A stretch of DNA of 64,000 nucleotides from Nitrospirota bacterium (GTDB lineage: Bacteria > Nitrospirota > Thermodesulfovibrionia > Thermodesulfovibrionales > UBA9159). Numbering within the stretch: position 1 is the first letter of the stretch; each line of letters begins with the position of its first letter. Below the pieces are notes generated by a model. The model was not told the origin of the DNA and searched no databases. It worked only from the letters and a program-made list of their open reading frames with translations. The stretch is from NCBI GenBank assembly GCA_963699545.1, contig CAVOUE010000003.1:800001-864000 (forward strand). The letters are read 5' to 3'. This document shows, piece by piece, positions 1 through 64,000 of this stretch. The position numbers and the translations under genes are program-made.

Positions 1-1480
1 TCGATGCCCGACAAGTGGGAGTACCCCTGGTACGCGGCCTGGGACCTGGCCTTCCACACGCTCCCGCTTTCGATCGTGGACCCCGACTTCGCCAAGGAGC
101 AGATGAAACTGATGCTCAAAGGCGTCTACCTGCACCCCAGCGGCCAGATGCCGGCCTATGAGTGGAACTTCAGTGACGTGAACCCCCCGGTCCACGCCTG
201 GGCGACCTTGTTCCTGCACCTGACCGAGCAGGCCCTGCGCGGCGAGACCGATCTCGATTTCCTCAGGGCGACGTTCAACAAGCTGCTGCTGAACTTCACC
301 TGGTGGGTGAACCGCAAGGACCGGTTCGGCAAGAACGTCTTCGAAGGGGGCTTCCTCGGCCTGGACAACATCGGCATTTTCGACCGCAGCGCCCCTCTGC
401 CCACCGGCGGCCACCTCGAACAGGCGGACGGCACGGCCTGGATGGCCTTCTTCAGCCAGAACATGCTGGAACTGGCGTTTCAGCTCTCCCTTCACGATCC
501 CATTTACGAAGACATGATCGTGAAGTTCGCCGAGCACTTTTACTACATCGCCGCGGCAATGAACAAGCCCGGTCAGGAAGGCATGTGGGACGACGAGGAC
601 GGCTTCTACTACGACATCCTGCGGCTCCCCGACGGCAGCGCCACGCGGCTCAAGGTGCGCTCGATGGTTGGGCTCCTGCCCCTGTGCGCCACGACCGTAA
701 TCGAGGCTGCGTGGCGGGAGCGCATGCCGCGGGCGATGGCTCAGGTCACGAAGCGCCTGTACCGGATGCCCGAGCTTTTGGAGACTATGCACCCCACCGG
801 TCCGGGACACTTTGGCGTGGCGGACCGGGGGATCCTGGCCCTGGTCAACCCGGAGCGGCTCCGCCGGATCCTTACGAAGATGCTCGACGAGAACGAGTTC
901 CTGAGCCCCTACGGCATCCGCTCGATCTCCAAGTTCCACGAGCAGCACCCGTATGTCTTCCACGTGAATGGCCAGGAGTACCGGGTGGACTATTTGCCGG
1001 CCGAGTCGAACACCGGCATGTTCGGCGGCAATTCCAACTGGCGGGGACCTATCTGGATGCCGGTGAACGCCGTCATCATCCGGGCCCTCCTGCAGTACTA
1101 TCTTTACTATGGCGACAACTTCAAGATCGAATGCCCCACGGGTTCAGGGAAGATGATGAACCTCTTTGAGGTGTCCAAGGAGATCGCGGACCGGCTGAGC
1201 CGGATCTTTCTGCGGAATGAACAGGGCAAGCGTCCGGTGTATGGAGGCTCGGAGAAGTTCCAGAGCGATCCCCACTGGCGCGACCACATCCTATTCTACG
1301 AATACTTCCACGGCGACAACGGCGCAGGGCTTGGTGCAAGCCACCAGACAGGCTGGACCGGACTTGTGGCCAAGATGATCCAGCTTTACGGCCTCCTGGA
1401 TCCCAAGCAGTGCCCTGGAGGTGGGCAAAGAAGCTGCGTTCGTGAAGGGCGCCCCGGAAGCCGGGGCGGCAAAGAGATGA
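1..1480 (+). CDS. GH63/MGH1-like glucosidase (5'-truncated by window; frameshift near 1410)
   Basis: MPDKWEYPWYAAWDLAFH, GGFLGLDNIG, NSNWRGPIW and GASHQTGWT motifs. A one-base shift near 1410 restores ...ALEVGKEAAFVKGAPEAGAAKR-TGA (1478-1480). The 565-aa ORF is an artefactual fusion with the next gene. Confidence 0.85.
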
Positions 1481-2962
1481 GGACATGGCCTAAGCATCCG
1501 GTCATTTATGAGATCAACACATGGGTGTGGCTGGGTGAGCTGAGCCGGAAATACCGGAAGTCCGTGAACCTCGCCACGGTCCCGGAGCAGGAGTGGGATG
1601 CCATCGCTGCTCATGGATTTGATGCGGTCTGGTTCATGGGCGTCTGGGAGCGGAGCCCTGCTGGCATCGCCATTGCGAATCCAGAACAAAGGTCTTCTTG
1701 AAGACTTCCGACGGGCCCTTCCTGACTTTCGCCCGGAAGACAATGTTGGATCTCCCTATTGCGTGCGGCGCTACGTTGTCGATGAACACCTCGGCGGTCC
1801 GAAGGGGCTTGAAGCAGCGCGTAAAGCTCTCGCAAAGCGCGGCATTCTTCTCATCCTGGATTTTGTGCCGAACCATGTCGCTCCTGACCACCCGTGGGTC
1901 CTGAAGCATCCCGAATACTTCGTTCAGGGGAACGCCGACGATGCCAGGAGACGATCCGGCGTCCTTCGTTGAGGCGGGAGGGAAGGTGTTTGCCTGCGGC
2001 AGGGACCCTTACTTCCCGGCATGGCCAGATGTGCTCCAACTGAACGCCTTTGATGCGCGGTTTGCGTCAGGCGGTCATCGAGACAGCTCGGAAAGCATCG
2101 CCGATCAGTGCGACGGCATCCGCTGCGACATGGCCATGCTCATGCTGAACAGCATCTTCGAGCGTACCTGGGGAGCTCGGGCAGGCCAAAAGCCCGACAA
2201 CGACTACTGGACTACGGTCATTGCGGCCATCAAAGCGAAGTATCCCGAGTTCAGGTTCATCGCCGAGGCATACTGGGACCTCGAGTGGGAACTGCAACGG
2301 CAGGGTTTTGATCACTGCTACGACAAGAAACTCTATGACCGGATGGAACATAAGAATGCCGAGAGCGTGCGGATGCACCTCCTTGCAGATCTCTCTTACC
2401 AGCAAGGGATGGTCCGGTTCATTGAGAACCATGACGAGCCGAGGGCTGCAGCCACGTTTCCGGACGGTAAAGGGCGCGCTGCAGCCGTGGCGATCCTCAC
2501 TCTCCCTGGGGCCAGGCTGCTGCACGAGGGGCAGTTCGAGGGACTGAAGGTGAGGTTGCCAGTTTTTCTCGCGCCGTCGCCCCGCAGAGCCGGTCGATCA
2601 TGACCTCGTGGCCTTCTGCCACAATCTCCTGAAAGCGATTAATCATGATGTTTTCAGGAATGGCCAGTGGCTCCTCTGTGAGCGGAGCGGCTGGCCCGAC
2701 AACCAGGGCTATTTGAACATTCTCAGCTGGTGCTGGGTCCAAGGACGGGGAGCGTTACCTTATCATTATAAATTTCTCAGAGGCACCCTCACAGGCCCGC
2801 ATTCAGGTGCCGTGGGATGAACTGAGGGGAAAGACATGGCACCTCGTTGACGCCCTGTCGGGTGAAACCTATAAAAGGGACGGTAATGACCTGAGGGATC
2901 CAGGCCTGCACATTGATCTCGGAGCGTGGGATTGGCATTTCTTCTGCATACAACCTTCGTAA
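1477..2962 (+). CDS. GH13 alpha-amylase family glycosyl hydrolase (several frameshifts)
   Basis: Starts MRTWPKHPVIYEINTWVW (ATGA overlap). Pieces in different frames carry ILDFVPNH, DGIRCDMAM, FIAEAYW and FIENHDE. Stop TAA at 2960-2962. Confidence 0.85.
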
Positions 2963-3235
2963 TATCCCGAAGGACGGGCATCGACTAAGACTGCTTAACA
3001 GAACAAAGGGAGAAATATCTTGACTCTGTTCCTTAGAGGAGGAAGGACAAAACACCTTTTTCAGAAAACATCTGACCGCACGGAAATTTAAATAAGTAAC
3101 ATAAGCAATATAATTGTTACTCAAAGCTTTAAATCAAATACTTATGTTCAACTCCAGATCAGAAACTCTGTGCAAAAATGGATTTGGGCAGTCCTACGCC
3201 CAGGCCCCCTGTATTGAGGAAGAAAAAGGGGTATT

Positions 3236-3427
3236 TCATGCATATTCGCCCACAGGGTTTCGACCATTAACCTCTTTTATCTTGCTGGAATCCTTAACGA
3301 AGAAAGGACATTTCTTGTATCCCCTGGTCCTGCAGTATTCGTGGAGTTGAAACACGCTGGGCACATAGATCCTGCCATCGATTTTACAGGTCGCCACTAT
3401 CCAATGATTTAAGTGGGGGCATTTCAT
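3236..3427 (-). CDS. small Cys-rich hypothetical protein (63 aa)
   Basis: GGAGGAG SD, then MKCPHL...TCKI...EYCRT..YKKCPFF; four Cys. Confidence 0.6.
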   Translation of the reverse strand: MKCPHLNHWIVATCKIDGRIYVPSVFQLHEYCRTRGYKKCPFFVKDSSKIKEVNGRNPVGEYA

Positions 3428-3599
3428 GATCTCCTCCAAGTGGGGATGGCTGGCAGCCGTCCGAGCTCCTGCAACGGAAGTCCCTTTATCGAGGGAACCT
3501 CGATCCTGATGCGGCCTGGAACATGGTGTACTATCCTGTACTGAATCACCTCTCATTCTCCTCCTTCTTTTTCTCATTACGGACATTAAACCACCCTTG

Positions 3600-3627
3600 T
3601 GTTACAGGGTTATGAATACAAAGTTAA
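3600..3627 (-). promoter_or_regulatory. Pho-box-like array (3 half-sites, 11-bp period)
   Basis: Minus strand TTAACT-N5-TTCATA-N5-GTAACA. Confidence 0.55.
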
Positions 3628-3786
3628 ATTCTGGTGAAAACTCCTTCTGCTCGTAGGCAAGTAATGAAAAAATACATGGCGCCGTGTAGAGAAGCATGAT
3701 ACGCTTAAAGAGAGAAAAGGGTGTGTCTATTTTTCCTGGAGAGTATCTTTCCTTGAATTGCGCCTATTAGAGAAAGGAGGAACAGA

Positions 3787-4077
3787 GTGGGGCTTATTGA
3801 TGATGTGTTCAAAGGAAATGTGGTAACGGGCCTTGCGATCGGCATAGGTGCTGCTGTCCTTGGTCCTGCGGTGCTTCCCGTTATTGCAAGTGTGGCCAAA
3901 CCGGTGGCAAAGGCTGCAATAAAAGGGGGGATCATCCTTTACGAAAAGGGCAAAGAGGCCTTCGCAGAAATGGGTGAAGTGGTTGAGGATCTTGTAGCAG
4001 AAGCAAAATCAGAGGTGTCTGAGGCACAAAAAACTGCAGCTGCGGCATCTGCGGCCCAGGGTGAACCGGGTGCATGA
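3787..4077 (+). CDS. DUF5132-like GxxxG membrane protein (similar to fez-cluster accessory proteins)
   Basis: Strong SD AGAAAGGAGG. GLAIGIGAAVLGP hydrophobic GxxxG segment, KPVAKAAIKGG, and an EDLVAEAKSE helical tail. Confidence 0.75.
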   Translation: MGLIDDVFKGNVVTGLAIGIGAAVLGPAVLPVIASVAKPVAKAAIKGGIILYEKGKEAFAEMGEVVEDLVAEAKSEVSEAQKTAAAASAAQGEPGA

Positions 4078-4556
4078 TCCAGCCCGAGGCTCATATAAGT
4101 CATCATACCACTGGAAGAATGCGGATCAAGATACCCTCAAAAAAGGGGGACATCGCATATCTGGAGGCTTTGAAGGAACATTTTTCAGGGCTGGAAGGCA
4201 TCAGAGCCCTGGAGGTAAATCCGACGACGGGAAGTGTGCTCATTGTGCACAACCTCGACAGGCAGACCATTGAGCAGTATGCCACGGCAAAGAATCTCTT
4301 CAGCTTGACAGCAGCGAATCCCTCTCCTGCCGGCTTGCACCCGAAGGTGTCCGAGACTTTTCAGGATCTGAACGATCAAATGAAGGCATTCACGTCCGGG
4401 GAGATCAATGTTGGAGGAGCGGCATTCCTTGCCCTTCTTGGTGCGGGGATATACCAGATAGGCAGGGGGAATCTCACTGCCATTCCTTGGTATACCGCAT
4501 TCTGGTATGCTCTCAATATCTTTCTGAAATCCAAGAACGATTCAAAAATGGAATAA
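4074..4556 (+). CDS. HMA2-like domain protein with C-terminal TM helices (FezC-like)
   Basis: HHTTGRMRIK...EVNPTTGSVLIVH domain; C-terminal FLALLGAGIYQI..AIPWYTAFWYA; ATGA coupling to the upstream gene. Confidence 0.75.
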   Translation: MIQPEAHISHHTTGRMRIKIPSKKGDIAYLEALKEHFSGLEGIRALEVNPTTGSVLIVHNLDRQTIEQYATAKNLFSLTAANPSPAGLHPKVSETFQDLNDQMKAFTSGEINVGGAAFLALLGAGIYQIGRGNLTAIPWYTAFWYALNIFLKSKNDSKME

Positions 4557-4570
4557 GCCAGTTGATATAT

Positions 4571-4609
4571 TTAACATAATTGTCAACCTAACTTCACTAA
4601 TCTGTAACA
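4571..4609 (+). promoter_or_regulatory. Pho-box-like array (4 half-sites, 11-bp period)
   Basis: TTAACA(4571), GTCAAC(4582), TTCACT(4593), GTAACA(4604), upstream of the repeat protein-ATPase-metK operon. Confidence 0.55.
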
Positions 4610-4746
4610 GAGAGGCTGTAACATTATGATTGGTTTCAGGAGCATACCTCAGCATCTCTTATCACTATTCTTACGTGAAACAGGTATTGGTAAGGCATGT
4701 GAGAATTTTACAAACAAAATGCATTTAACCGGAAAGGAGGCATACT

Positions 4747-5418
4747 ATGCCAAGGGAAAATGTTGTAAAAAGTGCACCAGCAGGTAAAGAGGAAGTAACC
4801 AGCATGGGCAAAGCGGGTACATCAGTAAAAGAGGGTGTAGTGAGCAGTCTGAAGGGTATCAATGAGATCGAGGCTGAGATCGTCAGTCTGGTGAGGAACA
4901 CCGTTTCCAATACCCTGAGGGCCACCGGTAGCGTGGCCCATGAGGCGGTCACCATCACAAAGGATGTGGTAAAAGGGACGATCCAGGCTACAGAAGAAGT
5001 CGGCACAGGCCTTATCCTCAGCACAAAGAGTGTCGCCAAGGGAATCGTCATGGGTGTGAGTGATGTAGGCGGAGACGTCGTCACTGTTGCCAGCCAGACA
5101 GTAAAGGGTGCGGTGAAGGGCGCGGCAGAAGTGGGCGCGGATGTTGCCATGGTGGCAAGAAGGACGGTTGACGGAGTTATCGAGGCCACAAAAGAAATTG
5201 GCGGAAATGTGGAAGAAGTGGCAAAAGTGGCTGTGGGAGGAGCGATCGAAGCTGCAGGCACTATCGGAAATACTGCCGTGAAGGCCGTAAAAGATATGCT
5301 CGTCGGTGTTGTAGAGGGCGTAAAGGAAGTGGCAGGCTCAGCGCTGCCAAAGCCGCACCAGGTGCCTCCGCCCGCTCATAAGGAGACCGAGAGCCATGCA
5401 AAGGGAAGAAAGAGGTAG
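4747..5418 (+). CDS. Gly/Val/Ala-rich protein with tandem 22-aa amphipathic repeats
   Basis: SD GAAAGGAGG. Repeats VVKGTIQATEEVGTGLILSTKS / VAKGIVMGVSDVGGDVVTVASQ / TVKGAVKGAAEVGADVAMVARR / TVDGVIEATKEIGGNVEEVAKV / AVGGAIEAAGTIGNTAVKAVKD. Confidence 0.75.
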   Translation: MPRENVVKSAPAGKEEVTSMGKAGTSVKEGVVSSLKGINEIEAEIVSLVRNTVSNTLRATGSVAHEAVTITKDVVKGTIQATEEVGTGLILSTKSVAKGIVMGVSDVGGDVVTVASQTVKGAVKGAAEVGADVAMVARRTVDGVIEATKEIGGNVEEVAKVAVGGAIEAAGTIGNTAVKAVKDMLVGVVEGVKEVAGSALPKPHQVPPPAHKETESHAKGRKR

Positions 5419-5427
5419 TAAAGGGGC

Positions 5428-8400
5428 GTGGTCCAGCCGGTACATACGGCGGTAAAAGGGAGAACAAGATTTAGAGTAGATGGGCTTTATCGCTCTGAAG
5501 AACTCAAAAGAGAGATCGAATCAAGACTCTCTTCCTATAGGGAGATTCAGGGGTTCTCGGTAAATATCCTTACCGGTAAAGTCCTTGTATTTTATAACTC
5601 AGGTAACTCTCCCGAGTCGATTGCATCGCTCATTGCAGGCGTTGTAGGCGAGGCAGCGAAGGCGGGGAAACCGTCCCCACCGGTCCAGCGGACTGCAGTC
5701 CATGATCAGGGCGAGTGGCTTCCCGCAAGCACTATGCGGGCAGAATACCCTTACCCTGAAGCGGAGAGAAGCCAGCGTATACAGAGCAGAAGGACATTAA
5801 GAAGAAGCGTTGTCCTTTCCGAAGTGCAGACCGAGGAAGCCTGGCACCTCATGGACGCAACGGACGTGCTCGGAACTTTCGGCACGTCAAGAAATTCCGG
5901 ACTGTCCACCGATCTCGTCAGTGTAAATCTCAGGAAATTCGGACCCAATGTTCTTCCTGAAGCGGTCCCCCGTTCCGGGCTGAGTATGTTCTTCAATCAG
6001 TTCAAGTCCGTCCCTGTGGCACTTCTCGGTGTCGCAGCGGGTATTTCTGTTCTTACCGGCGGCCTTGCAGATGCCGTGGTGATCATGGGCGTGGTCTTCA
6101 TAAACGCAGCCATAGGGTACACAACCGAGAGCCAGACCGAAAAAACTATCCACGCCCTGAAGAACCTCGTCAGGCCCTCTGCCGTTGCGGTGCGTGACGG
6201 CAGTGTGAAAGAGATTGGGGCGGGAGAGATAGTGCCGGGAGACCTCCTGCTGCTTAGACCCGGCAGCTATGTTGCGGCGGATGCAAGACTCATCGAAACG
6301 AATCACCTGAGCATTGATGAGTCTGCCCTTACCGGTGAGAGCATGCCGGTGAACAAAGCTGTATCTCCTATCACGCAAAAGGATATCCCCCTCGCTGACA
6401 GGACAAACATGGTCTATATGGGCACCCTCGTTACCGGCGGACAGGGGCTTGCAGTCGTTGTGGCAACGGGGAGGTTCACCGAGATGGGCAAGATCCAGAC
6501 CCTTGTGGGTGAGGCAAGGCCTCCTGAAACACCCATGGAGCGCCAGTTGGACAGAATGGGCAGCCAGCTGGTATTTATCTGCGGAATAGTCTGCGGCATG
6601 GTCTTTGTCACCGGAATGCTCCGGGGATACGGTCTTTTGCAGATGCTTAAGGTTTCCATATCCCTTGCGGTGGCTGCGGTCCCGGAAGGTCTTCCCACGG
6701 TGGCAACCACTACCCTCGCCCTCGGCATCAGAAATATGCGGAAGCATAATGTCCTCATACGACATCTTAACGCGGTCGAGACCCTCGGCTCGGTCCAGAC
6801 CATATGCCTCGACAAGACAGGGACGATCACCTTTAACAGGATGTCCGTGGTCGCAGCATATGCCGGCATGAGAGGCTTCACCGTGTCTCATGGACAGTTT
6901 TTCCAATCCGGTGAACCTCTGAGCGTATATTTCCATGATGAACTCTTAAGACTCATTCACCTATCGGTCCTCTGTAATGAAAGTGAAGTGATCATGAGAG
7001 GACGGCAAATATGTCGTCAACGGCTCTCCGACCGAGAATGCCCTGATACACGTTGCATTAAGTTCAGGGGTTGACGTTCAGATGCTCAGGGAGAAGTTTC
7101 CTGTCCTGAAGATCTATCACCGTTCAGAGAAGCGAAATTACATGTATACGCTCCATGAAACCCGGAATAGTTCTGCACTCATTGCAGTAAAGGGAAGCCC
7201 CAATGAGGTGTTGTCGCTATGCATCTGGCAAATGAAGGATGGTCAGAAGATTCCCCTCACCGATGAAGACCGCCTCGCCCTGGAGACCGAAAATGAGCGC
7301 ATGGCGGGCGAGGCCCTCCGTGTTCTTGGGGTAGCGTATTCGTTTGCCGATGAGCCAGTCACTTCCGATCAAAGAGGACATAGATTCTGCGGACAATCTC
7401 ATTTGGGTCGGGTTTGTGGGCATGGCAGATCCGGTCAGGGATGGAGTGAGGGGATTAATAGGCGAATTTCACAAGGCCGGGATAGATACGGTCATGATTA
7501 CCGGTGACCAAAGCCCGACCGCTTATGCCATAGGAAAAGAATTGAACCTCAGTAATGGCGAACAGCTTGAGATCCTTGATTCCAGCCACCTGATCGATAT
7601 CGACCCTGAGGTGATGAAGGCGCTCTGCAAAAGGGTGCATGTCTTTGCCCGTGTCAGCCCTGCCCACAAACTCCGGATAGTCCAGGTGCTCCAGAGCGCG
7701 GGGAAGGTCGTTGCCATGACGGGCGACGGCATCAACGACGGGCCGGCCCTTAAAGCTGCGGACATCGGTATCGCCATGGGACATACAGGCACCGATGTCG
7801 CCCGTGAGGTGGCAGACGTCGTCATCGAGGACGATAACCTCGATACAATGGTCATTGCCATAAGTCAGGGAAGGACTATCTATAACAACATAAGGAAGTC
7901 CGTCCATTTTCTCTTGTCCACAAATCTCAGCGAGATCATGGTCATGTTCACTGCCATTGCAGGAGGTCTCGGCCAGCCTCTGAGTGCGATACAGTTGCTC
8001 TGGATCAACCTCATGTCCGATATAGCGCCGGGTCTGGCGCTTGCCCTCGAACCGCCGGAGCCTGATGTTCTGAGCCAGCCGCCGCGCGACCCTGACGAGC
8101 CCATTGTGAGGAAATCAGATTTCAAGAGAATCACCTTTGAATCAGCAATGATATCTGCCGGGACCTTAGGGGCTTACGGGTATGGCATTGCGAGATACGG
8201 CATGGGCCAAAAGGCAGGTAGTCTTGCGTTCCTGAGCCTTACCACAGGACAGCTCCTCCATGCGATCAGCTGCCGTTCAGAGAGGCACAGCATATTCGGC
8301 AGGGAGAAGTTGCCGCCGAACAAATATCTCAATATGGCCCTGGGGGGTTCCTTTGCCATCCAGCTCTTGGCTATGGTGATACCGGGGTTGAGAAATCTCC

Positions 8401-8513
8401 TGGGCATCGCTCCAATCAGTGTCCTTGATGGTGTTGTAATCGGAGGCAGCGCCGTTCTCCCCTTATTGGTGAATGAAGGAACGAAGAAACTCCCGAAAGA
8501 GGTAACCGCATGA
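5428..8513 (+). CDS. P-type cation-transporting ATPase, P2A-like, with N-terminal HMA2-like domain (2 frameshifts)
   Basis: TGES, AVAAVPEGLP, DKTGT, KGSP, MITGD, GDGINDGPAL and QLLWINLMSD motifs across ORFs 5428-7074, 7082-7507 and 7344-8513. N-terminus HTAVKGRTRFRV...VNILTGKVLVFY. Confidence 0.9.
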
Positions 8514-9709
8514 AAAAAGACTTCATCTTTACATCAGAATCCGTAACAGAAGGCCATCCTGACAAGCTCTGCGACCAGATAAGCGACGCCATAGTTGACC
8601 ATTTCCTTCAGCAGGACCCCTATTCAAGGGTCATTGCCGAGTGCGCAGTATCGACTGCGATCATGTTCATCGCCGCGAGGTTCGAATCTAATGCGAGCGT
8701 GGATTTCCCGAATATAGCGAGGCAGGTCGTAAACCAGATCGGTTATGACCAGGATGCCTTTAATGCAAAGACGTGCAGCATCGTGACAAGTCTCAAGGAA
8801 TTGCCCCATGATGAGCATTGCTGCTTTGATGAAAGAAAACTGTCAGATGCGGAGATCGATGCAATTCCCGCGCGCAACCAGGTTACCGTCTTCGGTTTTG
8901 CCTGCAACCAGACATCTGCCCTTATCCCCCTTCCCATCTGGCTGGCCCACAGACTGGCAAGGAAACTCACCTCCGTCAGACTCCAGAAGATACTCTCCTA
9001 TCTTGCGCCTGATGGGAAAACGCAGGTGGGGATCGAGTACAGGAACGGAAAGCCTCACAGGATCCACAGCATCACGGTTATCGCCAGTCAGGACAGGCCT
9101 TCAGCGGCAGGAGGCCCTGATATGAAGAGGCTCGAAGACGATATCAGGCAGGTTGTTATAGATTCTGTATTCCCTGATGAGGATATAAAACCTGACAGAA
9201 ACACAAAGATATTTATCAATCCTGATGGCCCGTTTATCATCGGAGGTCCCTCAGTCCATTCCGGGCTGACGGGAAGGAAAAATGCAATTGATACGTACGG
9301 AGAATACTCCCGACAGAGCGGAGCTGCCCTCAGCGGTAAAGACCCTATGCGTATAGACAGGATAGGCGCCTATGCGGCCCGTTACGCAGCAAAGAATGTC
9401 GTTGCTGCAGGACTCGCGGATGAGTGCGAAATACAGCTCAGCTACTCCATCGGTCTTGCGAGGCCTGTGAGCATTCAGGTAGAGACCTTCGGCACGGGAA
9501 AGATCCCTGATGAGAAAATCTCAGCGCTCGTTGAGAGACATTTTGATTTCCGTCTGGCAGGGATCATACGACAGTTTAATCTGAGATACCTCCCATCGAT
9601 TTTGAAGGGTGGCTTTTACAGAAAACTTGCGGCTTACGGACATGTGGGGAGAATGGATATAGGACTTCCCTGGGAGCTGATAGACAAAATGAGCGAGATG
9701 AGAGGGTAA
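8510..9709 (+). CDS. metK: methionine adenosyltransferase homologue (divergent MetK paralogue)
   Basis: FTSESVTEGHPDKLCDQISD, PDGKTQV, GLTGRK, SGKDP and AAYGHVGR present; GAGDQG and GGPxGD motifs altered. Confidence 0.85.
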   Translation: MKKDFIFTSESVTEGHPDKLCDQISDAIVDHFLQQDPYSRVIAECAVSTAIMFIAARFESNASVDFPNIARQVVNQIGYDQDAFNAKTCSIVTSLKELPHDEHCCFDERKLSDAEIDAIPARNQVTVFGFACNQTSALIPLPIWLAHRLARKLTSVRLQKILSYLAPDGKTQVGIEYRNGKPHRIHSITVIASQDRPSAAGGPDMKRLEDDIRQVVIDSVFPDEDIKPDRNTKIFINPDGPFIIGGPSVHSGLTGRKNAIDTYGEYSRQSGAALSGKDPMRIDRIGAYAARYAAKNVVAAGLADECEIQLSYSIGLARPVSIQVETFGTGKIPDEKISALVERHFDFRLAGIIRQFNLRYLPSILKGGFYRKLAAYGHVGRMDIGLPWELIDKMSEMRG

Positions 9710-9789
9710 GGGGAGCATGGAACGTACGCGGTGTGATAGCAACATCGAGGCATTAAAGGCGGACTTCAGGAAATGAGAGGAGGATCAGT

Positions 9790-9987
9790 ATGATATCAAC
9801 GCAAGATCTGCTCGTCGTCCTGGTAATCGTCCTTGTTTTGTTCGGTAAGACGAGGCTGCGCGAACTCGCTAAAGGGTTGAAAGAAGGGGTCAAGAATTAC
9901 AAGAAGAGCCTGTCCGAGCCGGACGAAATAGACGTTACGCCCAAAAAAAATAAGAATAACAAAGAAGGCCGGAGTTGTAGAAAATGA
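9790..9987 (+). CDS. tatA: TatA/E family subunit
   Basis: N-terminal TM LLVVLVIVLVLFG, then amphipathic RLRELAKGLKEGVKNYKK; strong SD. Confidence 0.7.
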   Translation: MISTQDLLVVLVIVLVLFGKTRLRELAKGLKEGVKNYKKSLSEPDEIDVTPKKNKNNKEGRSCRK

Positions 9988-10137
9988 TAGGCAACCAACA
10001 CATAGAACAGCAGCCGTAAGACACAAAAAGCAAGCCGCGGCCTTGAGCCAGTGTAGCCTATAAGTTGTCTCTCACGCTTTATTCTTCCCTCTGACGTTAC
10101 CGATCCGCTCCTTTCTTTCTTCATTACTCACCTCTGA

Positions 10138-10176
10138 TTCATCAACATGTAACACGCCTTTCATCATCGCTTAACC
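10138..10176 (+). promoter_or_regulatory. Pho-box-like array (4 half-sites, 11-bp period)
   Basis: TTCATC(10138), GTAACA(10149), TTCATC(10160), TTAACC(10171), upstream of a secreted phosphoesterase. Confidence 0.65.
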
Positions 10177-10449
10177 ATGCTCAGGTATTCTCAAACAGAA
10201 CACAATGACGCATTCTCCACGCAACGGAACTAAAAGCTAGTTTTCCTGAAGGAGAGAGGCAGTCAAATGAGAACGATTCTGCAGGGTCGATTGTCTGAAC
10301 CGTGGGAAACAAAAGGAGGTGAAGAGGAAGAATTGTAAGGAAAGCAGCGTAACACGCTGACAAGAAGATAATGCATCACGCAGGACAAAACACTTCGTAA
10401 TGGAAAGCCGCATTAAGCGGCCGCACTAAATCTCTCAGGAGGATAAAGT

Positions 10450-12257
10450 ATGTCAACGAAAAGGTATACCCAGAGGTTTCTCTCTCTCCTCGTGATCCTG
10501 TCACTGGCGATGTTTATCGCAGTCACATCGGCATTCGCGGAACCCTGGAAGTTCGGCGTAATGTCCGACACTCAGTGGAAGACCTCCCCAGATGCGAAGA
10601 ATCCAAACACTGTGGCGGTCGGACCGATCATTCACCTCAACCAGGAATTCAAGAACCACGGTGTCAAGTTCGTTATCCAGACCGGGGACTTGACGGAAAA
10701 CGGCAACAACCTTGAGATGGATACAACTGCAACCTTCAGGCAGGCCCTTTATAACGCCGGTATCGGCTTCTACCCGCTCCGTGGCAACCACGATACATTT
10801 GCTGCGGTCGCCACGAGTTCCAGGCGTCTTCCCGCAGACCCAGACCGGGTAAACAACCAGACTCCTACCGACGCGCTGGTCACCACCCCCTATTACGGCA
10901 ACCCCATCGACCCGGCGAACCCATATAACCTGTTCAACACGAACACCACCTTCACTGTCGGGTCCAATTTCAGCAGCCCGACGGACATTGACCCTAACTA
11001 TGCCGGGTCTGACTTACTCGTTCGATTACGACAATGCCCGTTTCGTGATGCTGGACGGTTTTACGATACCGAACATTGCCTGTAATCTGATTGAGAACCA
11101 GCAGCCCTGGATATCGAGCACGCTTTCGACCAGGCCGGCAGAGACTCCCATGCCTTTGTATTTTCCCACAAAGGCCTGATCACTGAAAACCATACGGATA
11201 TCCTCTTTACGCTCCGGGCAAGTGCAACGGCAGCAGCACCAGCAGCAATCCTTCCGTCAAACCTGCTGAGCAGAATGCGTTTATGAGCAGCCTGTTCAAC
11301 AACGGCGTCCGGTATCTCATGAACGGCCACGACCACATGCACAACCGGGCTATTGTCGACGAGCCCGGACGCCCTCTCGACAGGTACAGAACATCACCAC
11401 CTCCTCCAACAGCTACAAGTTCTATATTCCGCTTGATCCCGTCGAACGACGAAACGTTCAAAGCTGACCTACGGCATCACGCAACGCTTTCCCCGGGAGA
11501 CCGGAGATCGCTCAGGAGCTCTTCACCGTCGGCTACTACATCGTCACGGTGGACGGACCGCGGGTGACCGTGGACCACTACTCTTCGCCGAACGGTTGCA
11601 ATGGCGACTGCGACCAGACCAACGATCGTAATTCCTACACCTTCACCAAGCGCGAGACCTTCGGCTACAGCCTCAACGGCCAGGAATTCCTTGGTTGGCA
11701 GGGCGAGTCCTACACGGCTGTTCAGGACAGCTTCGAGGGCACGACTGCGAAGATCCTTGGCTGGCGTCAACGGCAGCACGGCAACGGTCTATGACGGCCG
11801 CGCAATGACCAAGGCCGTCAATACCGGGTGGACCTCGGGTCAGAAGCTGATGACATGGACTACAGTGCCAGCCACAGGTGGCCGTGGTTCTCTAAGAAGC
11901 GCTACCAGAGGAAGGATGACGAAATGCCTGCCAGCGATATCCTCACCCTCTGGGGCATGGCCGACCTCGGGAGCGACCAGACCGACGTGTACACGCTCTC
12001 GATGAGCTATGACCACCACAAATTGCTCCCCATTCAACTCGGGAAAGGGCCTGTTGGGCCTTGCAACGAGGGATGAGAACGGCGACTGGGTCAACGCCGT
12101 GGATATGAACTTCGGCGGCACCAAGAAATTCGTCCTCGGCCCCTGGAAGCCCGGCTACGAGCTCGGCACATACGGTATCGACCTGAAAACACACACCGCC
12201 TGGGCGGTCATTAACTACAATGGCGATTTCGCCGTCGCCGGGTTCAGACATTTTTGA
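10450..12257 (+). CDS. secreted calcineurin-like metallophosphoesterase (multiple frameshifts)
   Basis: Signal peptide (..TSAFA-EP). SDTQ, TGDL, RGNHD and GHDH motifs. The C-terminus ...AWAVINYNGDFAVAGFRHF ends at 12257. Confidence 0.75.
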
Positions 12258-12327
12258 TGAAGATAGGTGACAGGAAGAAGTAGGAAGCTGACCCTGAAAG
12301 ATAAGGGTGCGATTCATCCGCAGGAAG

Positions 12328-12361
12328 GGAGCCCGTGAAAGTTCTCACGGGCTCCGTTTTT
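12328..12361 (+). terminator. intrinsic terminator
   Basis: GGAGCCCGTGA-AAGTTC-TCACGGGCTCC followed by GTTTTT, between convergent genes. Confidence 0.8.
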
Positions 12362-12391
12362 ATGGCCTGTTCAGGTGGATTTCACCATCCC

Positions 12392-12782
12392 TCATTCATT
12401 CTTTGCAGCTGATGTGGTTCTCCCTGCAGGCTTCCTCGCAGGCTTCTTCCTGAGAGGTGCCTTTCTTTGTCTCTTTTTCGGCTTTCCCTCAAGTTTCATA
12501 ATTTCATCCTGCAGTTTTCCGATTCTGGCTTTAATGGCTTTGACCTTGCTGTCGGACATCGGATTCTTCACCTTTGAACTCAAATCATACACTCTTCCAC
12601 CAAGCTCCGCTATCTCCTTCTGCACTTTTGTCTGCAAGTCAAAAAGCTTATAACGTCTTTTCCCTTCCTCAGTGAGTTCTTCTGCTTTTTTCTGCACAAC
12701 CGCGGCACCTTCTTTGACAAAGAGTGATGCTTTCCTCGACACCTGTTTGCAAATCCTTCTTGATCTTTTCCCAGAAGTTCAT
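12392..12782 (-). CDS. coiled-coil protein with basic Lys/Arg/Pro-rich tail, loosely phasin-like (1 frameshift)
   Basis: SD GAGGAGAAGG; MNFWEKIKKDLQTG... continuing into KEGAAVVQKKAEELTEEGKRR...RKKPARKPAGR. Confidence 0.6.
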
Positions 12783-12805
12783 AGTCCTTCCTCCTCTCAT
12801 TGACT

Positions 12806-13144
12806 CTATTCTTCTAACCCTCCCCCTCCCAATGCCGTTACAACCTTTTCAGCCACTTCAAGGGCCTTTTCAGTGGCTTTCTCTATATACTGATCGCACG
12901 TTTCTGCCTTTGCAAGACAAAAATAACCATACTTCTCCAGAATACCGATGACCTGTTCACAGTTGATCTTCTTTTCATCAAAGTGTAGTACTGCACTTCC
13001 GGTGACCGTATGGGTCTCCACAGCGGTTATTCCCTCAATTCCTTTTATAAACGTTTGAAACTGCTCAGCCTTTTCCGGGTTTTCCCGAATCACCGGGGTT
13101 TCGATCCTTATCCTGCCGGGCACATAATGAATATAATATTCCAT
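12806..13144 (-). CDS. HMA2-like domain protein
   Basis: MEYYIHYVPGRIRIETP...GITAVETHTVTGSAVLHFD; SD GGGAGG. Confidence 0.75.
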   Translation of the reverse strand: MEYYIHYVPGRIRIETPVIRENPEKAEQFQTFIKGIEGITAVETHTVTGSAVLHFDEKKINCEQVIGILEKYGYFCLAKAETCDQYIEKATEKALEVAEKVVTALGGGGLEE

Positions 13145-13244
13145 TTCCCGTCCTCCCGTCTCGGACAGCATAGAACAGCTGTCAACTTCTTCTATTTTAG
13201 CAGCCACACCCTTTATTCTCAATATACTTTATGTCCTAAGGCAT

Positions 13245-13263
13245 TATGAGAATCCATTTTCAA
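13245..13263. promoter_or_regulatory. Fur/PerR-box-like imperfect palindrome
   Basis: TATGAGAATCCATTTTCAA about 100 bp upstream of the HMA2 gene at 13144. Confidence 0.4.
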
Positions 13264-13491
13264 CCCGCAGTCTGCAACGTTATGGCTTTGGATAGTATAG
13301 CAACAAGACATATCTTGTCGTCCTTTATGGAGGAGTATTCAGCTAGGGCTTGTTTGATTTGCGTTTGGAAATCAGACCACCAGAGACTTTAGTGATGTGA
13401 ATTATGTTTTATTGTCATTCAGGAAATAAATAAGGAAGGAATATGAGCAGGCAGTCTGGGCGAGCCCTTGCAGGGAACGGGATGAAAAAAT

Positions 13492-13864
13492 CTATATCAG
13501 GAGAGTGATAAGAGACAATGCAGATCCTTCCAGTGCCGTTTCTAGAAAGGTACCGAAGATGGCTCTCCCCACCACATCTCCTGCTTTGGAAGCGGCTCTG
13601 TGGATGTACTGGTCGTTTGTCAAGGCCTTTGATGTGTCAAAATAGCCTTTTCTCTGAAGGAGACTCACGATGTCATCGTGATGTATGGTCTTGGGGTTAT
13701 AATTCACAAGAATGCTTCCGGTAGTCAGGTTAATATCTACCGTTGCTATCCCCTGCATGGTGCTCAAGCTCTTCCTGATATCATCAGCGATATCCTGATT
13801 CCTCTCTGACCAAAGGGCTTTTCACCCTCAGCCTTCCGGGAACGTTATGGATGTAATAGCTCAT
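13492..13864 (-). CDS. HMA2-like domain protein (1 frameshift)
   Basis: MSYYIHNVPGRLRVKSP (ATG 13864) joins STMQGIATVDINLTTGSILVNYNP; hydrophobic C-terminus. Confidence 0.7.
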
Positions 13865-14159
13865 CTTTTTCCTCCTTTATCCTGAATTTCCTGTACTCTC
13901 TGCATTCCGGATATCCTGAGCATCTGAACCGTATAACCTCTCCCTCAATCTTGTAGACATTCATGCTCTTTCCGCAGGCGGGACAGACCGGTTTGCCCTT
14001 TACCGATAACTTCTTGGCATTCTTGGTAAACTGCATGCCGCACATCATGCAAAGGAATCTCTCTTTTCCGGTCCAGGCCTTTCCGTATTTATATACTGCA
14101 TCCGAAGCGCAATCCGGGCATTTGGCATTGAGTTTCTCGATTACGGCTTGTGCTTCCAT
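13845..14159 (-). CDS. double zinc-ribbon protein (IS1 InsA-like and topoisomerase C4-like ribbons)
   Basis: CPDCAS..YKYGK...RFLCMMCG and CPACGKSM...FRCSGYPEC. Confidence 0.65.
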   Translation of the reverse strand: MEAQAVIEKLNAKCPDCASDAVYKYGKAWTGKERFLCMMCGMQFTKNAKKLSVKGKPVCPACGKSMNVYKIEGEVIRFRCSGYPECREYRKFRIKEEKDELLHP

Positions 14160-14180
14160 ATTTATATTTAATCAAATGAT

Positions 14181-14219
14181 TTTTACAGCATTATTAAGGG
14201 ATTGTTACATTTTCGTTAC
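14181..14219 (-). promoter_or_regulatory. Pho-box-like array (4 half-sites, 11-bp period)
   Basis: Minus strand GTAACG-N5-GTAACA-N5-TTAATA-N5-GTAAAA. Confidence 0.55.
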
Positions 14220-14409
14220 ATTTCAGTGTTTCAGCAGCGGTCTCCCGCAATAGGGAGATATAGATTGCGCATACTTCATAGTGTCTCCCCATGCAGAGCC
14301 GAATGTCAGCCCCTTGTATAGACCTGACCAACTTGTTCAGCACGTTGCATTTTGCCCCATTCGAGCTTCCCTCAAGGTACTGACAAAGCATTCCTCTTGA
14401 CTGGTACAT
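14194..14409 (-). CDS. small Cys-rich hypothetical protein
   Basis: SD AAGGAGG; MYQSRGMLCQYL...AKCNV...RLCMGRHYEVC. Confidence 0.6.
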   Translation of the reverse strand: MYQSRGMLCQYLEGSSNGAKCNVLNKLVRSIQGADIRLCMGRHYEVCAIYISLLRETAAETLKCNENVTIP

Positions 14410-14452
14410 TACTTCCTCCTTTTCTTTCTCTTTACAACTATACAATCTTATC

Positions 14453-14480
14453 TGTTACAGCATTGTTACAAGAATATTAA
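14453..14480 (-). promoter_or_regulatory. Pho-box-like array (3 half-sites)
   Basis: Minus strand TTAATA-N5-GTAACA-N5-GTAACA. Confidence 0.6.
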
Positions 14481-14569
14481 ATTTCTGAGAAAAGACATAA
14501 AAGGGGAAATCAGTAATCATGCTGACTGCCTGAGAAAGTCTTTTGATCCATCTTAAACCCTCTGTTACG

Positions 14570-14737
14570 CTACGCAACTCTTCTGCATGCCATACCCGTT
14601 GAGATGAAATAGAGAGAAATGAAAACCTTGCATTTCTCCCACTCTCCCATCAAACAGCATTTTTTGTCAGCACACGGTATCCTTTCCGGCTCGATACCTG
14701 CCACTTCACAAATCCCCTTCTTGAAACTTGGACACAT
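14570..14737 (-). CDS. small Cys-rich hypothetical protein
   Basis: MCPSFKKGICEVAG...PCADKKCC..WEKCKVF; SD GGGGGGTG. Confidence 0.5.
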   Translation of the reverse strand: MCPSFKKGICEVAGIEPERIPCADKKCCLMGEWEKCKVFISLYFISTGMACRRVA

Positions 14738-14820
14738 TTCGATCACCCCCCCTATGTCATTACCCCAACCCGCTTCACAGGATAAATCTTGGCTGTCTGC
14801 AGTCAAGGTTATCATCGAGA

Positions 14821-14848
14821 TGTTACAGCATGATGAAGCAGAGGTTAA
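14821..14848 (-). promoter_or_regulatory. Pho-box-like array (3 half-sites)
   Basis: Minus strand TTAACC-N5-TTCATC-N5-GTAACA. Confidence 0.55.
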
Positions 14849-15369
14849 TTTTCTTAGGCAAGGAATTTTAAGGCACGTAAATAAATTGAAGTTACATGCT
14901 GTTGAGGAATGTTACTTAAGACTATAATTCAATATGTTAAGCATAAATCCAAAATAGAAACCCTTTGCAAGAATGGCTCTGAGCGGTCCTGGATCCAGCC
15001 CTCCTGCCAATCCCGCCACTCTCTCAGGCTATCTCTCTTCGTCCGAATTGCTGCTCTTCTTGAACACCTCAGGATCTATGTTCCCCGACCCGGGCCCTCC
15101 GCACTCCGGAATATAACAGGTAACGTCAACGTACTCACACTTTTCTTTGCATGAAGGACAAAGGTCCGGCGGAACATCCGCTTTCATCGTGTAGCCGCAT
15201 TTATTACATTTCCAGAAGTCATACCTGCCTCCTTCTTTACCGCTGCGTTAACACTAGTATATCAGGTCCAGGTCGAGCGTACATGAAGCTGCTTTTTGTT
15301 GACTTAAACGCGCGAATTCTAATATCATGTCCGGAGAGGACCAAGATCGAATTTATGAGGAGGATACGT

Positions 15370-16383
15370 ATGAAAAGGCTCGGCAGCTTGCTCATCATGG
15401 GAGTAACGGCGCTCTCTCTTTTGTGTTTCCAGACGGGATGTGGAGGAGGCGGTGGCGCAAGTACTTCAAGAGAAGGCGGGCCGGACGCATCGCTTACGGC
15501 ATCCAATGCCGGACAGGTCGGCGACACGGTCACTCAGGCAGTGAAACTGGTGGCCCCGGCTGCTGCTCTGGGAGACCTGAAGACCTCGAGTGTTTCCCCG
15601 GAGAAAAGACCGCCGCTGCTGAGCATCCTTGAAAAAATTCTGCCGGTCTCCGCAAAGAGCATACAAGCGAAGCATATGAGCGGCGTTTCTGTATTCAACG
15701 AAACGTGCGCCAACGGAGGGAGCATTACGGTAACTATAACCGGTGTGGATCTGTTGAAAGAACTGATCATTGGCGACGTCAACGTCAGCTCATGCACGAT
15801 CGGGGCACAGACGTTGAACGGCACAATGCACGTGGAGTATATTGTCGGTTCAACTGATGCCCTTACGAATCCCACGCTCGATAACCTCAAGAACTTCAAG
15901 AAGGTCACTGTCACCACCTCTGCTTTCACCTATGTGAACACTACGAATACCGATAACGTGACCCTGAACGATCTTGTCCTGGTATTGCAGGATTTCACCT
16001 ATGACGGAAATGTCCTTACCGGTGGTTCGATCACATTGGGAGGCGTTGCAACCGGGACCATTGATGGCGAAGTGGTGGATATCGAGTGTGACAGCTTCGG
16101 GCTTGTGTTCAGTGCGGACCCCTCGGGTACAGCTGTGTCAGTATCGGGGAGAATAAAGGCCGCATGCCTTGGCGGCTGGGTGACCATGGTCACGAACCAG
16201 TCAGTGTTCCTCCCTGCGAATGCCCATTGTCCTACAGCAGGGGACATCGCTGTCTCTGCCGGTGCAGATACGGTAACAGTGCATGTTGCCGCAGATGCCA
16301 GGATAACCATTTCCTTTAACGGCAATGCAGTGAAGACGTATAACACTTGCAGCGAAGTGAAAGGCCTCTGTGTAAAACCGTGA
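15370..16383 (+). CDS. hypothetical lipoprotein (beta-rich, several Cys)
   Basis: SD GAGGAGG; signal peptide with lipobox-like QTG-C followed by poly-Gly. Confidence 0.7.
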   Translation: MKRLGSLLIMGVTALSLLCFQTGCGGGGGASTSREGGPDASLTASNAGQVGDTVTQAVKLVAPAAALGDLKTSSVSPEKRPPLLSILEKILPVSAKSIQAKHMSGVSVFNETCANGGSITVTITGVDLLKELIIGDVNVSSCTIGAQTLNGTMHVEYIVGSTDALTNPTLDNLKNFKKVTVTTSAFTYVNTTNTDNVTLNDLVLVLQDFTYDGNVLTGGSITLGGVATGTIDGEVVDIECDSFGLVFSADPSGTAVSVSGRIKAACLGGWVTMVTNQSVFLPANAHCPTAGDIAVSAGADTVTVHVAADARITISFNGNAVKTYNTCSEVKGLCVKP

Positions 16384-16435
16384 AGGAGGCGAGCCTCCTC
16401 TCTTTCACTGAATACGGTAAGGCAAGGAAGCACCG

Positions 16436-17287
16436 TTGATGTTTGACGATGAAAATATCACGCTGAAGAACAAGATCGCCGAGCTCAAGGAGCGCCTGAA
16501 TCAGATATATTCCCAGTCCGCTGTCGAGGCCGGCAAGAGCAAGGCATTTGAGAGCGAGTTCTCCCTGTATGTGAAGGCTTGTGAGCATGCCCGGTCCGAG
16601 CAGAGGGAAGGTGTCAGGCTTCAGCACGATGCTACAAAATTCGGGCTGGCGGTCCTGACCCTTTTTTTTGTGATCACCGTTTACGGCTTTACCAGACACG
16701 TTCTTCTCGGCATGCTTATGCTTTTGGGATACGGGATGGTTTCGTGCGGGTTCATGTACGTGCTTCTGGCGGGAGAAATACGGATAACGAGGGCGAGAGA
16801 GTATTGTCTTGCGCTGGAAACCTACTTTAAGCGCTACCGTTGGGCCGGTGAACAAAAGGAAGCCCTTACGTTGCCGGGGATCCCATTGTGGGAAGGATAC
16901 AGGAGCGCATGGGGGAAAGATCTTTTTGCTGAAGGTCCCTACGGAAGAACAGCCCTCTATGCTCCCTTTCGGATCGCGCTGACATTGGCAGATCTGCTGG
17001 CCTTTGCGTATCTGGGTTACTCGTTCATTGCTCACCGGTCCGAGCTCTCATGGATCACGATGACGATCGGCTGTATCGCATGGGTCATGGCGGTTGCCGT
17101 GCAGATGCTTCTCGTGCATGCGATAATCAACAAAGGTGGCGGAAGACTGGCAATAGAGAAAGAAAGGCCGGAGGAATATCAAGAGGAAAGGACCGGCCGG
17201 CAAGCCGTCACGTGGGGCACAATGCTCAGGCTTTTTCTTGGCCTGGATATAATCTTCCCTGAAGAAATCGAGAAGGAGCCTCATTGA
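16436..17287 (+). CDS. hypothetical membrane protein (~4 TM)
   Basis: 283-aa ORF with an N-terminal coiled coil and four hydrophobic segments. Confidence 0.6.
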   Translation: MMFDDENITLKNKIAELKERLNQIYSQSAVEAGKSKAFESEFSLYVKACEHARSEQREGVRLQHDATKFGLAVLTLFFVITVYGFTRHVLLGMLMLLGYGMVSCGFMYVLLAGEIRITRAREYCLALETYFKRYRWAGEQKEALTLPGIPLWEGYRSAWGKDLFAEGPYGRTALYAPFRIALTLADLLAFAYLGYSFIAHRSELSWITMTIGCIAWVMAVAVQMLLVHAIINKGGGRLAIEKERPEEYQEERTGRQAVTWGTMLRLFLGLDIIFPEEIEKEPH

Positions 17288-17356
17288 ACGGAAAAGCGGG
17301 TCGCTGTCGACAGAACCATTCAGGACATGTACAGTGTGAACGGTGATCTGTTCGAT

Positions 17357-17719
17357 ATGAAGAGAATAGGTATGCTACTTCTGCTTTGTCTGGCGTCCCC
17401 GGCCTATGCCGATCCTTCCATCGAATTTGTGAACGAGACGCATGATTTCGGTCATGTGACGCAAGGGGAACTGCAGGAGCATTTCTTTGAGTTTACCAAT
17501 ACGGGAACTGACGAACTGGTCATAGAAAGAGTTGAGTCCTCATGAGAATGCACTGCTGCGATGGCTGGTTCCAGCCATCTTAAGCCTGGCGAAAGAGGAA
17601 CTATAAGGGCACAACTTGACACCAGAAGCAGAATAGGCACAATCGTCAGGACAGTTCAGGTGTTTACCAATGATCCTAAGAGACCGCGAGTGATCCTGAC
17701 CTTAAAGGCCGACATTTAG
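17357..17719 (+). CDS. DUF1573 domain protein, probable selenoprotein (U-x-C)
   Basis: Signal peptide, HDFGHV and FEFTNTGTDELVIERVESS-TGA-ECTAA...LKPGERG...VFTNDP. TGA 17543-17545 sits at the first Cys of the usual SCGCT motif, and the frame continues to TAG 17719. Confidence 0.8.
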
Positions 17720-17777
17720 AAAATCCAAATAAAGTAACACCAACCTTCTTATGTTACGATAATAGTCCAAGTCCCTG

Positions 17778-18464
17778 TCAGATAATAGTTTCGAGCTCGG
17801 TCAGGAGGTAATATGCTTCCCTTCGCTCATGGTCTGTGATCCCAGGGCTCAGGACGATCTCCTTCGCTCTCTCTATGACGCCAAGCTTTAATCCCCTTGC
17901 CAAAATGGCGAGGTCGATCCCTGCATTCCTGCCCATCTCCTTCAGGACCGTCTCTCCGATGGCCGGTGCTACGAGCGTCAGGAAGGAGGACAGCAGGGTG
18001 AATGCAACGGGAAAGGCATCCTCTTTTTCAGCTCTCTCGGCGAAATCCACGACCGACTTCAATATCTCTGTCAGCAGTTCCGGACTGTAGTCGCGGCTGT
18101 CCCTGAACGGATTGCTGCCCCGGGCGGCTGCCTGGCCTCTGTTCAAATATTCATTGCGTTCATTTTTGTGCTGTTCATAGCTCTGTAATATGCATTTGAC
18201 AAAGGCATCGGCAAACTCCCTGCAGTGTTTCCTGATCATACCCCTGAAGGGCCCCTCCGTATTCCATTTCCTGAGAAGCCCGTAGGAGATCCCCAGCTCC
18301 GTCGCCACGGTGATCTGCTTGTCAGCAGTGAGCATATAAAGGGTGGCTAGATACTTTTTCCTGGAGAATCCGATGCGCCGCCCCCTGGACGTCCCCCTCC
18401 GCCCGGGCTCAACGTATGCCCTGGTCTGTTCCTCAATGAAGCTCTCCAGTAGAGTATTTTCCAT
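17778..18464 (-). CDS. hypothetical protein with N-terminal HTH-like motif
   Basis: DKQITVATELGISYGLLRKW resembles a helix-turn-helix. Confidence 0.6.
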   Translation of the reverse strand: MENTLLESFIEEQTRAYVEPGRRGTSRGRRIGFSRKKYLATLYMLTADKQITVATELGISYGLLRKWNTEGPFRGMIRKHCREFADAFVKCILQSYEQHKNERNEYLNRGQAAARGSNPFRDSRDYSPELLTEILKSVVDFAERAEKEDAFPVAFTLLSSFLTLVAPAIGETVLKEMGRNAGIDLAILARGLKLGVIERAKEIVLSPGITDHERREAYYLLTELETII

Positions 18465-18660
18465 GAAAGACCATGTAAATAAATAACTAATAACATAGTA
18501 TATGATAGTGTTACTTATGTCAAGTTGGGCGGTCGTCAGGCGGGGCTTAAAGCATCCGCCAAAGGGGAAGAATCACCCCGCAACTTCCTGAGACGGAAAG
18601 GGCGCGCCCACTGATTTTCCGCCTTTTGCAGGAGCACACGATTTATGCTATGCTTTTTCC

Positions 18661-19329
18661 ATGGACGAACGGAGGAACTACCAGAGGTTTGTGGTGGAGG
18701 GAGTGGAAGGCACCCTCATGTTCGCCACTGACGTTGATATCATCAACGTCAGCATAAACGGCATCGCGCTGAAGGCCAACAGAAGGCTCGAGATCGGCAG
18801 GGAATACACCCTCAAGCTTGAATTTCAGGATAAGGTCATAGCTCTGAACGGTATCGTTGTCTGGTCGGTGCTGAGCGAACTTGGAAGAGGACAGCATGAG
18901 GAAAAGGTTCCGATCTACAAGGCAGGGATGCGCTTCACCAACGTTATATCGGAAAAGATGGAGAGCCTCCTCGATTTTATTGATGAGCACAAGGTTGCGC
19001 CGGAACACAGAGTGACCGTCAGGTTCGATGTCAGGTCGCCCGACCGGGCCAGTCTGAACGGCCCCCACACCTATAAGGTCAAGAAAGTGAGCGATGGAGG
19101 CATGCTTATAGAGACAGACCAGCCGTTCAATGTTGAGGAATCATTGCCCATGGAAATATCCCTTCAGGACGATACGACGATCCGTTTTGTGGGGCGCGTC
19201 GCCTCCTGCCATGAGATCACCAAGGAACCCCCGAAACGCTATGCCATCGGGATAGAGTTCAAGGAAATATCAGCAGCCGATAAGGCCAGAGTCACGGAGT
19301 TCATCAAGTCCCTGCGTCCCGCTCAGTAA
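18661..19329 (+). CDS. tandem PilZ domain protein
   Basis: ERRNYQRF and INVSINGI in domain 1; KVSDGGMLI...IGIEF in domain 2. Confidence 0.85.
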   Translation: MDERRNYQRFVVEGVEGTLMFATDVDIINVSINGIALKANRRLEIGREYTLKLEFQDKVIALNGIVVWSVLSELGRGQHEEKVPIYKAGMRFTNVISEKMESLLDFIDEHKVAPEHRVTVRFDVRSPDRASLNGPHTYKVKKVSDGGMLIETDQPFNVEESLPMEISLQDDTTIRFVGRVASCHEITKEPPKRYAIGIEFKEISAADKARVTEFIKSLRPAQ

Positions 19330-19954
19330 TCACGTCATCGGGGAGTTCGTCTCTATCGTCTTTTGTCTTGGGAAAGTGTTTTGCCAGCAGTTCCCCTGAC
19401 TCTTTGATCGCTTTGCAGAGGGCGTCGCAGGCCCGGCCCTTGGCGATGCCTTTCGATACCTCCGCCGCAAATTTGTTCAGGGTCTCTTGCCCGATCTTTC
19501 TGTGGATCCCCTTGTCCGCGAGTACCCAGACCTTCCGCTCCAGCAGAGAGATGAAGAAGAGCACGCCGGTATGTTCCTTCGTCCTGCTCAGCCCCTTCTC
19601 ATGGAAGGCGCTGATAGCACGGTGGCGCACTGCGTGTTCCTTCCTTCCCGCGCCGAGAAAGGCGGTCCTGAGGGGATGAAATTTTCTGAAGACGATCCTG
19701 AAGGGAAAGAAGAAGCTAAATGCCAGGGGGATGAAGAACCACATCGAGGCATTGAAGAAGAAACCGGTTATCGCCAATGAAAGGAGGCTTGCCACCGCGA
19801 CGCCTCCCATGACCTCCCCGTCCCGGTACTCGTCACTTCTGTCCACAACCATCACCACCACTTCTCCGATGGTGCAGCATTCCACCTCGCGGGTCGTCTC
19901 TTTTATCCGCTTTCTTTCCTCTTCGCTGAAAAAATGTTCAACGCTGTGTTTCAT
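19304..19954 (-). CDS. TPM-domain membrane protein (LemA operon)
   Basis: TIGEVVVMV...GVLFFISLLERKVWVLADKGI...DELPD. Confidence 0.8.
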   Translation of the reverse strand: MKHSVEHFFSEEERKRIKETTREVECCTIGEVVVMVVDRSDEYRDGEVMGGVAVASLLSLAITGFFFNASMWFFIPLAFSFFFPFRIVFRKFHPLRTAFLGAGRKEHAVRHRAISAFHEKGLSRTKEHTGVLFFISLLERKVWVLADKGIHRKIGQETLNKFAAEVSKGIAKGRACDALCKAIKESGELLAKHFPKTKDDRDELPDDVITERDAGT

Positions 19955-20823
19955 TACCAGTCTCCTGATGCCCCGCCGCCGCCGAAGTCGCCTCCTCCGC
20001 CACCGCCGAAGTCAATGCCTCCTCCTCCGCCGCTGCTGCCGAACCCGCCGCCGGTAAACCCTCCGGGCCAGAATCCTCCTGCTCCGCCGCCTCTGCCACC
20101 GGCGGAGAAGAGCGCGGGAAGAAAGAGTCCGAGGATGAAACCCACGACCGCAAGAATAAGCAGACCCAATACGCCGATGGATATGGACGCCAGAAGTATG
20201 CTCAGGGGAAGTCCCACCGCACCGCCGACCGCCCCGAGGGGCCGGGACATGCTCCCGAGAACAAGGATGGCGATACCGCCGAAGATCAGGAACGTGAGGA
20301 GGCGTGACGGGGCGTCGCGCCTCCTTGCCGTGTGGTTTCCGTCAGCCTTGAACTCGCCGCGCGTGGCGTCGATGATGGCAGAGACACCTGCGGTGAAGCC
20401 CCCGTCATAATCGGCACGCTTGAACCTCGGTTTCACCACAAGGTCAATGATCCTCCCGGCCATCAGGTCGGTCAGCTTCCCCTCAAGTCCCCTTCCCACC
20501 TCTATCCGTATCTTTCTCTCCTGTTTTGCCACGATCAGGATAATGCCGTTGTCCTTACCCTTCTGCCCGATCTTCCACGACTCGGCGACCTTGATGCCAA
20601 AATCCTCGATCACTTCTCCCTCCAGTGATGGCGTGGTCAGGATGACCACCTGTGTCGAGTCGGACCGTTCGAATGCCTGCAGCTCGCTTTCGAGCCGGGC
20701 CCTGGTCTCCGGAGAGATCATCCCCGCGTAATCGTTCACGTAGCCCTGAAGTTTGGGAACGTCGAGCGCGTGGGCGGCCCATACGGACAGGAGAAAAAAT
20801 CCCGCTAAGAAAGCTCTCTTCAC
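19954..20823 (-). CDS. TPM domain (YgcG-like) protein
   Basis: VNDYAG, WKIGQKGKDNG, RIEVGRGLEG and a C-terminal GGGGDFGGGGASGDW. Confidence 0.9.
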   Translation of the reverse strand: MKRAFLAGFFLLSVWAAHALDVPKLQGYVNDYAGMISPETRARLESELQAFERSDSTQVVILTTPSLEGEVIEDFGIKVAESWKIGQKGKDNGIILIVAKQERKIRIEVGRGLEGKLTDLMAGRIIDLVVKPRFKRADYDGGFTAGVSAIIDATRGEFKADGNHTARRRDAPSRLLTFLIFGGIAILVLGSMSRPLGAVGGAVGLPLSILLASISIGVLGLLILAVVGFILGLFLPALFSAGGRGGGAGGFWPGGFTGGGFGSSGGGGGIDFGGGGGGDFGGGGASGDW

Positions 20824-21411
20824 TTATGGGAACTGGACCTTGGGCGCCTTCTCGGCCCCGGCCTCAGCCTTGAACGGCTCCTTCAGTTTGAGATGGAGCA
20901 GGAGGCTGTTGGTAAGGCTGTTGGGGAATACCCGGATGGAGGTATTGAACGTCTCCACCGCCTTGTTAAACCGTACCCGCGCAACATTGATCCTGTTTTC
21001 GGTCCCCTCCAGCTGGTGCTGAAGGTCCTGGAAATTCTGGTTTGCCTTGAGGTCCGGATACTTCTCCACCACCACCATGAGCCGCGACAGTGCGCTGCTC
21101 AAAGCGCCCTGGGCCTCCTGAAACTGGCCGAATGCCTTTGGGTCCTCCAGGATGTTCTTTGATACCTGCATCGTGCCGACCTTTGCCCTTGCCTCTGTGA
21201 CCGCTACGAGGGTTTCCCTCTCGTGTTTTGCATACGCCTTCACCACTTCCACAAGGTTCGGTATAAGATCATTCCTCCTCTGGTAAGCTGCCTCAACGTC
21301 TCCCCAGGCCGCCTTCACCGTCTCTTCATTCGCCTGCATGATATTATATCCGCAGCCGGAGAGGCCAAACAGGATACCGACCAGCATGAAGTACACAAGA
21401 TATCTCTTCAC
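20824..21411 (-). CDS. lemA: LemA family protein
   Basis: [26 protein letters not shown] and [11 protein letters not shown] start after GAGGAGG. Confidence 0.9.
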
Positions 21412-21521
21412 TCTTTCCTCCTCGTCTTTTTTTGTTAGAGTTGTTACCGAAAATATTGTAAACAAAAAAAAGCATAAAAGCCATAGATGGCGCATCATTT
21501 TTTGTGGTATCATTAATTTTC

Positions 21522-22430
21522 ATGAAGACGATTGTGATCATCGTGGCGGCATTTTGCATCATGGTTCCTGCCTCATCCCTCCTGGGCGCCGAGTCCTATC
21601 CCTACGGAAAGGACCAGACGGTCATTGGGTATCTGCAGGAACATACGGTAGAAGAGGGTGAATCCCTGATCGAGATCGCGCGGTATTTTGACCTCGGATT
21701 CAATGAGATAGATGATGCAAATCCTACCCTGAACGCCTTTGTCCCGGGGACGGGAGCTTCAGTTACAATACCTGCGTTATGGGTGCTGCCCGACGTGGAT
21801 CACCCAAGCGGAATTGTGATCAACCTTTCAGAAATGAGGCTTTACTATTTTTTTATACAGGGCAAATCAAAGGTGGTGAGAACGTACCCGATAGGAATAG
21901 GCGACGAGGGCACTGATACGCCCGTGGGGACCTTTACCGTGATCCAGAAGGCCGTAAATCCCGTGTGGTACGTTCCTGCATCCATAAGGAAAGAGAAGCC
22001 TGAGCTGCCCAGGGCGGTTCCTCCCGGACCGGAGAATCCCCTCGGTTCCCATGCGTTGCGGCTTTCCATCGGCCCTGTTCTCATCCACGGCACGAACAAG
22101 CCCTTCGGCGTGGGACGAAGAGTGAGCCATGGCTGCATACGGCTGTATCCTGAAGACATCCCGGAGCTTTACGGTATCGTCCCGAATGGAGCGAAGGTGA
22201 CCATTGTGAGGCAGCCTGTTAAAATAGGCGTCAGGGACAACCGGATATATATCGAGGTGCAAAGGGACGAACACCTGAAGGAATTTAACTACTTTAACGA
22301 GGCGGTGCGGATATTGACAAAGAAAGGGTTCCTTAAGGACGTGGATATGGAGAAGGTCTACCCGGTGATCGGAGAGAAGAACGGCATCCCGACGGTCATT
22401 TCGCTGCAAAAAGAAGGGTCTGAGAATTAG
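21522..22430 (+). CDS. L,D-transpeptidase (ErfK/YbiS/YcfS family, LysM-like region)
   Basis: VINLSEMRLY, PPGPENPLG and IHGTNKPFGVGRRVSHGCIRLYPEDI. Confidence 0.9.
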   Translation: MKTIVIIVAAFCIMVPASSLLGAESYPYGKDQTVIGYLQEHTVEEGESLIEIARYFDLGFNEIDDANPTLNAFVPGTGASVTIPALWVLPDVDHPSGIVINLSEMRLYYFFIQGKSKVVRTYPIGIGDEGTDTPVGTFTVIQKAVNPVWYVPASIRKEKPELPRAVPPGPENPLGSHALRLSIGPVLIHGTNKPFGVGRRVSHGCIRLYPEDIPELYGIVPNGAKVTIVRQPVKIGVRDNRIYIEVQRDEHLKEFNYFNEAVRILTKKGFLKDVDMEKVYPVIGEKNGIPTVISLQKEGSEN

Positions 22431-22445
22431 AAAACCCTCAGACCC
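22416..22445. terminator. hairpin between convergent genes (possible bidirectional terminator)
   Basis: GGGTCTGAG...CTCAGACCC inverted repeat. Confidence 0.5.
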
Positions 22446-22458
22446 CCCTGCTCATGCC

Positions 22459-22836
22459 TTATTTCTTCTGCTTCAGTTCAAATGCCTTTGCCGCCTTTTC
22501 AGCCGCAGCCTCTGCTCTGGCAGCCGCAGCTTCCGCTCTTCTTGCCGCAGCCTCAGCTTTGTCGCAACATTCTTTTGCCAGTTTCATTGCGTCCTGAGCC
22601 ATTCCCTTGGCATCTGCCGCGTCTTTCTTTGCCTGGGCAATATCGGATGACATTGCGCCAACCTTTCTCTCCAGATCGCTCATCCTGCTTTCGACCGCCG
22701 AAACCCTTGCTTCAAGCTTGCTGATCCTGTCGACAAGGGGATCGATCTGCTGCTTCACATATTCCTTTGTCGCACAGCCTGTGGTGAAGACAAATAAAAG
22801 ACTGAACGCTAACAATAATAATACCGCCTTCTTCAT
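22459..22836 (-). CDS. Lpp/OprI-like alanine-zipper lipoprotein
   Basis: Lipobox TTG-CATKEYV, coiled coil, AEAAARRAEAAA zipper and C-terminal KQKK. Confidence 0.8.
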   Translation of the reverse strand: MKKAVLLLLAFSLLFVFTTGCATKEYVKQQIDPLVDRISKLEARVSAVESRMSDLERKVGAMSSDIAQAKKDAADAKGMAQDAMKLAKECCDKAEAAARRAEAAAARAEAAAEKAAKAFELKQKK

Positions 22837-22933
22837 TCCTCTCACCTCCTTTCCTCAGGAATTCCGTATACCCGTTAAAAGCATACACTGAAATTCAACA
22901 GAATTCAACCTCCCTGTGCAATTTTTTGTTTTA

Positions 22934-22961
22934 TTGACACATCGTTAAAAAGTAATATACT
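22934..22961 (+). promoter_or_regulatory. sigma70-like promoter
   Basis: TTGACA-N16-TATACT upstream of the methyltransferase at 23106. Confidence 0.5.
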
Positions 22962-23105
22962 TCTTCTTATGAGTATCTCTTAAGGTCTTTGGATCAGAAG
23001 GCGTTGGGTCAGGGCGGATAGTGAACTCGTATGCTCTGACCGGTGGGCATTTCCCCCGGCCATAATTAAAAGCATAGATACTTTTGAGAAAGAGGGAATA
23101 GTTAC

Positions 23106-24109
23106 ATGGGCATGAATTTGAAAGAGAGGTTGCTCAGGGCACTTGAGACGGGAGGCGGTGGACAGGCCGCCTGCTGCGGTTCCCACACAGAACGCCATTG
23201 TGGAGATAATGGAAAAGAGCGGGTATACGTGGCCCGCTGCACAGAAGAGAGCGAGGGAAATGGCCGGGTTGGCATGGGCTTGCCATGAGATCGGGGGGAT
23301 TGAAAGCGTGCGCGTCCCCTTCGATATCAATGTGGAAGCGGAGGCCATGGGCTGTGAAACCAGGTTCGGCGATGACAACTCGACGCCTCCCCTGTCGGCA
23401 CCGAAAACAAAAGCAGAATATGAGACAATCAGGATACCGAACCCGCGCAAGGATGGCAGGATGCCGGAAGTCCTTGAGGCGATAACCCTTCTGAAGGAGA
23501 AAACCGGCGATGAGGTCCCGTCTGATCGTTGCATTGGGGACGCCCTTTGAGCTTCTCTCGACCACCCTGAGTTTCGAGGATATCACGATGTCCATTCATG
23601 AGGATCCCGATTTTCTTGTGGAGCAACTGGAGAAGATGACCGGAATAGCAGAAACGTATGCAGCTGAGATCGAAAAGAGAGGGCCCGACGTGCTTATGCT
23701 GGTGGACGGAACCTCACAGTCCCTGGGTCCCGCATATTATGCACAGTTTTCCTTTCCCTACACCCGAGCCCTCGTGGATTCTCTGAACAAGCCGACAATC
23801 CTTCATATCTGCGGCAACGCCACGCCTCTGTTGGCCCAGATGGTCGGGACCGGCGTGGATGCCTTCAGCATTGACAAGCCCGTGGATATTCGGAAGGCGC
23901 GTGAGGCCACGGAGGGCAGAGTTGCCCTGTCGGTAATATTTCGCCGCATACCCTCTGCGCCGGAAGCAGGGAGGAGATCAGTGCAGAGACGGAGGAGTCA
24001 TTGAGAGAGGGAATGCGATGTTATTTCCCCTGGCTGCGGCATTTTGCCTCTAACACCCCTGGAGAAGCTGAGGGTGTACGTCGATCGTGTAGTCAAGTGG
24101 AAGGGATGA
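23106..24109 (+). CDS. MtaA/CmuA (UroD-superfamily) methylcobamide:thiol methyltransferase (frameshifted)
   Basis: KERLLRAL..VDRPP, ESVRVPFDINVEAEAMGC, ILHICGN and PGCG across ORFs 23106, 23143 and 23510. Confidence 0.8.
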
Positions 24110-24149
24110 AGAGGGGATAACTCCGCATGCGTTCCGGGACAAGTCCCTG

Positions 24150-24723
24150 TCATCCGGCGATCTCCCTGACGAGGTTCAGGAGGCGATCCAGGGTGATCGT
24201 CCTCCTTTCGACCGGAAGACCGGTGAATTCGCTGAATTTCCGCACCTTCTCCCCGTCGATGGGAATGACCCCCGTATCGAAGACGATGATCCTCTTGTAA
24301 TTCGCGAACATCGATTTGAAGTCGAAATCGAAATCCTCTTTTCCGAGGGTGAACATGTCTTCCCAGGCATTGACCCAGCCCGCTGAAAGAAAAAAGCTCG
24401 TCGCCTCGGAGTTCAGGCGCATCACCTCTTCCGCTCCCACCATCGCCTCAAGACAGTTGCCGGCTGCGATCCTTTTAGCGCCGTAGCGCTCAAGGATGTC
24501 CTGGATATCGGGATGACAATGACCATAAATAACCCTGATCTCGGTTCCCGCCTTGGGTTCTCCTCCAGGGCTTCGTGAGCTTTGCTTTCAGCTTGTCAAA
24601 GTTCACGTGCAGGGCAGCATCAAGGAAAACGATCTTCCAGTCGAGACCTTTTTCCCTGATGAGGTATTCCAGTTCTTCTCTGAAGATCCCGCAGCTTATG
24701 AATATGACGGATTTTTCAGTCAC
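24150..24723 (-). CDS. DUF1638 domain protein (frameshifted)
   Basis: ISCGIFREE, LDAALHV, YGHCHP, NCLEAMVG, FFLSAGW and YKRIIVFDTG. Confidence 0.75.
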
Positions 24724-24762
24724 GCAGACTCCTCGCCGCCGGGGCACGGCCACCTTGAGCTG

Positions 24763-25266
24763 CTAAAGTTCAAGAACAATGTCGCCGTCCTCTCTCAGCC
24801 TCGATTCGATCATCGCCCTGAGGTCAGAGAGCGAGACGTTGCAGCCCAGGTCCTTTGCGATGCCCTCCTGTACCGACACGAGGCAGTCGTGCTCTATGTC
24901 CGTCGCGACCGGCGCCGGGGGTTTGCCGATTATCTTGATGTTGCAGTGAAAGGTTGCGCGCTCCCCGTTTTTGCTGATCCGGAGGTTCCTTGGTTCGAAG
25001 GACACCGGCTGGAATACGTGGCTCGCATCGATGCGGTGGTAGCCGGTTATCTTCAACTCGTTCACGAGAAACCGCGAGACCGCATCTTCTCCCGCTGCGT
25101 CAGTGTCTATGAGCATGATGCTGCCGGGCCGGTTCTTCTTCGTGATCGTGGGTATGAGCTGGACGTTGTGGGCCCCGCAGGCCATGATCTTTTCCACGGC
25201 GAATCCGAGCACCTCCCCCGAGAGGTGGTCGACCTGAGCAAGAATGATGCGCGACTTCTTCTCCAT
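24763..25266 (-). CDS. LarC C-terminal-like (nickel insertion family) protein
   Basis: AQVDHLSGEVLG...GAHNVQLIPTITKKNRPG matches the LarC2 pattern; no His-rich LarC1 part. Confidence 0.65.
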   Translation of the reverse strand: MEKKSRIILAQVDHLSGEVLGFAVEKIMACGAHNVQLIPTITKKNRPGSIMLIDTDAAGEDAVSRFLVNELKITGYHRIDASHVFQPVSFEPRNLRISKNGERATFHCNIKIIGKPPAPVATDIEHDCLVSVQEGIAKDLGCNVSLSDLRAMIESRLREDGDIVLEL

Positions 25267-25280
25267 TGCGTCCGTTCCTT

Positions 25281-27065
25281 TCAAAAGTCGAGCCCCTTCA
25301 TAATATCTGCCGCCATTTGCGCAGCCTTCCTCAGACTTGGAGCCGGCAGTGCCATAATCACGTTGGCCGCCTCTGCCGACCGTTCCGCAGCCTCCTTGGG
25401 GTCCATTCCCAGAGCGGCTGCCATGCATGCACAAACGACCACATCCAGGGAAGAAGCGCCGCTGCAAAGCAGATCAATGATTGCCGGCGCCACCGCGGAG
25501 ATGGCATCGATTGTCTCCTGGTCGCCCTTCATGAGGGCCTCGGGAGCTGCAGTGGCGAGCACGTTCTTGAGCTCATATACCTTCCCGTCTATTTTGATCT
25601 CCACGTCGATGTAAGCGTCGAAGGCGAAATGTCTCTGGGCGAATGTATGGGTGCGCCTTCCCGATCCCGGCCGCACTTCGGTGAACTTTATATATTCAAT
25701 ATTTCTGTTCAACCGCGTGGACATGCTCTTGGCGACTGCATCAGCGATGGATTCGATATGCCGCTTCTGTACCTCGCGGAGGAGTTCCTCGAGGGACGTA
25801 CCCGTCTTCATCCTGCTGTAGGCGTAGATCGTCCTCTTTGCAACGGCGTTCGTAAGTCCCGGCTCAGTGGCGCGCAGGATAATGTCGGTGAGAGGTCCCC
25901 GCACAATGGCTTCAGCCTTCCGGGCAAGGAGATTGGTGACGGCAACAGCGTCTTCCTTCTGGAAATACTGATTCAGCGTACCCTGAATTACTGAAGATGA
26001 TCTCCTCCTGGGGGACGCCCTTCCCAAAAAGATGAAGCGCGAGGGTCGGCGAGGTGACCCAGTGGTGGATGCGGAGGGACGAACGGGGCCCCCTGCCCTG
26101 CCTGCCCCGATGCATTCCGCTCTCGCGAATTACGGAACAGAGTTCGCAGAACATGATCATCCCAACGACCGTCGGAGTGCCCGAGTCCTTCAAAATGATG
26201 GCAAGGTCACCCACTACCTGTGCGGTCCGTAATTCCTCGTTCGTTCCCCTGATGTGGATGATCTTCGGGCATGCCGGTTTCCTCCACCGCAGCCTTCGCC
26301 ACTGTCTCAGGGGTCCGCGTCACCATGAACTGCCCAAACTCTTCACCTACATAAGCGTCCGGGTGGATGATCTCGAGGGCGGCCGCTGAACCGAAGAGGG
26401 CAGAGAACCACTTGTTCGGCCTCATTCCTGCGGAATGATACGTCTTGATCATTGCCTGTGTCCCGATGCTCGCGAGTTTCTGACCGAGTTTCGGGAAAAG
26501 GTGGTCCTCGCCGATAGCCGAGTGGCCGACCACCGGACCTCCGGCACCGAGGGGAAGAAACCGTGAGGATCGTAAGGAGCGAGGTGTTCCCGGGCAGAGG
26601 GCCTGATAGATCGCAAGGGTCGCTGCAAATCCAGATATCTTGTTGTTCTGTTTCTCCGTCGGGACTGAAGCGAGATCCTGCCCGACGGGATCCCTGCGGC
26701 CATCCTCGCGACCGCGCCGAGTTTACGGTTGGGACAGGGCATTCCGCACTGCACGTTCACGCCCGCCCAGTAGAGCAGCATTGCTGCGCAGGCGCTGCAT
26801 TGGCAGGGTCGGCTCCGCACTCCATGAGCTTCTTCTGACCGCCTTTTCGCGAGTTCATCGACGTCGGTATGGGCCTCGTCGGTAGGCTCGAGTTCGAGCT
26901 TCCTTCCCGTTCAGTATCTCCTTCGGCGATGACGTTCGATGCCGCCCAAATTCCGAGATTGAAAGGCGCCCCAGCCGCCGAGACCTGCATCGAGCTTGTC
27001 AACGGTGAGGAACTCCGGTCGCGCGGTTACCGCCCTGAAGGTGGCGAAGTTCCTCTTTCTTCAGA
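25281..27065 (-). CDS. hypothetical protein of ~600 aa, function unknown (many frameshifts)
   Basis: Consecutive minus-strand fragments: ADPANAA, PNRKLGAVARMAAG, KQNNKISGFAA, GHSAIGEDHLFP, AALEIIHPDA, GDLAIILKDSGTPTVVGM, GRRTHTFAQRHFAFD. SD GGAAAGGAG near 27075. Confidence 0.65.
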
Positions 27066-27096
27066 TCTATGCTCCTTTCCAGCGGTCCGGATAGCT

Positions 27097-28128
27097 TCAT
27101 AGATCGCCACTCCGTGGCCACACTCGTAAACGCTCATATATTTTCGTAGGGGCACGGTCGGCGGTATGTCGCAGCCGGGCATGAGGATAAAGTCGCCGTC
27201 GGTTCCTGCAGCCGCAATTATCTTCGTGCAGGTCTCTTCCACGTTGCTCGGACGTCCTCTGAAGCAGTACTTTCACGGGATCTACGTTGCCGGCAAAACA
27301 CATTGTACCAAAAGCGTCTTCTTCGCCTTTGGCGATGTCCGTTTTGTGGTCGAGACTTATGCAGCTACGCACTGTGCGCGGGAAAGAGGTCGAGCCTGTC
27401 CGTCGTGTTCCCGCAGACATGGAGAATAGTCTGAGCACCCATTGATCCGGCCCAGTCGGTGAAGGTCTTGAGGTGGGGAACGACAAAGGTCGCAAACTGC
27501 TTCCGCGATATGAGGTCGCCCGAGGCGGTTGGCTCTCCGATCAGAAGGACTTCGAGGTTCCCTTTTCTGAGCGGCGCTTCGTAGAACTGCATGAGAAGCG
27601 GACGGCGAAGGCCAGCACCTTTTCTACGAAGAGAGGTCTCCTGAAGAGAGCCTTCATCATCGCCTCCTCACCGATAAGTCGCGCCCCAAGCGTAAAGGGA
27701 CCCCAGGAGGTAAGGGTGACGACATACTCGTCGCCAATCAGCGTCTGAGTCGCCGTCAGCGCCTCGCGGAGAGCGGCAATAACGGGGTCCCGCTCGACAG
27801 CCTTCACATCGAGCCTGTCGAGGTCTTCCTCGGAGGCGACGATGACAGACTCCAGGTCCGGCGCCCCGATTTCCCTGAAAACGATCCGGCCTCCGAGGGC
27901 CGCCACGGGGAAATTGGGAAAACCCGAGCCGACATAGACGATGTCGCTGCGGAGTCTTCCCGCCATATCGACGAGCATGGATGTCATAGCCCGGGAGTCC
28001 AGGGAAAGGTCCCTGAAGGTGGTGCCGTAATGATGGACGCTCCACATGCCGCCGCCGATGAGGGCCACCGGCACCCTGTCAGGCCGTCCGCCCCTGAGGG
28101 CGGTGTGGATGATCTCTTTCGGGGTCAT
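27097..28128 (-). CDS. UroD/MtaA-family methyltransferase (frameshifted)
   Basis: MTPKE..GRPDRVPV, WGPFTL, ILHVCGN, FAGNVDP and FILMPGCDIP. Confidence 0.8.
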
Positions 28129-28237
28129 GCGGTTCGGCGGGACCTCCTGTCACGTTTGTGCCGTCTGTGTGTCATTCTCCTCCATTGTATCGTACAGACG
28201 GATAAAAAGTAAGATACTCTCTTTTGGACGGAAGCGG

Positions 28238-28269
28238 AAAAAAAGGGGCGGCCTCTGCAGACCGCCTCC
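28238..28269 (-). terminator. intrinsic terminator downstream of cooS
   Basis: Minus strand GGAGGCGGTC-TGCAGA-GGCCGCCCC followed by TTTTTT. Confidence 0.7.
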
Positions 28270-28288
28270 GGCGATTGCATGAAAGGCA

Positions 28289-30208
28289 TTAATCGAACTT
28301 GATGATCTTTCTGTTTTTCATGATATGGGCCTCTATGACATCGGCTGCCTTTACCGGGTCTTCTTCGAAGAACAATCTGCCGCCGGTCACGTTGACAAGG
28401 TCTTCGGTCAGATATTTTACCACCGCGGACTGCCGCTGATCATCGGTTCAGGCGAGACATAGGTGAGCAGACCGTAGGAAAGGGCGGTAGAAGATGTCGG
28501 CGATTGCCTTCTGCTCCATGTATTCAGGTACGGCTGCGGCAACGGGCAGCTCGCTCGAATCGCAGCCTATTGTCCAGCACAGGGCCGCCACGGTATCGAG
28601 GATCTTCCCCACGTCGGTGCATGAACCGTAGGAAACGATGGGAGGGACATCGTATTTTTCACAGATCGACCTCAGTTCGGGTCCGGCGTGTTTCGCCATC
28701 TCCCTTGTCGAAAGGCCGAGGTTCTGGTGGGTCGAGGAGCAGCAGCCGGCCCCGATGACCATGATATTGCGTTTGATCAGCTCCATGGTCAGTTTGTGGA
28801 TCGCGTTTCCACCCTGTCCATGGCGGACAGTGGTGCAACCCGCAACCGCAACCGCGCCCTTTATGTTTCCCTTTTTCATCTCCTCAATATAGCTGTAAAT
28901 ACTGTTGCCGAACATCTTGAGAACGGTTTCGGTGGTGTACCCCGCGATGCACGTAGTCTTTGTCCTGTCGGAAGGCAGATTGATGATCTTCTTATGGCCG
29001 TTTCCGGACCTCCCCTTGAACTGTTTGATGGCGGTCTCGACTACCTGCTCCGCCTGCCTGTCGGCAACCTCGGGGTCGAAATCGAGAGCATCGACATCGG
29101 GGAAACGCACGACAGGGTCTGTGCTGATCAGTTTCGTGCCGTATTTGTCGGCGAAGGTCTTCAGGGTAGGCACCGAACAGTTCATATCCATGAGGAAGAG
29201 ATCGACCACGCCGGTGGCGACAAAAAGCTCTTCCTGTATCCAGTTGCCCAGCTGCCCGCCGAAGACGCTCTTATATTCTTCGCGGCTTGACACGTTCATG
29301 AGCTGCTGTCCCTCGCAGAGGGAGCCGTACAGCTTTATCCCCTTTGCGCCCGCCTGTTTTGCCGCTGCCTGGAAGCGTTCGCTGCCGGCCTTCTCCATGA
29401 TAAGGCTCGCAAACACCGGCTGGTGGCCATTGGCGATGATATTCACCGTTTCCGGATCGAGACAGGCAATGTTGTTCTCTCCGGGGACGAGATCGGCAGT
29501 GCCCATAACGATGTCCTGTATGACCGTGATACCCCAGAGCGCCACGTACTCGTTTGCGTTTCCGAGACGGAGCGCAGTTTTAAGCAGGTCGACGGGATCG
29601 TTGCTCACATTCGTCATGCACTTCGTCAGTGCGGTGAGTATCTCCGAACTCGTCCCTCCCGAGTAAAGACCCTCTCTTTTCCAGACCTCCTTTCTGCTGT
29701 CGAGTGCAAAGAGGTCCATGAGTTTGAGGGGTTCATGGACGGGCTTGCCGATCTCGTTGAGGATGAAATCCGCAAAGATGACTGCCAGTTCATTCACCGG
29801 TTTCGTATGGTCGATCCCGAGCCCCTGGCACATGCGCTGGAGTTTGACCTCGTCTTTCACCTTCAGGGAAGACCTCCCTTCCCCAATCGCCTTCAGGGTA
29901 TTGGCGAGGTTCCGGCACTGATAGGTATTGGCAGCGGTACCGATGATCGCGAGCTGGAGCAGGTTGCGAGCCACGATGAGATCGCCGTTTGCGCCGCAGA
30001 CACCCAACGGGGCCTTTGCGCTTATGCGGCAGGGGCCGTCGGAGCATAATTGACAACTCAATCCCTTCTTACAATAACTACATTGCGGCTGCTGGGCTTC
30101 GAACCTCTCGAATACCGTGCTCATGCCCTGAGATAATGCGGCCATGTGAATTTCATGGCTCTGCAAATCCTGATGTTTCCCTTCAACGGATGTCGGTCTT
30201 CGTTTCAT
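28289..30208 (-). CDS. cooS: Ni-Fe carbon monoxide dehydrogenase catalytic subunit homologue (C-terminal frameshift)
   Basis: CSYC-x5-CQLCSDGPC, GVCGA, NGHQP, DMNC, VAGCT, GAGCC, YGSCTD and PEYMEQKA. The tail ...FFEEDPVKAADVIEAHI ends at TAA 28289-28291. Confidence 0.88.
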
Positions 30209-30692
30209 ACAGTTCCTCCCCTTATTTTATGACAGGCGCCTGAATGCCTCGTCTCGTTGCGGCGTATTCTCTTCCGCATCTGATCCATGAATGCCGCACA
30301 CGGACAACCTGCATCAATGCCACAGAGTTCATTTTCTGCCCAAATGCAATCGCCATATCTCAGTCTAACAGCGGGACGTTCAGGACTGTATGATATGAAT
30401 CATAGGGAAAGAGGTGCCGACAACCGCATAATATATCTGTGGTCTTCCGGAGATGTACCGGAGACGCCTTCGGTATGAAAAAGGTCTTTTATGCGCTATA
30501 CTAGAAAGCAGGTAACGAGGCGGAGGCAGAAGATACAAAAAGAGGTGCCGCAAGCGAGGTGAACATGCCCTTCGACAGGAAAACGAATCTTTGTGCCCGG
30601 CCCGCGTGCGAGGAAAGCGCACTCCGCCTCATTTCAGTTCTGCATGAACCCGCTCTGGAGAAATTCATCAATCTGGCCGTTGGGGGTGCCGC

Positions 30693-33116
30693 ATGAAAGA
30701 GAAGATACCGGTGAGGGGAAAGAAGAAACTTCAATCCCCACATGAGCAACAGGGGCCCCTCAAGAAGTCAATCGAGCGGGAAGCTCTGGTGAAAGAATGC
30801 GATGTGGCAAGGAAAAAGTGCCGTGACGGCAGGAAGTTATATGAGAACATTCTTGACGGACTCACCTGCGGTGTCTGGGTGGCAGATGAAAATGACGTCA
30901 TCTATTATGCCAACAAGGGAATGGAGATGATCGCAGGGGTGACCAAACAGAAGCTCCGGGGGTACCGTGTTCTGGAGGATTCCTCTGAAAGCACCATAGA
31001 TTATTTCAGGCAGCATTACCGGGAAGCAAAAGAGACGCTCCGGCCGGTCTATTATTCGGAGGTTCCCGTTCTCACCCCTGCGGGAAGACAGACGTACCAG
31101 TCAGGGTGGCTGGTCCCGAGGACCTGCAACGAGCAATACTGCGGGATGATCTGTATCCTTGAAGACATCACCAATGAGAAGGAGATCAGGAAAGCCCTTC
31201 GGGAAAGCGAAGCAAAGTACGGGCAGCTTGTGGAGAACGTCAACAGCATCATCATGAGGCTGGACCTGGACGGCAACATAACGTTTATCAATGAGTTCGG
31301 GCAGCGGTTCTTCGGGTTCAGGCAAGATGAGATCATATGCAGGAATGTGGTGGGGACCATCGTTCCTGAAACGGACACGTCCCGGCGAAGCGTTCAGACC
31401 ATGCTGAGGAATATCGGAAAGTTCCCGAGCCGTTATGCCAACAAGGAACATGAAAATGTCCTCAAGAACGGGGAACGCGTCTGGATCGCCTGGACGAACA
31501 AGGCGATATATGATGAGAGCGGAAACGTCACCGAGATCCTCTGTGTCGGGAACGACATCAGCCAGCGCAAACACGGCGAGGCTTTGTTGAAGAAATGCCG
31601 CACCAATCTTGAAAAGGTGGTGAAGAAGCGGACCGTTGAATTAAAAAAGGCCAATGAAGCACTGAGGCAGGAGATCAGCGAACGGCAGTGGGCTGAAGAG
31701 ATCCTGCAGAGTTCTGAAAAGAAATACCGCCTTGTGGCCGAGAATGCCAACGAGGGGATCGTGATCAGCCAGGACGGATTCCTCAGGTATGTGAATCCCA
31801 AGGCAGTAAAGATCATCGGGTATTCCGAAGAGGAACTCACCTCGAGGCATTTCATCGAGTTCGTTCATCCCGATGACAGGGATTTCATGACGGAGCGGTA
31901 TCTGAGAAGGTTGAGGGGCGACAACCTGCCCAATGTCTATTCCTGCAGGATTATCGACAGGGAAGGCACGATAAAATGGGTGGAGATCAATGCGGTACTG
32001 ATCACCTGGCTGGGCAGGCCCGCCACCCTCACCTTCTTCAACAATATCACTGAGCGCCGGAATACCCTGGGGAGGCTGCGGCTTCTTGAATCGGCGATCC
32101 AGCAGGCGAACGATTCCATTGTCGTCACCGCCGCCGGCCACAACGCGGATGGTTCGAAGGTCGTCTTCGTCAATCAGGCCTTCACCAAGATGACGGGATA
32201 CTCAGCCGAGGAGGTAATAAACAATCCCTCCATCGTACAGCAGGGTACCATCACTGAACGCTCCGAGCTTTCCCCGGGGGATGCCTTCCGCATCGAGACC
32301 GAAACCGTGCACCGTGATGGAACACAATTCAACCTGGAATGGCAGATCGCGCCCATACGGGACGAGGACGGCAAGGTCACCCATTTCATCGTCATTCAGC
32401 GGGACATCACCGAGCGCAAGAAGGCGGAGGAAGAGGTGAAGGCATATCAGGAGCAGCTCAGATCCCTCGCATCGGAGCTGTCCCTGGCCGAGGAGAGGGA
32501 ACGGAGACGTATCGCAACGGACCTGCACGACCATATCGGCCAGACCCTTGCCATCACCAAGCTCAAACTGGGGGCGCTTCGGGATGCCCTTTCTTCAAGC
32601 GGCCATGGGGAACTCCTCTCGGACATATGGAAGCTCCTTGAGCAGACCATCAGGTACACAAAATCCCTGACCTTTGAGCTGAGCCCTCCCATCCTTTATG
32701 AACTGGGATTCGAGGCGACCATAGAGTGGCTCGGAGAGCAGGTTCAAAAGCAGCATGAGATCCTCTTTGAATTTGAAGACGACGGGATGCCCAAACCTCT
32801 TGACAAAGATGTGAGCATCCTCATGTTTCAGGCGGTGCGGGAATTGTTCATGAACGTGGTGAAGCATGCGCGGGCCCGGACGGTGAAGGTGGCTCTCCGG
32901 CGGATAAATGAAAAAATGGAGATCACCGTGGAAGACGACGGAGAGGGCTTCGATACTTCGAAGATTGAGGAGAACACGTTCGGTTTCTTCAGCATCCGCG
33001 AGAGGTTAAAGCATTTCGGAGGCACCTTTGTCATTGACACGGAACCCCGAGCCGGCACGCGCGTAGCTCTCACCGCGCCGGTCAAAGCAGATCAGACTGC
33101 CGAAGTGATGAAATGA
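30693..33116 (+). CDS. cytoplasmic multi-PAS sensor histidine kinase (HisKA_3)
   Basis: Four PAS/PAC units, ERERRRIATDLHDHIGQ H-box, NVVKHA and DDGEGF; no TM segments. Confidence 0.92.
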   Translation: MKEKIPVRGKKKLQSPHEQQGPLKKSIEREALVKECDVARKKCRDGRKLYENILDGLTCGVWVADENDVIYYANKGMEMIAGVTKQKLRGYRVLEDSSESTIDYFRQHYREAKETLRPVYYSEVPVLTPAGRQTYQSGWLVPRTCNEQYCGMICILEDITNEKEIRKALRESEAKYGQLVENVNSIIMRLDLDGNITFINEFGQRFFGFRQDEIICRNVVGTIVPETDTSRRSVQTMLRNIGKFPSRYANKEHENVLKNGERVWIAWTNKAIYDESGNVTEILCVGNDISQRKHGEALLKKCRTNLEKVVKKRTVELKKANEALRQEISERQWAEEILQSSEKKYRLVAENANEGIVISQDGFLRYVNPKAVKIIGYSEEELTSRHFIEFVHPDDRDFMTERYLRRLRGDNLPNVYSCRIIDREGTIKWVEINAVLITWLGRPATLTFFNNITERRNTLGRLRLLESAIQQANDSIVVTAAGHNADGSKVVFVNQAFTKMTGYSAEEVINNPSIVQQGTITERSELSPGDAFRIETETVHRDGTQFNLEWQIAPIRDEDGKVTHFIVIQRDITERKKAEEEVKAYQEQLRSLASELSLAEERERRRIATDLHDHIGQTLAITKLKLGALRDALSSSGHGELLSDIWKLLEQTIRYTKSLTFELSPPILYELGFEATIEWLGEQVQKQHEILFEFEDDGMPKPLDKDVSILMFQAVRELFMNVVKHARARTVKVALRRINEKMEITVEDDGEGFDTSKIEENTFGFFSIRERLKHFGGTFVIDTEPRAGTRVALTAPVKADQTAEVMK

Positions 33117-33760
33117 GCCTTAAGGTTCTTCTGGCGGATGACCATAAGATCGTGCGTGACGGCTTCCGGACGCTTCTCGCAAAGAACGCCGAAATAAAGG
33201 TTGTGGGCGAAACAGAAAACGGCAGGACCACCGTACAGCTCGCAAAAAAACTGGCACCTGATATCGTGATCATGGATGTGGCGATGCCCGATCTGAACGG
33301 CATAGAGGCCACCCGTCAGATCGTTGCTGAATGCCCGGGGGTCAGGGTGATCGCGGTCTCGATGCATTCGGACAGACGGTTTGTGTCGGAAATGCTGAAG
33401 GCCGGCGCATCGGCCTACCTGTCAAAAGATTATGCCTTTGACGAACTCGAAAACGCCATCCGTACCGTGGTTGCAAAAAAGGTCTATCTGAGCCCCGACA
33501 TCTCCGGCGTTGTCGTGGAAAGTTACGTGCGCCGGACGCCGAACCCTGAATCCTCTGCTTTCTCCCTCCTTTCGGACAGGGAGCGCGAGGTGCTCCAGCT
33601 TCTTGCTGAAGGCAAGACGGCAAAGGAGATCGCCACTCAGCTTCACGTGAGCATCAAGACCGTCGAGACTCACCGCACGAATATCATGACCAAACTCAAT
33701 ATCCACCGGCTTGCCGAACTGACGAAGTATGCCATCCGCGAAGGTCTGACCCCGCTTTAA
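33113..33760 (+). CDS. NarL/LuxR-family response regulator
   Basis: LADDH, IMDVAMPDLNG and LSDREREVLQLLAEG...KTVETHRTNIMTKL. Confidence 0.93.
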   Translation: MSLKVLLADDHKIVRDGFRTLLAKNAEIKVVGETENGRTTVQLAKKLAPDIVIMDVAMPDLNGIEATRQIVAECPGVRVIAVSMHSDRRFVSEMLKAGASAYLSKDYAFDELENAIRTVVAKKVYLSPDISGVVVESYVRRTPNPESSAFSLLSDREREVLQLLAEGKTAKEIATQLHVSIKTVETHRTNIMTKLNIHRLAELTKYAIREGLTPL

Positions 33761-34219
33761 ATGGGATGATCCCGCTCTTTCATCGCTTCTCACCTGCCTT
33801 ATCCATACGCTTTTTTCGGTACGAGGCTCCCCCGCTCCGGGGCAAGATACCATAGCCCCCTCTCCCTTTTTCTCTCAGCAGCACCTGATGGGCGTCTGTG
33901 AAAGGTGAATGCATGCGGCCTTATGGCCTGCCGCACCGATAACCCCGGGTATCATGCCTCAAACCGGGCAAGCCTCTCGATACTTCGCCTTTCTGAACAG
34001 TCCCGCCTAAAAATCTTCATCTTTTCATCCTTTTCCGGCAGCGCGGTAGGGTCTTTTTCGGATAAAAATAAGGTGAAACCCCGATTGTTTCCCTGCAACG
34101 GTAACGGAATAATAAAACATGGGCTGCATCTCATACGAGCATGGCCGGAACGGACAGGAAAGAAAGCAGCGGGGAAAAAGCAGATCTCGGGTAAATCGTA
34201 TAAAGGAGGAAGGAGAGAT

Positions 34220-35269
34220 ATGTCAGCGAACATGACACCAAAGGAAAGAGTTTTGAAATTTTTGAAAGGCGAAAAGGTTGACCGTCTGCCGATCTTCAGC
34301 GGCATGGGTAATGTGATTAAGCCGGTGCTTGATAAATCCGGGATCGTCTTCTCAAGGGTCCACAGGGATTCAGAGCTCATGGCAAAAGCAGCGGCCGGCA
34401 TGTACCGGGATTTCGGGTACGAATGCGCAGTGGTCCCCTTCGACCTCGGCGTTGAGGCCGAGGCTCTTGGAGCAAAAATGAATTTTTATGATGACGTGGA
34501 AGGGCTTCTCTACCCAACGATCAAGGAGAAGTCGGTGAAGGAAGTCGATGACATCCACATCCCCGCCGACCTTGCACATGCGGGGAGGATCCCGATCGTG
34601 ACCGGCGCGATCAAGGCCCTTCGCAGAGAACTCGGTAACGATGTGGCCATCGGGACCTATGTCCTCGGGCCTTTTACCCTTGCCGGGCAGGTGAAGGAAC
34701 TGGACGAACTTTTTGAGGAATCATTTATCGAACCCGAGAAGACGGATAAGTTGCTCGCAAAGCTTTCCGAGTTCATTATACAGGTCTTTCGGATTTACCG
34801 TGACGCCGGGGCCGACTATTTTACCCTCCGCGAAATGGGCGGGACGTCGGACGTGATGAGTCCCAAAAGCTTCAAGAGCCTCATCAAGCCGCACCTCATC
34901 AGAATTCACTCGGAGATGCCGCGCCCCAGTATCCTCCATATCTGCGGAGATACCAACTCCATCGTCACCGACATGGCGGAGTGCGGAGCTGACGCTATAA
35001 GCGTTGACCAGAAGAACCGTCTGGCCGAGACCAGGGAGAAGCTGGGCCCCGACGTGATCATCCTTGGTAACTTTGACCCTATCAAGGTCCTCCATAAGGG
35101 GGAGGTGAAGGATGTCGGACCTGCGGTGCTGGAGCCCATCGAGGCGGGGGCAAGTGCGGTCTGGCCGGGCTGCGACCTCTGGCCTGAGGTGCCGAAAGAA
35201 AACATGGAAGCGCTGATGACAGCCCTTAAGTCTGTGAAACCTCTCACCGGCCAGAAAGTCTCACGATGA
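34220..35269 (+). CDS. MtaA/CmuA (UroD-superfamily) methyltransferase
   Basis: Strong SD; MTPKERV, VVPFDLGVEAEALG, GPFTLA, ILHICGD and WPGCDL. Confidence 0.88.
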   Translation: MSANMTPKERVLKFLKGEKVDRLPIFSGMGNVIKPVLDKSGIVFSRVHRDSELMAKAAAGMYRDFGYECAVVPFDLGVEAEALGAKMNFYDDVEGLLYPTIKEKSVKEVDDIHIPADLAHAGRIPIVTGAIKALRRELGNDVAIGTYVLGPFTLAGQVKELDELFEESFIEPEKTDKLLAKLSEFIIQVFRIYRDAGADYFTLREMGGTSDVMSPKSFKSLIKPHLIRIHSEMPRPSILHICGDTNSIVTDMAECGADAISVDQKNRLAETREKLGPDVIILGNFDPIKVLHKGEVKDVGPAVLEPIEAGASAVWPGCDLWPEVPKENMEALMTALKSVKPLTGQKVSR

Positions 35270-35928
35270 AGCTTGTCCAGGTGGCGGGATGGCTCGGCTC
35301 CGGAAAGACGACGCTGATCATTGCGCTGAGCAAGGCGCTTTCAGCGAAGGGTTCCAGGGTTGCCATACTGGTGAATGAGGTTGGCGCCATCCCTGTGGAT
35401 GGCAAGGTGATCCAGGAATACGGCCTCACCGTGAAGGATATCGGCGGCGGGTGCATCTGCTGCCAGGTTGCAGGGAACCTGATGAAGACGCTGCGACTGC
35501 TTTCAGAAGGGCCCAAGCCGGATATGGTCATTGTCGAGCCCACCGGCATCGCGGTCCCGAGTTCGATCAAGGCAACGATCCTTTCAGGGGCTCATAAGCA
35601 GGACATATCCATGGGCCCTACGATTGTCCTTTTTGATACCACCCGGGAAGAGAAACTGCTGACCTACGAATCATTGAAAAGGCTTGTGAGCACCCAGTTA
35701 AAGGATGCCGATATCATAGCCCTCAGCAAGGTCGATATGGTTTCTGATGAGGCTCTCGCCCATGCCGGTGAAGCGGTCCGCCTTATCAATCCCGGTGCGC
35801 AGATTGTCCATCTCTCCACGGTAACGGGGGATGGACTGGAAACTCTTGTTCAAGTGACAGCGGAGATGACGGTGCGGTATGAGTATGAAGGAGCGTCTCA
35901 GAGTGGTAGCCCCGAGCCCGCTGCATGA
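35266..35928 (+). CDS. CobW/HypB/UreG-family (G3E) GTPase metallochaperone
   Basis: GWLGSGKTT, VNEVG, GGCICC, IVEPTG and SKVD. Confidence 0.88.
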   Translation: MKLVQVAGWLGSGKTTLIIALSKALSAKGSRVAILVNEVGAIPVDGKVIQEYGLTVKDIGGGCICCQVAGNLMKTLRLLSEGPKPDMVIVEPTGIAVPSSIKATILSGAHKQDISMGPTIVLFDTTREEKLLTYESLKRLVSTQLKDADIIALSKVDMVSDEALAHAGEAVRLINPGAQIVHLSTVTGDGLETLVQVTAEMTVRYEYEGASQSGSPEPAA

Positions 35929-36316
35929 GGAGATAAAGGCCTATGCGGTGAGTTGTTCCCTGTCAAGTGAGAAGGAGATAGAGAGTGCAGAACTCAGGAA
36001 GTTTGCGGCAGAACTGATGAAGTCTATCTCAGACGCCTGTATGAAGCGGGGAGCGAAGGTGATAGGCCACATCAAGGGGTATCTCGAACATGATTCAGGG
36101 TTTCTCCACGCAAATACCGTGGGTGAATCCGCTGATGTAACGGTCAATGGCAGGGACGGTGACCCCGTCAGGCGCTTCAGGCTCGTCGTGAATTCAGTAA
36201 TTTACGGCCTTGCCGCTGAGAACTTATCGGACGGGCAACGGAAGAATCGCTTGAGGCCGTATCATTCAGAGTTCGGTTTGACAAGAGATCAACGGTCAGA
36301 CAAGAACGACTGCTGA
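35885..36316 (+). CDS. hypothetical partner of the CobW-like GTPase (IGHIK motif; probable C-terminal frameshift)
   Basis: [10 protein letters not shown] and [10 protein letters not shown]; coupled to the GTPase gene. Confidence 0.6.
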
Positions 36317-36338
36317 TAATAGAGAGAGGAGAAAAGCC

Positions 36339-37172
36339 ATGGAAGAGACGATGCATCAAAAAGCCTTCGAAGATTGATATGCAGGATTACAGGATAGAGA
36401 AAGAGCCCTTTTATCTGCCCATCAAGGATGAGGTCGAACTCTTCAGGATTGCATACGAGAACAAGTTGCCGTTGATGCTGAAAGGCCCTACGGGGTGCGG
36501 GAAGACGAGGTTTCTCTCCTATATGGCCTATCAATTGAGCCTTCCCCTTATCACCGTCGCATGTCATGAGGACCTCACCGCCAGCGACCTTGTGGGCCGA
36601 TATCTCCTTGACGGCGGGTCGACACGCTGGCAGGACGGACCCCTGACCCTCGCGGTGCGCTATGGCGGGATATGCTATCTTGACGAGGTCGTGGAGGCAA
36701 GTAAGGATACCACCGTTGTCATCCATCCCCTCACCGATGACCGGAGCGATACTTCCCATCGAGAAACGGGGCCAGATCCTGGAGGCCACTGATTCCTTTA
36801 TGATCGCCATTTCCTACAATCCCGGGTATCAGACCGTGCTCAAGGACCTGAAGCAGAGCACGAAGCAACGGTTCATCACGCTGGACTTCGAATATCCGCC
36901 CGCAAGCATCGAGGAGGAGATCGTGGTCCGTGAGAGCGGAGTTGACCCGAAGAGCGCCCGGGACCTCAGAAAGGTCGCCGAGAAGATCCGCGGGCTGAAA
37001 GACAGGGGTCTTGATGAAGGAGTGAGCACAAGACTTCTCATTTATGCAGGGGTGCTGATCAAAAGAGGGGTACGAGCCACGGAGGGCCTGTACGGTCGCC
37101 CTCATCAAACCGATCACCGACGATCCCGAGATCCAGAAGACCCTCGAAGAGATCGTCTCGGCAGTGGTATGA
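36339..37172 (+). CDS. CbbQ/NirQ/NorQ-family MoxR AAA+ ATPase (frameshifted)
   Basis: [64 protein letters not shown] and STRLLIYA. Confidence 0.9.
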
Positions 37173-39873
37173 ATACCCTTTCGCACGAGACATCTCTGCT
37201 GGATGGGCTCGTGAGATCCCTTGCGGAAACGCTGGGACACGGGGAACTCGTTGAGGAAGCCTGCGGAAGGATGGCATCGCTCCTGGATGAGGAGGGGATG
37301 CTTGTCTACTTCCGGCTTGTGGATGAGTTTATCTCCCTTGACCGGTCGCTCGCCCTCTCCTTTCTCCAGAGAGGGGCAAAGACGCTTGAGACATTGAAGG
37401 ACCCGACGGTCAGGAAGGGTGTCCTGGAGGCGATCCTCGGCATGGGGAGATCGAAGTGGAGTGTCGTGGAACACGCTTACAGGATGCTGCCTCACTTTGC
37501 CGGAGCAGAGGGGGAGACAGTGGTGAAATGGCTGCACCACGGCAACGTCGCTTGCGGGGATCGATCAGGATGTGGCGATCCAGTATTTCGACGCGAGCTT
37601 GGTGATGTTCGAAGAACTCGGCCCTGCGCAGTTTGAAGTGTGGGCCTCCCTCGGACAGGAGATGGCAGGAAGATCCTGGAAGGCGGCAAAGGAGTACTTT
37701 AAATCGAGCCCTGAAGTGATGAAGAAGATAGACCGCTGCGATCTCGAACGCTGGGCCCGGCTAGGGCTCTATCTTGTCGAAAAAAGCCCGAAGATCAAGG
37801 CCAGCTATAATGCGCACAGCATGCTCGCCGCCGGCGCAGGCGCGGGCAAGTCAAAGAAGGTGGAACTGGCGGTGCAGTACTTCAAGTCGGCCCCCCAGAT
37901 CCTCGGACGTCTTTCCATCCATGACCTCGAGGAATGGGTGGAGAAGGGCCTCGAGACGGCCGACACGACCGGGGACAAGGGCAGGTCGTTTTTCTCCCTC
38001 CAGACAGGGTCGAGCCGGACTGCCGTAGAAAATCTCGTGAAGGGTCTTGAGCTGAAGGACATCCATACGATCCTTGGCTCCTATGCCGAGGCCCTTATCG
38101 GGAGGAAGCTCCAGCTCCGTTCCTCTTCGATGTTCTACAAGAACCTCCCTGGCCTGAGCAGCTTCTTTTCGGTGACTGACGGGACGAGGATATTTCTTCC
38201 TTCCCGGATAGAGACTCTTCGGCGACGAAGACCTGAATTTCAAGACCTACAAATGGATGCTTACCCATGAGCTTGGGCACCTCCTCTTCGGGACATACTC
38301 CCTCGGGAAGGAGGAACTCGGGAGGCTTGTCAGGAATTCGGGAATCCGACCCATGCATTCAGGATCTTCGAATTCCTCGAAGACGAGCGCATCGACAATA
38401 TTCTCGGAGTCCAGTATCCAGGACTCGCGAAGGACAGGACAACCATCGTGGACGCCTTCTTTGCCATGAAGGGCGGCCTTGGGATAAAGAGGTCTCTCTT
38501 CGAATCCCTGAGCTACAGGATGTCAGAGGCCTTTGGAGATTCAGGGGGCCCTGAGTCCAGGCTGTCCCTTTTGCTCAAGGAGGCGCTCAGCAAGGTCATT
38601 GCCCCGGATGCTCGGTGCATGACGTGTTGAGTCTCGCGAAGCGAACATACACTGCCTTGAACGGGGAGTCTTCATGCGAAGTATGCGAGAACCGCGAGGC
38701 CCCTGACCGCATCTTTTACCGGGGGATCATCGATTTCGAGCTGGTCGAAAACGCCCGTGCCGGCATGTCGAGGCTTGTGACCGACCTCGTTGAGCGGTTC
38801 GGGGAGAAGAAGGTCGAGATGACCCCGGACTCTGTGGAGGCGGCCCTCACGCGTATCGAGGAGGGGTTCCCCGTGGACTCGGAGGAACTCCTCTGGCAGG
38901 TCACCGGCGGCGAACAGATGAACGAGCTTTTCGACCAGATGCAGGCCGTGATCGCCGACATGGAGACTGAAAAGCGCTTCCGGAGGACCGTACACTATGA
39001 CGAGTGGGACATGAAGCTCGACGACTACAGGAAGGACTGGTGCAGGGTGCGCGAGATAGACATGCCCGAGACGAACGCCTGTTTCTACCATCAGACAATC
39101 GAGGACAACTACGGTATCGTGAGCCTCCTGAGGAGGTACTTCGGTCTCCTCAGGCCGGACCGGATAAAGCGGTTTTTCGGGAGGAACGGGGCGATGATAT
39201 TGATTTCGATGCCCTGATCGAATCGGTTGTCGACCGCCATGCGGGCATTACCCCTTCCGACAGGGTGTATATCAGGCGCGAAAAGAACCTCCGAGATGTC
39301 TCGGTCGCCTTCCTCGTCGACATGAGCTATTCAACCGGCGATGAACTCCCCTCGGGCAAGCGGATCGTCGACGTCGAGCGGGAGGGCCTGGTGCTCATGG
39401 CGGAAGCCCTCGAGAGCATCGGCGACCAGTGGGCGGTCTATGGCTTCTCTTCCAACTACCGCGACAAGGTCGACTTCTTTGTGGTGCGTGACTTCGGTGA
39501 ACCGTTCTCACGACAAGTGAAGATGCGCTTTGAGAATATCAAGCCTATTGCACAGACGAGGCTTGGCGCTGCCATACGCCATGCCAACAGCCTTCTTGCC
39601 CGACAGCCTTCACGGATCCGGCTCCTGATCCTTCTGTCTGACGGGAGGCCGTACGACATCGACTACGGTGATGCTGATTACGCAGTGGAGGATACGCGGA
39701 GAGCCCTGTGGGAAGGCAGGAGGAAGGGAGTAAGTTCCTTTTGCATCACTGTCGACAAAAAGAGCCGTGACTATCTCCCCTACATGTACGGGGAGTCGAA
39801 CTACACGCTCATCGACAACATCGAGACCATGCCCGCAAGGCTCCCGTTAATTTATAAACGGCTTACGACCTAA
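37169..39873 (+). CDS. NorD/CbbO-like VWA domain protein with long N-terminal region (frameshifted)
   Basis: ATGA coupling. [20 protein letters not shown]...[36 protein letters not shown] and [10 protein letters not shown]. Confidence 0.85.
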
Positions 39874-39887
39874 GAAAGGAGGTAACG

Positions 39888-40130
39888 ATGGAAGTGTGTG
39901 GCAAGTGTGGAAGACCGGCAGATTTTATCTGCCCGGATTGCGGGACCAAGGCCTGCAAGGCGCATATGGAGCTGCGTTACACGGGGCCTGACCGTGGGTT
40001 CAAGTCCCGCTACATGTGTCCCGTATGCTGGAAAGTGAAGAGGGTGATGCTCAACGAGAACATGCTCAGGGCGCGGCAGTATCACAAGAAGATATATGTC
40101 GTGAATCCCTACTCGAAGCTGATCAGGTGA
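39888..40130 (+). CDS. small zinc-finger-like protein
   Basis: SD AAAGGAGGT; CGKC, CPDC, C..H and CPVC. Confidence 0.75.
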   Translation: MEVCGKCGRPADFICPDCGTKACKAHMELRYTGPDRGFKSRYMCPVCWKVKRVMLNENMLRARQYHKKIYVVNPYSKLIR

Positions 40131-40146
40131 CAGCAGGGACCGGAAA

Positions 40147-40803
40147 ATGGGAAAGAACACCGTTACGGAAAAGATCAGACAGATCGTCGCAGCCGCCGTT
40201 GAAAAGGGTGCGTACCGGGCAAAGGCGTTCTCTGCAAGGCTCGTGGTGGTTGACGAACGGGTCAGGCTCAAATGCCAGATACCCCTTTGCCCCCATTTCG
40301 GCACGACCCTCACTTGCCCTCCCAATGTTCCGACTGTGGAGGAGTTCAGTAAGGCATTGCAGCGATACCGTAAGGCTGTCCTCGTCCAGATGAGAAGTCC
40401 CATCACCATGAAGATGGAAGAGGTCGACCGGGAGGAAGCGTTGCGATTTATCGAAGGACATGGGAGGGCTGAACAGGGAAAAGGAGGTGAAAAGACAGAA
40501 GCGGCGAAGAACTTTGACGATATGAAACTGGCTGCGGTGCGGCTTCATAAGCTCGTGAACGATGTGGAAGGCATGGCCATGTCTCTGGGGTTTCCCTATG
40601 CGCTCGGTCTCATCGGCGGCGAGTGCATGCTCTGCAGCTCCTGCATCGGCCCCGGGAGCGCATGTAGGCGTCCGTATCAGGCAAGGCCTTCGATGGAAGG
40701 GGTCGGGATTGATGTCATACAGACGAGCATCCAGTGCGGGGCTCCCCTTTGATATGCCGCCGAAACGGAGATCGTCTGGAGTGGCCTGGTCCTGATCGAT
40801 TAG
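40147..40803 (+). CDS. DUF2284 metal-binding protein (C-terminal frameshift)
   Basis: VDERVRLKCQIPLCPHFG..LTCPP, GGECMLC..C and ARPSMEGVGIDV. Confidence 0.85.
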
Positions 40804-40877
40804 GGAAAGAGAGAATGCCTGCTTTCGTGTCCCGGAAGAGGAAGTGCAAGAACAAGTACAGTACCGAGGAGGTAACA

Positions 40878-41956
40878 ATGGCAGAACAGAGGAAATGACG
40901 AGTCTTGAAAGGGTAGCAGCCGCCCTCAGTTCAAGGAAGCCTGACAGGGTGCCTGCTGCGCCGCTGGTATGCGGCGCGACACACCGTGTTGCAGGGTTGA
41001 CGTACGGTGAGTGGTCACAGTGCACTGATGTCGATGCCATGGTCCGCGGCCATGTGGATGCACTGGAGCTGATCGGCCATGACGGCGTCGTGATGCTCGT
41101 TGATCTGTCCGTGGAGGCGCATGCCTTCGGGCTGTGAGGTCATTGTTCCCGGAATCGAACACCGCTCACCCGAATTACGATGACCCTTATCATCAAGAGC
41201 GACAGCGGATTACAAGAAGATTCAGAAGATCAATCCGCAGGAAAATCGAGAGAATGAAGGGCGTTATCGACATGACGGCGGGTCTGTCAAAAGAGATCGG
41301 CAAGACCCATGCGATCGTCGGGTTTGTATACGGTTCCCTCGGGGTTCTGAGCATGATGCGCGGACCCGGAGGCCTTCTTCATGGACCTTATGGAGCACCC
41401 CGACGAGGTCGTGGAGGCCATTCGGTATCATGGACGAGGCGCTCATCGAGTATGCCGTGGCCCAGGCCGAGGCGGGAGCACATTCGGTCTGCTATGACCA
41501 TCTCTACGCCTCCCAGAGCATTCTGAGCAAGGAACTTTGGGAGAAGTTCGAAGGGCCGTCGGTCAAGAAGGTCATGCGATGCGATTCGCAAGGCAGGGCG
41601 CCTTCGTGAGCTTCCACAACTGCGGCAACGGCATCTACTTCGATATGACCGAGAAATGGGGCAATCCCATGGCCATCTCCCACGCCTACGTTGCCGACGA
41701 CGTGGACAGCTGGGAAGAGCACAAGGCCAAGTGGGGGAAGCAAGATCGCCACCATCGGCTGGATCCCGCCGGGACCGGTGGCGATGCTCGGCACGCCCGA
41801 GGAGATCGAGGAGGAATGCAAGGCCGAGATGGAGATCTTCGCGCAAGGGCGGAGGATTCATCCTTTCCACGGGATGCGAGTATCGGCCCGAACGCGCCGC
41901 TCCGGAACGCAAAGAGGATCGTGGAGGCGTCCAAGAAGTACGGCGTGTACAAGTAA
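40878..41956 (+). CDS. UroD/MtaA-family methyltransferase (frameshifted)
   Basis: MTSLERV...KPDRVPAAPL, DLSVEAHAFG, SFHNCGN and GGFILSTGCE. Confidence 0.8.
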
Positions 41957-42021
41957 CGGTATGACAAGGACCGTCTTCAGGAGGGGCAACGGGAACAAAC
42001 TCTGAACTGAGGCAATACACG

Positions 42022-42724
42022 ATGAGGAATCACAATGGCGAACAAAATGGCGACCAGGAAAAAGAACAGGAATTGATCAAGAGACTTCAGGATGCGGTGA
42101 TCAACTTTAAGGTGGATGATGCGAAGAAGACCGCCGAGGAGGCCGTCGCAGGTCGGCGCGAACGCCTACACGGTGACGATGGAAGGTCTTGCGGGGGGTA
42201 TGGAGGTCGTAAGCCAGAAGATTCGACTGCCATGAGTATTTCGTGCCGGAGACGCTTCTCTGCGCAAAGGCGCTCTATGCGGCGCTCGACGTCCTGAAAC
42301 CGCACATCAAGGTGAGGTGAACATGGAGTGAAGCGGGGACAGGTCGTCCTCGGCGTCATGCAGGGTGACGTCCACGATCTCGGAAAGAACCTCATCAAGG
42401 CCATCTTCGAGGCCTCCGGCTGGACCGTGCATGACCTTGGCCGGGACGTTCCGCTCCAGAAGTTCGTGGAGGAACAGCTCAAGACCGACTCCGATATCGT
42501 CATGCTCTCTGCAATGATGACGACCTCCATGGTGGGCATCAAGAAGCTCATTCCGATGATCAAGGAGAAGAATCCGAAGGTGAAGATCATGATCGGAGGC
42601 GCGCCGATCACCGAGAAGACCGTCGAGGAGTACGGAGCGGACACCACGGCGGACAATGCGCCCAATGCCCTTCGAGGAGGCGATGAAGATGCTCGAAACC
42701 CTGAGGAGAGGAAAGGCTGCATAA
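42022..42724 (+). CDS. cobalamin-binding corrinoid protein (MtaC/MtbC-like; frameshifted)
   Basis: Cap domain with YFVPE, then GVMQGDVHDLGKN (DxHxxG), DLGRDVP, LSAMMTTS and MIGGAP. Confidence 0.88.
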
Positions 42725-42895
42725 GGGTTCTCCTGTCTGCGGGATGCTGACACGGTAACTCCGAACGTGCTGGCATGAACATGGCCCTGCGCAAGACTTT
42801 TGCAGGGCTGTACTCGTCAGCCGACGGGCGTTGAGGGGTCTCACTGGAGCGGACGCAGAGGAGGGAAATCCTTGAAAAGGAGGATTTTGAGTACT

Positions 42896-44850
42896 ATGAA
42901 CCACACTATTATTTTTCAGCCCTCTGGCAGGCGCGGCCAGGTACCTGAGGGCACTACCATTCTCGATGCTGCGAGGAGACTGGGCGTCGGCATTGAAGCT
43001 GTCTGCGGAGAACAGCTTGTCTGCGGCAAATGCCGGGTGAAGGTTATGGAGGGAACATATCCCAAAGGAGGGCATCACTTCGGCGATGAGCCATCTCACG
43101 ACCTTGACGAAAAGGAGATAAAGGTCCTGAAGCGCAAGGATTCTCAAGAGCATATCCGACTTGCGTGTTCATCAAGGATAATGGGTGATGTGCTCGTATT
43201 TGTTCCCGAAGCAAGCCGCACCGGCAAAGCAGGTGGTGAGCAAGGCGGCCGGGAAGATCAAGGTAAAGCTGAAACCGGCAGTGAAGAAATACTATGTCGA
43301 ACTCCCCGTGCCCTCTCTGGACGAACCGCTTGGAGATTTCGAGCGGCTTGAACAGGCGCTCACTGAAAAGCACGGTCTCAAGAAGCTCTCCATAGACTAC
43401 AGGACGCTCCAGAAACTGCCTGACGCGGTCAGGAAAGGCGACTGGAAGGTGACGGCAACGGTATGGCAGAACGCGGAGATCATCAGGGTCGACCCGGGAA
43501 AGGTCGAGACGAACATCGGCCTTGCCGTCGATATCGGCACGACGACCGTTGCGGGATACCTGACGGATCTCAACACGGGAGAGGTGATCGTGACGGAATC
43601 GATGATGAACCCTCAGGTGCGGTACGGAGAAGATGTCATGTCCCGTATCACCTACTGCATGATGAACGAAGAGACAGGTCTCAAGGAGCTCCAGGAGACG
43701 ATCATCGAAGGACTCAACACGATCGCGAAACAGGCCGCTCACAAGGCGGGCTTCACCGCCGAGGACATAAGCGAAATGACCCTTGTGGGGAATACCGCGA
43801 TGCACCATATCCTCCTCGGGATCAACCCCGAATATACGGGTATGGCTCCGTTCACCCCTGCACTCCACCGTTCGGTAGACATAAAGGCGGACCGTTTCGG
43901 GATCCACATTCTTCCCTCCGGCAATATCCATGTATTGCCTATCGAGGCGGGCTTTGTGGGTGCTGACAATGTGGGCTGCCTGATCGCTGATGTGCCTTAC
44001 AAGCGGAAGGAGATGACCCTGCTCATCGATATCGGCACGAATGGAGAGCTTGTCCTCGGAAACAGGGAAAAACTCATCTCCTGTTCCTGCGCCACAGGCC
44101 CTGCCCTTGAAGGTGCCCAGATCGAGTTCGGGATGCGCGCGGCACCGGGCGCCATCGAAAGGGTAAAGATCGATCCCAAAACATTGGAAGCGACGTATCA
44201 GGTGATCGGAAGCGACCGCTGGAGCGACGGGGAGGTCAATATGCAGGCAAAAGGTATCTGCGGCTCTGCGATCATCGACGTGATCGCCGAGATGTTCAAG
44301 GCGGGGATACTGAAGAAGAACGGGCAGGTCAACATGGACCTTAAGTCACCGAGACTGAGGAAGGGTGATAAGGGCATGAACGAGTATGTGCTGGCCTGGA
44401 AGCACGAGACGTCCATAGACCAGGACATTGTGGTGAACCAGAAGGATGTCCGGGCGATACAGCTTGCCAAAGGCGCCCTCTATTCCGGCTGTCTCATCAT
44501 GATGCGGAAGCTCGGCATCAAGGAGTTCGACCGTCTGGCGGTGGCAGGCGCCTTCGGCAGCCACATCGACAAGGAAGAAGCGATGGTGATCGGCATGTAT
44601 CCCCGATTGTGATCTGAAAAAGGTAAAATATATCGGGAACGCCGCCGGTGACGGCGCCCGTATCGCTCTTCTCAATGTGGACAAGAGAAAAGAGGCCAAT
44701 GACATCGCCCGGAAGGTTGAGTATGTTGAACTTGCCCTCGAAGAGGACTTCAATGACCGTTTCGGAGAGGCGATGCAGTTCCCGCACATGTTCGATGCAT
44801 TCCCTCACCTTGAAGGCATTTTACCTGCTGAGGCGTTAAACGTGAGTTAA
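42896..44850 (+). CDS. ASKHA/DUF4445 reductive activator of corrinoid proteins (RACo/RamA-like), N-terminal [2Fe-2S] (frameshifted)
   Basis: CGEQLVCGKC..RLAC, AVDIGTTT, GEDVMSRI, IDIGTNGE, ATGPALEG, GICGS, IQLAKGA, AGAFG and GNAAG. Confidence 0.92.
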
Positions 44851-44898
44851 TGGATTTCACGGGCCGCCGAGAGGCGGCCCGCGGGAAAGGAGAAAAAA

Positions 44899-45093
44899 AT
44901 GAAAGTCAAGTACGTGGGAGAGACCAGGGAGATTAAGACCGTGAGCGGGAAGGACGCAAAGCTCGAAAAGGGAATGGAACTGGAGTGCATGGAGAAGGAA
45001 TATCACTCCGCGACTACGGTGAGGGCAGTGTTAGTCTCCGGTGAACACGTGAAAGTGAGGAGGAACGAGCTTAAGAAAATTGACGTGTGCTGA
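44899..45093 (+). CDS. small hypothetical protein
   Basis: SD AAAGGAG; 64-aa ORF in the operon orientation. Confidence 0.6.
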   Translation: MKVKYVGETREIKTVSGKDAKLEKGMELECMEKEYHSATTVRAVLVSGEHVKVRRNELKKIDVC

Positions 45094-45183
45094 TTACACA
45101 CGAGAAGAGGACACGGAAGGTAACTGAGAGGTAAGGCCTGCGCGAGGCCGCACAGGGTGGCCTTAAAAGAGTGAGGCGTTCGG

Positions 45184-45420
45184 GTGAAAATATCGATAGA
45201 ATACTGCGGCACCTGCAATTACAGGCCTATCGCAGCCAGTCTGGCCATGGCGATCGAAAAGGTCCTCGAACTTAAGCCGGAACTGGTACACTCCCCTGAC
45301 ATCGGCGCTTTCGAAGTGAAGGTGGATGATGAACTGGTATTCTCGAAGAAGGAGGCCAGAGTGTTCCCTGACCATGCCGAGATCATCGAGTTGCTGAAGA
45401 CGTGGAAAGAACGCGCCTGA
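45184..45420 (+). CDS. Rdx/SelW-family thioredoxin-like protein (CxxC form)
   Basis: ISIEYCGTCNY...GAFEVKVDDELVFSK...FPD. Confidence 0.85.
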   Translation: MKISIEYCGTCNYRPIAASLAMAIEKVLELKPELVHSPDIGAFEVKVDDELVFSKKEARVFPDHAEIIELLKTWKERA

Positions 45421-45470
45421 AATGAAGAAATGACTTGACAGGAGAGGAGATAAGTATCATAAATAGAGAA

Positions 45471-45623
45471 ACAGGTGCAAGAGCTTAATAGGGAATCCCG
45501 TGAAAATCGGGAGCGGTCCCGCCGCTGTAAACGGGGACAAAAGCCGACTGAGCCACTTTTCCGGATTATCGGGATGGGAAGGCCGGCAAGTAGGATGATC
45601 CGTTAGCCAGAAGACCTGCCTGT
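45471..45623 (+). promoter_or_regulatory. cobalamin riboswitch
   Basis: AGGTG..AATAGGGAATCCCGTGAAAATCGGGAGCGGTCCCGCCGCTGTA...AGCCAC...GGGAAGG...AGCCAGAAGACCTGCCT (B12 box), upstream of btu/cob genes. Confidence 0.93.
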
Positions 45624-45786
45624 GCTCTAGTGATTTAGTAAGGAGTTATTGGCCCGGAGATAAAGCTCTCCGAGCTCTGAACAGAGAACTCCGGACTAAA
45701 GAGCTTCCCGTGGAGGAAGTGGGGCCCCAGGAAATTGAAAATTTTTTGGGGCATCGATTGGGGATGAAGTGAAACAGGGTGCAATC

Positions 45787-45823
45787 CTCAGGGCAGTTAT
45801 TGCCCTGGGGATTTTTTTGTTTT
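45787..45823 (+). terminator. leader terminator (probable riboswitch expression platform)
   Basis: CTCAGGGCAG-TTA-TTGCCCTGGG followed by a T-run, between the riboswitch and btuF. Confidence 0.6.
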
Positions 45824-45846
45824 GGAGGTGTAGCGGTTGAAAGAGT

Positions 45847-46719
45847 TGATTGAGCAAGGTATTTCTCTGAAGAGGCGTGACGCTCATAATATGTAGAGTG
45901 GCGCTCCTGCTCTTCTCTCTCTGCTTTTTGCTCCCTCTGCCGATTGCGCGGAAACGCCGAAGAGGATTGTTTCCCTTGCGCCCAGCATGACCGAACTCCT
46001 CTTTGCCTTCGGCCTTGAAGACCGGCTCGCCGGCGTCACAAGCTTCTGCGACTACCCTGAGGCTGCAAAGAAAGAAACCGAAGATCGGCGGCATGTCGAA
46101 CCCGTCACTTGAGGCTGTCATTTCGCTGAAACCGGATATCGTGGTGATGACCGTGGACGGAAATCCGAAGGAGTTCGAGGAGCGGCTTCGCTCCATGAAG
46201 ATAAAGACCTATGTCTTCAGGGCGAGGCGGCTTCCGGAATTTCCGCAGGGCATCAGGGAGATGGGGGCGGAACTGGGCGTGAAAGAGAAGGCCGATCTGC
46301 TCGCCGGGGAGATCGAAAAGACGCTCACGAAGTTCAGCGATGGCGAGAACGCCTGCCCAAAAGAAAAAAGTGCTCGTTCATCATATGGCCCGATCCACTG
46401 ATCGTTGCCGGACGCGGCAGCATCACGGACGACGCGTTAGCACTCCTCGGTGAGAAGAACATCTCGGATGATTCCGGGACGTCCTACCCAAAGTATTCGA
46501 TCGAAGAGATCATCCGCAGGGCGCCCTGACGTCATCTTCATCGGCAGGGGAAAGGGCATGGAAAAGGTCTCCGAAGGGCTGTCTGCAGCGTCTGAAGACA
46601 GCGTGCCTGCCGTGAAGAACGGCAAGGTATTCTATGTGAGCGACTATCTCTATCGGCTCACGCCGAGGACGGTCAAGGGCGATGGAGGAGCTGGCAAGAT
46701 ACCTGGGGGGCAGGATTGA
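45847..46719 (+). CDS. btuF: cobalamin ABC transporter substrate-binding protein (frameshifted; start uncertain)
   Basis: RIVSLAPSMTELLFA, KIGGMSNPSLEAVISLKPDIV and VPAVKNGKVFYV. Confidence 0.75.
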
Positions 46720-47681
46720 AGACGAGATTGTTTATTATCATCGTCGTTCCACTGGCGGTGTTCGGCTTATCCCTCGTGCTCGGCCCGAAGATCATAAACC
46801 CCTTTTGCATGGATGAGACTGCGAGGGAAATACTCTTTTCCGTCAGGGCACCGAGGAGCATCGTCGCCCTGCTCATGGGAATGGCCCTCGGCGCTTCCGG
46901 GGCGGTCTTCCAGGGGATACTCAGGAACCCGCTGGCTGATCCCTTATATCCTCGGCATATCGAGCGGGGCATCCCTCTGCCGCGGCCATCGGCATCATCA
47001 TGGGACTAACGTTCCTGGGCACATTTACGATACCGGTCCTCGCATTTGCGGGCGCGATCTTGACGGGGAGCATTGTGGGAATGATGGGCTGGAAAAGGGG
47101 TGGCCTCTGGCCGGAACGCCTGCTTCTCGGCGGTGTGGGGCTGAGCTTTCTCTTTTCCGCGCTCCTCATGCTCATGCTGAGCATATCGTCCGATGAAGGG
47201 TTGAGGAGGGCGACGCTGTGGATCTTCGGGGACCTTTCCATGTCGGACTGGTCACGGATACCCTTACGGGCTCGTTTTCGTTCTGGGAGGGATGCTGCTC
47301 TCGATGGTCAGGGCCAAGGCCCTCAACGCCCTGATCCTCGGTGACGAAATGGCCCACAGCCTGGGCTTTACCCCCCACGTAGAAAGATTCACCCTCTTCG
47401 TCTCCGTCGGTCTCATGACGTCAGCTTCGGTATCCCTTGGGGGGATGATAGGCTTTATCGGACTGCTCGTCCCTCACATGATCAGGTTCTTTGCCGGCTC
47501 CGACGGCAGGGTGCTCATACCGGCATCTGCGCTCATGGGAGGCGCTCTCCTCTGCGTCGCCGATCTCGTCAGCAGGTCGATACTGCCGCCCATGGAACTC
47601 CCGGCGGGAGTCGTTACCGCGATCATAGGAGCGCCCTATTTTCTCTATCTCCTCAGGAGGAAGAATGTCCTCGGTTTCTGA
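46716..47681 (+). CDS. btuC: FecCD/BtuC-family ABC permease (frameshifted)
   Basis: FQGILRNPLADP.ILGISSGA, GGMIGFIGLLVPH and ELPAGVVTAIIGAPYF. Confidence 0.85.
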
Positions 47682-48442
47682 TCACCCCATCCTCGAGTTC
47701 GACAAGACTCTGTTTTTCCTATGCGAAGAACGGCTCCTTCATCAATAACCTCACCCTCTCCATCAGTGGGGGCGAATTCATCGGCCTGCTCGGCGCAAAC
47801 GGCTCAGGGAAATCGACCATCCTGAAACTCGGCAGCGGGATCCTCAGGCCCTCAGCCGGGCACCTGATGCTCTGGGGCAAACCCTTGAAGGGCTATAACA
47901 ACAGGGACAGGGCGAAACTCATCAGCTACATGCCGCAATCGCTCGATGTGACCGTGCCGTTCACGATCAGGGAACTGGTAAGCATGGGGCTCTACCCTTA
48001 TGACATCCGTCCCGCAATGACTATCGAAGAAGCTCTCGACATGGTAGGGCTCCTTGGCAGGTCTGACGACCATCTTGCCGATCTCAGCGGCGGAGAGCAG
48101 CGAAGGACCTTCATCGCCATGACCCTCCTGCAGGGAGCGGGGCTCCTCCTCCTGGATGAACCCCTGGTAAACCTGGACATCCGGTACCAGGTCGAACTGG
48201 TACGGCTTCTGAGGAGACTGAAGGAAGAAAGAAATATCTCTATTGTCATGGCCCTCCATGACATCAACGTCGCACTGCAACTCGAAAAGGTGATGCTCAT
48301 CAAAAATGGGGAGATCCTCGGAATCGGTCCGCCGGCGGAGGTCCTCACCGAAGGGCTCATCCGTGAGGCGTTTGGCGTTGAGGTGAAGATAATCAGACAA
48401 CGGGGAGAGAATGCTTATGTCAGCTACGAGAACAACTTCTGA
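47665..48442 (+). CDS. btuD: ABC ATP-binding protein (cobalamin/iron-chelate; frameshifted)
   Basis: GANGSGKST, LSGGEQRR, LLLDEP and ALHDIN. Confidence 0.85.
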
Positions 48443-48986
48443 GAAACGAACGAAACGGGAAACTGCCGCAGCGGGCAGGATCGTCTTCGTCACCGGAGGA
48501 GCGCGGAGCGGCAAGAGCAGCTTTGCCCTCTCGGAGGCGCTGAAGATCACTGGCAAGAAGGCCTTCCTTGCGACGGCACAGGCGACGGATGAAGAGATGA
48601 AGGACCGGATAAGGCGCCACAGGCAGGACCGCGGGAACGGATGGGAGACCTTCGAAGAACCGATAGACCTTACGCGCCTTATGAGAGAGATCGATGGACA
48701 GTACTCGGTGATCGTCCTCGACTGCCTCACCCTCTGGCTTGCGAATGTGATGATGTCGGTGCTCGATGCGGAAAAGGAGACCGGCCGCCTGATCGCTGCT
48801 CTCAGGGCTCTGAAAAAGTCGAGGGTCTTCGTCGTCTCCAATGAGGTCGGAATGGGGATCGTCCCCGAAAACGAGCTTGCCCGGAGGTTCAGGGACTTGG
48901 CCGGGCAGATGAACCAGAGGGTCGCTGCGGTCGCAGATGAGGTGTTTGTTACGGTTTCAGGTATACCCGTGAAAATAAAAGGCTAA
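48411..48986 (+). CDS. cobU: adenosylcobinamide kinase / cobinamide-phosphate guanylyltransferase
   Basis: [17 protein letters not shown] and [11 protein letters not shown]. Confidence 0.93.
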
Positions 48987-48996
48987 AGGAGAGAAC

Positions 48997-50049
48997 ATGG
49001 TTCATGAGACATTGAAGAGGATCAGGCCTTTGAGCGAAGACTACGCAGAACAGGCGCAGAAGAGGCTTGATAATCTCACAAAACCGCAGGGCAGCCTTGG
49101 GAGACTTGAGGAGTTTGCGAGGAGGCTTGTGGCGATCACCGAAAATTCCATGCCGGTGCTTGACAGGAAAGTCATCTTCACCTTTGCAGGGGATCACGGA
49201 GTCGCTGATGAAGGAGTCTCTGCCTATCCCCGAGAAGTAACCCGCCAGATGGTCCTCAACTTCCTGAACGGCGGGGCCGGTATAAACGTGCTCGCACGGC
49301 ATGCAGGCTCCGAGGTGGTTGTGGTCGATATGGGCGTCGATTACGATTTTGGAAAGATCAACGGACTGCTCTCCCGCAAGGTTGTCATGGGCACGAAGAA
49401 TATGCGCAAGGGTCCTGCAATGACCCGGGCAGAGGCCGAGACCTGTATCAATGTGGGAATCGAACTTGCGGACGCATATGCGAAAAAGAGATATGCCATA
49501 TTCGGGACAGGAGATATGGGCATCGCCAACACCACCCCCTCGTCTGCAATAGCCGCGGTTCTTACCGGAAAGTCCGTGCCGGAGGTGACAGGAAAAGGTA
49601 CCGGGATCGACGACCATGCCCTGGAGATCAAGATCAAGGTCATTGAGGATTCAATCGCCCTGAACCGGCCTGATCCAAAAGACCCGGTGGATGTCCTTGC
49701 CAAGGTAGGCGGTGCAGAGATCGGCGGCATTGCCGGCTTGGTCATCGGTGCCGCAGCAAACAGCGTCCCCGTCGTCATAGACGGGTTTATCTCAACCGCA
49801 GGGGCCTTGCTTGCGTATTGTCTCGAACCGAAAACAGGAGAGTATATGTTTGCAGCGCACAACTCTGTCGAGAAAGGGCATAAGGCGATGCTCGGGAAAA
49901 TGGGATTGAGACCGGTCCTTGACCTTGACCTGAGGCTCGGCGAAGGCACAGGCGCAGCGCTGGCAATGCTCATGATCGAGGCAGGGCTCAAGATTTACAA
50001 AGAGATGGCGACGTTCGGCGACGCGGGTGTATCGACAAGAAAGGATTAA
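48997..50049 (+). CDS. cobT: nicotinate-nucleotide:dimethylbenzimidazole phosphoribosyltransferase
   Basis: [27 protein letters not shown] and RLGEGTG. Confidence 0.95.
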
Positions 50050-50862
50050 ATGAGACCGCTGCTGCTCGCATTCCAGTTCCTGACCATAATACCAACACGG
50101 GTCAGGGGAGAGGTGACGGAAAGAGACCTCTCCCGCTCGGCGTCCTTTTTCCCTGTCGTGGGAGCATTTCAGGGGCTTATCGCCGTTGTCATGGTTTCAT
50201 ACCTGGGCAAGGAGTTCCCCCCGGAAATAACAGGCGCGCTGATCCTCCTTGCGTGGGTGCTCATGAACGGCGGATTCCATCTGGACGGTCTTGCAGATAC
50301 ATTCGATGCCCTTGCGGTCAAATCGACCGGGGATGAAGGCCTTGACAGGGAAAGACGGCTCTCCGTAATGAAAGACAGTTCATCAGGGTCCATCGGCGTG
50401 ACCGCCATTGTCTTTGCGGTCCTCCTGAAATTCCTTTTTCTGAGCTTCCTGATTTCTCACTCTGCTCCGTATACGTGCTTCACGCTGCTGTTCCTTGTGC
50501 CTGTATTTTCGAACTGGGTGATGGTCCCTGCCCTCTATCACGGAATATCTGCTCGCCCGGAGGGTCTCGGAAAACTGTTCATCGATTCAGCGGGAAGGAA
50601 CACGGTCGTCCTCGCCTCCCTCCTCGTCATCCTGTTCTTCCTGTCTTCCTCTTCGATCTATCTCTACAAGGCTTACGGTACAAGAACGATCACATTATTC
50701 CTCTCTCTTTCGATAACGCTCTATCTCTTCAGCCTCCTCTCGGTATGGTTCTGCAGGCGGCGGTTCGGCGGACTGACCGGAGACAATTTCGGCGCGATCC
50801 ATGAGATATCAGAAATCCTTTTCCTTTTCACGGTGACACGATGGTTACAACACTCTATTTAG
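50050..50862 (+). CDS. cobS: adenosylcobinamide-GDP ribazoletransferase (cobalamin synthase)
   Basis: FQFLTIIP, HLDGLADTFD, MKDS and FGGLTGD. Confidence 0.93.
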   Translation: MRPLLLAFQFLTIIPTRVRGEVTERDLSRSASFFPVVGAFQGLIAVVMVSYLGKEFPPEITGALILLAWVLMNGGFHLDGLADTFDALAVKSTGDEGLDRERRLSVMKDSSSGSIGVTAIVFAVLLKFLFLSFLISHSAPYTCFTLLFLVPVFSNWVMVPALYHGISARPEGLGKLFIDSAGRNTVVLASLLVILFFLSSSSIYLYKAYGTRTITLFLSLSITLYLFSLLSVWFCRRRFGGLTGDNFGAIHEISEILFLFTVTRWLQHSI

Positions 50863-51536
50863 TACGACACGGCGAAACAGAAGGGAGCGGGGCAAAGCGC
50901 TACCACGGGGGCATCGATGTCCCGCTGTCCGAAAATGGTATCCGGCAGGTGCGGGACGCATCCGTCTTCATCCGCGAACATCTGAGGTCCTCCGGCGCCC
51001 GGCAGGAAACGAGTTACCTGAAGGACATCCACCGGAATGACGCTGCTTCAGCCGGGAGTCCCAACCGGGAAACAATGGCGTCAATCTACTGCTCCGATCT
51101 CAGCAGGTCGCTGAAGAGTGCGGAGATCCTGGCCGGGCACTACGGCTTGAAGCCGGTGATCATGCCGGACCTGCGGGAGAGAAGCTTCGGGATATGGGAG
51201 GGAATGACCTTCGCGGAGATCAAGGAACGTTACCCTGAAGGGTTCGAGGCATGGGCCGGCAATCCGGTGAAATACAGTCCGCCGGGTGGCGAGAGCACCG
51301 TTGAGGTGAAAGACCGGGTGATCCGCGCATTGGATGAGATCATCGGAAGGCACGACGGGGAGCAACTGGCGATCGTGGCGCACGGCGGTGTGAACAGGGT
51401 CATCCTCTGCCAACTCCTCGGCGTCCCTCTCGAGAACATCTTCAGGATCGAACAGGGGCATGCCGCAGTGAACATCATAGAGTTCTGGGACAGGTACCCG
51501 GTCGTAAAACTCATGAACGGAGTTCCGTGTGAGTAA
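50841..51536 (+). CDS. cobC: alpha-ribazole phosphatase (histidine phosphatase)
   Basis: LVRHGET, SDLSR, FGIWEG and VAHGG; located in the cob operon. Confidence 0.85.
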   Translation: MVTTLYLVRHGETEGSGAKRYHGGIDVPLSENGIRQVRDASVFIREHLRSSGARQETSYLKDIHRNDAASAGSPNRETMASIYCSDLSRSLKSAEILAGHYGLKPVIMPDLRERSFGIWEGMTFAEIKERYPEGFEAWAGNPVKYSPPGGESTVEVKDRVIRALDEIIGRHDGEQLAIVAHGGVNRVILCQLLGVPLENIFRIEQGHAAVNIIEFWDRYPVVKLMNGVPCE

Positions 51537-53068
51537 GGCGCTCATGATACAGGGGACCGGTTCGGGCGTCGGGAAAAGCCTTGTCGCGGCTGGTCTGTGC
51601 AGGATATTCGCGGACCTGGGGATCAATGTGGCGCCGTTCAAGGCGCAGAACATGGCCCTGAATTCCTTCATCACGAAAGAAGGAGGAGAGATCGGTCGTG
51701 CGCAGGCCCTCCAGGCAGAGGCCGCCCGGGTCGAGCCGTCGGTGGACATGAACCCGGTCCTCCTTAAGGCATCGAGCGAGCGGAGCTGCCATGTGGTCAT
51801 GAACGGCAAGGTCTACTCGGATATGATGGCCAGGGATTACTACGCGTTCAAGGAAACGGCCTGGAAAGCAGTCACCCGGGCATATGAGCGTCTTTCCCGG
51901 AAGCATGACCTTATCATCATCGAGGGCGCGGGGAGCCCCGCAGAGATCAACCTCATGGAGGATGAGATCGTGAACATGAAGGTCGCCCGGCACGCCGGCG
52001 CTCCTGTGCTGCTCGTCGGAGATATTGACAAGGGCGGCGTCTTCGCATCCTTCCATGGAACCGTTGAACTTCTCAAGAACAGCCATGCCGATGCAGACCA
52101 TATCAGGGCCTTCATCATCAACAAGTTCCGGGGTGACGTCGAGATCCTGAGACCTGCACTTCCCATGATCGAGGAGAGAACAGGCAGGCCTGTCATCGGC
52201 ATCATCCCCTACCTCGGAGACCTCGGCCTCCACGAGGAAGACGGTATACCTCCGGAAAGACTCTGCAGACCTCCTTTTGATCCTTCTTCGCCCATCGGCC
52301 GCAGCCTGAAGATCGTCGTGCTCAGGCTCAGGTATATCTCGAACTTTACGGACTTCGATCCCTTTCTGTATGAGCCGGACGTAGAACTCGTCTATTCCCT
52401 CGGGGACCGGGACATCCAGAGCGCGGATCTCATCATCATCCCGGGATCAAAGAACACGGTGAGCGATCTTCTTTTCATGAGGGAGCACGGCATCGAGAGG
52501 AGCATCAAACACGCAGTCGAAAAGGGCATTCCCCTCATCGGTATCTGCGGAGGCTACCAGATGCTCGGGAGGAGGATCCACGATCAGCACGGGATCGAGA
52601 GCGCTCAGAGAGAAACCGACGGTCTCAATCTTCTGGATGTCGAGACCATCCTTGAAAAGACGAAGGTGACTTCTCAGATCGCAGCGTACCCTGAGGGGAT
52701 CAGGGACATCGGGTTCGGGCTGAGGAACGGCACATTGCATGGTTACGAAATCCATATGGGAAGGACAACAGGCGATGTCGGTCTCTTCAGGCTGAAGAGG
52801 TTCTCTCCTGACTTTGCCCTTGACGAACCGCTCCTTGACGGGTCGTCAAAGGGGGACGTCTGGGGCTCGTATATCCACGGTCTTTTTGACAACGACGACT
52901 TCAGGGGGACTCTGCTGAATGTTCTACGACAGAAAAAAGGTCTGTTCTCCCGGAGAGGCAACGATGCGGTATGGAGAGCAGAAAGAAAGGGCCATGGACA
53001 GCTGGGCGGATATCCTGAAAAGAAATATCGATATGGAGTTTGTTCTTAAACTTCTCGGAGCTCTTTAG
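51529..53068 (+). CDS. cobQ: cobyric acid synthase (C-terminal frameshift)
   Basis: QGTGSGVGKS, PFKAQNMALNS, EGAGSPAE, GICGGYQMLG and SYIHGLF. Confidence 0.95.
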
Positions 53069-53105
53069 CGTGAGCGAATATATTATGAACAACTGCTTTC
53101 AGCAG

Positions 53106-53280
53106 TTTAAGGAGGTATTTCAGGGGAATCCCGTGAAACCGGGAACTGCCCCGCAACTGTAAAGGGAACGAAAGCCGCCGTGAGCCAAAGAGCCACTGTC
53201 CGCCTCAGACGGATGGGAAGGCCGGCGAGTAGGCTGCCTCTGAATGAGGCAACGCCCTGAGTCAGGAGACCCTGGATACC
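53106..53280 (+). promoter_or_regulatory. cobalamin riboswitch
   Basis: GGGGAATCCCGTGAAACCGGGAACTGCCCCGCAACTGTA...GCCACTG...GGGAAGG...GAGTCAGGAGACC, upstream of btuB. Confidence 0.92.
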
Positions 53281-53319
53281 GGAAAACTAAATACCCTTCG
53301 AGGGAAGAGGAGGTTTTTT

Positions 53320-55323
53320 ATGGAAAGGCAGAAAAAATGCGGTTTGTTAAGGGGAAGAATGCTGATATCCTTGTCGATTCTTATGATTTTGTTGTTCGGT
53401 TCCGCGGGTGCGGAGGAAAAAATAACGGTAGGGGAGGTGGTTGTCACCGCAACGCGCCATGAGGAACAGGCAACCGATGTCCCTGCGAACGTCACTGTGA
53501 TAAGCGAAAAAGAGATCAAAAACTCTACGGCGCAGAATATCCCTGAACTGCTGCGGTCCGTGGTCGGCGTGCACGTGAACGATATCACCGGGAACGGCAG
53601 GGCCTACACTGTGGACCTCCGTGGCTTCGGGGAGACGGCGGCCCTGAACACCCTGGTGCTCGTTGACGGCAGACGCATCAACGCTGCGGATCTCAGCGGA
53701 GTGGACTGGCTGGATATACCTCTGGAACGGGTCAGCAGAATCGAGATCGTCCGCGGAGGGCGTGGCAGCGTCCTTTACGGTGACAACGCAGCCGGCGGTG
53801 TCATCAATATCATCACAAAAGAGGGGGCCGGAGGGCTCAACGCAGGGGCTGGTCTCGCCGCGGGCAGTTTCGGCACCTTAAAGGCGGATGCCTATGCGGG
53901 CGGAAGTCTGAAGGACTTTACTCTTCAGCTTTCGGGAGACTATCTTAGGTCCGACGGTTTCAGAGACAACAGCAAGACCGAATCGAGGGACTTCGGTCTG
54001 AATACCTCCTACTATTTGAAGGATCTCATGAAGATCGGGTTCAGCGCCGGATATCACAAGGACAACACCGGACTCCCCGGGGCGCTGAAGGAGAGCGATT
54101 TTGCGGCCGGGGCTTCCAGGACCGATACCCTGTTTCCGAACGACTTCGTGAAGACTGAAGATTATTACTTCATGCTCAGCCCGGAGGTCTATTTTCTGGG
54201 AGATAACGTGCTGAAGCTCGACACCTCGTACAGGAAGAGGGACTTCTCGACGTTCAGTTCGGGAGACTTTGGGAATTTCCTGGGCAACAGCAAGATCAAG
54301 ACCACGTTGTTCTCACCACAGGTCGTTCTGAAGCAAAAAGTGGCTGGGATTAGCAACACACTTACGGCGGGCATTGATTATCAAAAGGCGGATAACGATA
54401 TCGTGAACGATTCGCTCTTCTTCGGCACGCGTTCGACCGGGGTATTCGGCCTCGAGAAGGAGGAACACGGGTATTTCGCCCACGACGAGATGAACATCAC
54501 TGAATCCCTGCGCCTATCCGGAGGATACCGACACGACAGGGCGAGTTTCAGCTTTCATCCGAGCACACCCGAAAGCGTCTCGATGTCAGTGGACGTCTAT
54601 ACTGCCGGCATAAACTATACCTTCTTCAAACGCTCCTACGCTTACGTGAGTTATTCAAAGAGTTTCAGGTACCCGCTACTGGATGAGCTTTTCAGTTTCT
54701 TCAACAATACGATCAATACAGCCCTCGTCCCCCAGATCTCGGACAATTTTGAAGCGGGAGTAAGGCATTATTTCAGCGACTCCATCTATATGCACGTCAA
54801 CGCCTTCAGTCTGGACACGAAGGAAGAGATCTTCTTCAATCCTGTGACCTTTCAGAACGAGAACCTGGACGGAAAGACACGCAGGCAGGGCGTCGAAATA
54901 TCCCTTGAGGCCAGGCCTATGAATGCTCTTGCAGTGCGGGGCAGCTATACTTACATGAATGCAAAGATCAGGGAAGGCTCATTTTCAGGGAGCGACGTCC
55001 CCAATGCGCCGAGACACAAGGCAACCGTGGATGTGGCGTATAACGTAACGGAGCACGTTTCGGCAATCCTCAACGGCGTATATGTCGGGGAAAGGCGTTT
55101 TATAAGCGACTTTACGAACGAGTTCGGCAAGCAGGAAGCATATTTTGTGCTGAATGCGAAGTTTATCTACCGGTGGAAGTCCTTCAAGGCATTCTTGGAC
55201 TTAAACAATCTGACCGACAAGAAATACTCGGAATTCGGGGTCATAGGAGGGTTCCCTCTGGAAAGGGCGTTCTATCCTTCGCCGGGGAGGAATTTTCTTG
55301 CTGGCATATCGTTCACTCTCTGA
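53320..55323 (+). CDS. btuB: TonB-dependent receptor, probable cobalamin transporter
   Basis: EVVVTATR, plug-domain LVLVDG and RIEIVRG..SVLYG, C-terminal GRNFLAGISFTL; follows a B12 riboswitch. Confidence 0.85.
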   Translation: MERQKKCGLLRGRMLISLSILMILLFGSAGAEEKITVGEVVVTATRHEEQATDVPANVTVISEKEIKNSTAQNIPELLRSVVGVHVNDITGNGRAYTVDLRGFGETAALNTLVLVDGRRINAADLSGVDWLDIPLERVSRIEIVRGGRGSVLYGDNAAGGVINIITKEGAGGLNAGAGLAAGSFGTLKADAYAGGSLKDFTLQLSGDYLRSDGFRDNSKTESRDFGLNTSYYLKDLMKIGFSAGYHKDNTGLPGALKESDFAAGASRTDTLFPNDFVKTEDYYFMLSPEVYFLGDNVLKLDTSYRKRDFSTFSSGDFGNFLGNSKIKTTLFSPQVVLKQKVAGISNTLTAGIDYQKADNDIVNDSLFFGTRSTGVFGLEKEEHGYFAHDEMNITESLRLSGGYRHDRASFSFHPSTPESVSMSVDVYTAGINYTFFKRSYAYVSYSKSFRYPLLDELFSFFNNTINTALVPQISDNFEAGVRHYFSDSIYMHVNAFSLDTKEEIFFNPVTFQNENLDGKTRRQGVEISLEARPMNALAVRGSYTYMNAKIREGSFSGSDVPNAPRHKATVDVAYNVTEHVSAILNGVYVGERRFISDFTNEFGKQEAYFVLNAKFIYRWKSFKAFLDLNNLTDKKYSEFGVIGGFPLERAFYPSPGRNFLAGISFTL

Positions 55324-55355
55324 TTGCGGCTTCTGAACAGAAGGGTGTAGGTGAA

Positions 55356-56117
55356 GTGCGAGTGAGGGCATTCGGAAACAACATAATGTTTTCCGCCGTT
55401 GTACACATGACGATCATTACGGCGGCTCTGGCTCTGGCAGGTAGGGGCGCGGCTTTGCGCGTCCCTGATGAATATGTGAAGGTAACCTTGATCGGACCTG
55501 CGGAGACGCTGCAGCAAGGGATGGGCGTGGGGCGGAAAGAAGAGCCTGCAAAGGGACCTGAGCAGCAAGTGAAGAGAAAGCGGCTGCAGAAGACTACCGC
55601 GCCCCCCCCTGCGGTCACTGAGAGGAAAGAGTCAACGCCTGACCCCCTCCCCGAGACAAAGATTTCGTCTCAGGATGGGACAGGCCCCGCAAAGGGAGAT
55701 CAGGCCGAAGTCGCCGGGTCCCTTCAGGGAGATCAGGGTGAAGGGTTCCGGAGGACATCTTCTGGAGTATTGCAGGTAGCTGTCCTCGGCAGAGAAAACC
55801 GGAAGGACGATCCTGCAGCAGGTGAAGAGAGGAAGACGGGGAGCGGCCCTTGGGCGGTCGGCGCGATAAGGAATGCCATAGAGCGGGCAAAAACATATCC
55901 GGCCCTTGCAAGGAAGAGAAACCAGGAAGGCACTGTTGTTATGGAATTCTCGATCAATGCCAAAGGGGTGCCGGAGAATATCAGGGTAACGAAAAGCTCG
56001 GGGTTCAGCCTTCTTGATACGGCGGCGAAGGAAACCGTTATCAGGGCAGCACCACTGCCGGCGGTGCAAGGCAGCATTGAGGTGCCGATCACGTTCATCC
56101 TGAAAAAAGAACATTGA
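55356..56117 (+). CDS. tonB: energy transducer TonB
   Basis: TM segment with His, Pro-rich linker and YPALARKRNQEGTV..SSGFSLLD C-terminal domain. Confidence 0.85.
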   Translation: MRVRAFGNNIMFSAVVHMTIITAALALAGRGAALRVPDEYVKVTLIGPAETLQQGMGVGRKEEPAKGPEQQVKRKRLQKTTAPPPAVTERKESTPDPLPETKISSQDGTGPAKGDQAEVAGSLQGDQGEGFRRTSSGVLQVAVLGRENRKDDPAAGEERKTGSGPWAVGAIRNAIERAKTYPALARKRNQEGTVVMEFSINAKGVPENIRVTKSSGFSLLDTAAKETVIRAAPLPAVQGSIEVPITFILKKEH

Positions 56118-56195
56118 CCCATTGGCGCGCCGGAGCGCGTTATCAGGTACAATAGGGTTATAAGGGGGATGCAGGCCCAGCCGGAAAGGAGTTCA

Positions 56196-56714
56196 ATGCG
56201 CAGGGGATACGTTCAGGTATACACAGGCAACGGCAAGGGAAAGACGACCGCGGCCCTTGGTCTCGCGCTGAGGGCTGCCGGAGCCGGCCTCAAGGTATTT
56301 ATTGTGCAGTTCATCAAGAAGAGACGGTGCAGCGAACACAAAATGCTGGAACGGTTCGGGGGCCTGATAACCATACGGCAGCACGGCAGAGGCTTTCTTC
56401 TGAAGCGGAAGGCGAACCGCTCGGATGTCAGTGAGGCACAGGCCGGCCTTGGCGAGGTGAGAGAGGCTATCGCATCAAGGGAATTCGATGTCGTGATACT
56501 GGACGAAGCGAATGTTGCGGTGAACTGCAATCTCCTCAGCGTCGACGACCTTATCGAACTGATGGAAGCGAAGCCGAAGAACATCGAAATGATCATCACC
56601 GGCAGATACGCCGATGAGAAGGTGATCCAAATGGCCGACCTTGTGACTGAAATGAAAGAGATCAAGCACTACCGCAAGAAAGGCGTGAAAGCCAGGGCAG
56701 GCATTGAATTCTAG
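56196..56714 (+). CDS. cobO: cob(I)yrinic acid a,c-diamide adenosyltransferase (CobA/CobO/BtuR)
   Basis: YTGNGKGKTTAALG, VQFIK, ILDE, TGR and ADLVTEM. Confidence 0.93.
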   Translation: MRRGYVQVYTGNGKGKTTAALGLALRAAGAGLKVFIVQFIKKRRCSEHKMLERFGGLITIRQHGRGFLLKRKANRSDVSEAQAGLGEVREAIASREFDVVILDEANVAVNCNLLSVDDLIELMEAKPKNIEMIITGRYADEKVIQMADLVTEMKEIKHYRKKGVKARAGIEF

Positions 56715-56752
56715 GAACGGAGTAGCGCTGTGCCCTTCTTCGCAGGTCCTCC

Positions 56753-57463
56753 ATGGATGAACGTCTTTCCAGGGCGATGAGCTATGTCGTAGGGATTGGG
56801 TACAAACCCTTTGACAAAAGGGGAAAAGAGATTATCATGAAGGCAGACATCATTCTCGCCTCTGAAAGGCTCTTTGATGTCTTTAGGAGGTATGAGGAAT
56901 TCGAGCTGGTCAGGGACAAAACAGAGGTGATCAATAACGTGGACGCCACGATGAATTTTCTCAGGTCTCATCTCTCGGGTCTTAAGTCTCATGCCGTCGT
57001 TCTCGCCTCGGGTGATCCCCTGTTCTGCGGTATCGGCAGAAGGATGGTGGAGGAGTTCGGGAAGGAAGCGGTGGAGATAATCCCCGACCTTTCGAGCGTC
57101 CAGCTCGCCTTTGCGAGGATAAAGGAGCCGTGGGACGATGCGCTCCTCATCAGCGTTCACCACGGTCCCGACGCCGAGGCGCGAAGGAAGCCGAAGTACG
57201 GGGTAAAGGATATTCCGTCCCTCCTTGCGAAGCACGAAAAGATCGCTGTGCTCACCGATAAGGGGAACAATCCGGCGGTGATCGCACGAGAGATAGTGTG
57301 CTCGTCGGCTATCAGCCGTCAGCGGTCGGCTATAAAAATATTTATATGCGAGAAACTGGGATATCCCGACGAACGTATCATTCAAGGAACGCCGGACGAG
57401 GTGGCGGCCATGGAGTTTTCAGAGCCGAATGTGGTCATATTGTTGAGGCGGCAGCAATCCTGA
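56753..57463 (+). CDS. cbiE: precorrin-6Y C5-methyltransferase (CbiE-like)
   Basis: VVGIG, VLASGDPLFCGIG, SSVQLAFAR and CEKLGYPDE. Confidence 0.85.
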   Translation: MDERLSRAMSYVVGIGYKPFDKRGKEIIMKADIILASERLFDVFRRYEEFELVRDKTEVINNVDATMNFLRSHLSGLKSHAVVLASGDPLFCGIGRRMVEEFGKEAVEIIPDLSSVQLAFARIKEPWDDALLISVHHGPDAEARRKPKYGVKDIPSLLAKHEKIAVLTDKGNNPAVIAREIVCSSAISRQRSAIKIFICEKLGYPDERIIQGTPDEVAAMEFSEPNVVILLRRQQS

Positions 57464-57571
57464 TACGGAGGTGGGTAGTGCCGGAGGTCATGAGGCATGA
57501 ACTCGGGGTGATAGCACAACGACTCTCTGAGGTGACCCGGTCAGACCAGGAATGACAAAGCCGTCAGTCCT

Positions 57572-58413
57572 TCAGAAGGTTTTTTTTGCGGACCCTCTCT
57601 TTCTTCTTCGAACCGGGGTCGTATCTCCCTTTTTAAATAACTGGTTGTATGTCACCGGGTCATGCTTTTTCAAACAGTCGGGACATATGCCGTGGGTAAA
57701 GGAAGCATCGGAATGCTCCTGGATGTACATCTCGACCTTTTTCCAATAACCCCCGTCATCGCGTATCTTCTTGCACCACGCGCACATGGGAAGCAAACCG
57801 GTCAGCGTTTTGATCCTCGCCACCGCTTCCCGAAGTTGCAGGATCAGCATTTCTTTTCCCTGTTCGATCCGTTTGCGTTCGGCAATGTCCTGCCGGAGCT
57901 GGTCGTTCACCCGGCGGAGCTCGGCGGTGCGTTCCAATACAAGGTTCTCCAGGTGTTCGCGGTCTCTGTTCAGTTCTTCCTCCGCCTGCTTTCGCTCGGT
58001 AATATCGTGCCAGATAGTTTGAAAGACCTTTTGGCCTGACAGGTCCGTCACCGGGCAATGACAAACACATGTCGTATCTCCCCCGATTTGGTTCTGTGCC
58101 TCACTTCGAACTCTGCCCTCCCGTGACGCAATACTTCTCTGATGCTGGCCTGTATATCTTCAGGGCTCTGGAAAGGGTCGATGTCGGAAATGCTCAGCTT
58201 TTCGAATTCCTCCCGAGAGTAACCGAGCTGGCGATGGGCCGCTTCATTGAATTCAATCAACCTTCCATCGGTACTTATGATCAAAATGCCGTCAGGGGAC
58301 TGCTCAAATATGGTGTGGTACCGGTGTTCCGTTTCGAGGAGTTTGGTGTCGGAATCGCCTCTTCCCCTCTTCCGTCCTATTCCCTTGTCCCTATGCTTTC
58401 TGTCCGATTCCAT
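57572..58413 (-). CDS. PAS domain protein with C-terminal Cys/His zinc-ribbon tail (1 frameshift)
   Basis: FEQSPDGI PAS domain, HDITERK, coiled coil and GLLPMCAWCKKIRD..THGICPDC. Confidence 0.8.
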
Positions 58414-58614
58414 GTCGCAGTATGTCCGTCGAGTTCTCAGTCGAAGTCGTCTTCCGAGGAATTCGGCGGTAGCCGCCGAAAGAACCTCTACTTACATTGT
58501 CTCTTGCGCAAGCGTTCTTGTCAACTGCGGAGGAGGCAATAAAGTGTTCTATCGTTGCAGCTTTTCTCCTTCATTTCTGTGCTATCATAAAAGGAAAACG
58601 AAGGTGAAATAATC

Positions 58615-59208
58615 ATGTCAGAGAAAGAAAAACCGTTGCCAAAACCTCCGAAGACGCCCTTTGGAAGAAAGCGTTCTGAGGAAAGGGAAGAGGGCGCCCC
58701 GCTTATGGCTGACAGGATGGCCGCAGCGATGGCAGAGGGAAAACTGGCAGAGTTCATGAAGGAGGAGATGCCCGATAATGACTACGCCAGGGCCCTTGCC
58801 TCGATGATGATGGGAATTACCGGCATGATGCCGCCTGAGGCCTTTCCTCCCCGTTCCGGGGAAAGACCGGAAGAGTGTTCTGACAGGGCCGAAGACGTGA
58901 ACCCGCCGGAGGTGATGCCTTCCGGCGTTCAGCCTCCGGCGGATGTGATGGATGCTGCTCACACAGGTGACGTAAAAGGCGTTATGGAGATGCTTGCCAG
59001 GGAACATGAGAAGAGGAATCCGGGATCAGGATCGATCCCCGCGGAAAAGGAAGGAACGGATGATATGCCCGGACTCAGTGACGTTGAGAAGGAGACCCTG
59101 AACCAGCTCTTGAAGATTGCATCTGAAAACAACGTGAGTGTGGACTGGATGGTGTTAAGGGCCCTCAGCCTCTACATCCGTGAGTATCACAACACAGGGC
59201 GGCTCTGA
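58615..59208 (+). CDS. hypothetical protein (possible C-terminal ribbon-helix-helix-like motif)
   Basis: 197-aa ORF ending ETLNQLLKIASENNVSVDWMVLRALSLYI. Confidence 0.65.
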   Translation: MSEKEKPLPKPPKTPFGRKRSEEREEGAPLMADRMAAAMAEGKLAEFMKEEMPDNDYARALASMMMGITGMMPPEAFPPRSGERPEECSDRAEDVNPPEVMPSGVQPPADVMDAAHTGDVKGVMEMLAREHEKRNPGSGSIPAEKEGTDDMPGLSDVEKETLNQLLKIASENNVSVDWMVLRALSLYIREYHNTGRL

Positions 59209-59332
59209 GAATTCCGCCTCGATCCGTTACTTGATCACCGCCACTGGCCCAGTCAATCGTTTCGTTTTCAGAGTGTCATCCTTTCACGCCAACGGACATT
59301 CGGCTGCCGAGATCACACATCGATCACAGTTT

Positions 59333-59704
59333 TCAATCGGTTCGGTCCCGATTGTGTTCGCCTCGTGCATCAGACTTTGAGTCGGGTGGCAAGTGATAGG
59401 CCACAAAGAATAACCCAAAGGATACTAAAATGGTAATACAGGCTACCGTCAATGCGAGTGATGTTCCACGCCATAGCCCGGCAAACCAATGACTAAGCTC
59501 ATTCGCAAGCACGCTCACCTTTCCGCCGTAGAGTTCCAGATCATGTACATACTTCTTGGAATGCTCAAATTCATAAACCAGATCGCTGTCTGAAGCATTC
59601 CCGGCTGTCAGATAAATCAAGATGGCGCTTCCCAAACCAACCAGCAGGACAATAGCAGTAATGAGGTAAAGGCGTGTTTGCAGCTTTGTGATGTTCCACT
59701 TCAT
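59333..59704 (-). CDS. hypothetical 2-TM membrane protein
   Basis: Two hydrophobic helices flanking SKKYVHDLELYGGK. Confidence 0.6.
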   Translation of the reverse strand: MKWNITKLQTRLYLITAIVLLVGLGSAILIYLTAGNASDSDLVYEFEHSKKYVHDLELYGGKVSVLANELSHWFAGLWRGTSLALTVACITILVSFGLFFVAYHLPPDSKSDARGEHNRDRTD

Positions 59705-60015
59705 GTTGTGCCTATTCTTACTCCCTCGTCAAACCCGGTTGCCCGGGAGCTTTACGGTTCCCTTATGCCGACATTGTGTCACGGTTTTTCATTGTACCAT
59801 ACATCACGGTTCATCACATCACAGGTACAGACCAGGGAAGAAAGGAAAGACCGGCCCTCATTCCGTCATCACGGGCAATTACTCGTCAGCCCTGGCCAGG
59901 GACATTGTCAGACGGGACCTGACAGGTTCGCTGGAAGGCGGGGTGTGGAAAAAGGCCTGCCAGTTCTGTTATCATAGAGTTGCTAAACATCTAACATGTG
60001 AGGTGAGGTTCGAAT

Positions 60016-60195
60016 ATGGCATTCATAAAAAGTGTAATGAATTTCTTTTCTCTTGAAGAGGAGAAGCGGCCGGTGCAGGACCTGGGAAGAAATGAGCCCT
60101 GCTGGTGCGGAAGCAGCAGAAAATACAAGCACTGCCATCTCCACGAAGACCAGAAGAGGCTGAAGAATTACTCGGCAGACTGCCTGAATGGGTGA
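60016..60195 (+). CDS. small SEC-C motif protein
   Basis: [30 protein letters not shown]. At 59 aa it is not in the ORF track. Confidence 0.75.
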
Positions 60196-60242
60196 AAGAC
60201 CCGTTGAGTTGAGTTCAACTCAGGGATAAGGACAAAGCGTTC

Positions 60243-61076
60243 TCAAAAGCCTAGGTCCTTCAACTTTTCCAGGCTGTTTTCGTCATAGTGCTCTCTTTTC
60301 CACTTGAAAGGGACGTCGATGATCTCCCCGGGTGTTTTTATGAAATAGAGAGCGCTAAAAGCCTCAGCCAGTACCGCCCTCTGCTGGGCGATATTGAACG
60401 GTTCTCCCAGCGGATGTCCGAAAGGCCACCTGAGATAAATCGTCCTGGGCGGTTTCACCTTCTCGGTATATTCCCTGACTATGGATATCCCAATAGTGGG
60501 GATGCCCATTCCCTCGATCACTCTCTGTATCAGTCCGACGGCCTGATTGCACGTGCCTCAGCCCGGCGTCATTAACACCACATCAACACCCTCTGCCTTG
60601 AGGCGTTTGGCAACCTTCGGGGCGGTATCGGCGACGAGGGTCTGGAGCCGGGGACCCAGTATGTGGCCCATGAATCCGTAATGGGTATGTGATAGTGTGC
60701 CGATGATCCCTTCGCCTTGAAACTCCCTGAGTCTTTCAAGCGGGAACACGATATTCATATCCCTGTCTGCATCGCCATGATCATAATAGTCGTGCGTGAT
60801 CATGAGGTCGTTCGGCGGTCTTGTGCCATCGATCACCCTGAAGGTGGCATCTCCGTTGGGATCTCTCATGTCAAAAGGCGTTTGATCCTTCTGATGCACT
60901 CCGGCAGTAGTGACCAGCGCCACCGAACATTTACGCAGGGGTTTACTCACCGGTGTCCAGGGGATCTCCTTTGATTCCGCGGGACGGTATGAAGCGATAA
61001 AGAGCTCTGCGAGGAGGGGGAAACGGGTAAGGACCTTTGCCAGGAGCCTGTTCTTTAATCGTGAAATCTCTGTCAC
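60243..61076 (-). CDS. GrdB/PrdB-like reductase selenoprotein B family protein (U-x-x-C)
   Basis: VALVTTAGVH, HDYYDH, NIVFPL and DVVLMTPG-TGA-GTCNQAVGLIQRVIEGMGIPT. ORFs 60558-61076 and 60243-60521 are in the same frame. Confidence 0.85.
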
Positions 61077-61101
61077 CGGCAGCCACGGGACATGGGCATT
61101 T

Positions 61102-61308
61102 CTACCATGTCAATGAGAGGAGATGCGCCACGTCCGACTGTAAACGGTTGAACTTGCATTTGACCACCATGCACTGCTCCGAACGATAGCACGTGCCGCA
61201 CTTAATGATCACATGGACACTTATGCCCGTACTTTCGCGGTGAGGGCAGGGGATATGGAGTTTCCCGGTGTCTTCAGAATAACGCTTGTCCAGATAGGCG
61301 CTTTTCAT
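61102..61308 (-). CDS. small Cys-containing hypothetical protein
   Basis: 68 aa with CPH, CGTC and C..C; directly upstream of the selenoprotein gene. Confidence 0.5.
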   Translation of the reverse strand: MKSAYLDKRYSEDTGKLHIPCPHRESTGISVHVIIKCGTCYRSEQCMVVKCKFNRLQSDVAHLLSLTW

Positions 61309-61561
61309 GGTTTATTATACACCGAATGGGGTCTTATTAAGGACGTCCAAATTTCCACGTCCCGTCACATTTCCGGCGCGGAAGAAGGGTATATCCGGTG
61401 TTCTAAGAATGAAAAGACGACTTGACCTGTCATCGGCAAACGCAAGAATTCTTCGATGGAAGCGTACAAACATGGAACAGTTTCCCCTTTCTGTCCTCTT
61501 CACCATTCATGCTATGCTATAGTGAAAGAAAAATAGAGGGAGTGTGGGGTTTGACGAAATT

Positions 61562-62503
61562 ATGAAACTCAGGATAGGGCATCTCTCCACCTTTTACCAT
61601 ACTTCAATCTTGTTAATGGCAAAGGGAGACGCCGGCAAAAAACTTGGAGTCGATGTCGAGTGGGAGTTGTTCGGCACAGGTCCCGCAATTGTGGAAGCCT
61701 TTGAAAGAGGCAAGCTTGACCTCGCTTACATTGGATTGCCGCCGGCCATCATAGGGATAAGCAGGGGAATGAGCATTATATGCATTGCGGGGGGACATAT
61801 AGAAGGAACAGTAATTGCCGGGGAAAGAGAGTTGATCAGCTATCAGGAAGAAGAAGACATACGGATTATCCTCGATCAACTCACAGGAAAGTGCATAGGA
61901 GTGCCGGGGAAGGGTTCGATACACGACGTGATCATAAGGGAATGCCTTGAAAGATTGAATCTCACGGAAGGGATAGAGATAGTGAATTTTCAGTGGGCTG
62001 ACCAGGTGACAGAGGCGGTGGCGAAGGGAGAAGTCTCCGCTGCAGTCGGCACTCCTGCCTTGGCCGTGGCAGTTGAACGCTATGCCGCTGGTAAGATCCT
62101 CTATCCCGCGTCAAGGCTCTGGCCCCACAACCCCAGCTACGGAATTGTCGTAGACAAAAGGTTTTTGACCGAGGAGAGGGAAACGGTCGAGCGCTTTCTC
62201 GTTCTCCATGAAGAGGCGACTTCCCTGATCAGGAACAGGCCGGGAGAGGTGGCGAGGACGATCGCCCGTTATGTCGGGTTCATCGATGAAGAGTTTGTGA
62301 TGGATACCCTGAAGGTGTCTCCAAAATACTGTGCCCAGATCACCGACGAGTATATTTCTTCGACGATGGAATTTGTGAAGGCGCTGAAACGGCTGGGATA
62401 CATACGCAGAGACATCGGTTCCGACGGCATTTTTGATACCCTTTTGATCAGACGACTTCATCCTGAGAAAGACCACTACGGAGACGGCATCGCAGAGGCT
62501 TAA
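61562..62503 (+). CDS. NitT/TauT (SsuA/TauA-like) substrate-binding fold protein
   Basis: RIGHLSTFYHT, FGTGPAIV, DLAYIGLPP and GVPGKGSIHD; no obvious signal peptide. Confidence 0.75.
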   Translation: MKLRIGHLSTFYHTSILLMAKGDAGKKLGVDVEWELFGTGPAIVEAFERGKLDLAYIGLPPAIIGISRGMSIICIAGGHIEGTVIAGERELISYQEEEDIRIILDQLTGKCIGVPGKGSIHDVIIRECLERLNLTEGIEIVNFQWADQVTEAVAKGEVSAAVGTPALAVAVERYAAGKILYPASRLWPHNPSYGIVVDKRFLTEERETVERFLVLHEEATSLIRNRPGEVARTIARYVGFIDEEFVMDTLKVSPKYCAQITDEYISSTMEFVKALKRLGYIRRDIGSDGIFDTLLIRRLHPEKDHYGDGIAEA

Positions 62504-63642
62504 CCGCGCATGAGGAACTCTTGCACCTGTCTTTTTATCTCCAGATGGTGCAGGGGAATATTCGGCACATCCTTGTTTCCCGGAACAGCGAGGACATGGA
62601 CAAATCTGACCCCCTCGTCTGAACTTTTCATTACATCCGTCAACCCTTTCTCATCAGCCACTTTGATGGTATTCTTTATCCCGAATCCCGTCGCCACAGC
62701 CGCAAGGTCAACACATGATTTTGTAAGTGTGGGCTGGTTTCCTGTTGAGCCGTAGGAACCGTTATCTATTGCAAAGACGGTGAGATTTCCGGGCGAGAAA
62801 TGTGCAGCAGTAGCAAGGCTCCCAGGATTCATCAAGAGGCTCCCGTCACCATCTATTGCAATAACGTGCTTTCTTGATGTCAGCGCGATCCCGAGTCCGA
62901 TGGGGGTAACCATGCCCATGCTGCCCAGCATATAAAAGTTGGACGGCTGGTGTTTGATATGGAAGAGTTCTTTTGAAGGGGCGCCAAGATTGCATACAAC
63001 CACTTTGGAATCAAGATAAGGGGCTATGATATTCAGAATCTCGAAGCGTGTCAGCCGCGGCGAATGCGTCCGGTGCCCGATAGGTGCTTCATATTCAATT
63101 CTTTCTTTGGTGCCTTTTGTTCTGACTGAGGACTGCTGAACGCTGACTTCCGATTTTTCCCATATCGCGGGGCTGAGGAGAAATGCGTGGATCCGGTTCT
63201 TCTTGTAAACGTCTTCAAGTCTCTTCCCTACAAGCCCGAAATCCTTCCGTGTGTTGACGGCTGTATGGTGTATGCCGGCGCCATCTAAAATACCAGGGAG
63301 TTTCTTGCCCATGGGTATCTGGGCTCCGATTTTCTCTTTATATATGCCTCTGCGGCTGACAAACAAGGCGAGGGGCAGCCGGTAAAATCCTGTGAGGGAA
63401 AGTAATGCATTGATCATATTCCCGACGCCTGAACTCTGGACGAACATTGCGGGCCGTCTGCCGGATAATGCAGCGCCTGCAGTGATGCCGACACCCTCTT
63501 CTTCCCGGGTCAAAGGCACATGAAAAAACTCTTCGCTCACCCGTTCGAGAAGGACTTTGATCTTCTCGCAGGGAAGGGAAGAAATAAAGTCGACCCCGTT
63601 CTTCTTAAGCAGTGCTATCAGCTCTTCTTCAGGGTATTGCAT
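62500..63642 (-). CDS. comDE: fused sulfopyruvate decarboxylase alpha/beta (ComDE)
   Basis: SLPC, LTREEEGVG and QSSGVGN (alpha); NFYMLGSMG, IDGDGSLLM and DNGSYGSTGNQ (ThDP-binding beta). Confidence 0.85.
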   Translation of the reverse strand: MQYPEEELIALLKKNGVDFISSLPCEKIKVLLERVSEEFFHVPLTREEEGVGITAGAALSGRRPAMFVQSSGVGNMINALLSLTGFYRLPLALFVSRRGIYKEKIGAQIPMGKKLPGILDGAGIHHTAVNTRKDFGLVGKRLEDVYKKNRIHAFLLSPAIWEKSEVSVQQSSVRTKGTKERIEYEAPIGHRTHSPRLTRFEILNIIAPYLDSKVVVCNLGAPSKELFHIKHQPSNFYMLGSMGMVTPIGLGIALTSRKHVIAIDGDGSLLMNPGSLATAAHFSPGNLTVFAIDNGSYGSTGNQPTLTKSCVDLAAVATGFGIKNTIKVADEKGLTDVMKSSDEGVRFVHVLAVPGNKDVPNIPLHHLEIKRQVQEFLMRG

Positions 63643-64000
63643 AGTAACCCCTCTATCTCCTTCTCCGAAATCTTTTTTGATATGGCAAGGGGCTCCACAG
63701 TATACATTTCCCTCTTCTGTTTCAGTCTCTTTTCGCCACCTCCGGTGATATTGAGTAATATCGTGTCGCTCTTCTGTACCGTGCCCGTGTGCACGGCATT
63801 TATGAGGGCTGCGGATGCAACCCCGGCTGCAGGTACGATATCTATCCCCTCCGCCCTTTCGAAGATCTCCATTGCAGAATACACCTCCTCATTTCTTATG
63901 CCATACATTTTTCCCCCTGTTGCCTTGAGGGCGTCATAGACGCCACCGCCGAGGGAATAGGCAGGATAGCGGGTCGAAAGAACCCTGGTGGTTATCTCTC
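63618..64000 (-). CDS. cysteate synthase-like PLP enzyme (threonine synthase fold), 3' end only
   Basis: VLSTRYPAYSLGGGVYDALKATGGKMYG...EGIDIVPAAGVA...LLNITGGG; overlaps the start of comDE. Confidence 0.75.
   Translation of the reverse strand, partial: EITTRVLSTRYPAYSLGGGVYDALKATGGKMYGIRNEEVYSAMEIFERAEGIDIVPAAGVASAALINAVHTGTVQKSDTILLNITGGGEKRLKQKREMYTVEPLAISKKISEKEIEGLLCNTLKKS

Follow-up and report, generated by a model that had tools for sequence, protein, structure and literature searches.

A cluster of genes for small membrane and HMA-like proteins surrounds a P-type ATPase gene in a Nitrospirota genome, and had been predicted to encode a phosphate-regulated sister system of the ferrosome. 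Does it specify such an organelle, or a system of another kind? Our analyses of the window, i.e. the whole stretch of 64,000 nucleotides, favour on balance the view that the locus constitutes one copy of a hitherto undescribed operon, widely conserved among anaerobic Nitrospirota and Thermodesulfobacteriota and belonging to the phosphate-starvation (Pho) response.

Results and discussion

Gene content and conservation of the cluster

The genes on which the original prediction was built are all present in the window (Table 1), namely those for the DUF5132 protein, the CoBaHMA protein with a membrane hairpin (CoBaHMA-TM), the 22-residue-repeat protein, the ATPase, MetK, two further CoBaHMA proteins and the coiled-coil protein, and Pfam searches confirmed the DUF5132 and HMA_2 assignments of the accessory reading frames.

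Table 1. Features of the cluster, with positions in the window. PWM scores and ranks come from an over-fitted matrix (see text).
Feature	Position	Strand	Evidence or detail
Small 4-Cys protein	3236..3427	-	ORF; no Pfam family; putative start at internal Met, from L015, L002
Truncated small CoBaHMA remnant	3424..3549	-	three-frame translation against intact ~100-aa genes of L015, L002
Pho-box-like array, four hexamers, 11-bp period	3601..3639	-	TTTCAC, TTTAAC, ATTCAT, TGTAAC; then TTTAAT, possible -10
Conserved promoter-proximal element TAGG[CT]A-N-GTAATGAAAGA	3654..3671	+	~115-130 nt upstream of DUF5132 start
DUF5132 protein, N-terminal hydrophobic Gly-rich segment and Glu/Ala-rich helix	3787..4077	+	Pfam PF17195 7.1e-15
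CoBaHMA (HMA_2) with C-terminal two-helix membrane hairpin	4074..4556	+	Pfam PF19991 1.6e-15
22-residue-repeat protein, ~8 repeats	4747..5418	+	periodicity; no Pfam family
Type-II (Ca/Mn-like) P-type ATPase, N-terminal CoBaHMA	5428..8513	+	frames 5428-6993, 6995-7353, 7355-8513
Divergent MetK paralog, rebuilt methionine pocket	8510..9709	+	TIGR01034 381 bits
TatA/E-family protein	9790..9987	+	Pfam TatA_B_E 4.7e-10
Calcineurin-like metallophosphoesterase, signal-peptide-like N-terminus	10450..12257	+	ORF list; Pfam Metallophos 3.7e-6; at least 4 frames
Coiled-coil protein, Lys/Arg/Pro-rich tail	12392..12742	-	translation; no family
Soluble CoBaHMA protein HMA2b	12806..13222	-	Pfam HMA_2 5.8e-16
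Soluble CoBaHMA protein HMA2c	13492..13864	-	Pfam HMA_2; one frameshift near 13805
Double zinc-ribbon protein, first gene of minus-strand arm	13845..14159	-	Pfam Zn_ribbon_InsA 5.3e-9, Zn_ribbon_IS1595 1.8e-8
Pho-box array directly upstream of zinc-ribbon gene	14179..14223	-	PWM 21.0, rank 7 genome-wide
Small 4-Cys protein	14194..14408	-	ORF; start set after Shine-Dalgarno sequence
Pho-box array TTTCTC, TTTAAT, TGTAAC, TGTAAC, then TATAGT -10	14451..14495	-	PWM 36.6, rank 2 genome-wide after pstS
Small Cys-rich protein	14570..14737	-	ORF; start read off sequence
Weaker Pho-box array	14819..14863	-	PWM 9.6, rank 11 genome-wide

The window proteins were searched by tblastn against 56 loci (L001-L056) carrying a close relative of the ATPase, and the denominators given here are the loci evaluable for each gene. 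Metagenome-assembled genomes of Nitrospirota and Thermodesulfobacteriota repeatedly show the gene order DUF5132–CoBaHMA-TM–repeat protein–ATPase–MetK. The N-terminal domain of the pump was detected in 52/56 loci, MetK directly 3' of the pump in 48/51, the repeat protein in 39/51, CoBaHMA-TM in 37/46 and DUF5132 before the pump in 36/45; the downstream minus-strand CoBaHMA and zinc-ribbon genes were found in 25 and 21 of 38 loci respectively, and homologues of the coiled-coil protein in 11/56. None of 24 ordinary type-II pumps (L057-L080) had any of these neighbours. The genes had been predicted to form a module, and their synteny in dozens of genomes shows that the association is far more than chance. 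Cyanobacteria retain the ATPase–MetK pair only. Pst/PhoU, a CDF transporter and two-component systems are recurrent neighbours. The TatA/E-family gene, by comparison with the relatives' loci, does not belong to the conserved module, and L022 alone among the compared loci has a homologue of the metallophosphoesterase.

A type II pump with an additional N-terminal domain

Assignment of the pump to type II, and not to the P1B-6 class, was borne out by its domains, which comprise HMA_2 at residues 5-65 (1.2e-7), Cation_ATPase_N, E1-E2 and Cation_ATPase_C, and by its motifs: the sequence contains PEGLP in TM4, AVAAVPEGLP and QLLWINL, and CPx, D[YF]SCA and HNxxT were all absent in the motif check. 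The best solved relatives of its C-terminal half in the PDB are SPCA1 (2.7e-66), LMCA1 and SERCA (range 2.7e-66 to 1.2e-62), which share its domain set but not the additional N-terminal CoBaHMA domain and linker of ~135 residues. Both the Asn and the Asp of TM6 are identical in the alignment with SPCA1, and we take the ion-site residues to have the functional roles generally given to them. In a FastTree phylogeny of 79 ATPases, the CoBaHMA-fused pumps formed a single clade of 53 rows with an SH-like support of 100, and the plain bacterial type-II pumps fell outside it. The best NCBIfam models for the intact orthologue in L001 (1027 aa) were IIA2 (635 bits) and IIA1 (562 bits), both scores falling below the curated cut-offs of these equivalogs (798 and 703), so that Ca2+ is only a candidate for the transported ion.

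Proteins encoded with the pump

The MetK reading frame overlaps the stop of the ATPase by 4 nt, and its score, well below those of the canonical copies in five genomes (G001-G005, 541-599 bits), agrees with the prediction of a remodelled paralog. Alignment columns were compared between 55 paralog rows (4 duplicates and 2 second Fischerella copies included) and 5 canonical rows. The paralogs retain GHPDK (55/55), GLTGRK and SGKD, and replace E by R in 53/55, D by H in 55/55 and Q by a hydrophobic residue. Judging from these columns, the ATP/triphosphate residues are kept and those exchanged are the ones that presumably bind methionine.

CoBaHMA domains are cysteine-free versions of the HMA fold with a basic patch, proposed by others to bind anionic lipids. 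In CoBaHMA-TM, whose start overlaps the DUF5132 stop, H10, R15 and R17 do not vary among 23 homologues and the hairpin is rich in W/Y, an architecture resembling that of FezC. The DUF5132 protein has a single long hydrophobic stretch (residues 7-41), and contains Gly residues that are invariant in an alignment of 20 homologues. The repeat protein shows self-identity of 0.28 at lag 22 and 0.22 at lag 44, against ~0.09 at other lags, and has an 11/22-residue hydrophobic period. It is predicted to form one long helix, AF2 modelling helices at 16-151 and 155-199 with a mean pLDDT of 68 and a pTM of 0.28. It occurs in 55/401 sampled genomes of the phylum (34/163 genera) and is 75-89% identical across families, a conservation above that of the pump.

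Pho boxes and the link to phosphate

The pstS promoters of the window's genome and of five relatives contain TGTAAC-type hexamers with an 11-bp period. From these six related promoters, with spacers, we built a matrix (PWM) which is over-fitted, the genome's own pstS being included. Besides the three arrays at 14179-14863, its top sites in the genome are upstream of pstS, of another CoBaHMA gene and of a PhoB/PhoR-like pair, for which the best NCBIfam models were PhoB (279 bits) and PnpS (380 bits). The strong Pho boxes of the cluster belong to the genes for the small Cys proteins and to the arm on the minus strand. The array at 3601-3639 matches at 17/24 positions, a value reached in 0/200 shuffles, and scores 4.5 with the over-fitted matrix (rank ~36 genome-wide).

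The phosphate link is stronger than had been predicted: the cluster has arrays that match pstS and phoB promoters, and PstSCAB-PhoU genes lie directly upstream in several relatives. The array before DUF5132 is on the opposite strand and points to the divergent small-gene unit, away from the pump operon. Phosphate control of the cluster is well supported, with arrays resembling the Pho box of the genome's own pstS at ranks 2, 7 and 11 ahead of the minus-strand arm. Upstream of DUF5132, only 9/38 evaluable loci, the window counted, have a significant array within 250 bp, and for the pump operon as such Pho control is therefore putative and may be lineage-specific. PstS, PstCA, PstB and PhoU are encoded directly upstream of the cluster in L002, L009, L010, L011 and L015, PstS alone in L007, and parts of the Pst system in L021, L029, L047 and L050, a minority of loci that includes several close kin. 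Of the L001-L056 loci, 28 have a regular-expression match to the conserved promoter-proximal element at a distance of 70-230 nt upstream of DUF5132, and its TAGGCAAGTAATGAA form occurs at only three places in the window's genome.

A proposed mechanism and its alternatives

Gene content, synteny, pump class, the altered MetK pocket and the Pho boxes are observed; the ion, the direction in which it is pumped, any physical assembly and what the MetK paralog does are inferred in the following model. When phosphate is scarce, PhoB would turn the cluster genes on; the stretch itself was found in no RNA run. The pump would be made together with DUF5132, CoBaHMA-TM, the amphipathic 22-mer-repeat helix protein and the MetK paralog, and would export a divalent cation from the cytosol. 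The hairpin and coat-like small proteins would organise a specialised membrane patch that holds and regulates the pump, either in the cell membrane or in an internal compartment. Canonical Pho-box promoters would drive a second, minus-strand arm, which encodes the zinc-ribbon, two soluble CoBaHMA and coiled-coil proteins.

A tentative alternative is a simple efflux platform located in the cell membrane, in which DUF5132 and CoBaHMA-TM would be chaperone-scaffolds clustering or stabilising an exporter of divalent cations, whether these rise as phosphate/polyphosphate pools drop or enter by uptake of metal-phosphate complexes. The PacL/Ctp 'effluxosomes' of Mycobacterium tuberculosis offer a precedent, PacL being encoded next to P-ATPases, which it stabilises and clusters according to the excerpts consulted (PMC9374683, PMC13043812). 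PacL is there a small TM protein with a Glu/Ala-rich repeat helix in the cytoplasm and a gene beside that of a P-type ATPase, and DUF5132 has the same layout. DUF5132, however, has no Pfam match to other families, DUF1490/PacL included, at E <= 0.1, and lacks in its 20 aligned homologues the C-terminal metal-binding motif described there for PacL. An efflux platform would agree with the listing of CtpC, in the excerpted text of Grant et al., among P1B pumps bearing an R-rich N-terminal motif, with the export from the cytosol performed by the closest solved relatives of the pump, and with the CDF cation exporter encoded after MetK in six loci (L001, L013, L014, L019, L021 and L024) and, on the opposite strand, another 4-5 kb downstream in L007 and L009. 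It leaves the repeat protein and the MetK paralog unexplained, and overlaps with our model, which allows either membrane location.

The originally predicted organelle, pictured here as a lipid-bounded compartment into which Ca2+ or Mn2+ would be pumped and in which it would be stored with phosphate, polyphosphate or carbonate, remains a conjecture that we consider unlikely; a compartment-free scaffold platform of the PacL/Ctp kind fits equally well. GxxxG/DUF5132 and CoBaHMA-TM hairpins would shape the compartment and the repeat protein would coat it, a role suited to its predicted long helix, its hydrophobic period and its high conservation. The likeness to ferrosomes held for the parts list. 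In fez clusters, as described in the available portion of Grant et al. (bioRxiv 10.1101/2020.01.10.902569), the P1B-6 ATPase FezB is found with FezA, FezC and GxxxG / R-rich proteins, and both systems combine a P-type ATPase with an HMA+2TM protein and small hydrophobic GxxxG proteins, share the R-rich (H...GRxR) motif of the pump's N-terminus between soluble and membrane proteins, and are conserved across phyla of anaerobes. The likeness did not extend to pump class, and the constant 22-mer-repeat protein and the MetK paralog are foreign to the fez descriptions in that portion. Nor do iron genes recur near the cluster, and no granules are known.

A closer published parallel, as far as its excerpted text goes, is the neighbourhood of ccyA (calcyanin) in Microcystis aeruginosa PCC 7806, where the genes are candidates for the amorphous Ca-carbonate found inside cells (Bruley et al., bioRxiv 10.1101/2024.07.07.602159), the only mention of DUF5132 or PF19991 in our literature search. 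According to that text, DUF5132 proteins (TM and long helix) and CoBaHMA proteins, of which one ends in a helical hairpin, flank and are co-expressed with the granule marker ccyA beside a calcium transporter, there a Ca2+/H+ exchanger; the cluster has instead a CoBaHMA-fused P-type ATPase, MetK and the repeat protein. A second Pho island of the window's genome, encoding a ParA-like ATPase and more CoBaHMA proteins behind the conserved promoter-proximal element of Table 1, would also suit an organelle. Against it, our literature search found no inclusion, mineral or compartment reported for any carrier, induction by phosphate starvation is ill suited to a phosphate-mineral store, and iron genes and carbonic anhydrase are absent among the recurrent annotated neighbours. 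Moreover, the repeat-protein profile matched in 0/5 cyanobacterial genomes holding the ATPase–MetK pair (E <= 0.01), and in the cyanobacterial loci examined this pair had neither an adjacent Ca exchanger nor a ccyA-like context.

Interrupted reading frames

The ATPase is not one open reading frame but reads in three frames, comparison with L001 and L002 placing two +1 insertions at 6994 and ~7354, outside long homopolymers. If the frameshifts were real, this copy would be dead. It is improbable that the cluster is such a decaying, non-functional relic in this genome, a reading to which the independent insertions in the pump, the single frameshift of HMA2c, the broken phosphoesterase and the missing C-terminal half of the upstream CoBaHMA gene (3424-3549, N-terminal H-x-x-PGRIRIE motif retained) would point, but against which stand an essential rpoB also split into two frames, a spread over more than one frame at 8/28 compared places (7/26 distinct genes that have a close homologue), a completeness score of 86.9%, and the remaining cluster genes, intact, stop-free and 77-94% identical to L001. 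An MgtA-like gene is likewise in at least six pieces. Since splits also affect rpoB and roughly a quarter of the comparable genes, the frameshifts of the pump, HMA2c and phosphoesterase are probably assembly or consensus errors. At 6994 and 13805 the extra bases are missing from contigs of related strains (that of run X1 is one base shorter at 13805), which is not decisive since the strains differ.

An intact HMA2c paralog is encoded elsewhere in the same genome (C11:71559-71930). The 4-Cys protein at 3236..3427 is one of three paralogous small Cys-rich reading frames behind Pho-box promoters, its conservation being limited to the C-terminal part (L002, L007, L008, L009, L011 and L015), and that at 14194..14408 has a paralog at C11:72283-72525, likewise behind a Pho box.

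Gene content and frame integrity

All the genes named in the original prediction (DUF5132, the HMA2-like proteins, the repeat and coiled-coil proteins, the ATPase and MetK) were recovered through ORF calling and searches against Pfam and NCBIfam (table), and the early observation holds because the domains, the layout and the 22-residue period are all found in the sequence. The source genome, G000, is a metagenome-assembled genome of 3.04 Mb in 13 contigs, with 52% GC and a completeness of 86.9%.

Features of the cluster and of related places (window positions unless a contig of G000, C7 to C12, or a locus of another genome, L011 to L017, is named; scores of Pho-box matches are those of the position weight matrix)
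Feature	Position	Strand	Remarks
Small 4-Cys ORF	3236-3427	-
Pho-box match, rank ~36	3587 (array 3601-3639)		4.5; upstream of DUF5132, opposite strand
TAGG element	3654-3671
DUF5132 protein	3787-4077	+	Pfam
CoBaHMA-TM	4074-4556	+	CoBaHMA/HMA_2 with C-terminal membrane hairpin; start overlaps DUF5132 stop
Repeat protein	4747-5418	+	223 aa, no family
P-type ATPase	5428-8513	+
MetK paralog	8510-9709	+	4-nt overlap with ATPase
TatA	9790-9987	+
Metallophosphoesterase	10450-12257	+	secreted-type, broken
Coiled-coil protein	12392-12742	-	basic tail
HMA2b	12806-13222	-	soluble CoBaHMA protein
HMA2c	13492-13864	-	soluble CoBaHMA protein
Double zinc-ribbon protein	13845-14159	-
Pho-box match, rank 7	14179	-	21.0; minus-strand arm
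Small 4-Cys ORF	14194-14408	-
Pho-box match, rank 2	14451	-	36.6; minus-strand arm
Small 4-Cys ORF	14570-14737	-
Pho-box match, rank 11	14819	-	9.6; minus-strand arm
Cobalamin riboswitch	45456-45636	+	108.7 bits
Cobalamin riboswitch	53084-53290	+	67.8 bits
TAGG element words	C7:107330	+
MgtA-like ATPase gene	C7:103399-106836		at least six pieces
Pho-box match, rank 3	C10:8176		29.1; before regulator/kinase pair, best NCBIfam matches PhoB (279 bits) and PnpS/PhoR; PhoB-like regulator at C10:7419-8129
Second phosphate island	C11:62255-75493
Pho-box match, rank 1	C11, pstS		63.1; top by construction
Pho-box match, rank 6	C11:66892		21.5; upstream of pstS array
TAGG element words	C11:70849	-
Small 4-Cys ORF	C11:72283-72525	-
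Pho-box match, rank 5	C11:72530		24.5; before small Cys protein and intact HMA2c paralog
Pho-box match, rank 4	C11:74849		27.7; before DedA/VTT gene
rpoB	C12:38396-42287		two frames
Second P-type ATPase	L011:14235-16188
Second P-type ATPase	L016:15828-
Second P-type ATPase	L017:16271-

The ATPase of the window is read in three frames. Alignment with two loci of other genomes, L001 (protein identity 90%) and L002, places one extra base at 6994 and another at ~7354, and the L001 ATPase forms a single frame of 1027 aa. The N-terminal motif of HMA2c sits in a different frame, the phosphoesterase spans at least four frames, and upstream of DUF5132 a small CoBaHMA gene is missing the C-terminal half. 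Elsewhere in the genome rpoB is split, rpoC is intact and an MgtA-like ATPase gene is fragmented. When G000 homologues at least 55% identical and 70% covered were compared with the proteins of the fetched loci, more than one frame was found at 8 of the 28 places, that is, in 7 of the 26 distinct genes, the ATPase included. The breaks in the ATPase and its neighbours are thus quite probably assembly indel errors, and gene calls from G000 call for care because single-base frame breaks are many. Contigs from four public sequencing runs are 90-99% alike to the window, one without the base at 6994 and one without the base at 13805; the best run shares at most 0.19 of the window's words, and as these contigs stem from other strains they are silent on the frameshifts of the source strain. 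Among the listed RNA runs, none matched 5400-9700.

A distinct branch of type-II pumps

The pump carries an HMA_2 domain in front, followed by Cation_ATPase_N, E1-E2, Cation_ATPase, Hydrolase and Cation_ATPase_C, and its fourth transmembrane segment (TM4) reads VAAVPEGLP. The P2A-type signatures first ascribed to it, PEGLP and the type-II domain set with Cation_ATPase_N/C, are both present, with scores below the IIA cut-offs. For the L001 orthologue the two best NCBIfam models were PMR1-type IIA2 (TIGR01522, 635 bits against a cut-off of 798.3) and SERCA-type IIA1 (TIGR01116, 562 bits against 703.4), although both remained under cut-off, and the heavy-metal model TIGR01525 reached 249 bits. 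The motifs D[YF]SCA, HNxxT and CPx were absent from the three ATPase pieces of the window, from L001 and from the cyanobacterial orthologue L044. Its closest matches among solved structures are human SPCA1, Listeria LMCA1 and SERCA. In the alignment with SPCA1 the pump has the Glu of TM4 and the Asn and Asp of TM6, and in TM5 it has Asn and Glu against Ser and Ala in SPCA1. The Ca2+-site residues of P2A pumps lie in TM4, TM5, TM6 and TM8. Given the Pfam set, the TM4 motif, the NCBIfam scores and the solved relatives, the pump represents, as judged from its sequence, a separate type-II branch that comes closest to IIA, and it is no relative of FezB, the ferrosome pump. Its likeliest substrate, by likeness only, would be Ca2+ or Mn2+.

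Conservation and distribution of the module

One genome per species was scanned; of the 596 pattern matches 122 were confirmed as relatives, and the best 80 of these constitute the set of loci to which the locus counts in this section refer. L001-L056 hold close relatives, while L057-L080 hold ordinary type-II pumps that match only from ~residue 123 onward. Neighbours were counted by tblastn of the window proteins against the loci, with evaluable loci as denominators. Among the close relatives the N-terminal domain is present in 52 of 56 loci. MetK lies directly downstream of the pump in 48 of 51 evaluable loci and the repeat protein directly upstream in 39 of 51 (0/9 in cyanobacteria); CoBaHMA-TM (37/46) and DUF5132 (36/45) are likewise frequent, with lower counts for a minus-strand CoBaHMA gene downstream (25/38), the zinc-ribbon protein (21/38) and the coiled-coil protein (11/56 loci). 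None of these neighbours was found by tblastn around the ordinary pumps of L057-L080.

Carriers are labelled Nitrospirota, Syntrophorhabdaceae, Syntrophobacteraceae, Syntrophales, Desulfobacterales and Ca. Magnetomicrobium, and the fused pump also occurs in nine cyanobacterial loci (L039, L042-L045, L047, L049, L053, L055) from Fischerella, Pelatocladus, Calothrix, a Leptolyngbyaceae MAG and a Crinalium MAG, with G001 and G005 among the genomes. In 7 of these 9 (Fischerella, Pelatocladus, Calothrix) the MetK paralog follows the pump immediately; of the other two, the Leptolyngbyaceae locus L049 has MetK fragments only, and in the Crinalium locus L053 the pump stands without MetK. Within 10 kb, the Calothrix locus L047 also contains DUF5132 together with genes for CoBaHMA-TM and a PstB-like protein (53% identity). 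In a FastTree phylogeny of 79 ATPases, from which the broken copy of the window and ORFs below 800 aa were left out, the fused pumps group in a single clade of 53 rows with an SH-like support of 100, and the nine cyanobacterial rows form one subclade (support 100) nested within the pumps of the anaerobes. Because of this nesting, the tree suggests transfer of the pump between anaerobes and cyanobacteria, in either direction.

A search of 401 genomes sampled from the phylum recovered the repeat protein in 55, which belong to 34 of 163 genera; several copies are often present, and identity across families is 75-89%. Its profile had no match in 5 cyanobacterial genomes. Roughly one sampled Nitrospirota genome in seven carries the module, which also occurs in several other phyla. 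A CDF transporter (Pfam Cation_efflux, 5e-41) directly follows MetK in L001, L013, L014, L019, L021 and L024 and lies further downstream in L007 and L009, and a small DUF3562 protein follows MetK in other loci.

A MetK paralog with a putatively replaced methionine pocket

The MetK of the window scores 381 bits against the TIGR01034 cut-off of 309.4 and is the only metK found in G000, an incomplete assembly. In each of five other carriers a canonical metK (541-599 bits) accompanies the cluster copy (365-388 bits), and the two Fischerella genomes hold a second divergent copy besides the canonical one. We compared 55 paralog rows, four of them duplicates (the window and three loci entered twice) and two the second Fischerella copies, with 5 canonical rows. 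The paralogs retain GHPDK, PDGK, GLTGRK and SGKD. The Glu after the first strand block, found in 5/5 canonical rows, is Arg in 53/55 paralogs; the Gln at the stem of the gating loop (5/5 canonical) is replaced by Leu, Phe, Met or Val; and the Asp of GGPxGD (5/5 canonical) is His in 55/55. In addition, GAGDQG, present in all five canonical rows, becomes P-[VA]-[RK]-N-Q-V, and GGGAFSGKD becomes SG[AS]ALSGKD. This comparison of 55 with 5 rows bears out the description of a remodelled enzyme, with putative methionine-pocket residues replaced and ATP/triphosphate motifs kept. From the literature on the E. coli enzyme we take the three replaced polar residues to hold the amino-acid end of methionine; if these roles are right, the paralog would handle ATP and triphosphate, and not methionine in the usual way.

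CoBaHMA proteins, DUF5132 and the repeat protein

As described in the literature (10.1101/2024.07.07.602159), the CoBaHMA family (Pfam HMA_2, PF19991) has an HMA-like fold without CxxC, a conserved upstream His and basic first strands. Its signature, H...GR-x-R, was found in CoBaHMA-TM, the ATPase N-terminus, HMA2b and HMA2c, all of them Pfam HMA_2, the R-rich motif reading GRTR in the ATPase, GRMR in CoBaHMA-TM, GRIR in HMA2b and GRLR in HMA2c. R15 and R17 of CoBaHMA-TM are invariant in 23 homologues.

DUF5132 is hydrophobic over residues 7-41, where G19 and G21 are invariant within a Gly/Ala-rich stretch, and matches no other Pfam family at E <= 0.1. A predicted complex of CoBaHMA-TM with DUF5132 (alignments A4 and A3) scored 0.09 against a mark of 0.32, which speaks neither for nor against pairing. 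The repeat protein has a 22-residue period, the identity being 0.28 at a lag of 22 residues and 0.22 at one of 44, compared with ~0.09 elsewhere, and AF2 models it, with moderate confidence (pLDDT 68, pTM 0.28), as essentially one long helix. In the protein atlas it falls into unnamed clusters only.

Putative phosphate control and promoter elements

Four TGTAAC-type hexamers with an 11-bp period occur in each of the pstS promoters examined, those of G000 and of five relatives. A position weight matrix of 45 nt was built from these six arrays and both strands of G000 were scanned; the matrix is over-fitted, since it includes the spacers and G000's own site. The three arrays of the minus-strand arm each head one gene, namely two small Cys-rich ORFs and then the zinc-ribbon gene, which itself heads the CoBaHMA/coiled-coil arm, and behind the middle array come a TATAGT -10 box and a good ribosome site. 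The array upstream of DUF5132 has 17/24 matches, reached by 0 of 200 shuffles, and does not face DUF5132: in front of it lie the truncated CoBaHMA gene and the third of the small Cys ORFs. A significant array lies within 250 bp of DUF5132 in 9 of 38 evaluable loci (best 80 of 122 relatives). In the same best 80 of 122, PstS-PstCA-PstB-PhoU is directly upstream of the module in L002, L009, L010, L011 and L015, PstS is upstream in L007, and Pst/PhoU parts occur in L021, L029, L047 and L050. The pst operon of G000 lies on contig C11, within a second island that holds two CoBaHMA genes.

On account of the Pho-box arrays and the Pst adjacency, putative phosphate control of the minus-strand arm and the small flanking genes is well supported, and for the pump operon adjacency makes it plausible. 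Where the original prediction has Pho-box-like arrays in front of the cluster, the strong arrays lie before the minus-strand arm, and the one near the pump operon is weaker and faces the opposite way.

The small 4-Cys proteins (55-80 aa, no Pfam match) may be undescribed Pho regulon members of this lineage, as each lies directly behind a Pho-box promoter. The second phosphate island (L093) comprises pstSCAB-phoU, then two HMA_2 genes and a protein with a CBM48/AMPK-type glycogen-binding domain, as well as a cytochrome P460-like protein, a ParA/MinD-like ATPase, a response regulator with a kinase, a DedA/VTT protein and three further high-scoring Pho boxes.

Another, strongly conserved element, TAGG[CT]A-N-GTAATGAAAGA, is followed by a (T/A)(A/G)GAC -35-like box and a TAnAnT -10 box. 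Within the best 80 of 122 relatives, 28 loci of the group L001-L056 have it at ~70-230 nt ahead of DUF5132, among them L002, L004-L017, L019-L020, L023-L024, L026, L028, L030-L032, L040 and L041. Of its further copies in G000, the one on C11 precedes the ParA-like/CBM48/CoBaHMA operon. A sigma-54 or ECF promoter was considered for TAGG[CT]AnGTAATGAAAGA and dropped, its spacing being unlike that of the sigma-54 and ECF consensus.

Likeness to known systems and proposed role

As described, fez clusters combine a P1B-6 pump, with an R-rich N-terminal motif and the TM motifs D[YF]SCA and HNxxT, with accessory proteins bearing the same R-rich motif, such as FezC (HMA plus two TM), and with small GxxxG proteins (Grant et al., 10.1101/2020.01.10.902569). 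The module shares the RxR motif on pump and accessory proteins and a small protein with a hydrophobic Gly-rich region, DUF5132; CoBaHMA-TM, with HMA and two TM, is similar to FezC in its described architecture. It differs in its pump, which is type II and devoid of the P1B-6 motifs of FezB. Fez clusters are associated with iron homeostasis genes and give rise to electron-dense granules bounded by lipid. Here the recurrent neighbours, annotated for the most frequent clusters, are Pst/PhoU, CDF, DUF3562, kinases, a hydrolase and the zinc-ribbon protein, with no iron genes (Feo, Fur) among them. The proposal of a sister system to ferrosomes thus keeps the R-rich motif, the HMA-plus-two-TM protein and the GxxxG-type protein on its side, and has the pump class and the lack of iron genes among the annotated neighbours against it.

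A second likeness is to the neighbourhood of ccyA, a marker of intracellular Ca-carbonate granules whose product, calcyanin, has a C-terminal triple GlyZip domain. The paper 10.1101/2024.07.07.602159, the only mention of DUF5132 or PF19991 in the literature searched, describes DUF5132, CoBaHMA proteins and a Ca2+/H+ exchanger beside ccyA and co-expressed with it, so that in both cases DUF5132 and CoBaHMA proteins adjoin a calcium-type transporter. Papers on carbonate- or silica-forming magnetotactic Nitrospirota do not name such genes. Finally, in PacL/Ctp systems, as described in PMC9374683 and PMC13043812, a small TM protein with a Glu/Ala-rich helix stabilises and clusters P-type ATPases in the cell membrane without a compartment. 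DUF5132 has the same layout of a TM segment and a Glu/Ala-rich helix, but differs from PacL (DUF1490) in having no DUF1490 match and no His/Asp-rich tail, the latter being absent from 20 homologues.

Because of the fez-like parts, the ccyA-like neighbours and the clustering by PacL without a compartment, we commit to a reading in which a Pho-induced cation pump would sit in a specialised membrane patch, kept by dedicated small partners, the patch being either cell-membrane or internal. An organelle, as originally envisaged, appears unlikely. More doubtful still is its fullest version, a phosphate-starvation-induced, membrane-bounded cation store that would be the type-II-pump counterpart of the ferrosome. 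In such a store the membrane would be shaped by hairpins of DUF5132 and CoBaHMA-TM and covered by a coat of the 22-mer-repeat protein, and the rebuilt MetK, no longer a source of SAM, would turn ATP into a different adenosyl compound or into tri-/pyrophosphate for the chemistry of the compartment, the pump-MetK core having moved between anaerobes and heterocystous cyanobacteria.

The literature searched contained no description of this operon, although related architectures may figure in the paper that defined CoBaHMA (Gaschignard et al. 2024) or in the supplement of Grant et al. In bacteria, both storage bodies bounded by lipid and platforms of pumps with scaffolds were discovered recently, each linked to a small gene set. 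The module draws on the same building blocks, namely the CoBaHMA/R-rich domain, hairpin proteins with GxxxG and an ATPase of the P type. To these it joins another class of pump, an unknown coat-like protein and an enzyme paralog, apparently tied to phosphate starvation. Solving it would assign function to three families (DUF5132, CoBaHMA and the repeat protein), test the lipid sensing proposed for CoBaHMA and clarify the role of a MetK without a methionine pocket. As the pump-MetK core is present in culturable Fischerella strains (Fischerella sp. PCC 9431, F. muscicola PCC 73103 and F. thermalis PCC 7521), part of the module is directly testable.

Additional observations

Rfam matches across the window were limited to two cobalamin riboswitches (RF00174), far from the cluster and unrelated to it. 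In three Nitrospirota loci (L011, L016, L017) a second P-type ATPase with a TPEMLP-type TM4 lies 2-3 kb downstream of the module; those of L016 and L017 were ruled out as FezB-like pumps by this TM4 and their lack of P1B-6 motifs, and all three resemble, by eye, the Mg2+ importer MgtA. No Pho box was scored by the matrix scan of G000 at the TatA gene and the signal-peptide-bearing calcineurin-like phosphoesterase that follows it (9790-12257), a pair not kept beside the module elsewhere. A Tat component beside a secreted phosphoesterase is a phosphate-starvation pairing in Bacillus subtilis, as in phoD-tatAdCd.

Follow-up and report, generated by a model that had tools for sequence, protein, structure and literature searches.

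A MetK-like paralogue with a rebuilt methionine pocket is encoded next to a CoBaHMA-headed Ca2+-type P2 ATPase in a Nitrospirota genome

The window, a stretch of 64,000 nucleotides of DNA from a Nitrospirota bacterium, contains a MetK-like gene directly behind the gene of a P-type ATPase. The two genes stand in a + strand unit together with small membrane, CoBaHMA and helical-repeat proteins, and an accessory set is placed divergently to it (Table 1).

Table 1. Features of the locus; conservation is counted over 80 genome loci of the MetK-like family.
Position	Strand	Feature	Evidence and remarks	Conservation
3787..4077	+	Small DUF5132 membrane protein, first gene of the + strand unit	Pfam PF17195, 7e-15	relative in 42/80 loci
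4074..4556	+	Stand-alone HMA_2/CoBaHMA protein, 160 aa	Pfam PF19991, 1.6e-15	41/80 loci
4747..5418	+	Gly/Val/Ala-rich helical-repeat protein, 223 aa	no Pfam family	relative in 41/80 loci
5428..8513	+	P2-type (SPCA/LMCA1/SERCA-like) P-type ATPase with N-terminal HMA_2/CoBaHMA head (~aa 1-70)	Pfam PF19991 on N-terminus; stop overlaps MetK-like start (ATGA)	
8510..9709	+	MetK-like protein, 399 aa	triphosphate/Mg site retained; methionine pocket rebuilt as R57/H250/R281 plus R122 (window numbering)	
9790..9987	+	TatA/E-like small protein directly 3' of MetK-like gene	Pfam PF02416, 4.7e-10	not conserved in 80 loci
10450..12257	+	Calcineurin-like metallophosphoesterase, broken over at least five frames		not conserved in 80 loci
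12806..13222	-	Second stand-alone HMA_2/CoBaHMA protein, divergently placed accessory set	Pfam PF19991, 5.8e-16	34/80 loci
13492..13767	-	Short HMA/HMA_2-like protein, 91 aa	weak Pfam matches, 2e-4 and 6e-4	31/80 loci
13845..14159	-	Double zinc-ribbon protein, 104 aa	Pfam zinc-ribbon families	24/80 loci

The terminator scan found no terminator-like site between the MetK-like and TatA/E-like genes, and we infer that the latter belongs to the pump unit. Among the terminator-like hairpins of the region, the strongest one, at 12328-12355, lies 3' of the metallophosphoesterase gene; the promoter/terminator scan as a whole did no better than chance, with 10 found where 9.5 were expected and 14 where 11.8 were. 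The N-terminus of the metallophosphoesterase is hydrophobic and, by eye, signal-peptide-like. No pst or pho genes occur among the 31 window ORFs scanned, and inspection of positions 3580-3640 by eye gave nothing convincing as a Pho box. Among the 80 loci, PstS-like (9) and PstC-like (11) genes and acyltransferase/GNAT pairs (8-10) are found in minorities.

The reading frame of the MetK-like gene has exact boundaries in the ORF list and is uninterrupted over its 399 codons. Its product has the three-domain MetK fold. The N, M and C domains of S-AdoMet_synt are all found by Pfam (E 1e-35 to 1e-55), and 45 solved MetK/MAT sequences are matched by HMMER, the best with 6.5e-99 and E. coli 1fug with 4.5e-93. 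The AF2 model has a pLDDT of 75, falling below 50 in the active-site loop (residues 241-275), and its top Foldseek matches are all MetK/MAT with TM ~0.8. A search of the ESM Atlas gave generic MetK clusters only. Identity to canonical bacterial MetK (E. coli MetK, PDB 1FUG/1RG9/7LL3; TIGR01034; EC 2.5.1.6) is 42-45%. The TIGR01034 score of 381.2 bits is above the equivalog cut-off of 309.4, and public records annotate the family genes as methionine adenosyltransferase. However, the pump-linked copies in the genomes of relatives and in further genomes reach 370-416 bits, against 540-608 for the canonical copies, and the window protein lies ~200 bits under the orthologous MetKs of its relatives, whose scores are 552-608 bits.

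The active site is partly preserved and partly rebuilt. According to the available parts of PMC1282579 and PMC3853416, which cover the roles of all these residues, E. coli MetK binds methionine with E55, Q98, D238, K269 and the hydrophobic I102, and contacts adenosine with D163 and F230; H14 is described as the catalytic acid for C5'-O5' cleavage (PMC3853416, available part). We compared 79 family members with 30 canonical MetKs in a MAFFT alignment, using E. coli MetK numbering. H14, D16, K17, E42, D163, K165, R244, K245, K265 and D271 are each present in 79/79 members, including the window protein, whose triphosphate/Mg ligands and catalytic His are identical to those of canonical MetK. The earlier note had proposed by eye that the triphosphate/metal site is kept, and this holds for all ten ligands throughout the family; the motifs it relied on, GHPDK, PDGK, TGRK and SGKD, are all present in the HMMER and MAFFT alignments to MetK.

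In contrast, the canonical methionine contacts E55, Q98, I102, D238 and K269 are R, L, E, H and R in the window protein. Three of these positions are nearly or fully fixed in the family: R at 55 in 78/79 members (R57 in the window), H at 238 in 79/79 (H250) and R at 269 in 79/79 (R281). Position 98 holds L/M/F/S in at least 70/79 (L98 in the window) and position 102 holds E/D/S/N in at least 52/79 (E102). Near them, S99P occurs in 60/79 members, the window protein among them, and the canonical G117 is K/R in 68/79 (R in the window); D118N is a further change. The alignments reproduce every motif change listed earlier, namely GGEI to AARF (E55R), LPHDE standing where QSPDI is missing (Q98L, S99P, I102E), GAGDQG to PARNQV (G117R, D118N, G120V), TGRF to DGPF (T227D, R229P), GGPxGD to GGPSVH (D238H) and KVDR to RIDR (K269R), and the claim that the methionine-binding residues are lost is borne out for all five contacts. 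Counted from residues (E55R, D238H, K269R, K/R at G117, D118N), the net charge of the pocket is shifted by about +5 relative to canonical MetK; judged from these substitutions the pocket is now basic, of the Arg/His/Arg type.

The adenosine site of the window protein is altered in part. D163 and F230 are kept, whereas the further contacts compared, S99, R229 (backbone) and D238 (ribose), are changed to P, P and H. F230 is retained in 61/79 members, including the window protein, and replaced in 18/79. The sequence of the gating loop, which closes over the substrate, varies within the family, and the region of this loop is ~5 residues longer than in canonical MetK. In the wider H238/R269 clade conservation extends to the triphosphate ligands but not to K165 or to F230, which stacks on adenine; this pattern favours a triphosphate-only ligand. 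A new Cys2-His metal site (C21, C45, H250) was considered and dropped, since C at position 19 occurs in canonical MetKs too.

In the tree, 83 paralogue rows are split from 35 canonical rows by one branch with support 100, and the separate clade has a long stem, with 1.0 + 0.5 changes per site between it and canonical MetK. The window protein groups with four Nitrospirota-type rows (support 99) and carries the R55/H238/R269 signature with an intact triphosphate site, as the pump-linked clade does. The family occurs in Nitrospirota, cyanobacteria, anammox Planctomycetota, Desulfobacterota-type lineages and others; across several phyla its members have 63-94% identity and invariant family-specific residues. 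A metagenome scan for the most divergent cousins returned canonical MetKs in 72/80 cases and six close family members. Our literature search, which ran outside preprint supplements and Gaschignard et al. 2024 (Proteins), where the pump architecture may be mentioned, found no publication describing such a family, and the R55/H238/R269 pump-linked sister family is apparently undescribed so far.

The MetK-like gene is a true paralogue of canonical MetK, which coexists with it in 11/11 relatives and in 5/5 further genomes (16/16). The earlier note called it a paralogue and advised looking for a canonical metK elsewhere in the genome. Paralogy is seen in the relatives and the other carriers; in this 87%-complete assembly 8510..9709 is the sole metK match, and an archaeal-type MAT was not found either. 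In a same-genus genome the canonical gene sits in an lpxK-UPF0047-metK-ahcY block. This block is entirely missing here (PF05221 was not found), and because the whole lpxK-metK-ahcY block is missing from an assembly of this completeness, the absent canonical metK is best read as an assembly gap. By context, too, the gene is not a housekeeping SAM synthetase: canonical metK is an lpxK/ahcY-linked housekeeping gene, whereas the copy in the window is an accessory gene of a pump operon, and the canonical copy stands alongside in all 16 other genomes.

The 90-95% identical orthologue of the partner pump matches P2A/SPCA-type Ca2+ ATPases (human SPCA1 8IWW, Listeria LMCA1 6ZHF, SERCA1a) with E 2e-153 to 1e-127 over ~830 residues. 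Like them, the partner pump shows PEGLP in M4, and its WINxxxD motif in M6 carries N/D. Unlike them, it adds an N-terminal CoBaHMA head (~70 residues) plus a linker. The head is present in 62/70 loci with enough upstream DNA, whereas other P2 pumps encoded in these genomes are without it and their matches begin near residue 135. We know of no P2A/SPCA-type pump with a MetK-fold partner. In the window the pump is read in three frames (5428-6993, 6998-7360 and 7356-8510), with two +1 single-base insertions near 6994 and 7354. The segments keep 90-95% protein identity to the intact orthologue, and both extra bases are absent from the contigs of relatives (90-99% likeness). The neighbouring gene is also broken over at least five frames, which indicates assembly indels, and the two private frameshifts are probably assembly errors.

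The pump and the MetK-like gene are tightly paired. The ATGA coupling to the ATPase, reported in the earlier note, is present as an overlap with the ATPase stop at 8510-8513. The pump lies directly upstream in 79/80 genome loci, with a spacing of -4 (ATGA overlap) in 22/71 and of at most 30 nt in 47/71. Among relatives both genes are carried by the same 12/41 genomes, and 13/14 pump copies are followed by the MetK-like gene. In metagenome loci such a pump accompanies 5/5 divergent metK and 0/72 canonical metK genes. The shared role once proposed from the ATGA coupling gains support from these adjacency counts: very probably, the MetK-like protein does a different job together with the pump. 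A complex prediction with two MetK-like copies and the 78-residue CoBaHMA head of the pump gave a score of 0.00 (mark 0.32), which counts neither way for binding. Natural pump/MetK-like fusions were discarded as evidence: of 114 long proteins, four join parts of both, but each occurs once only and has its junction within a domain or behind a frameshift.

The closest comparison for the cassette is the ccyA (calcyanin) neighbourhood of Microcystis aeruginosa PCC 7806, presented in the available part of bioRxiv 10.1101/2024.07.07.602159 as a candidate set for intracellular amorphous CaCO3. There, DUF5132, CoBaHMA/HMA_2 proteins and a Ca2+ transporter come together, on one strand. The window matches such CoBaHMA/DUF5132 cassettes through PF19991, on both stand-alone proteins and the pump N-terminus, and through PF17195 (Table 1). 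However, the transporter of the ccyA set is a Ca2+/H+ exchanger and its marker is calcyanin, whereas here we see a P-type ATPase with a fused CoBaHMA domain, plus the MetK-like gene; the text of that preprint, as far as available, does not hold the terms adenosylmethionine, metK or P-type. For the CoBaHMA domain, binding of anionic partners has been proposed (available parts of bioRxiv 10.64898/2025.12.07.689555 and 10.1101/2024.07.07.602159, citing Gaschignard 2024).

A likeness in general logic only, by description, exists to ferrosomes. The ferrosome (fez) clusters, with a P1B-6 ATPase and small membrane proteins, give rise to an organelle for iron storage; common to both is a mobile cassette in which a P-type ATPase is accompanied by small proteins of membrane and scaffold-like type. 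By description they are also set apart by another ATPase class and other accessory families, and fez has no MetK-like gene.

The loss of SAM synthesis in the MetK-like protein appears very likely to us; the earlier statement that this is not a SAM synthetase is supported in silico by the replaced methionine contacts and by the canonical MetK alongside in the other genomes. What replaced this activity is less certain. Our preferred reading, held tentatively and at somewhat less than even confidence, is that of a neofunctionalised MetK-fold protein whose phosphate-polyanion site serves the adjacent Ca2+-type pump. The machinery that binds and hydrolyses Mg2+/triphosphate is kept whole, while the acidic and neutral residues that hold methionine in MetK and part of the adenosine site have given way to an invariant basic set. 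As far as residues can tell, the site may bind, and then probably hydrolyse, a phosphate-type polyanion, the candidate ligands being tripolyphosphate, short polyphosphate and a nucleotide bound by its triphosphate end; we regard this part as possible rather than likely. The protein would be made in fixed proportion with the CoBaHMA-headed P2 ATPase encoded immediately upstream and would work for that pump, perhaps in physical contact with it. The pair would belong to a mobile cassette with DUF5132, stand-alone CoBaHMA proteins and the helical-repeat protein. Several points speak against this reading: the equivalog cut-off is passed (381 vs 309 bits), the gene is the sole metK match in the assembly, the window protein has H14, which serves as acid catalyst in adenosyl transfer, and the adenosine contacts D163 and F230, the active-site loop is modelled at low confidence, and the pump is frameshifted twice, so that real frameshifts could leave the pair non-functional in this organism.

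The cut-off, the public annotation and the position of sole metK-type gene in an assembly that lacks an archaeal-type MAT would fit a SAM synthetase isozyme, ordinary or alternative, whose methionine pocket is unusual. We consider this very improbable, as E55, Q98, I102, D238 and K269 are all replaced with charge reversed, the score is ~200 bits below orthologues, the other genomes have a canonical copy, and the missing one here is best read as a gap. Least probable of all, and hardly credible, is a decaying functionless copy beside a broken pump. The two pump frameshifts would agree with it, as would an internal stop in the copies of two relatives (one TAG in G021, one TAA in G044), but the frame in the window is intact, the family is conserved over several phyla with its specific residues invariant, and the similarity of the pump segments to the intact orthologue, the absence of the extra bases in relatives and the state of the neighbouring gene point to assembly indels.

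Two further readings are more serious, though we hold each to be rather unlikely. The presence of H14, D163 and F230 leaves room for nucleoside binding and adenosyl transfer, and the protein might still be an adenosyltransferase in which another, probably anionic, nucleophile replaces methionine; with water the products would be adenosine and tripolyphosphate, and PPPi would be released beside the pump. The invariance of H14 and D163 and the frequent retention of F230 agree with this, and the changed residues are exactly the nucleophile-selecting ones, fixed and not decayed. However, two adenosine/ribose contacts are gone (S99P, D238H), F230 is not F in 18 members and varies widely with K165 in the broader clade, the gating loop is variable, and the 80 neighbourhoods contain no recurrent enzyme that would use an adenosylated product. 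Alternatively, the protein could be a pseudoenzyme, acting without catalysis as a sensor or regulatory subunit; on binding ATP, PPPi, polyP or some other anion it would tune the pump, possibly via the CoBaHMA head. Strict one-to-one genomic pairing, frequent translational coupling, the common occurrence of the head and its proposed anion binding are in line with such a subunit, but every catalytic and metal ligand that the triphosphatase half-reaction requires is invariant, which exceeds the needs of simple binding, and no true pump/MetK-like fusion was found.

MetK is regarded as a near-universal housekeeping fold with one function. If our preferred reading of a polyanion site serving the pump is true, a sister family that is conserved across several phyla, its pocket rebuilt and its membrane-pump partnership fixed, would represent a new activity of this fold and offer a first way into a Ca2+-type pump cassette that is so far uncharacterised. 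The cassette has parts in common with the genes discussed for bacterial calcium-carbonate granules. In a broader and clearly speculative view, which we consider unlikely, it builds or services an intracellular calcium store (Ca-polyphosphate or Ca-carbonate granules), for which the MetK-fold protein was recruited to handle tripolyphosphate or polyphosphate; it would either make PPPi from ATP or break down polyP and so link phosphate chemistry to the pumping of Ca2+, a catalytic role that would be new for the MetK fold. The family also bears on annotation: since its genes score above the cut-off of the curated metK model and public records list them as methionine adenosyltransferase, metabolic reconstructions of incomplete genomes like this one would wrongly credit them with SAM synthesis. 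Last, the pair of pump and MetK-like gene is present in the cultured cyanobacteria Chlorogloeopsis, Fischerella, Calothrix and Hydrococcus, which makes the question directly testable.

The MetK-like gene encodes a protein of 399 residues with all three S-adenosylmethionine synthetase Pfam domains (N, 1.5e-35; M, 2e-35; C, 1.1e-55), which scores 381.2 bits against the NCBIfam metK profile TIGR01034, above the cut-off of 309.4. It matches 45 distinct sequences of solved MetK/MAT structures, with 7r3b as the best (6.5e-99) and E. coli 1fug at 4.5e-93. The AlphaFold2 model, obtained with a 33-row family alignment as input, has a mean pLDDT of 75, and only MetK/MAT chains are retrieved with it by Foldseek (TM about 0.8). 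The active-site loop 241–275 is modeled with pLDDT below 50; therefore, no pocket geometry is taken from the model. Canonical MetK is the closest family: the protein has its fold and its triphosphate-site features, and the score on its model lies above the cut-off. However, the methionine ligands and the housekeeping context differ, and hence we do not file the protein as a methionine adenosyltransferase.

A MAFFT alignment served to compare the active site. Beside the window protein it contains 78 relatives, drawn from 80 genome loci; its canonical side consists of 30 MetKs encoded in genomes related to the window's genome, and of E. coli K-12 MetK, whose numbering, with the initiator Met left out, is used here. 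Residues H14, D16, K17, D20, E42, D163, K165, Q167, R244, K245, K265, D271 and R272, the triphosphate/metal and catalytic set of MetK, are identical in 79/79 family members. None of the five methionine contacts is left, two of those to adenosine/ribose are also lost, and an invariant Arg/His/Arg set replaces them. The pocket charge, as read from the residues at 55, 117, 118, 238 and 269, is about −2 in canonical MetK and about +3 or +4 in the family. F230, which stacks on the adenine, is kept in the window protein but in only 61/79 of the family. According to PMC1282579 and PMC3853416, His14 is the catalytic acid of E. coli MetK, Asp163 and Phe230 contact the adenosine, and Asp163 also binds the ribose hydroxyls. 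The family thus combines the MetK fold and a fully conserved triphosphate/Mg site with a methionine pocket rebuilt as a fixed basic pocket. The earlier note had proposed, from a list of kept and changed motifs, that the triphosphate/metal site is retained and the methionine ligands are replaced; the alignment bears out both the list and the proposal, and extends them to the whole family.

Changed active-site positions; the E. coli residue is kept at each in 30/30 canonical MetKs. Contacts are from PMC1282579 and PMC3853416
E. coli residue	Contact in E. coli MetK	Family (n = 79)
E55	methionine	R in 78
Q98	methionine	L 55, M 5, F 5, S 5
S99	adenosine	P in 60
I102	methionine side chain	E, D, S or N the four commonest
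G117		K or R in 68
D118		N 55, D 15, Q 7
G120		V in 63
T227		D or E in 75
R229	adenosine (carbonyl)	P in 55
D238	methionine; ribose hydroxyls	H in 79
K269	methionine	R in 79

The gene is a paralogue, as the earlier note had it, and not the housekeeping metK. A TIGR01034 search of 41 genomes (the window's and 40 relatives) gives an upper band of canonical copies at 552–608 bits in 36 genomes and a low band at 370–390 bits, comprising 13 copies in 12 genomes, the window gene included. A canonical copy is also present in 11/11 of the other genomes with a low-band copy. The same holds for 5/5 further genomes reached through loci (three cyanobacteria, one Brocadia, one Nitrospiraceae), each with one canonical copy (540–596 bits) and one or two low-band copies (377–416 bits). 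The 118 rows of a maximum-likelihood tree, computed with IQ-TREE in quick mode and rooted only at the midpoint, are divided by one branch with support 100 into 83 paralogues and 35 canonical sequences; the stem between them measures 1.01 + 0.52 changes per column. Among the paralogues, cyanobacterial and Nitrospirota rows are nearer each other than in the canonical part of the tree.

A canonical metK is thus found in 16/16 other carrier genomes examined, but not in the window's own assembly: there the window gene is the only match of TIGR01034 and of three canonical MetK queries in tblastn (E<=10), and the archaeal-type MAT (PF01941) has no match. In a same-genus genome (locus L030) the canonical metK lies inside an lpxK-UPF0047-metK-ahcY block. 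In the window's assembly lpxK and ahcY have no counterpart, UPF0047 has only a distant match (38% identity), and a PF05221 (SAH hydrolase) search finds nothing. The assembly, of 13 contigs, has a completeness of 86.9%. The simpler reading is that the whole block is missing, likely in an unassembled region, and hence we do not take the absence as a sign that the paralogue makes SAM there. UPF0047 (PF01894) genes also occur near the paralogue in eight cyanobacterial loci (L064, L065, L068, L070, L072–L074, L076); in L030 the UPF0047 gene is directly upstream of the canonical metK.

The MetK-like gene is obligately paired, in one operon, with a Ca2+-type pump that bears a CoBaHMA head. The pump domains (E1-E2_ATPase, Cation_ATPase_N, Cation_ATPase_C, Hydrolase) are those of a P2-type ATPase, and its N-terminus carries HMA_2 (PF19991, the CoBaHMA domain; 32.2 bits, cut-off 30). 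An intact orthologue matches human SPCA1 (2.3e-153), Listeria LMCA1 (1.3e-147) and SERCA (about 1e-127). The window pump has PEGLP in M4, STNLSE in M5 and WINLMSD in M6, which we take to be its Ca2+-site positions. As claimed earlier, the MetK-like start codon overlaps the pump stop (ATGA). This −4 spacing is found in 22/71 measured loci; the distance is <=30 nt in 47/71 and 239 nt at the longest. The C-terminal half of the pump adjoins the MetK-like gene in 79/80 genome loci and the N-terminal half in 72/80, some loci being cut by contig ends. The CoBaHMA head is present in 62/70 loci with >=3.3 kb upstream; the eight without it are seven cyanobacterial and one Geobacteraceae.

In the 41-genome set, the 12 genomes with a pump orthologue (57–100% identity) are precisely those that carry the MetK-like gene. 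The matches begin at residue 1–4 where the contig permits, and the MetK-like gene follows 13/14 pump copies, the exception being a partial copy (G003:C131). Other P2 pumps of these genomes are 34–44% identical; most of their matches begin near residue 135 and so leave out the head, and none has a MetK-like neighbour. As a control, the GHPDKLCD motif was used to draw 80 loci from metagenomes (78 classified, two unclassifiable); such a pump is found in the 6 kb flanks of 0/72 canonical metK loci and in 5/5 divergent-type loci with enough DNA, a sixth being too short. Four apparent pump–MetK-like fusions (proteins P0121, P0122, P0156, P0232) are probably deletions or assembly artefacts: each is a singleton, with the junction inside a domain (three) or after a frameshift (one).

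Comparison with the intact orthologue shows, over 3.1 kb, exactly two inserted single bases in the window pump, near 6994 (6990–7000) and 7354 (7350–7360), each a +1 shift; they split it over three frames, and the pieces are 90%, 92% and 95% identical to the orthologue in protein. Contigs of relatives at 90–99% likeness, distinct from the window's own strain, come from three public runs: two have one base fewer at 6994/6996, one has one base fewer at 7354, and no contig covering these places has the extra base. The neighbouring metallophosphoesterase is split among at least five reading frames, which suggests frequent indel errors in the assembly. We therefore consider indels introduced by assembly more probable than a dead pump.

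We infer that the MetK-like protein very probably cannot bind methionine and therefore does not make SAM. The conserved half of the site would still bind a triphosphate chain, and the new Arg/His/Arg (+Lys/Arg) residues may bind further negative charge. Since the triphosphate site is kept and basic residues are added, we tentatively prefer tripolyphosphate, short polyphosphate or a nucleotide triphosphate end as the ligand, bound and probably hydrolysed. Divergent proteins bear on this choice. Among 28 inspected best-scoring representatives of a 1.8-billion-protein representative library, 14 are of a divergent H238/R269 type (position 238 is H in 13, N in one); they retain the triphosphate ligands, with K165 and F230 varying freely, which favours a ligand whose adenosine would not be strictly recognised.

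A reaction in which the adenosyl group goes to water or to a different, anionic, nucleophile is rather unlikely, the invariant His14 speaking for it, and we regard as equally doubtful that the protein serves the pump as a sensor subunit without catalytic activity. A true SAM synthetase is very improbable, and a decaying gene hardly credible. Deeper MetK-like lineages with H238 and R269 (P0236, P0242, P0243, P0249, P0251, P0254, P0260, P0272) have H/R/G at position 55 and conserve neither K165 nor F230.

We found no description of a MetK-like pump partner in the literature; Gaschignard et al. 2024, outside the search, could mention the pump architecture. DUF5132 and CoBaHMA components are common to the window's cassette and the Microcystis ccyA neighbourhood (bioRxiv 10.1101/2024.07.07.602159). 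The accessible portion of that preprint does not contain "adenosylmethionine", "metK" or "P-type"; the terms are also absent from PMC8890360 and bioRxiv 10.64898/2025.12.07.689555.

Carriers of the MetK-like gene, 63–93% identical to the window protein, are found in Nitrospirota/Thermodesulfovibrionales, anammox Planctomycetota, Binatia, Chromatiales, Syntrophobacteraceae, Syntrophorhabdus, Geobacteraceae and many heterocystous and pleurocapsalean cyanobacteria, going by record titles. A distribution this wide suggests that the cassette has been transferred horizontally. The repeat protein beside the pump could be a scaffold or membrane-surface protein. Minority neighbours in the 80 loci are DUF3562 (19), PstC-like (11), PstS-like (9), a cation-diffusion facilitator (9) and an acyltransferase/GNAT pair (8–10); none is in the window, where a TatA-like gene and the metallophosphoesterase stand in their place.

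Features of the window, with relatives among the 80 genome loci
Feature	Position	Strand	Loci	Remark
Small Cys-rich protein	3236-3586	-	13/80	flanks cassette; no Pfam family
DUF5132 protein	3787-4077		42/80	
Stand-alone HMA_2 protein	4074-4556		41/80	
Gly/Val/Ala-rich repeat protein	4747-5418		41/80	223 aa; no Pfam family
P-type ATPase (pump)	5428-8513	+		
MetK-like gene	8510-9709	+		
TatA-like gene	9790-9987			
Metallophosphoesterase	10450-12257			signal-peptide-like N-terminus; upstream of strong terminator-like hairpin
HMA_2 protein	12806-13222	-	34/80	
HMA-like protein	13492-13767	-	31/80	
Zinc-ribbon protein	13845-14159	-	24/80	
Small Cys-rich protein	14194-14445	-	11/80	flanks cassette; no Pfam family
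LemA, two TPM-domain genes	19307-21513	-		
Late cobalamin-biosynthesis cluster	48997-53046	+		

The LemA gene and the two TPM-domain genes after it are a common trio, unrelated to the MetK-like finding. The cobalamin cluster comprises CobT-like DBI_PRT, CobS, CobC-like His_Phos_1 and CobQ, after which come a TonB-dependent receptor and TonB.

Follow-up and report, generated by a model that had tools for sequence, protein, structure and literature searches.

What does a corrinoid-linked locus do with its methyl groups when it encodes several MtaA/CmuA-type methyltransferases and no folate-type enzyme? The 64-kb stretch of DNA analysed here (the window) raises this question, since it carries four URO-D/MtaA-family genes together with a corrinoid protein and its RACo-type activator. 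Our tentative answer, held at a probability of about 0.45, is that the region is a corrinoid-dependent methyl-transfer island around a ten-gene operon, an inducible system in which a second URO-D enzyme, UroD-B, stands in place of the folate enzyme.

Gene content and regulation of the island

All stop-to-stop segments of at least 65 aa between 21.5 and 46.7 kb (89 + 96 segments) were scanned with Pfam, and 366 segments were scanned in the 64-kb window (E limit 1e-3 within the island; elsewhere 1e-5 and at least 85 aa). URO-D matches were found at four places in the island, 23122-24117 (+), 28149-27030 (-), 34220-35266 (+) and 40796-41956 (+), and the gene positions of the original prediction were correct to within a few bases. 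The predicted zinc-site motifs were present in every paralogue: HIC, HVC, HIC and HNC in UroD-1, UroD-2, UroD-A and UroD-B, and P/T-G-C in all four (PGC in UroD-1 and UroD-2; TGC in UroD-B in a shifted frame, 'STGCE' at ~41.86 kb). The remaining parts were recovered as well, namely a corrinoid protein with the DxHxxG motif ('GDVHDLG'), RACo with Fer2, DUF1638, DUF2284, cobW, a PAS (x4-5)/HisKA_3 kinase, a Response_reg and GerE regulator, and CooS (Table 1), while gene content and riboswitches confirmed a B12 salvage operon after the island. As had been anticipated, no folate-type methyltransferase was detected: MtaB, MttB, MtrH and Pterin_bind gave zero matches among the 366 segments of the window. 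The parts list of the predicted island stood, but the island is not a single unit. It is composite: the conserved ten-gene operon (34220-44847) forms the core, the left arm is variable, and the B12 operon is under separate regulation.

Table 1. Features of the island and its surroundings, numbered from the first nucleotide of the window; the ten operon genes are listed in order from UroD-A to RACo.
Feature	Position	Strand	Remarks
UroD-1, MtaA/CmuA-family paralogue	23107..24117	+	monocistronic; 3-4 frameshifts
DUF1638 protein	24159..24717	-	PF07796, E 2e-25; one frameshift
LarC2-like small protein	24766..25269	-	PF01969, E 8e-14; resembles C-terminal domain of nickel-insertion protein
p589, 589 aa, no known family	25284..27063	-	3 frameshifts
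UroD-2, divergent URO-D paralogue	27098..28128	-	3 frameshifts
CooS, anaerobic CO dehydrogenase catalytic subunit	28292..30226	-	Prismane E 1e-118; TIGR01702 545.8 bits (cut-off 478)
Sensor histidine kinase, several PAS + HisKA_3/HATPase_c	30693..33116	+	intact
NarL/LuxR-type response regulator, Response_reg + GerE	33113..33760	+	intact
UroD-A (UroD-3), first gene of the operon	34220..35269	+	intact, 349 aa; ATG behind GGAGG
CobW/COG0523-type G3E GTPase, only GTPase domain	35266..35928	+	intact; PF02492 E 8.5e-35
Small protein of ~137-145 aa, no known family	35879..36316	+	translationally coupled to CobW
NorQ/CbbQ-type MoxR AAA+ ATPase	36340..37169	+	AAA_5 and CbbQ_C on two frames; 2 frameshifts
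NorD-like VWA protein, ~900 aa, long N-terminal extension	37169..39873	+	C-terminal VWA; 3 frameshifts
Cys-rich zinc-ribbon-like ORF, ~75-80 aa	39882..40106	+	tblastn with L017:6109-6348: 72% over 71 aa
DUF2284 protein	40147..40803	+	PF10050 E 1e-37; short out-of-frame patch, stop at 40750
UroD-B (UroD-4), clade-specific second URO-D enzyme	40886..41956	+	5 frameshifts
Corrinoid protein, B12-binding cap + Rossmann domain, DxHxxG	42047..42750	+	PF02310 E 1e-25; at least 2 frameshifts
RACo-type reductive activator, N-terminal 2Fe-2S domain	42887..44847	+	2 frameshifts
B12 salvage operon: BtuF/FecCD/ABC, CobU, CobT, CobS, CobC, CobQ, TonB-dependent receptor, TonB, BtuR

The products of the core operon were compared with those of related loci (designated L and a number). 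CobW is 69% identical to its counterpart in L012 and keeps Walker A and 'GGGCICC' (CxCC) across 22 orthologues. The 137-aa protein is 61% identical to L012:11673-12083, had no Pfam or NCBIfam match and yielded only unnamed clusters in the Atlas; the zinc-ribbon ORF likewise had no Pfam or NCBIfam match. NorQ showed 78-87% identity over three frames to the L022 orthologue, and an intact orthologue consists of AAA_5 and CbbQ_C. The NorD-like protein (four pieces, 44-88% identity to L022) keeps the MIDAS motif 'DMSFS', and HExxH is found in 23/23 orthologues; its L012 orthologue matches the NorD chains of 9QHD through the final ~330 aa (E 2e-51), and the N-terminal part was modelled as a helical repeat (pLDDT 75.8) for which no PDB match was found. 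Seven Cys, including CxxCxxC...C, are invariant across 22 DUF2284 orthologues, which suggests a probable Fe-S protein. The L012 orthologues of the corrinoid protein and RACo remained below the cut-offs of TIGR02370 (187 bits; cut-off 215.3) and of the AcsV model (503 bits; cut-off 800), respectively; the Fer2, RACo_linker, Raco_middle and RACo_C_ter domains of RACo itself are spread over three frames (78-94% identity to L022).

In the left arm, the DUF1638 protein is split over two frames with 66-73% identity to its L013 orthologue, and such a gene lies near the core operon in 12/32 related loci. The LarC2-like protein (54% identical to L007:1140-1664) was seen in 1/32 loci and scored 45.7 bits with NF052512 LarC2, below the cut-off of 50. 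Neither Pfam nor NCBIfam matched p589, whose four pieces are 53-80% identical to L007:1667-3433. Its homologues, at least 120 in the matches listed, share 53-93% identity with it; nearly all measure 588-603 aa, a few being shortened, and Pfam domains were absent among them. The predicted structure of p589 is largely helical (pLDDT 90.0, pTM 0.92) and had no fold match in the PDB at E <= 0.001. CooS is 72% identical to the L007 CooS over 646 columns, ~20 residues being garbled by one short out-of-frame patch with a stop inside, near 28450.

The sensor kinase (65% identical to the L022 orthologue in a single frame) precedes the operon in 19/32 related loci, all labelled Nitrospirota-type or Rokubacteria, and the response regulator (77% identical to the L029 orthologue) occurs in 20/32; the pair probably switches the ten-gene operon on. 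Two cobalamin riboswitches, at 45456-45636 and 53084-53290, precede B12 genes, and none was found at the ten-gene operon.

Family placement of the URO-D proteins and the exchange of MtrH

UroD-A covers positions 1-345 of the 346 of the URO-D profile (E 5e-66) and is 63-90% identical to its orthologues. It matched M. mazei MtaA (4AY7) with E 6e-47 and HemE chains with 3e-13 or worse, and gave no match to CdmB (9RUI) up to the E limit of 10. It scored 251.7 bits with NF004889 (cut-off 244) and 228.8 with TIGR01463 (cut-off 235.4), while the L024 orthologue of UroD-1 (L024:3884-4867, Nitrospinota label; sister in the tree with SH-aLRT 99) reached 297.3 and 265.4, respectively. UroD-2 is 61% identical to L007:3464-4492 (SH-aLRT 96), which remained below the TIGR01463 cut-off (167.9 bits) and matched MtaA 4AY7 at E 3e-22 and CdmB 9RUI at 7e-4. 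UroD-B is 80% identical to L012:16633-17757 over 315 columns, forms a clade with support 100 on a long stem and matched MtaA 4AY7 with E 3.5e-14; its orthologue has a URO-D E of 2e-55. All four paralogues fall outside the HemE clade, and HemE identity was rejected. Structure matches and tree thus agree with the predicted MtaA/CmuA-type placement, neither HemE nor zinc-free O-demethylase/CdmB type.

The original prediction that no MT1 is recognisable could not be maintained. CmuA, MecE/C, MtsA and O-demethylases are substrate-side enzymes from this family or superfamily (PMC8630106, PMC13222342), and MT2, MT1 and bifunctional enzymes all occur within the family (PMC8630106). This makes all four paralogues candidates for MT1, and a zinc motif alone is no pointer to a thiol, zinc being present in some O-demethylases (PMC13222342). 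The predicted parallel with the mec cassette is only partial: the parts list is similar, but MecF (MtrH), which belongs to the mec core (10.1101/2021.08.30.458270), has no counterpart in the island.

Comparison of 32 window-type related loci with 6 sister-type loci revealed where the folate enzyme might have been replaced. All nine operon genes tested were present in 20/20 related loci with at least 10.3 kb from the UroD-A start. Counted over all window-type loci, CobW and the 137-aa gene occur in 32/32, NorQ in 30/32, the NorD-like gene and zinc-ribbon relatives each in 27/32, DUF2284 and UroD-B each in 25/32, and the corrinoid protein and RACo each in 22/32; missing genes coincide with short contigs or contig ends. 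MtrH is found in 0/32 window-type versus 6/6 sister-type loci, whereas CobW, the 137-aa gene, NorQ, the NorD-like gene and UroD-B are found in 0/6 sister-type loci, where the order is corrinoid protein - RACo - MtrH - UroD. Neither the 84 flanking proteins of window-type loci nor the flanks of four additional loci contained an MtrH or Pterin_bind domain. In the tree, the UroD-A clade (support 100) is sister to the MtrH-linked clade, and UroD-A is 48-51% identical to enzymes from these classical operons. The spread of the operon over phyla is known from MAG labels only, and one pair of loci with different labels, L016 (Desulfobacteraceae) and L017 (Nitrospina), shows 100% identity in all nine proteins, so that at least one of these labels is doubtful.

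UroD-B is divergent (130 bits for its orthologue with NF004889, cut-off 244) and could be a second MT1. A possible, though less probable, reading extends this to all four URO-D proteins: each would be an MT1 for a different donor, and a pterin enzyme of AcsE, MtrH or MetH type encoded elsewhere would feed a folate/Wood-Ljungdahl sink. Several URO-D genes per cluster are usual: mec carries three (PMC9768040), and two stand beside MtrH in the sister locus L035. Hints at such a sink come from the MTHFR gene that adjoins the kinase in L012 and from CooS, a neighbour of the cluster here and in 5/32 related loci. However, extra MT1 enzymes alone would not explain why MtrH and UroD-B are exchanged, because the exchange is complementary across the locus types, UroD-B occurring in each window-type locus that reaches far enough. 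The scanned flanks also held no pterin-type gene, and Nitrospina relatives with this operon are not known to use the Wood-Ljungdahl pathway.

Substrate, frameshifts and cofactor handling

The original prediction had proposed methylated sulfur compounds, halomethanes or methyl-CoM as substrates, with zinc sites that activate thiols, which now appears unlikely. H-x-C...C is indeed retained in all four paralogues and every aligned orthologue, MtaA is the closest among solved structures, and the family includes MtsA, acting on methylated thiols, and chloromethane enzymes (PMC8630106); moreover, L028 has a MEDS/DcmR-type regulator next to the operon. This regulator, however, was seen in 1/32 loci only, the zinc motif is also present in enzymes with a leaving group other than a thiol, such as some O-demethylases mentioned above, and no genes for CoM biosynthesis or for sulfur-compound or halide transporters were found in the window or the scanned flanks.

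The four paralogues lie where predicted, but only UroD-A is intact, the other three being broken by indels. Indels or short out-of-frame patches also affect the corrinoid protein, RACo, NorQ, the NorD-like protein, DUF1638, p589, CooS and DUF2284, giving at least 30 indels within ~22 kb. It is rather improbable that the island is a decaying remnant, with genuine frameshifts that have turned most of its genes into pseudogenes (all URO-D genes but UroD-A, and those for the corrinoid protein, RACo, NorQ and the NorD-like protein). In its favour, the indels are spread unevenly (five in the 1.1 kb of UroD-B, none in the 2.4 kb of the kinase or in the regulator, UroD-A and CobW), and the breakpoints have no clear tie to GATC sites. 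Against decay, unrelated conserved housekeeping and transport genes of the window are equally cut (P-type ATPase at 5.4-8.5 kb, FecCD and BtuF at 45.9-47.7 kb), and the pieces are 60-94% identical to orthologues and without deletions or internal stops. The URO-D pieces together span the whole profile: four pieces cover HMM positions 15-341 in UroD-1 (matches on two frames, with the ATG at 23107 opening, in a third, a stretch that resembles the orthologue N-terminus), four cover 3-337 in UroD-2 (three frames, match start 28128) and six cover 2-344 in UroD-B. The cap and C-terminus of the corrinoid protein slip out of frame relative to L012, and patches that return to frame, as in CooS and DUF2284 ('GAPL*YAAET' versus 'GLPFELPPKQ' in L012), are typical of consensus errors; the 903-kb contig fits a long-read assembly. 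The frameshifts are thus probably assembly indels, though some genes may be truly decaying.

It is very improbable that the operon handles corrinoids or tetrapyrroles (loading, metal insertion or remodelling, with URO-D-fold proteins as cofactor holders beside CobW and a CobS/CobT-like AAA+/VWA motor): CobW, the AAA_5/CbbQ_C ATPase and the MIDAS VWA protein do resemble the chaperone and motor of aerobic cobaltochelatase, and corrinoid or cobalt uptake and related genes adjoin the window operon and others (BtuF/FecCD in L004 and L011, CbiMQ in L027, HupE/UreJ in L002, CbiJ in L013; among sister-type loci BtuF, BtuR and CobQ in L035 and FecCD in L036), but the operon lacks a CobN-like subunit and a riboswitch, UroD-A keeps the zinc motif, exceeds the cut-off of NF004889 (methylcobalamin:CoM methyltransferase) and resembles the MtrH-operon enzymes, and a dedicated corrinoid protein with RACo is a hallmark of methyl transfer.

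Proposed route of the methyl group

In the preferred reading, that of a methyl-transfer system with UroD-B in place of the folate enzyme, UroD-A as an MtaA/CmuA-type zinc enzyme would transfer the methyl group of a small methylated compound to Co(I) of the corrinoid protein. UroD-B, which occupies the place of MtrH in the sister operons, would then remove it from methyl-Co(III); the acceptor would be something other than folate, most likely a thiol or a different soft nucleophile bound at the zinc site of UroD-B. RACo would re-reduce stray Co(II) with ATP, possibly assisted by DUF2284, as an Fe-S protein, and DUF1638. CobW, the 137-aa protein, NorQ, the NorD-like VWA protein and the zinc ribbon may form a nucleotide-driven chaperone set loading a metal or cofactor; our guess is that its client is most likely UroD-B, whose gene co-occurs with those of the set. 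The variable left arm may contribute add-on methyltransferases, UroD-1 and UroD-2 (UroD-2 together with p589 and the LarC2-like protein), that may supply other substrates to the same corrinoid protein.

A literature search found no published description of this system, which appears to be undescribed in print. The bacterial UroD-superfamily enzymes named in the available part of PMC13222342 are all MT I, the bacterial MT II enzymes there being pterin-binding, so that a UroD-type second half-reaction would be without precedent among them; the operon that may encode it recurs almost unchanged in many uncultured bacteria.

Gene content and reading frames of the island

The window was divided from stop to stop, and 366 translated segments were searched against Pfam profiles. 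The four URO-D family genes were recovered where the original prediction had placed them, each encoding H-x-C and a later G-C, and so were the other listed parts: a corrinoid protein with the DxHxxG motif (GDVHDLG), the activator RACo, which bears a 2Fe-2S domain, DUF1638, DUF2284, a CobW-type GTPase, a multi-PAS histidine kinase with a NarL-type regulator, and CooS (TIGR01702, 545.8 bits with a cut-off of 478). No MtaB, MttB, MtrH or Pterin_bind match occurred among these 366 segments. The same scan confirmed the B12 uptake and salvage operon downstream of the island. One cobalamin riboswitch (108.7 bits) stands ahead of BtuF-FecCD-ABC-CobU-CobT-CobS-CobC-CobQ and another (67.8 bits) ahead of the genes for a TonB-dependent receptor, TonB, BtuR and a TP_methylase; the B12 genes are therefore regulated apart from the island. 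A promoter and terminator scan gave counts not above those of shuffled sequence, its only noteworthy result being a hairpin 3' of CooS. The best named relatives of UroD-3 (83-87% identity) belong to MAGs of Thermodesulfovibrionales, Nitrospirota and 'Candidatus Sulfobium'; the presence of TonB, the TonB-dependent receptor and a lipoprotein of the alanine-zipper type agrees with a Gram-negative cell.

Several further genes were observed. Just after RACo lies a gene for a small SelW/Rdx-family protein with CxxC, relatives of which stand near DUF1638 in four related loci (L007, L020, L022, L029). Heavy-metal-associated (HMA_2) proteins, DUF5132 and a frameshifted P-type cation ATPase are encoded in two stretches, and the minus strand carries more HMA genes together with a zinc-ribbon ORF of transposase type. 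Next to genes for an NMT1-like binding protein and TPP enzymes lies a fragment that matches selenoprotein B of glycine/sarcosine/betaine reductase in its C-terminal part (GRDB, E 9e-12).

Features of the window and state of their reading frames
Feature	Position	Strand	Description	Reading frame
HMA_2, DUF5132 and P-type ATPase genes	3757-8510; 12809-14171			P-type ATPase frameshifted
P-type ATPase	5422-8510		unrelated to island	damaged
UroD-1	23107-24117	+	URO-D family	3-4 frame changes
p589	25284-27063	-	589-aa protein; homologue at L007:1667-3433	3 frame changes
UroD-2	28128-27098	-	URO-D family	3 frame changes
Hairpin	28266-28247	-	3' of CooS	
CooS				one short out-of-frame patch, stop inside
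DUF1638				1 frame change
UroD-3 (UroD-A)	34220-35269	+	URO-D family	intact
NorQ				2 frame changes
NorD-like gene				3 frame changes
Zinc-ribbon-like ORF	39882-40106	+	Cys-rich; between NorD-like gene and DUF2284; overlaps upstream end of DUF2284 frame	
DUF2284				one short out-of-frame patch, stop inside
UroD-4 (UroD-B)	40886-41956	+	URO-D family	5 frame changes
Corrinoid protein				at least 2 frame changes
RACo				2 frame changes
SelW/Rdx-family gene	45175-45420	+	cysteine form, not selenocysteine	
Cobalamin riboswitch	45456-45636	+		
FecCD and BtuF	45936-47678		unrelated to island	damaged
Cobalamin riboswitch	53084-53290	+		
GRDB-like fragment	60561-61109	-		
Examples of indel-dense patches	5422-8510; 36340-39873; 40886-44847; 45936-47678			

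UroD-3 is the only intact gene among the four URO-D paralogues. The indels, numbering roughly 30, reach a density of about 1 per kb in patches, some stretches return to frame, and conserved genes unrelated to the island are equally damaged. The pieces of the broken URO-D genes cover the whole profile with no deletions and no internal stops, the pieces of the broken genes are 60-94% identical to their orthologues, and the UroD-3 protein of the window is recorded on a 903-kb contig. These observations point to consensus errors of a long-read assembly rather than to decay. Some island genes may nevertheless be truly inactivated, as the uneven, patchy spread of the indels would allow. A reading of TGA as selenocysteine, or another alternative code, was rejected, the breaks being true frame changes or, in CooS and DUF2284, short out-of-frame patches; the SelW-like gene was likewise dismissed as a selenocysteine case because it encodes CxxC with no stop. 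No association with GATC sites emerged: six of 13 breakpoints lie near such a site where 3.8 ± 1.5 are expected, a value matched in 12% of 2000 random draws. The window exemplifies how a conserved operon can be hidden from gene callers by an indel-rich assembly; many genes here would be split or missed.

Class of the URO-D enzymes and conservation of the operon

UroD-3 and intact orthologues of the other three paralogues were compared with profiles of the family. UroD-3 scored 251.7 with NF004889 (cut-off 244) and just missed the cut-off of TIGR01463 (228.8, cut-off 235.4), whereas the UroD-1-type orthologue of L024 passed both (297.3 and 265.4) and those of UroD-2 in L007 (155.8 and 167.9) and of UroD-B in L012 (130.2 and 123.7) fell under both. 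The equivalog cut-offs of MtaA (400 bits) and MtbA (600 bits) were reached by none of the four; the best MtaA_Meth scores were 254 bits (the L024 protein) and 220 bits (UroD-3), and MtbA scores were at most 217 bits. The structure of MtaA (4AY7) was matched by UroD-3 at E 6e-47, by the UroD-1 type at 3e-49, by the UroD-2 type at 3e-22 and by the UroD-B orthologue at 3.5e-14, and is the closest solved structure for UroD-A and the UroD-1 type. The structure of CdmB (9RUI) was matched at E 5e-3 by the UroD-1 type and at 7e-4 by the UroD-2 type; UroD-3 gave no match up to a limit of E 10, and the UroD-B orthologue was searched to a limit of E 0.01. Matches of UroD-3 to HemE chains had E-values of 3e-13 or worse, and all four proteins stayed below the HemE cut-off of TIGR01464 (39-96 bits, cut-off 302.95).

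Moreover, the zinc-site residues of MtaA, H-x-C...C, were found as HIC/PGC in UroD-1 and UroD-3, HVC/PGC in UroD-2 and HNC/TGC in UroD-4 (TGC in a shifted frame). They are kept in all 31 non-HemE aligned rows from the loci and the window, whereas HemE of E. coli and L040-L044 has NLGHG where the window proteins show PGC. A quick maximum-likelihood tree with SH-aLRT support only was built from 38 rows, including eight of the 32 A-type and seven of the 25 B-type proteins, the three broken window genes joined with X, CmuA (pCMU01) and E. coli HemE. In this tree the four window paralogues form four separate well-supported clades, and E. coli HemE and L040-L044 form a clade of their own (support 100) with none of the four inside. 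Profile scores, structure matches, motif and tree positions outside HemE thus bear out the original prediction in that all four paralogues are probably zinc enzymes of the MtaA/CmuA branch. The absent or weak CdmB matches likewise assign UroD-A and the UroD-1 and UroD-2 types to this zinc-bearing branch and not to the CdmB/MtvB branch.

A scan with UroD-3, using one genome per species, yielded 44 loci: 32 of the window type (L001-L032, 65-88% identity to UroD-3), six of a sister type (L033-L038, 49-52%), a fragment (L039) and five true HemE (L040-L044, 23-25% identity), the last two groups being left out of the counts. A further locus, L047 (Acetoanaerobium), did not enter the analysis. Genes were counted by mapping the ORFs of each locus onto the window and by tblastn. 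The operon is tightly packed, in the order UroD-A, CobW GTPase, a protein of about 137 aa, NorQ/CbbQ AAA+ ATPase, VWA protein of about 900 aa, zinc-ribbon ORF of about 80 aa, DUF2284, UroD-B, corrinoid protein and RACo. All nine genes tested were present in each of the 20 loci that cover 10.3 kb or more counted from the beginning of UroD-A, and shorter contigs end inside the operon; the zinc-ribbon ORF, easily overlooked because it overlaps the DUF2284 frame, was found in 27 of the 32 window-type loci. The linkage of a cognate corrinoid protein and RACo to the URO-D genes, a genomic linkage only, holds in the window and in 20/20 long-enough loci.

The surroundings are variable. A kinase was found upstream of the operon in 19 and a regulator in 20 of the 32 window-type loci, DUF1638 nearby in 12 and CooS in five. 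UroD-2, p589 (the 589-aa protein of the variable left arm) and the LarC2-like gene recur jointly in a single locus, L007, and a UroD-1 relative is present in L024, with a fragment in L022. The island is therefore a composite and not one unit. Among the operon flanks of relatives, genes for cobalt or corrinoid supply recur (CbiM/CbiQ/ABC cobalt uptake in L027, HupE/UreJ in L002, CbiJ in L013, BtuF/FecCD in L004 and L011), and a folate gene, MTHFR, occurs once (L012).

At least 31 distinct MAG records from sediment, groundwater and ocean lineages contain the operon, with proteins 65-90% identical. They are labelled Nitrospirota, Nitrospinota, Desulfobacterota and Rokubacteria, although such labels can be wrong. 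All nine proteins are 100% identical between L016 (Desulfobacteraceae UBA2156) and L017 (uncultured Nitrospina), and one of these two bin labels is probably wrong. None of the 32 window-type records names a cultured strain in its title, and nearly all are marked MAG or uncultured.

UroD-B, the chaperone genes and the place of the folate enzyme

The original prediction described the island as having no recognisable MT1, the substrate-side methyltransferase. This part did not hold. According to the available portion of PMC8630106, the MtaA/CmuA family includes MT2 enzymes (MtaA, MtbA), the bifunctional MT1/MT2 enzyme MtsA and the MT1 of chloromethane utilization, and the bacterial MT II enzymes are pterin-binding in the available portion of PMC13222342; the gap in the window therefore lies at the second enzyme of the usual pair and not at the first. 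Pterin-binding MT II enzymes (MtrH, AcsE or MetH-like) were found neither within the 64-kb window nor in the scanned related flanks, and neither the 84 proteins examined around window-type loci nor four additional flanks included a pterin-type gene.

The sister-type operons, whose UroD forms a sister clade of UroD-A (48-51% identity), have the layout corrinoid protein - RACo - MtrH - UroD, to which DUF2284 or another URO-D gene is added in some cases. MtrH was found in all six of them and in none of the 32 window-type loci. Conversely, CobW, the 137-aa gene, NorQ, the NorD-like gene and UroD-B were each present in 25-32 of the 32 window-type loci and in none of the six sister-type loci, and the five occur together in all 20 loci that extend 10.3 kb or more beyond the first base of UroD-A. 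The simplest reading of this exchange is that UroD-B and the chaperones may have taken the place of the folate enzyme.

Alternatively, UroD-B could be one more MT1. In the portions of the literature covered, a UroD-type second half-reaction has no bacterial precedent, an MTHFR gene stands beside the kinase in L012, CooS is close to the cluster at some loci, and the absence of a folate enzyme was seen over 64 kb of this genome; all of these speak against UroD-B as the acceptor-side enzyme or as a replacement of the folate enzyme, whereas the exchange with MtrH speaks for replacement. It is unlikely that the operon handles corrinoids themselves, since it has a dedicated corrinoid protein, RACo and URO-D proteins with methyltransferase scores. 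A role of DUF1638 in corrinoid upkeep would fit the available text of 10.1101/192971, in which DUF1638 and a RamA-like protein are both needed for a split B12 methionine synthase.

Two distant relatives of UroD-B (P0266, 696 aa; P0372, 683 aa; 24-26% identity) are tandem URO-D-URO-D fusions, which faintly suggests that enzymes of this kind can act in pairs.

MoxR-VWA pairs and COG0523 GTPases serve in metal insertion into client enzymes or in client remodelling. In the operon, an ATPase with AAA_5 and CbbQ_C domains adjoins a VWA protein that keeps the MIDAS and matches NorD structures over its last ~330 residues (E 2e-51), and the two form a NorQ/NorD-type pair in the sense of family membership, not of the same function. 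The N-terminal ~570 residues of the VWA protein contain an HExxH invariant in 23/23 orthologues. Their model is a helical repeat of moderate quality (pLDDT 75.8, pTM 0.51) with no fold match in the PDB beyond designed helical repeats and TAL effectors at E > 0.06. The CobW-type GTPase has a G3E domain with Walker A and CxCC kept and no CobW_C domain; the 137-aa protein after it matched no Pfam or NCBIfam family and only unnamed Atlas clusters. DUF2284 has seven invariant cysteines including CxxCxxC...C and is thus probably an Fe-S protein. That UroD-B would be the client of these chaperones is inferred only from co-occurrence.

The left-arm protein p589 was considered as a hidden MT1 and rejected: it has no family match, no usable Atlas match and no PDB sequence match, and its confident, mostly helical model (pLDDT 90, pTM 0.92) does not form a TIM barrel and matched no fold in the PDB. 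Its 120 listed homologues are 53-93% identical, 588-603 aa long except for a few truncated ones, without a Pfam domain among those listed, and labelled Nitrospirota, Nitrospinota, Desulfobacterales, Desulfotomaculales and Moorellales. Some lie on contigs of 27143 and 83726 nt, sizes equal to those of operon-carrying contigs, which hints at a linkage of p589 and operon beyond 10 kb.

Comparison with known systems and significance

The methanogen methyl-X:CoM systems (MtaA/MtbA as MT2; bifunctional MtsA with MtsB) resemble the island in that MtaA is the closest solved relative of UroD-A and the UroD-1 type, which pass the cut-offs of the MtaA/CmuA family or come close to them. Both share H-x-C...C, a small DxHxxG corrinoid protein, an ATP-dependent activator and the lack of a folate enzyme. 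However, the island proteins stay below the MtaA/MtbA equivalog cut-offs, an MT1 of the MtaB/MttB type is lacking, the hosts are bacterial and show no trace of CoM, the activator belongs to the RACo/AcsV rather than the RamA type, and the CobW/NorQ/NorD genes have no counterpart there.

The parallel drawn earlier with the dichloromethane mec cassette is real but partial. Compared by parts lists and not by sequence, as given in the available portions of 10.1101/2021.08.30.458270 and PMC9768040, both have URO-D paralogues (MecC, MecE, MecI), a corrinoid protein (MecB), RACo (MecH), a reactivation-linked DUF protein (MecG) and a kinase/regulator pair. The core pair of mec is MecE (MtaA/CmuA) with MecF (MtrH) in the available text of 10.1101/2021.08.30.458270, and here the parallel fails: no MtrH is present within the window or in any of the 32 related loci, and the transporter MecJ is also missing from the island. 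Conversely, CobW, NorQ/NorD, DUF2284 and the zinc ribbon are outside the mec lists in these portions.

With the bacterial O-demethylases and Cdm (MT I, CP, MT II and AE; available portion of PMC13222342) the island shares a UroD-superfamily enzyme, a corrinoid protein and a RACo-type activator. This layout is exactly that of the UroD-A sister operons with MtrH, whereas the island has no pterin-binding MT II and absent or weak CdmB matches. CmuA of aerobic chloromethane methylotrophs has an N-terminal domain of the same family with H-x-C and P-G-C in the same columns and acts as MT1, but it is fused to its own corrinoid domain, works with the MtrH-like CmuB, is only ~22% identical to UroD-A and lies on a long separate branch of the quick tree. 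The chaperone genes resemble NorQ/NorD, CbbQ/CbbO and COG0523 (CobW/ZigA) in domains and motifs, but no nitric oxide reductase (NorB) or Rubisco is near the island, the helical-repeat extension with HExxH sets the VWA protein apart from NorD, and the GTPase is followed by the separate 137-aa gene instead of carrying the usual C-terminal domain.

No published description of the operon was found in the full text searched, a scope that excludes most subscription journals, nor was a link between a MoxR-VWA/COG0523 set and a corrinoid methyltransferase reported in the literature searched; the operon seems unnamed so far. The cluster is filed as a corrinoid methyltransferase system. Such systems determine the range of one-carbon compounds open to anaerobes and microaerophiles, and this one is unusual in having a second MtaA-like enzyme at the normal place of the folate enzyme and a MoxR/VWA pair with a COG0523 chaperone set inside a B12 methyl-transfer operon. 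If UroD-B truly is the acceptor side, bacteria would have a folate-free, methanogen-type route of methyl transfer, and if the chaperones serve UroD-B, that enzyme class would gain its first maturation system of this kind. In its fullest form, a doubtful reading with a probability of about 0.15, the operon would encode a self-contained folate-independent machine of uncultured Nitrospirota, Nitrospinota and Desulfobacterota, in which two MtaA-like zinc enzymes and one corrinoid protein pass methyl groups from a small donor onto a thiol or some other soft acceptor (sulfide, metal or metalloid), with its own GTP/ATP-driven metal-insertion set (CobW, NorQ, the long NorD with HExxH, the zinc ribbon). 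Such a machine, if real, would give bacteria their own counterpart to the methyl-X:CoM systems of methanogens and could account for the turnover of halomethanes, methyl-sulfur compounds or methyl-metals for which no genes are known.

Follow-up and report, generated by a model that had tools for sequence, protein, structure and literature searches.

The window, a stretch of 64,000 nucleotides (positions 800001-864000 of contig C3 in genome G000, itself 87% complete), ends inside a gene cluster whose last two members, both on the minus strand, encode a cysteate synthase (CS) and a fused sulfopyruvate decarboxylase (ComDE). The host is a bacterium, as indicated by window genes for an L,D-transpeptidase and for a receptor of the TonB-dependent type, and its closest relatives with a name are Nitrospirota. 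Within the window the CS gene is represented by its last 126 codons (63618..64000; the listed open reading frame, 63618-63998, is open at the window end), and when the contig is read past this point the full gene encodes 418 amino acids (63618-64874; positions beyond the window are given as window-equivalents, that is, the L003 coordinate plus 60000). The product scores 480.4 bits against the NCBIfam model TIGR03844 (cysteate_syn; cut-off 324.9), and among solved structures it matches 9k3c ('Cysteate synthase') best, with 319 bits (E 3.8e-94), while solved threonine synthases reach at most 49 bits. An ordinary threonine synthase (ThrC), which the sequence-only reading had named as an outcome that would refute it, was ruled out by the 87.1 bits of the top NCBIfam threonine-synthase model on this reading frame (cut-off 303), together with 9k3c as the top PDB match. 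The lysine of the S/T-F-K motif, presumably the PLP-binding residue, is retained ('tfKefea' aligned with 'sfKetea' of 9k3c). The gene is that of a cysteate synthase, and its enzyme would, judging by family membership, form cysteate from O-phosphoserine and sulfite. The Nitrospirota CS sequences form a separate clade (12 rows, SH-aLRT 100) that is not nested in the methanogen clade (11 named sequences), and identity to the best representative outside the Nitrospirota clade is at most 49%.

The ComDE gene (62500..63642, minus strand, 380 amino acids) is the last gene of the operon and overlaps CS by 25 nt (63618-63642), in agreement with the sequence-only reading, in which the 3' end of a CS-like gene overlapped a fused ComD-ComE gene. 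The protein consists of the Pfam domains TPP_enzyme_N and TPP_enzyme_C with an intact TPP motif (GDG...N) at residue 265, and its two halves exceed the cut-offs of their respective models, the alpha half with 178.6 bits on TIGR03845 (cut-off 147.95) and the beta half, marginally, with 221.9 bits on TIGR03846 (cut-off 221.5). Among solved structures, the top matches to ComDE carry the label 'putative phosphonopyruvate decarboxylase'. This identity, which the earlier reading had listed as a refuting outcome, was nevertheless rejected, since the phosphonopyruvate decarboxylase model gave 199.9 bits, below its cut-off of 312.5, and no PEP mutase over the cut-off was found in the 87%-complete genome (best 123.4 bits vs 319.55). 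The gene is that of a fused sulfopyruvate decarboxylase, which by its family would form sulfoacetaldehyde, and CS and ComDE may accordingly be read as members of a reaction sequence leading to that compound.

The CS-ComDE pair constitutes the 3' end of an operon, the remaining genes of which lie upstream on the same minus strand, past the window end, with short gaps or overlaps between them. Beginning at the 5' end, these are a second URO-D enzyme (76223-77290), a CMD-like protein (75660-76187), an MtrH-like protein (74620-75567), an MtaA-like enzyme (73541-74575), a corrinoid protein (72843-73535), a Fer4 protein (72178-72846), the reductive activase RACo (70001-71974), a sulfonate ABC transporter composed of ATPase, permease and SsuA (67316-69948), a DUF6951 protein (66929-67273), a NarI/DsrM-type cytochrome b (66081-66890) and an HdrD-like protein (64885-66211, in two frames), followed by CS and ComDE. 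A second copy of the operon, 69% identical, is located on contig C1; its HdrD-like and CS genes share 4 nt, and its CS paralogue scores 469.8 bits on TIGR03844; the ABC transporter is inserted in both copies. The HdrD-like and ABC ATPase genes of the first copy (operon A) and the ComDE gene of the second (operon B) are each read in two or three frames, and these frame breaks could be either assembly errors or decay. Convergent with ComDE, on the plus strand, lies a gene for a cytoplasmic SsuA/NMT1-like protein of 319 amino acids (61544..62503; NMT1_2), which has no signal sequence at its N-terminus and scores 107.7 bits on TIGR01728 (SsuA_fam), below the cut-off of 163.5; a homologue is found close to CS in 19 of the best 80 related loci. 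Farther away, a conserved 197-amino-acid protein (58615..59208, plus strand), without a family match in Pfam or NCBIfam, shows 48% identity to a 199-amino-acid protein adjoining ComDE in relatives and has homologues in 36 of the same 80 loci; judged by eye from its C-terminus alone, it may be a small regulator. A selenoprotein gene also adjoins the locus in the host genome.

The synteny sample consisted of the best 80 related species-level loci, 77 of them with Nitrospir-, Thermodesulfovibrio- or Sulfobium in the title, and the denominator of each gene count is the number of loci with enough contig room. CS is followed by ComDE, without a change of strand, in 68 of 69 loci, and the upstream genes are kept to a similar extent: HdrD-like in 68/73, cytochrome b in 59/64, DUF6951 in 59/63, RACo in 51/54, the corrinoid protein in 47/51, MtaA-like in 45/49 and MtrH-like in 43/46. 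FolD is present inside the operon in 13/80 loci. The sequence-only reading had connected the CS-ComDE pair with four MtaA-like enzymes 20-40 kb away; that number did not hold, as three URO-D-like loci occur in the window (23149-24103 and 27104-28128, each spread over more than one frame, and 34226-35239), but the link to MtaA proved stronger than foreseen, with the MtaA-like enzyme, the second URO-D enzyme, the MtrH-like protein, the corrinoid protein and RACo all in the same operon. Across 301 genomes of the phylum, CS was found in 59 and the MtaA-like orthologue in 63, with both in 57 and neither in 236, so that the co-occurrence proposed earlier is seen in 57 of the 59 CS-bearing genomes; the two genomes with CS and no MtaA-like gene are only 65-68% complete. 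Three genomes of one family (f19) carry the same methyltransferase genes (MtaA-like 75-76% identical) and an HdrD-like/cytochrome b pair, while CS, ComDE and ComA were not found in them; the position of CS-ComDE is taken at their locus by genes for a radical SAM enzyme, a SAM methyltransferase and a B12-radical SAM enzyme. The methyl-transfer module is therefore not strictly dependent on the CS-ComDE pathway.

The 344-amino-acid MtaA-like enzyme exceeds the cut-offs of two subfamily models covering MtaA/CmuA and methylcobalamin:CoM methyltransferases (TIGR01463, 262.4 vs 235.4 bits; NF004889, 291.3 vs 244), and its top solved relative is MtaA of M. mazei (4ay7/4ay8, E 7.7e-49). In alignments with 4ay7, its residues H243-x-C245 and C321 fall on the HICG and PGC motifs, as do H249-x-C251 and C331 of the second URO-D enzyme, although the second enzyme remains below the subfamily cut-off (195.9 vs 235.4). 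In the fold family, the His-x-Cys...Cys zinc motif and the adjoining corrinoid protein, which carries DxHxxG, and activase, the system resembles the soluble methylcobamide:CoM methyltransferases MtaA, MtbA and MtsA. It differs from them in that the 344-amino-acid enzyme misses the methanogen equivalog cut-offs (259.2 vs 400 for MtaA) and in that the operon contains an MtrH/MtgA-type H4folate methyltransferase (NF002142, 338.5 bits vs 287), as in bacterial methylotrophic systems. In the available text of PMC10418091, His-Cys-Cys is given as the mark of S-methyltransferases in this superfamily and bacterial MtaA homologues are described as able to use selenide or sulfide, and non-native thiols are methylated by MtaA according to the available part of PMC13618148; relatives of MtaA thus need not use CoM. 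The same portion of PMC10418091 (Kountz and Balskus preprint) describes Type 1 mlp clusters of anaerobic, non-methanogenic bacteria, which likewise combine several His-Cys-Cys MtaA-like enzymes with a corrinoid protein and RACE/RACo and for which a role in methyl-sulfur or methyl-selenium chemistry was proposed. Type 1 mlp clusters are, however, defined by at least Mlp2 and Mlp3, a corrinoid protein and RACE without an H4folate methyltransferase and derive mostly from Firmicutes (PMC10418091, available text), whereas the Nitrospirota operon has an MtrH-family enzyme and falls outside this definition. Nitrospir-, cysteate, sulfopyruvate and MtrH are not mentioned in the portion of PMC10418091 at hand, and no prior account of a CS-ComDE/corrinoid methyl-transfer operon in Nitrospirota was found in the literature searched.

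The HdrD-like protein contains two CxxCxxCxxxC and two CCG motifs (residues 22, 87, 169-243 and 295-372), all 18 cysteines of which are invariant in 33 sequences, and its partner is the adjoining cytochrome b (Nitrate_red_gam) with four membrane histidines. The two ferredoxin-type clusters, two CCG motifs and adjoining cytochrome b are shared with HdrDE, the membrane heterodisulfide reductase of Methanosarcina, and with DsrMK, a system of sulfate reducers. Unlike those proteins, the Nitrospirota pair stays below every curated cut-off (HdrD-like on TfrB, 176.1 vs 385, and on DsrK, 81.9 vs 400; cytochrome b on DsrM, 55 bits vs 300), and DsrAB of the host, the DsrA of which exceeds its cut-off in a profile search of the genome, is encoded away from the operon. 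Among solved structures, the HdrD-like protein comes closest to an 'iron-sulfur-binding reductase' (E 5e-26); HdrB structures match only at E about 2e-3. The structure of the DUF6951 protein was predicted with a pLDDT of 89.7, and its residues C11, C35, H72 and C75, compared with the Cys, Cys, His, Cys ligands of IscU/SufU/SufE-like sulfur or Fe-S carriers, do not vary across 26 sequences. The Foldseek matches listed are, apart from a few, IscU, SufU, SufE or CsdE, but weak (E at least 0.03, TM about 0.48), and in VIA IscU reaches Z 6.1, level with domains that are unrelated (Z 5.9-6.2). Alignment to the host genome's own IscU by hhalign gave a probability of 0.1%, and the DUF6951 profile has a single, weak BolA-like match among PDB sequences (E 0.062).

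[quoted passage not shown] The Xcb route of the latter starts from phosphoenolpyruvate via a ComA homologue and is not known to use cysteate synthase or ComDE. The sole ComA-like gene of the host is 370 kb away, scores 87 bits vs 280 on the archaeal ComA model and adjoins genes for a class-III aminotransferase and an aldehyde dehydrogenase; a search for this cluster in G175, the sister genome, found none. The Xcb pathway (PMC9457059, as far as its available text goes) is comparable in that CoM would be made by a bacterium and serve a purpose other than methanogenesis. The closer counterpart is the type 2 gene set of Methanosarcina acetivorans, in which, in the accessible part of PMC11844431, cs (MA3297) is directly beside the fused comDE (MA3298), the set also including MMP16/ComF (MA3299), and in which the aminotransferase is outside the cluster, as it is in Nitrospirota. 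The same text reports that CoM starvation raises exactly ssuBC (CoM ABC transporter), cs, comDE and hdrABC, so that the sulfonate ABC transporter and Hdr functions that share one regulon in M. acetivorans share one operon in the host. In contrast to the M. acetivorans pathway (PMC11844431, same part), neither MMP16/COG1900 nor methyl-CoM reductase was found in the host genome: TIGR03287 gave 17 matches in the 87%-complete genome, all to ferredoxin stretches and none over the cut-off, and PF01837 (COG1900) and McrA gave no match. PF01837 is present in 10 of the 301 phylum genomes and in none of the 59 that bear CS, and a nitrogenase-like reductase, the other potential CoM consumer looked for besides McrA, was not found in the host genome either. 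The expectation that the rest of an archaeal operon would follow past position 64000 failed, as no aminotransferase or ComF-like COG1900/ferredoxin gene is present at either host locus or among the 40 commonest neighbour clusters. In medium with sulfide, the MMP16 mutant of M. acetivorans needs no CoM for growth, and a reaction of sulfide with sulfoacetaldehyde that proceeds abiotically is cited (both in the available text of PMC11844431); by analogy, ComF appears to be dispensable at high sulfide.

A possible mechanism is proposed for the operon, in which CS-ComDE is the biosynthetic end of a conserved Nitrospirota gene set centred on a small thiol with a sulfonate group, in the simplest case CoM (2-mercaptoethanesulfonate) or a close analogue; we give this reading about an even chance. 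Sulfite from dissimilatory sulfate reduction would be added to O-phosphoserine by cysteate synthase, the resulting cysteate would be converted to sulfopyruvate by a housekeeping aminotransferase, and ComDE would release sulfoacetaldehyde. The thiol may then be formed by something other than archaeal ComF; the candidates are sulfide, which a sulfate reducer has in abundance, or the DUF6951 protein with its three cysteines, acting together with the HdrD-like protein and cytochrome b. The zinc (His-Cys-Cys) MtaA-type enzymes, corrinoid protein, RACo and MtrH-type methyl-tetrahydrofolate methyltransferase could move methyl groups between the thiol or thioether and the folate C1 pool, and the membrane HdrD-like/cytochrome b pair could bring the thiol or its disulfide into redox contact with the quinone pool, while the sulfonate ABC transporter, present in both operon copies of the host genome, would add salvage. 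In short, the course would lead from sulfite and phosphoserine through sulfoacetaldehyde to CoM or a CoM-like thiol serving both methyl transfer and a membrane disulfide reductase. It is favoured by the gene identities, the conserved operon, the co-occurrence, the cofactor motifs and the parallels in M. acetivorans, and also by signs of a sulfite and C1 supply, namely DsrA, an AcsB/CdhC-like gene of the host and the FolD of 13/80 operons. Against CoM count the failure to find ComF or a known CoM consumer, the f19 lineage, the other acceptors used by MtaA relatives, the missed family cut-offs, the names of the solved ComDE relatives and the frame breaks in the host genome. A more specific version is put forward only tentatively and seems fairly unlikely: sulfate-reducing Nitrospirota would make genuine CoM independently of ComF, with an IscU-like DUF6951 and the quinone-linked HdrD-like/cytochrome b pair giving sulfur and electrons to sulfoacetaldehyde, and CoM would act as a corrinoid-folate methyl carrier and respiratory thiol/disulfide couple without methyl-CoM reductase.

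Alternatively, the module may handle methyl-sulfur or methyl-selenium compounds (dimethylsulfide, methanethiol, methylmercaptopropionate or dimethylselenide) and deliver their methyl groups to tetrahydrofolate without CoM, while CS-ComDE would provide the shared regulon with some other product. The His-Cys-Cys pattern of S/Se methyltransferases in both URO-D enzymes (PMC10418091, available text), the MtrH/MtgA-type enzyme, the FolD found in some operons, the adjoining selenoprotein gene and the f19 genomes with the same module and no CS-ComDE agree with such a role. It leaves unexplained, however, why CS-ComDE is almost always coupled with the module (57/59 genomes; order in 45/49 to 68/69 loci) and accounts neither for two thiol-type methyltransferases per one corrinoid protein nor for the HdrD-like pair, and the published mlp clusters, as described in the same text, have no H4folate methyltransferase; we consider this explanation rather improbable. 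A pathway with sulfoacetaldehyde as its end point, or as a branch point towards a sulfonate that is not a thiol (taurine, isethionate or sulfoacetate) and serves as osmolyte, storage form or sulfite sink, would fit the failure to find ComF, the known thiol-forming enzyme, in the host genome or the 59 CS-bearing genomes, and an anaerobic cysteate-to-taurine route was suggested for subsurface MAGs (PMC12019592, available part). The aminotransferase and aldehyde dehydrogenase beside the ComA-like gene could belong to such a route, but that cluster is the one not found in the sister genome. Osmolyte genes would have no reason to be translationally coupled to HdrD-like or to follow a corrinoid operon across 80 species, sulfoacetaldehyde reductase and transaminase are absent among the conserved neighbours, and no Xsc exceeded its cut-off, all of which make this pathway distinctly unlikely.

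Very improbable are a supply of cysteate for sulfonolipids of the capnine type and a decarboxylase belonging to a phosphonate pathway. The names of the solved ComDE relatives speak for the phosphonate pathway, whereas the missed phosphonopyruvate decarboxylase cut-off and the sub-threshold PEP mutase (123 vs 319.6) speak against it. Sulfonolipid synthesis has, to our knowledge, no decarboxylase step, and ComDE nevertheless follows CS in all but one of the loci assessed. Cysteate synthase does start sulfonolipid synthesis in some bacteria too (PMC11211663, available text).

The two archaeal-type enzymes at the end of this operon are a hint that bacteria without methanogenesis may make and use a cofactor otherwise known chiefly from methanogenic archaea. 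If sulfate-reducing Nitrospirota, uncultured and widespread in soils, sediments and aquifers, do make and use CoM or a close analogue, a ComF-independent route to the thiol would still have to be found, metagenomic finds of CoM-pathway genes would lose their value as methanogen markers, and CoM-analogue inhibitors could hit bacteria too. Organic and inorganic sulfur cycles would also be joined within one cell, because sulfite would be fixed into a sulfonate. The operon provides a defined and testable set of about eleven genes for a putative methyl-thiol metabolism.

The sequence-only reading had placed a cysteate-synthase-like gene overlapping a fused ComD-ComE gene at the end of the window, and this arrangement was borne out. 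In the ORF listing, the fused sulfopyruvate decarboxylase ComDE (380 aa) lies on the minus strand at window 62500-63642, and the last 126 codons of cysteate synthase (CS) lie on the same strand at window 63618-63998, in an ORF that is open at the window end. The two ORFs overlap by 25 nt, and CS comprises 418 aa once the contig beyond the window is read. CS scored 480.4 bits against the NCBIfam cysteate synthase model TIGR03844 (cut-off 324.9), and the best threonine synthase model stayed below its own cut-off (87.1 bits versus 303). Its closest relative in the PDB by far is the solved cysteate synthase 9k3c (E 3.8e-94), with threonine synthases at no more than 49 bits. ComDE exceeded the NCBIfam cut-offs for the alpha (178.6 versus 147.95) and, marginally, the beta (221.9 versus 221.5) part of sulfopyruvate decarboxylase and remained below that for phosphonopyruvate decarboxylase (199.9 versus 312.5). 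Although the closest solved relatives of ComDE are two chains labelled "putative phosphonopyruvate decarboxylase", the identification of both genes stands on the NCBIfam scores, the 9k3c match and a host genome (87% complete) in which profile searches found no PEP mutase above cut-off. Such proteins are already named "cysteate synthase" in databases, and those 71-81% identical to CS bear this name with Nitrospirota or Thermodesulfovibrionales bacterium as the source. The host is bacterial, with genes in the window for a TonB-dependent receptor and for an L,D-transpeptidase, and DsrA scored above its cut-off in the genome.

CS and ComDE are the last genes of an operon that was followed upstream of CS on the same strand, with positions in the locus L003 converted to window-equivalents by adding 60000. 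In the direction of transcription, it encodes a URO-D methyltransferase (355 aa), a CMD-family protein (175 aa), an MtrH-family methyltransferase (NF002142, 338.5 versus a cut-off of 287), an MtaA/CmuA-family methyltransferase (344 aa; TIGR01463, 262.4 versus 235.4; NF004889, 291.3 versus 244), a corrinoid protein with the DxHxxG motif, a ferredoxin-type protein (222 aa), the reductive activase RACo, an SsuA-type binding protein with a signal sequence together with a permease and an ABC ATPase (window-equivalent 67316-69948; L003:7316-9948), DUF6951, a NarI/DsrM-type cytochrome b, an HdrD-like iron-sulfur protein, CS and finally ComDE. The partners expected past position 64000 from archaeal operons, an aminotransferase and a ComF-like protein, were absent from this copy upstream of CS beyond the window. 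A paralogous second copy, covering the end of the operon, on another contig (G000:C1:14428-24845; L004:9428-19845), with 69% DNA identity and identical gene order, contains a RACo fragment, DUF6951, SsuA, ABC ATPase, cytochrome b, HdrD-like, CS and ComDE genes, and it carries an additional divergent NarI-like cytochrome b/HdrD-like pair (L004:13130-15177). In both copies, the sulfonate-type ABC transporter interrupts the order between RACo and DUF6951 (L004:15954-18533 in the second), and it is of the kind used by Methanosarcina acetivorans for coenzyme M (CoM). Several genes are split over two or three frames, namely those for the HdrD-like protein and ABC ATPase in the first copy and ComDE in the second. 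Because unrelated genes across the window and genome are split too, including a P-type ATPase (window 5428-8513), another RACo (window 42902-44823), a molybdopterin oxidoreductase and a sigma-54 regulator on contig C1 and an AcsB-like gene on contig C4, these splits look like the product of an indel-prone assembly, with gene decay as a possible alternative. Across the two operon loci (40 kb), all Rfam families stayed below their gathering scores, and a sequencing-run search listed 15 runs, 13 of them with a word share of at most 0.11, with no RNA run among the matches listed.

Further corrinoid-related genes lie elsewhere in the window. A second corrinoid methyltransferase island spans window 23149-44823 and encodes three URO-D/MtaA-like proteins (23149-24103, 27104-28128 and 34226-35239, the first two in more than one frame), a prismane/CODH-family protein (28448-30208), a PAS histidine kinase with a LuxR-type regulator, CobW, a MoxR-like ATPase, a VWA protein, a corrinoid protein (42058-42675) and the split RACo at its end. 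Directly upstream of the locus, window 48997-57463 holds cobamide nucleotide-loop and salvage genes (CobT, CobS, a CobC-like phosphatase, CobQ, CobO and a tetrapyrrole methylase) as well as the TonB-dependent receptor. Near the operon end, a PrdB/GrdB-like reductase gene (window 60243-61076, minus strand) has an in-frame TGA (...LMTPG*GTCNQ...) and probably encodes a selenoprotein; it was found at 0/80 of the best CS loci and is thus not a conserved neighbour.

A scan with one genome per species recovered 443 stretches encoding a CS relative, and the best 80 were analysed, 77 of which are titled Nitrospir-, Thermodesulfovibrio- or Sulfobium. When a gene was scored as present only on the CS strand and the expected side, with loci having enough contig as the denominator, ComDE occurred at 68/69, HdrD-like at 68/73, cytochrome b at 59/64, DUF6951 at 59/63, RACo at 51/54, the Fer4 protein at 49/54, the corrinoid protein at 47/51, MtaA-like at 45/49, MtrH-like at 43/46, CMD-like at 38/43 and the second URO-D at 31/42 loci. 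FolD lies inside the operon at 13 of the best 80 loci, and the ABC transporter at only three. The 40 ORF clusters that occur most often at these loci were matched to the operon proteins, and nine representatives of the unmatched clusters were scanned against Pfam; neither an aminotransferase nor a COG1900 protein was among the 40. In an even sample of 301 Nitrospirota genomes, CS was present in 59 (55 above cut-off) and the MtaA-like orthologue in 63, with both in 57 and neither in 236, counts to be read as a pattern and not as a statistical test, given that related genomes are not independent. The two genomes with CS only are 65-68% complete, and in two of the six with the MtaA-like gene only, the contig stops right after the methyltransferase genes.

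As for origin, a CS tree of 51 rows was built from the two host sequences, nine Nitrospirota loci, 29 of 150 representatives and 11 named methanogen rows picked from the 120 matches of a second homologue search, the remaining rows being left out. The Nitrospirota sequences form one clade of 12 rows (SH-aLRT 100), with the named sequences from Methanomassiliicoccus, Methanosarcinales and Methanothrix in a separate one (support 90); under the midpoint root, the only rooting used, the bacterial clade lies outside the methanogen clade. A FastTree analysis of 97 rows likewise placed the Nitrospirota sequences, including both host copies, in one clade. Since the bacterial clade is not nested among methanogens, the earlier designation of these genes as "Methanosarcinales-type" holds as a description of the pathway and does not extend to a recent transfer. 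In the full-text literature, with subscription journals outside the search, no paper was found that links CS or ComDE with Nitrospirota or Thermodesulfovibrionia or describes the operon, and the Candidatus Sulfobium paper, as far as its main text goes, mentions neither coenzyme M, cysteate, methyltransferase, corrinoid nor heterodisulfide. The closest published concept is that of the mlp clusters (preprint PMC10418091), in whose text CS/ComDE genes and Nitrospirota do not figure.

The last archaeal enzyme of CoM synthesis is ComF, the COG1900 protein MMP16 (PMC11844431). In the host genome (87% complete), TIGR03287 matched ferredoxin stretches only and PF01837 had no match; PF01837 was found in 10/301 sampled genomes and in 0/59 of those bearing CS. 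This lack of ComF is a real gap in the CoM reading. McrA and a nitrogenase-like reductase were also not found in the 87% complete genome. A gene of the phosphosulfolactate synthase (ComA) family lies 370 kb away (G000:C3:487265-492154; L102:4265-9154), where a class-III aminotransferase gene and a split gene for an aldehyde dehydrogenase adjoin it; it scored 268 bits with Pfam ComA and 87 versus 280 with the archaeal ComA model. Searches of the sister genome G175 did not recover this cluster, which may represent a second set of sulfonate genes. Also encoded at this locus (L102:424-1611) is a protein of 395 aa for which a pPIWI-associating nuclease domain (PF18165) is predicted.

By family membership, CS, ComDE and a housekeeping transaminase would convert phosphoserine and sulfite to sulfoacetaldehyde, a scheme reportedly set out by Graham et al. 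in 2009, and sulfite is available in a DsrAB organism. Sulfate reducers are sulfide-rich, and abundant sulfide could serve the thiol step without ComF. In M. acetivorans, an MMP16 mutant grew without CoM at high sulfide, for which an uncatalysed sulfide reaction is cited (PMC11844431). Alternatively, DUF6951 may perform this step together with the pair formed by the HdrD-like protein and cytochrome b. The HdrD-like protein carries ferredoxin and CCG motifs, two of each, and all 18 cysteines of these motifs are invariant in 33 sequences; it reached no curated cut-off, and among solved structures it lies closest to an "iron-sulfur-binding reductase" (E 5e-26), HdrB matching at only E ~2e-3. In DUF6951, whose Atlas clusters occur most often in Nitrospirota, Thermodesulfobacteriota and Chloroflexota, C11, C35, H72 and C75 are invariant (n=26). 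Nearly all of the Foldseek matches listed for its predicted fold (pLDDT 89.7) are IscU, SufU, SufE or CsdE, at weak scores (E at least 0.03, TM ~0.48); an independent structure aligner gave IscU a Z of 6.1, tied with unrelated domains, an hhalign comparison with the host's own IscU was not significant (probability 0.1%), and a profile search of PDB sequences gave only a BolA-like match (E 0.062). On these grounds, DUF6951 is graded as an unproven candidate for an IscU-like sulfur or Fe-S carrier. CoM or a near analogue would be the one metabolite uniting cs-comDE, the MtaA-type methyltransferases and the Hdr-type reductase, and it is the simplest explanation since three gene sets linked to CoM in Methanosarcina occur in one operon. 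In the host genome, the sulfonate ABC transporter joins these sets, and in M. acetivorans ssuBC, cs, comDE and hdrABC are jointly induced by CoM starvation (PMC11844431).

Other products have to be weighed against this. A non-thiol sulfonate, to which the ComF gap would lend itself, is rather improbable; for one bacterial MAG with a cysteate synthase gene, taurine synthesis was suggested (PMC12019592), and in the host genome (87% complete) no Xsc scored above cut-off. Synthesis of a sulfonolipid or a phosphonate is very improbable; for the phosphonate, towards which the labels of the ComDE relatives might point, the profile scores of ComDE and the PEP mutase search speak against it. A somewhat stronger contender, though still an unlikely one, is methyl-sulfur or methyl-selenium metabolism without CoM. 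The best solved relative of both URO-D enzymes of the operon is M. mazei MtaA (E 7.7e-49 for the 344-aa enzyme and 6.6e-27 for the other), and both keep His-x-Cys and a third cysteine, a pattern that distinguishes sulfur or selenium methyltransferases from O-demethylases (PMC10418091).

Three genomes of another Nitrospirota family (f19) also bear on this alternative. They share the methyltransferase genes (MtaA-like 75-76% identical), with DUF6951 in one locus (L098) and, upstream of the operon, a two-component system and a divergent cytochrome b/HdrD-like pair; none of the three has CS, ComDE or ComA. In the place of CS-ComDE lie a radical SAM protein, a DVU_1556-family SAM methyltransferase and a B12-radical SAM protein (L097:14381-17510, L098:2948-6070 and L101), for which neither the 80 CS loci nor the host genome holds an orthologue, and a COG1900 protein is encoded elsewhere in two of the three. 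The methyl-transfer and Hdr-like core can thus exist without the sulfonate pathway, and these organisms either import the thiol or use a different one.

For the CS-ComDE operon itself, the gene content suggests, with moderate confidence, a system built on CoM or a near analogue for methyl transfer and an Hdr-type reductase. The MtrH/MtgA-type enzyme, FolD in some operons and the AcsB-like gene in the genome suggest that methyl groups are probably transferred, in one direction or the other, between the folate pool and a thiol or thioether.
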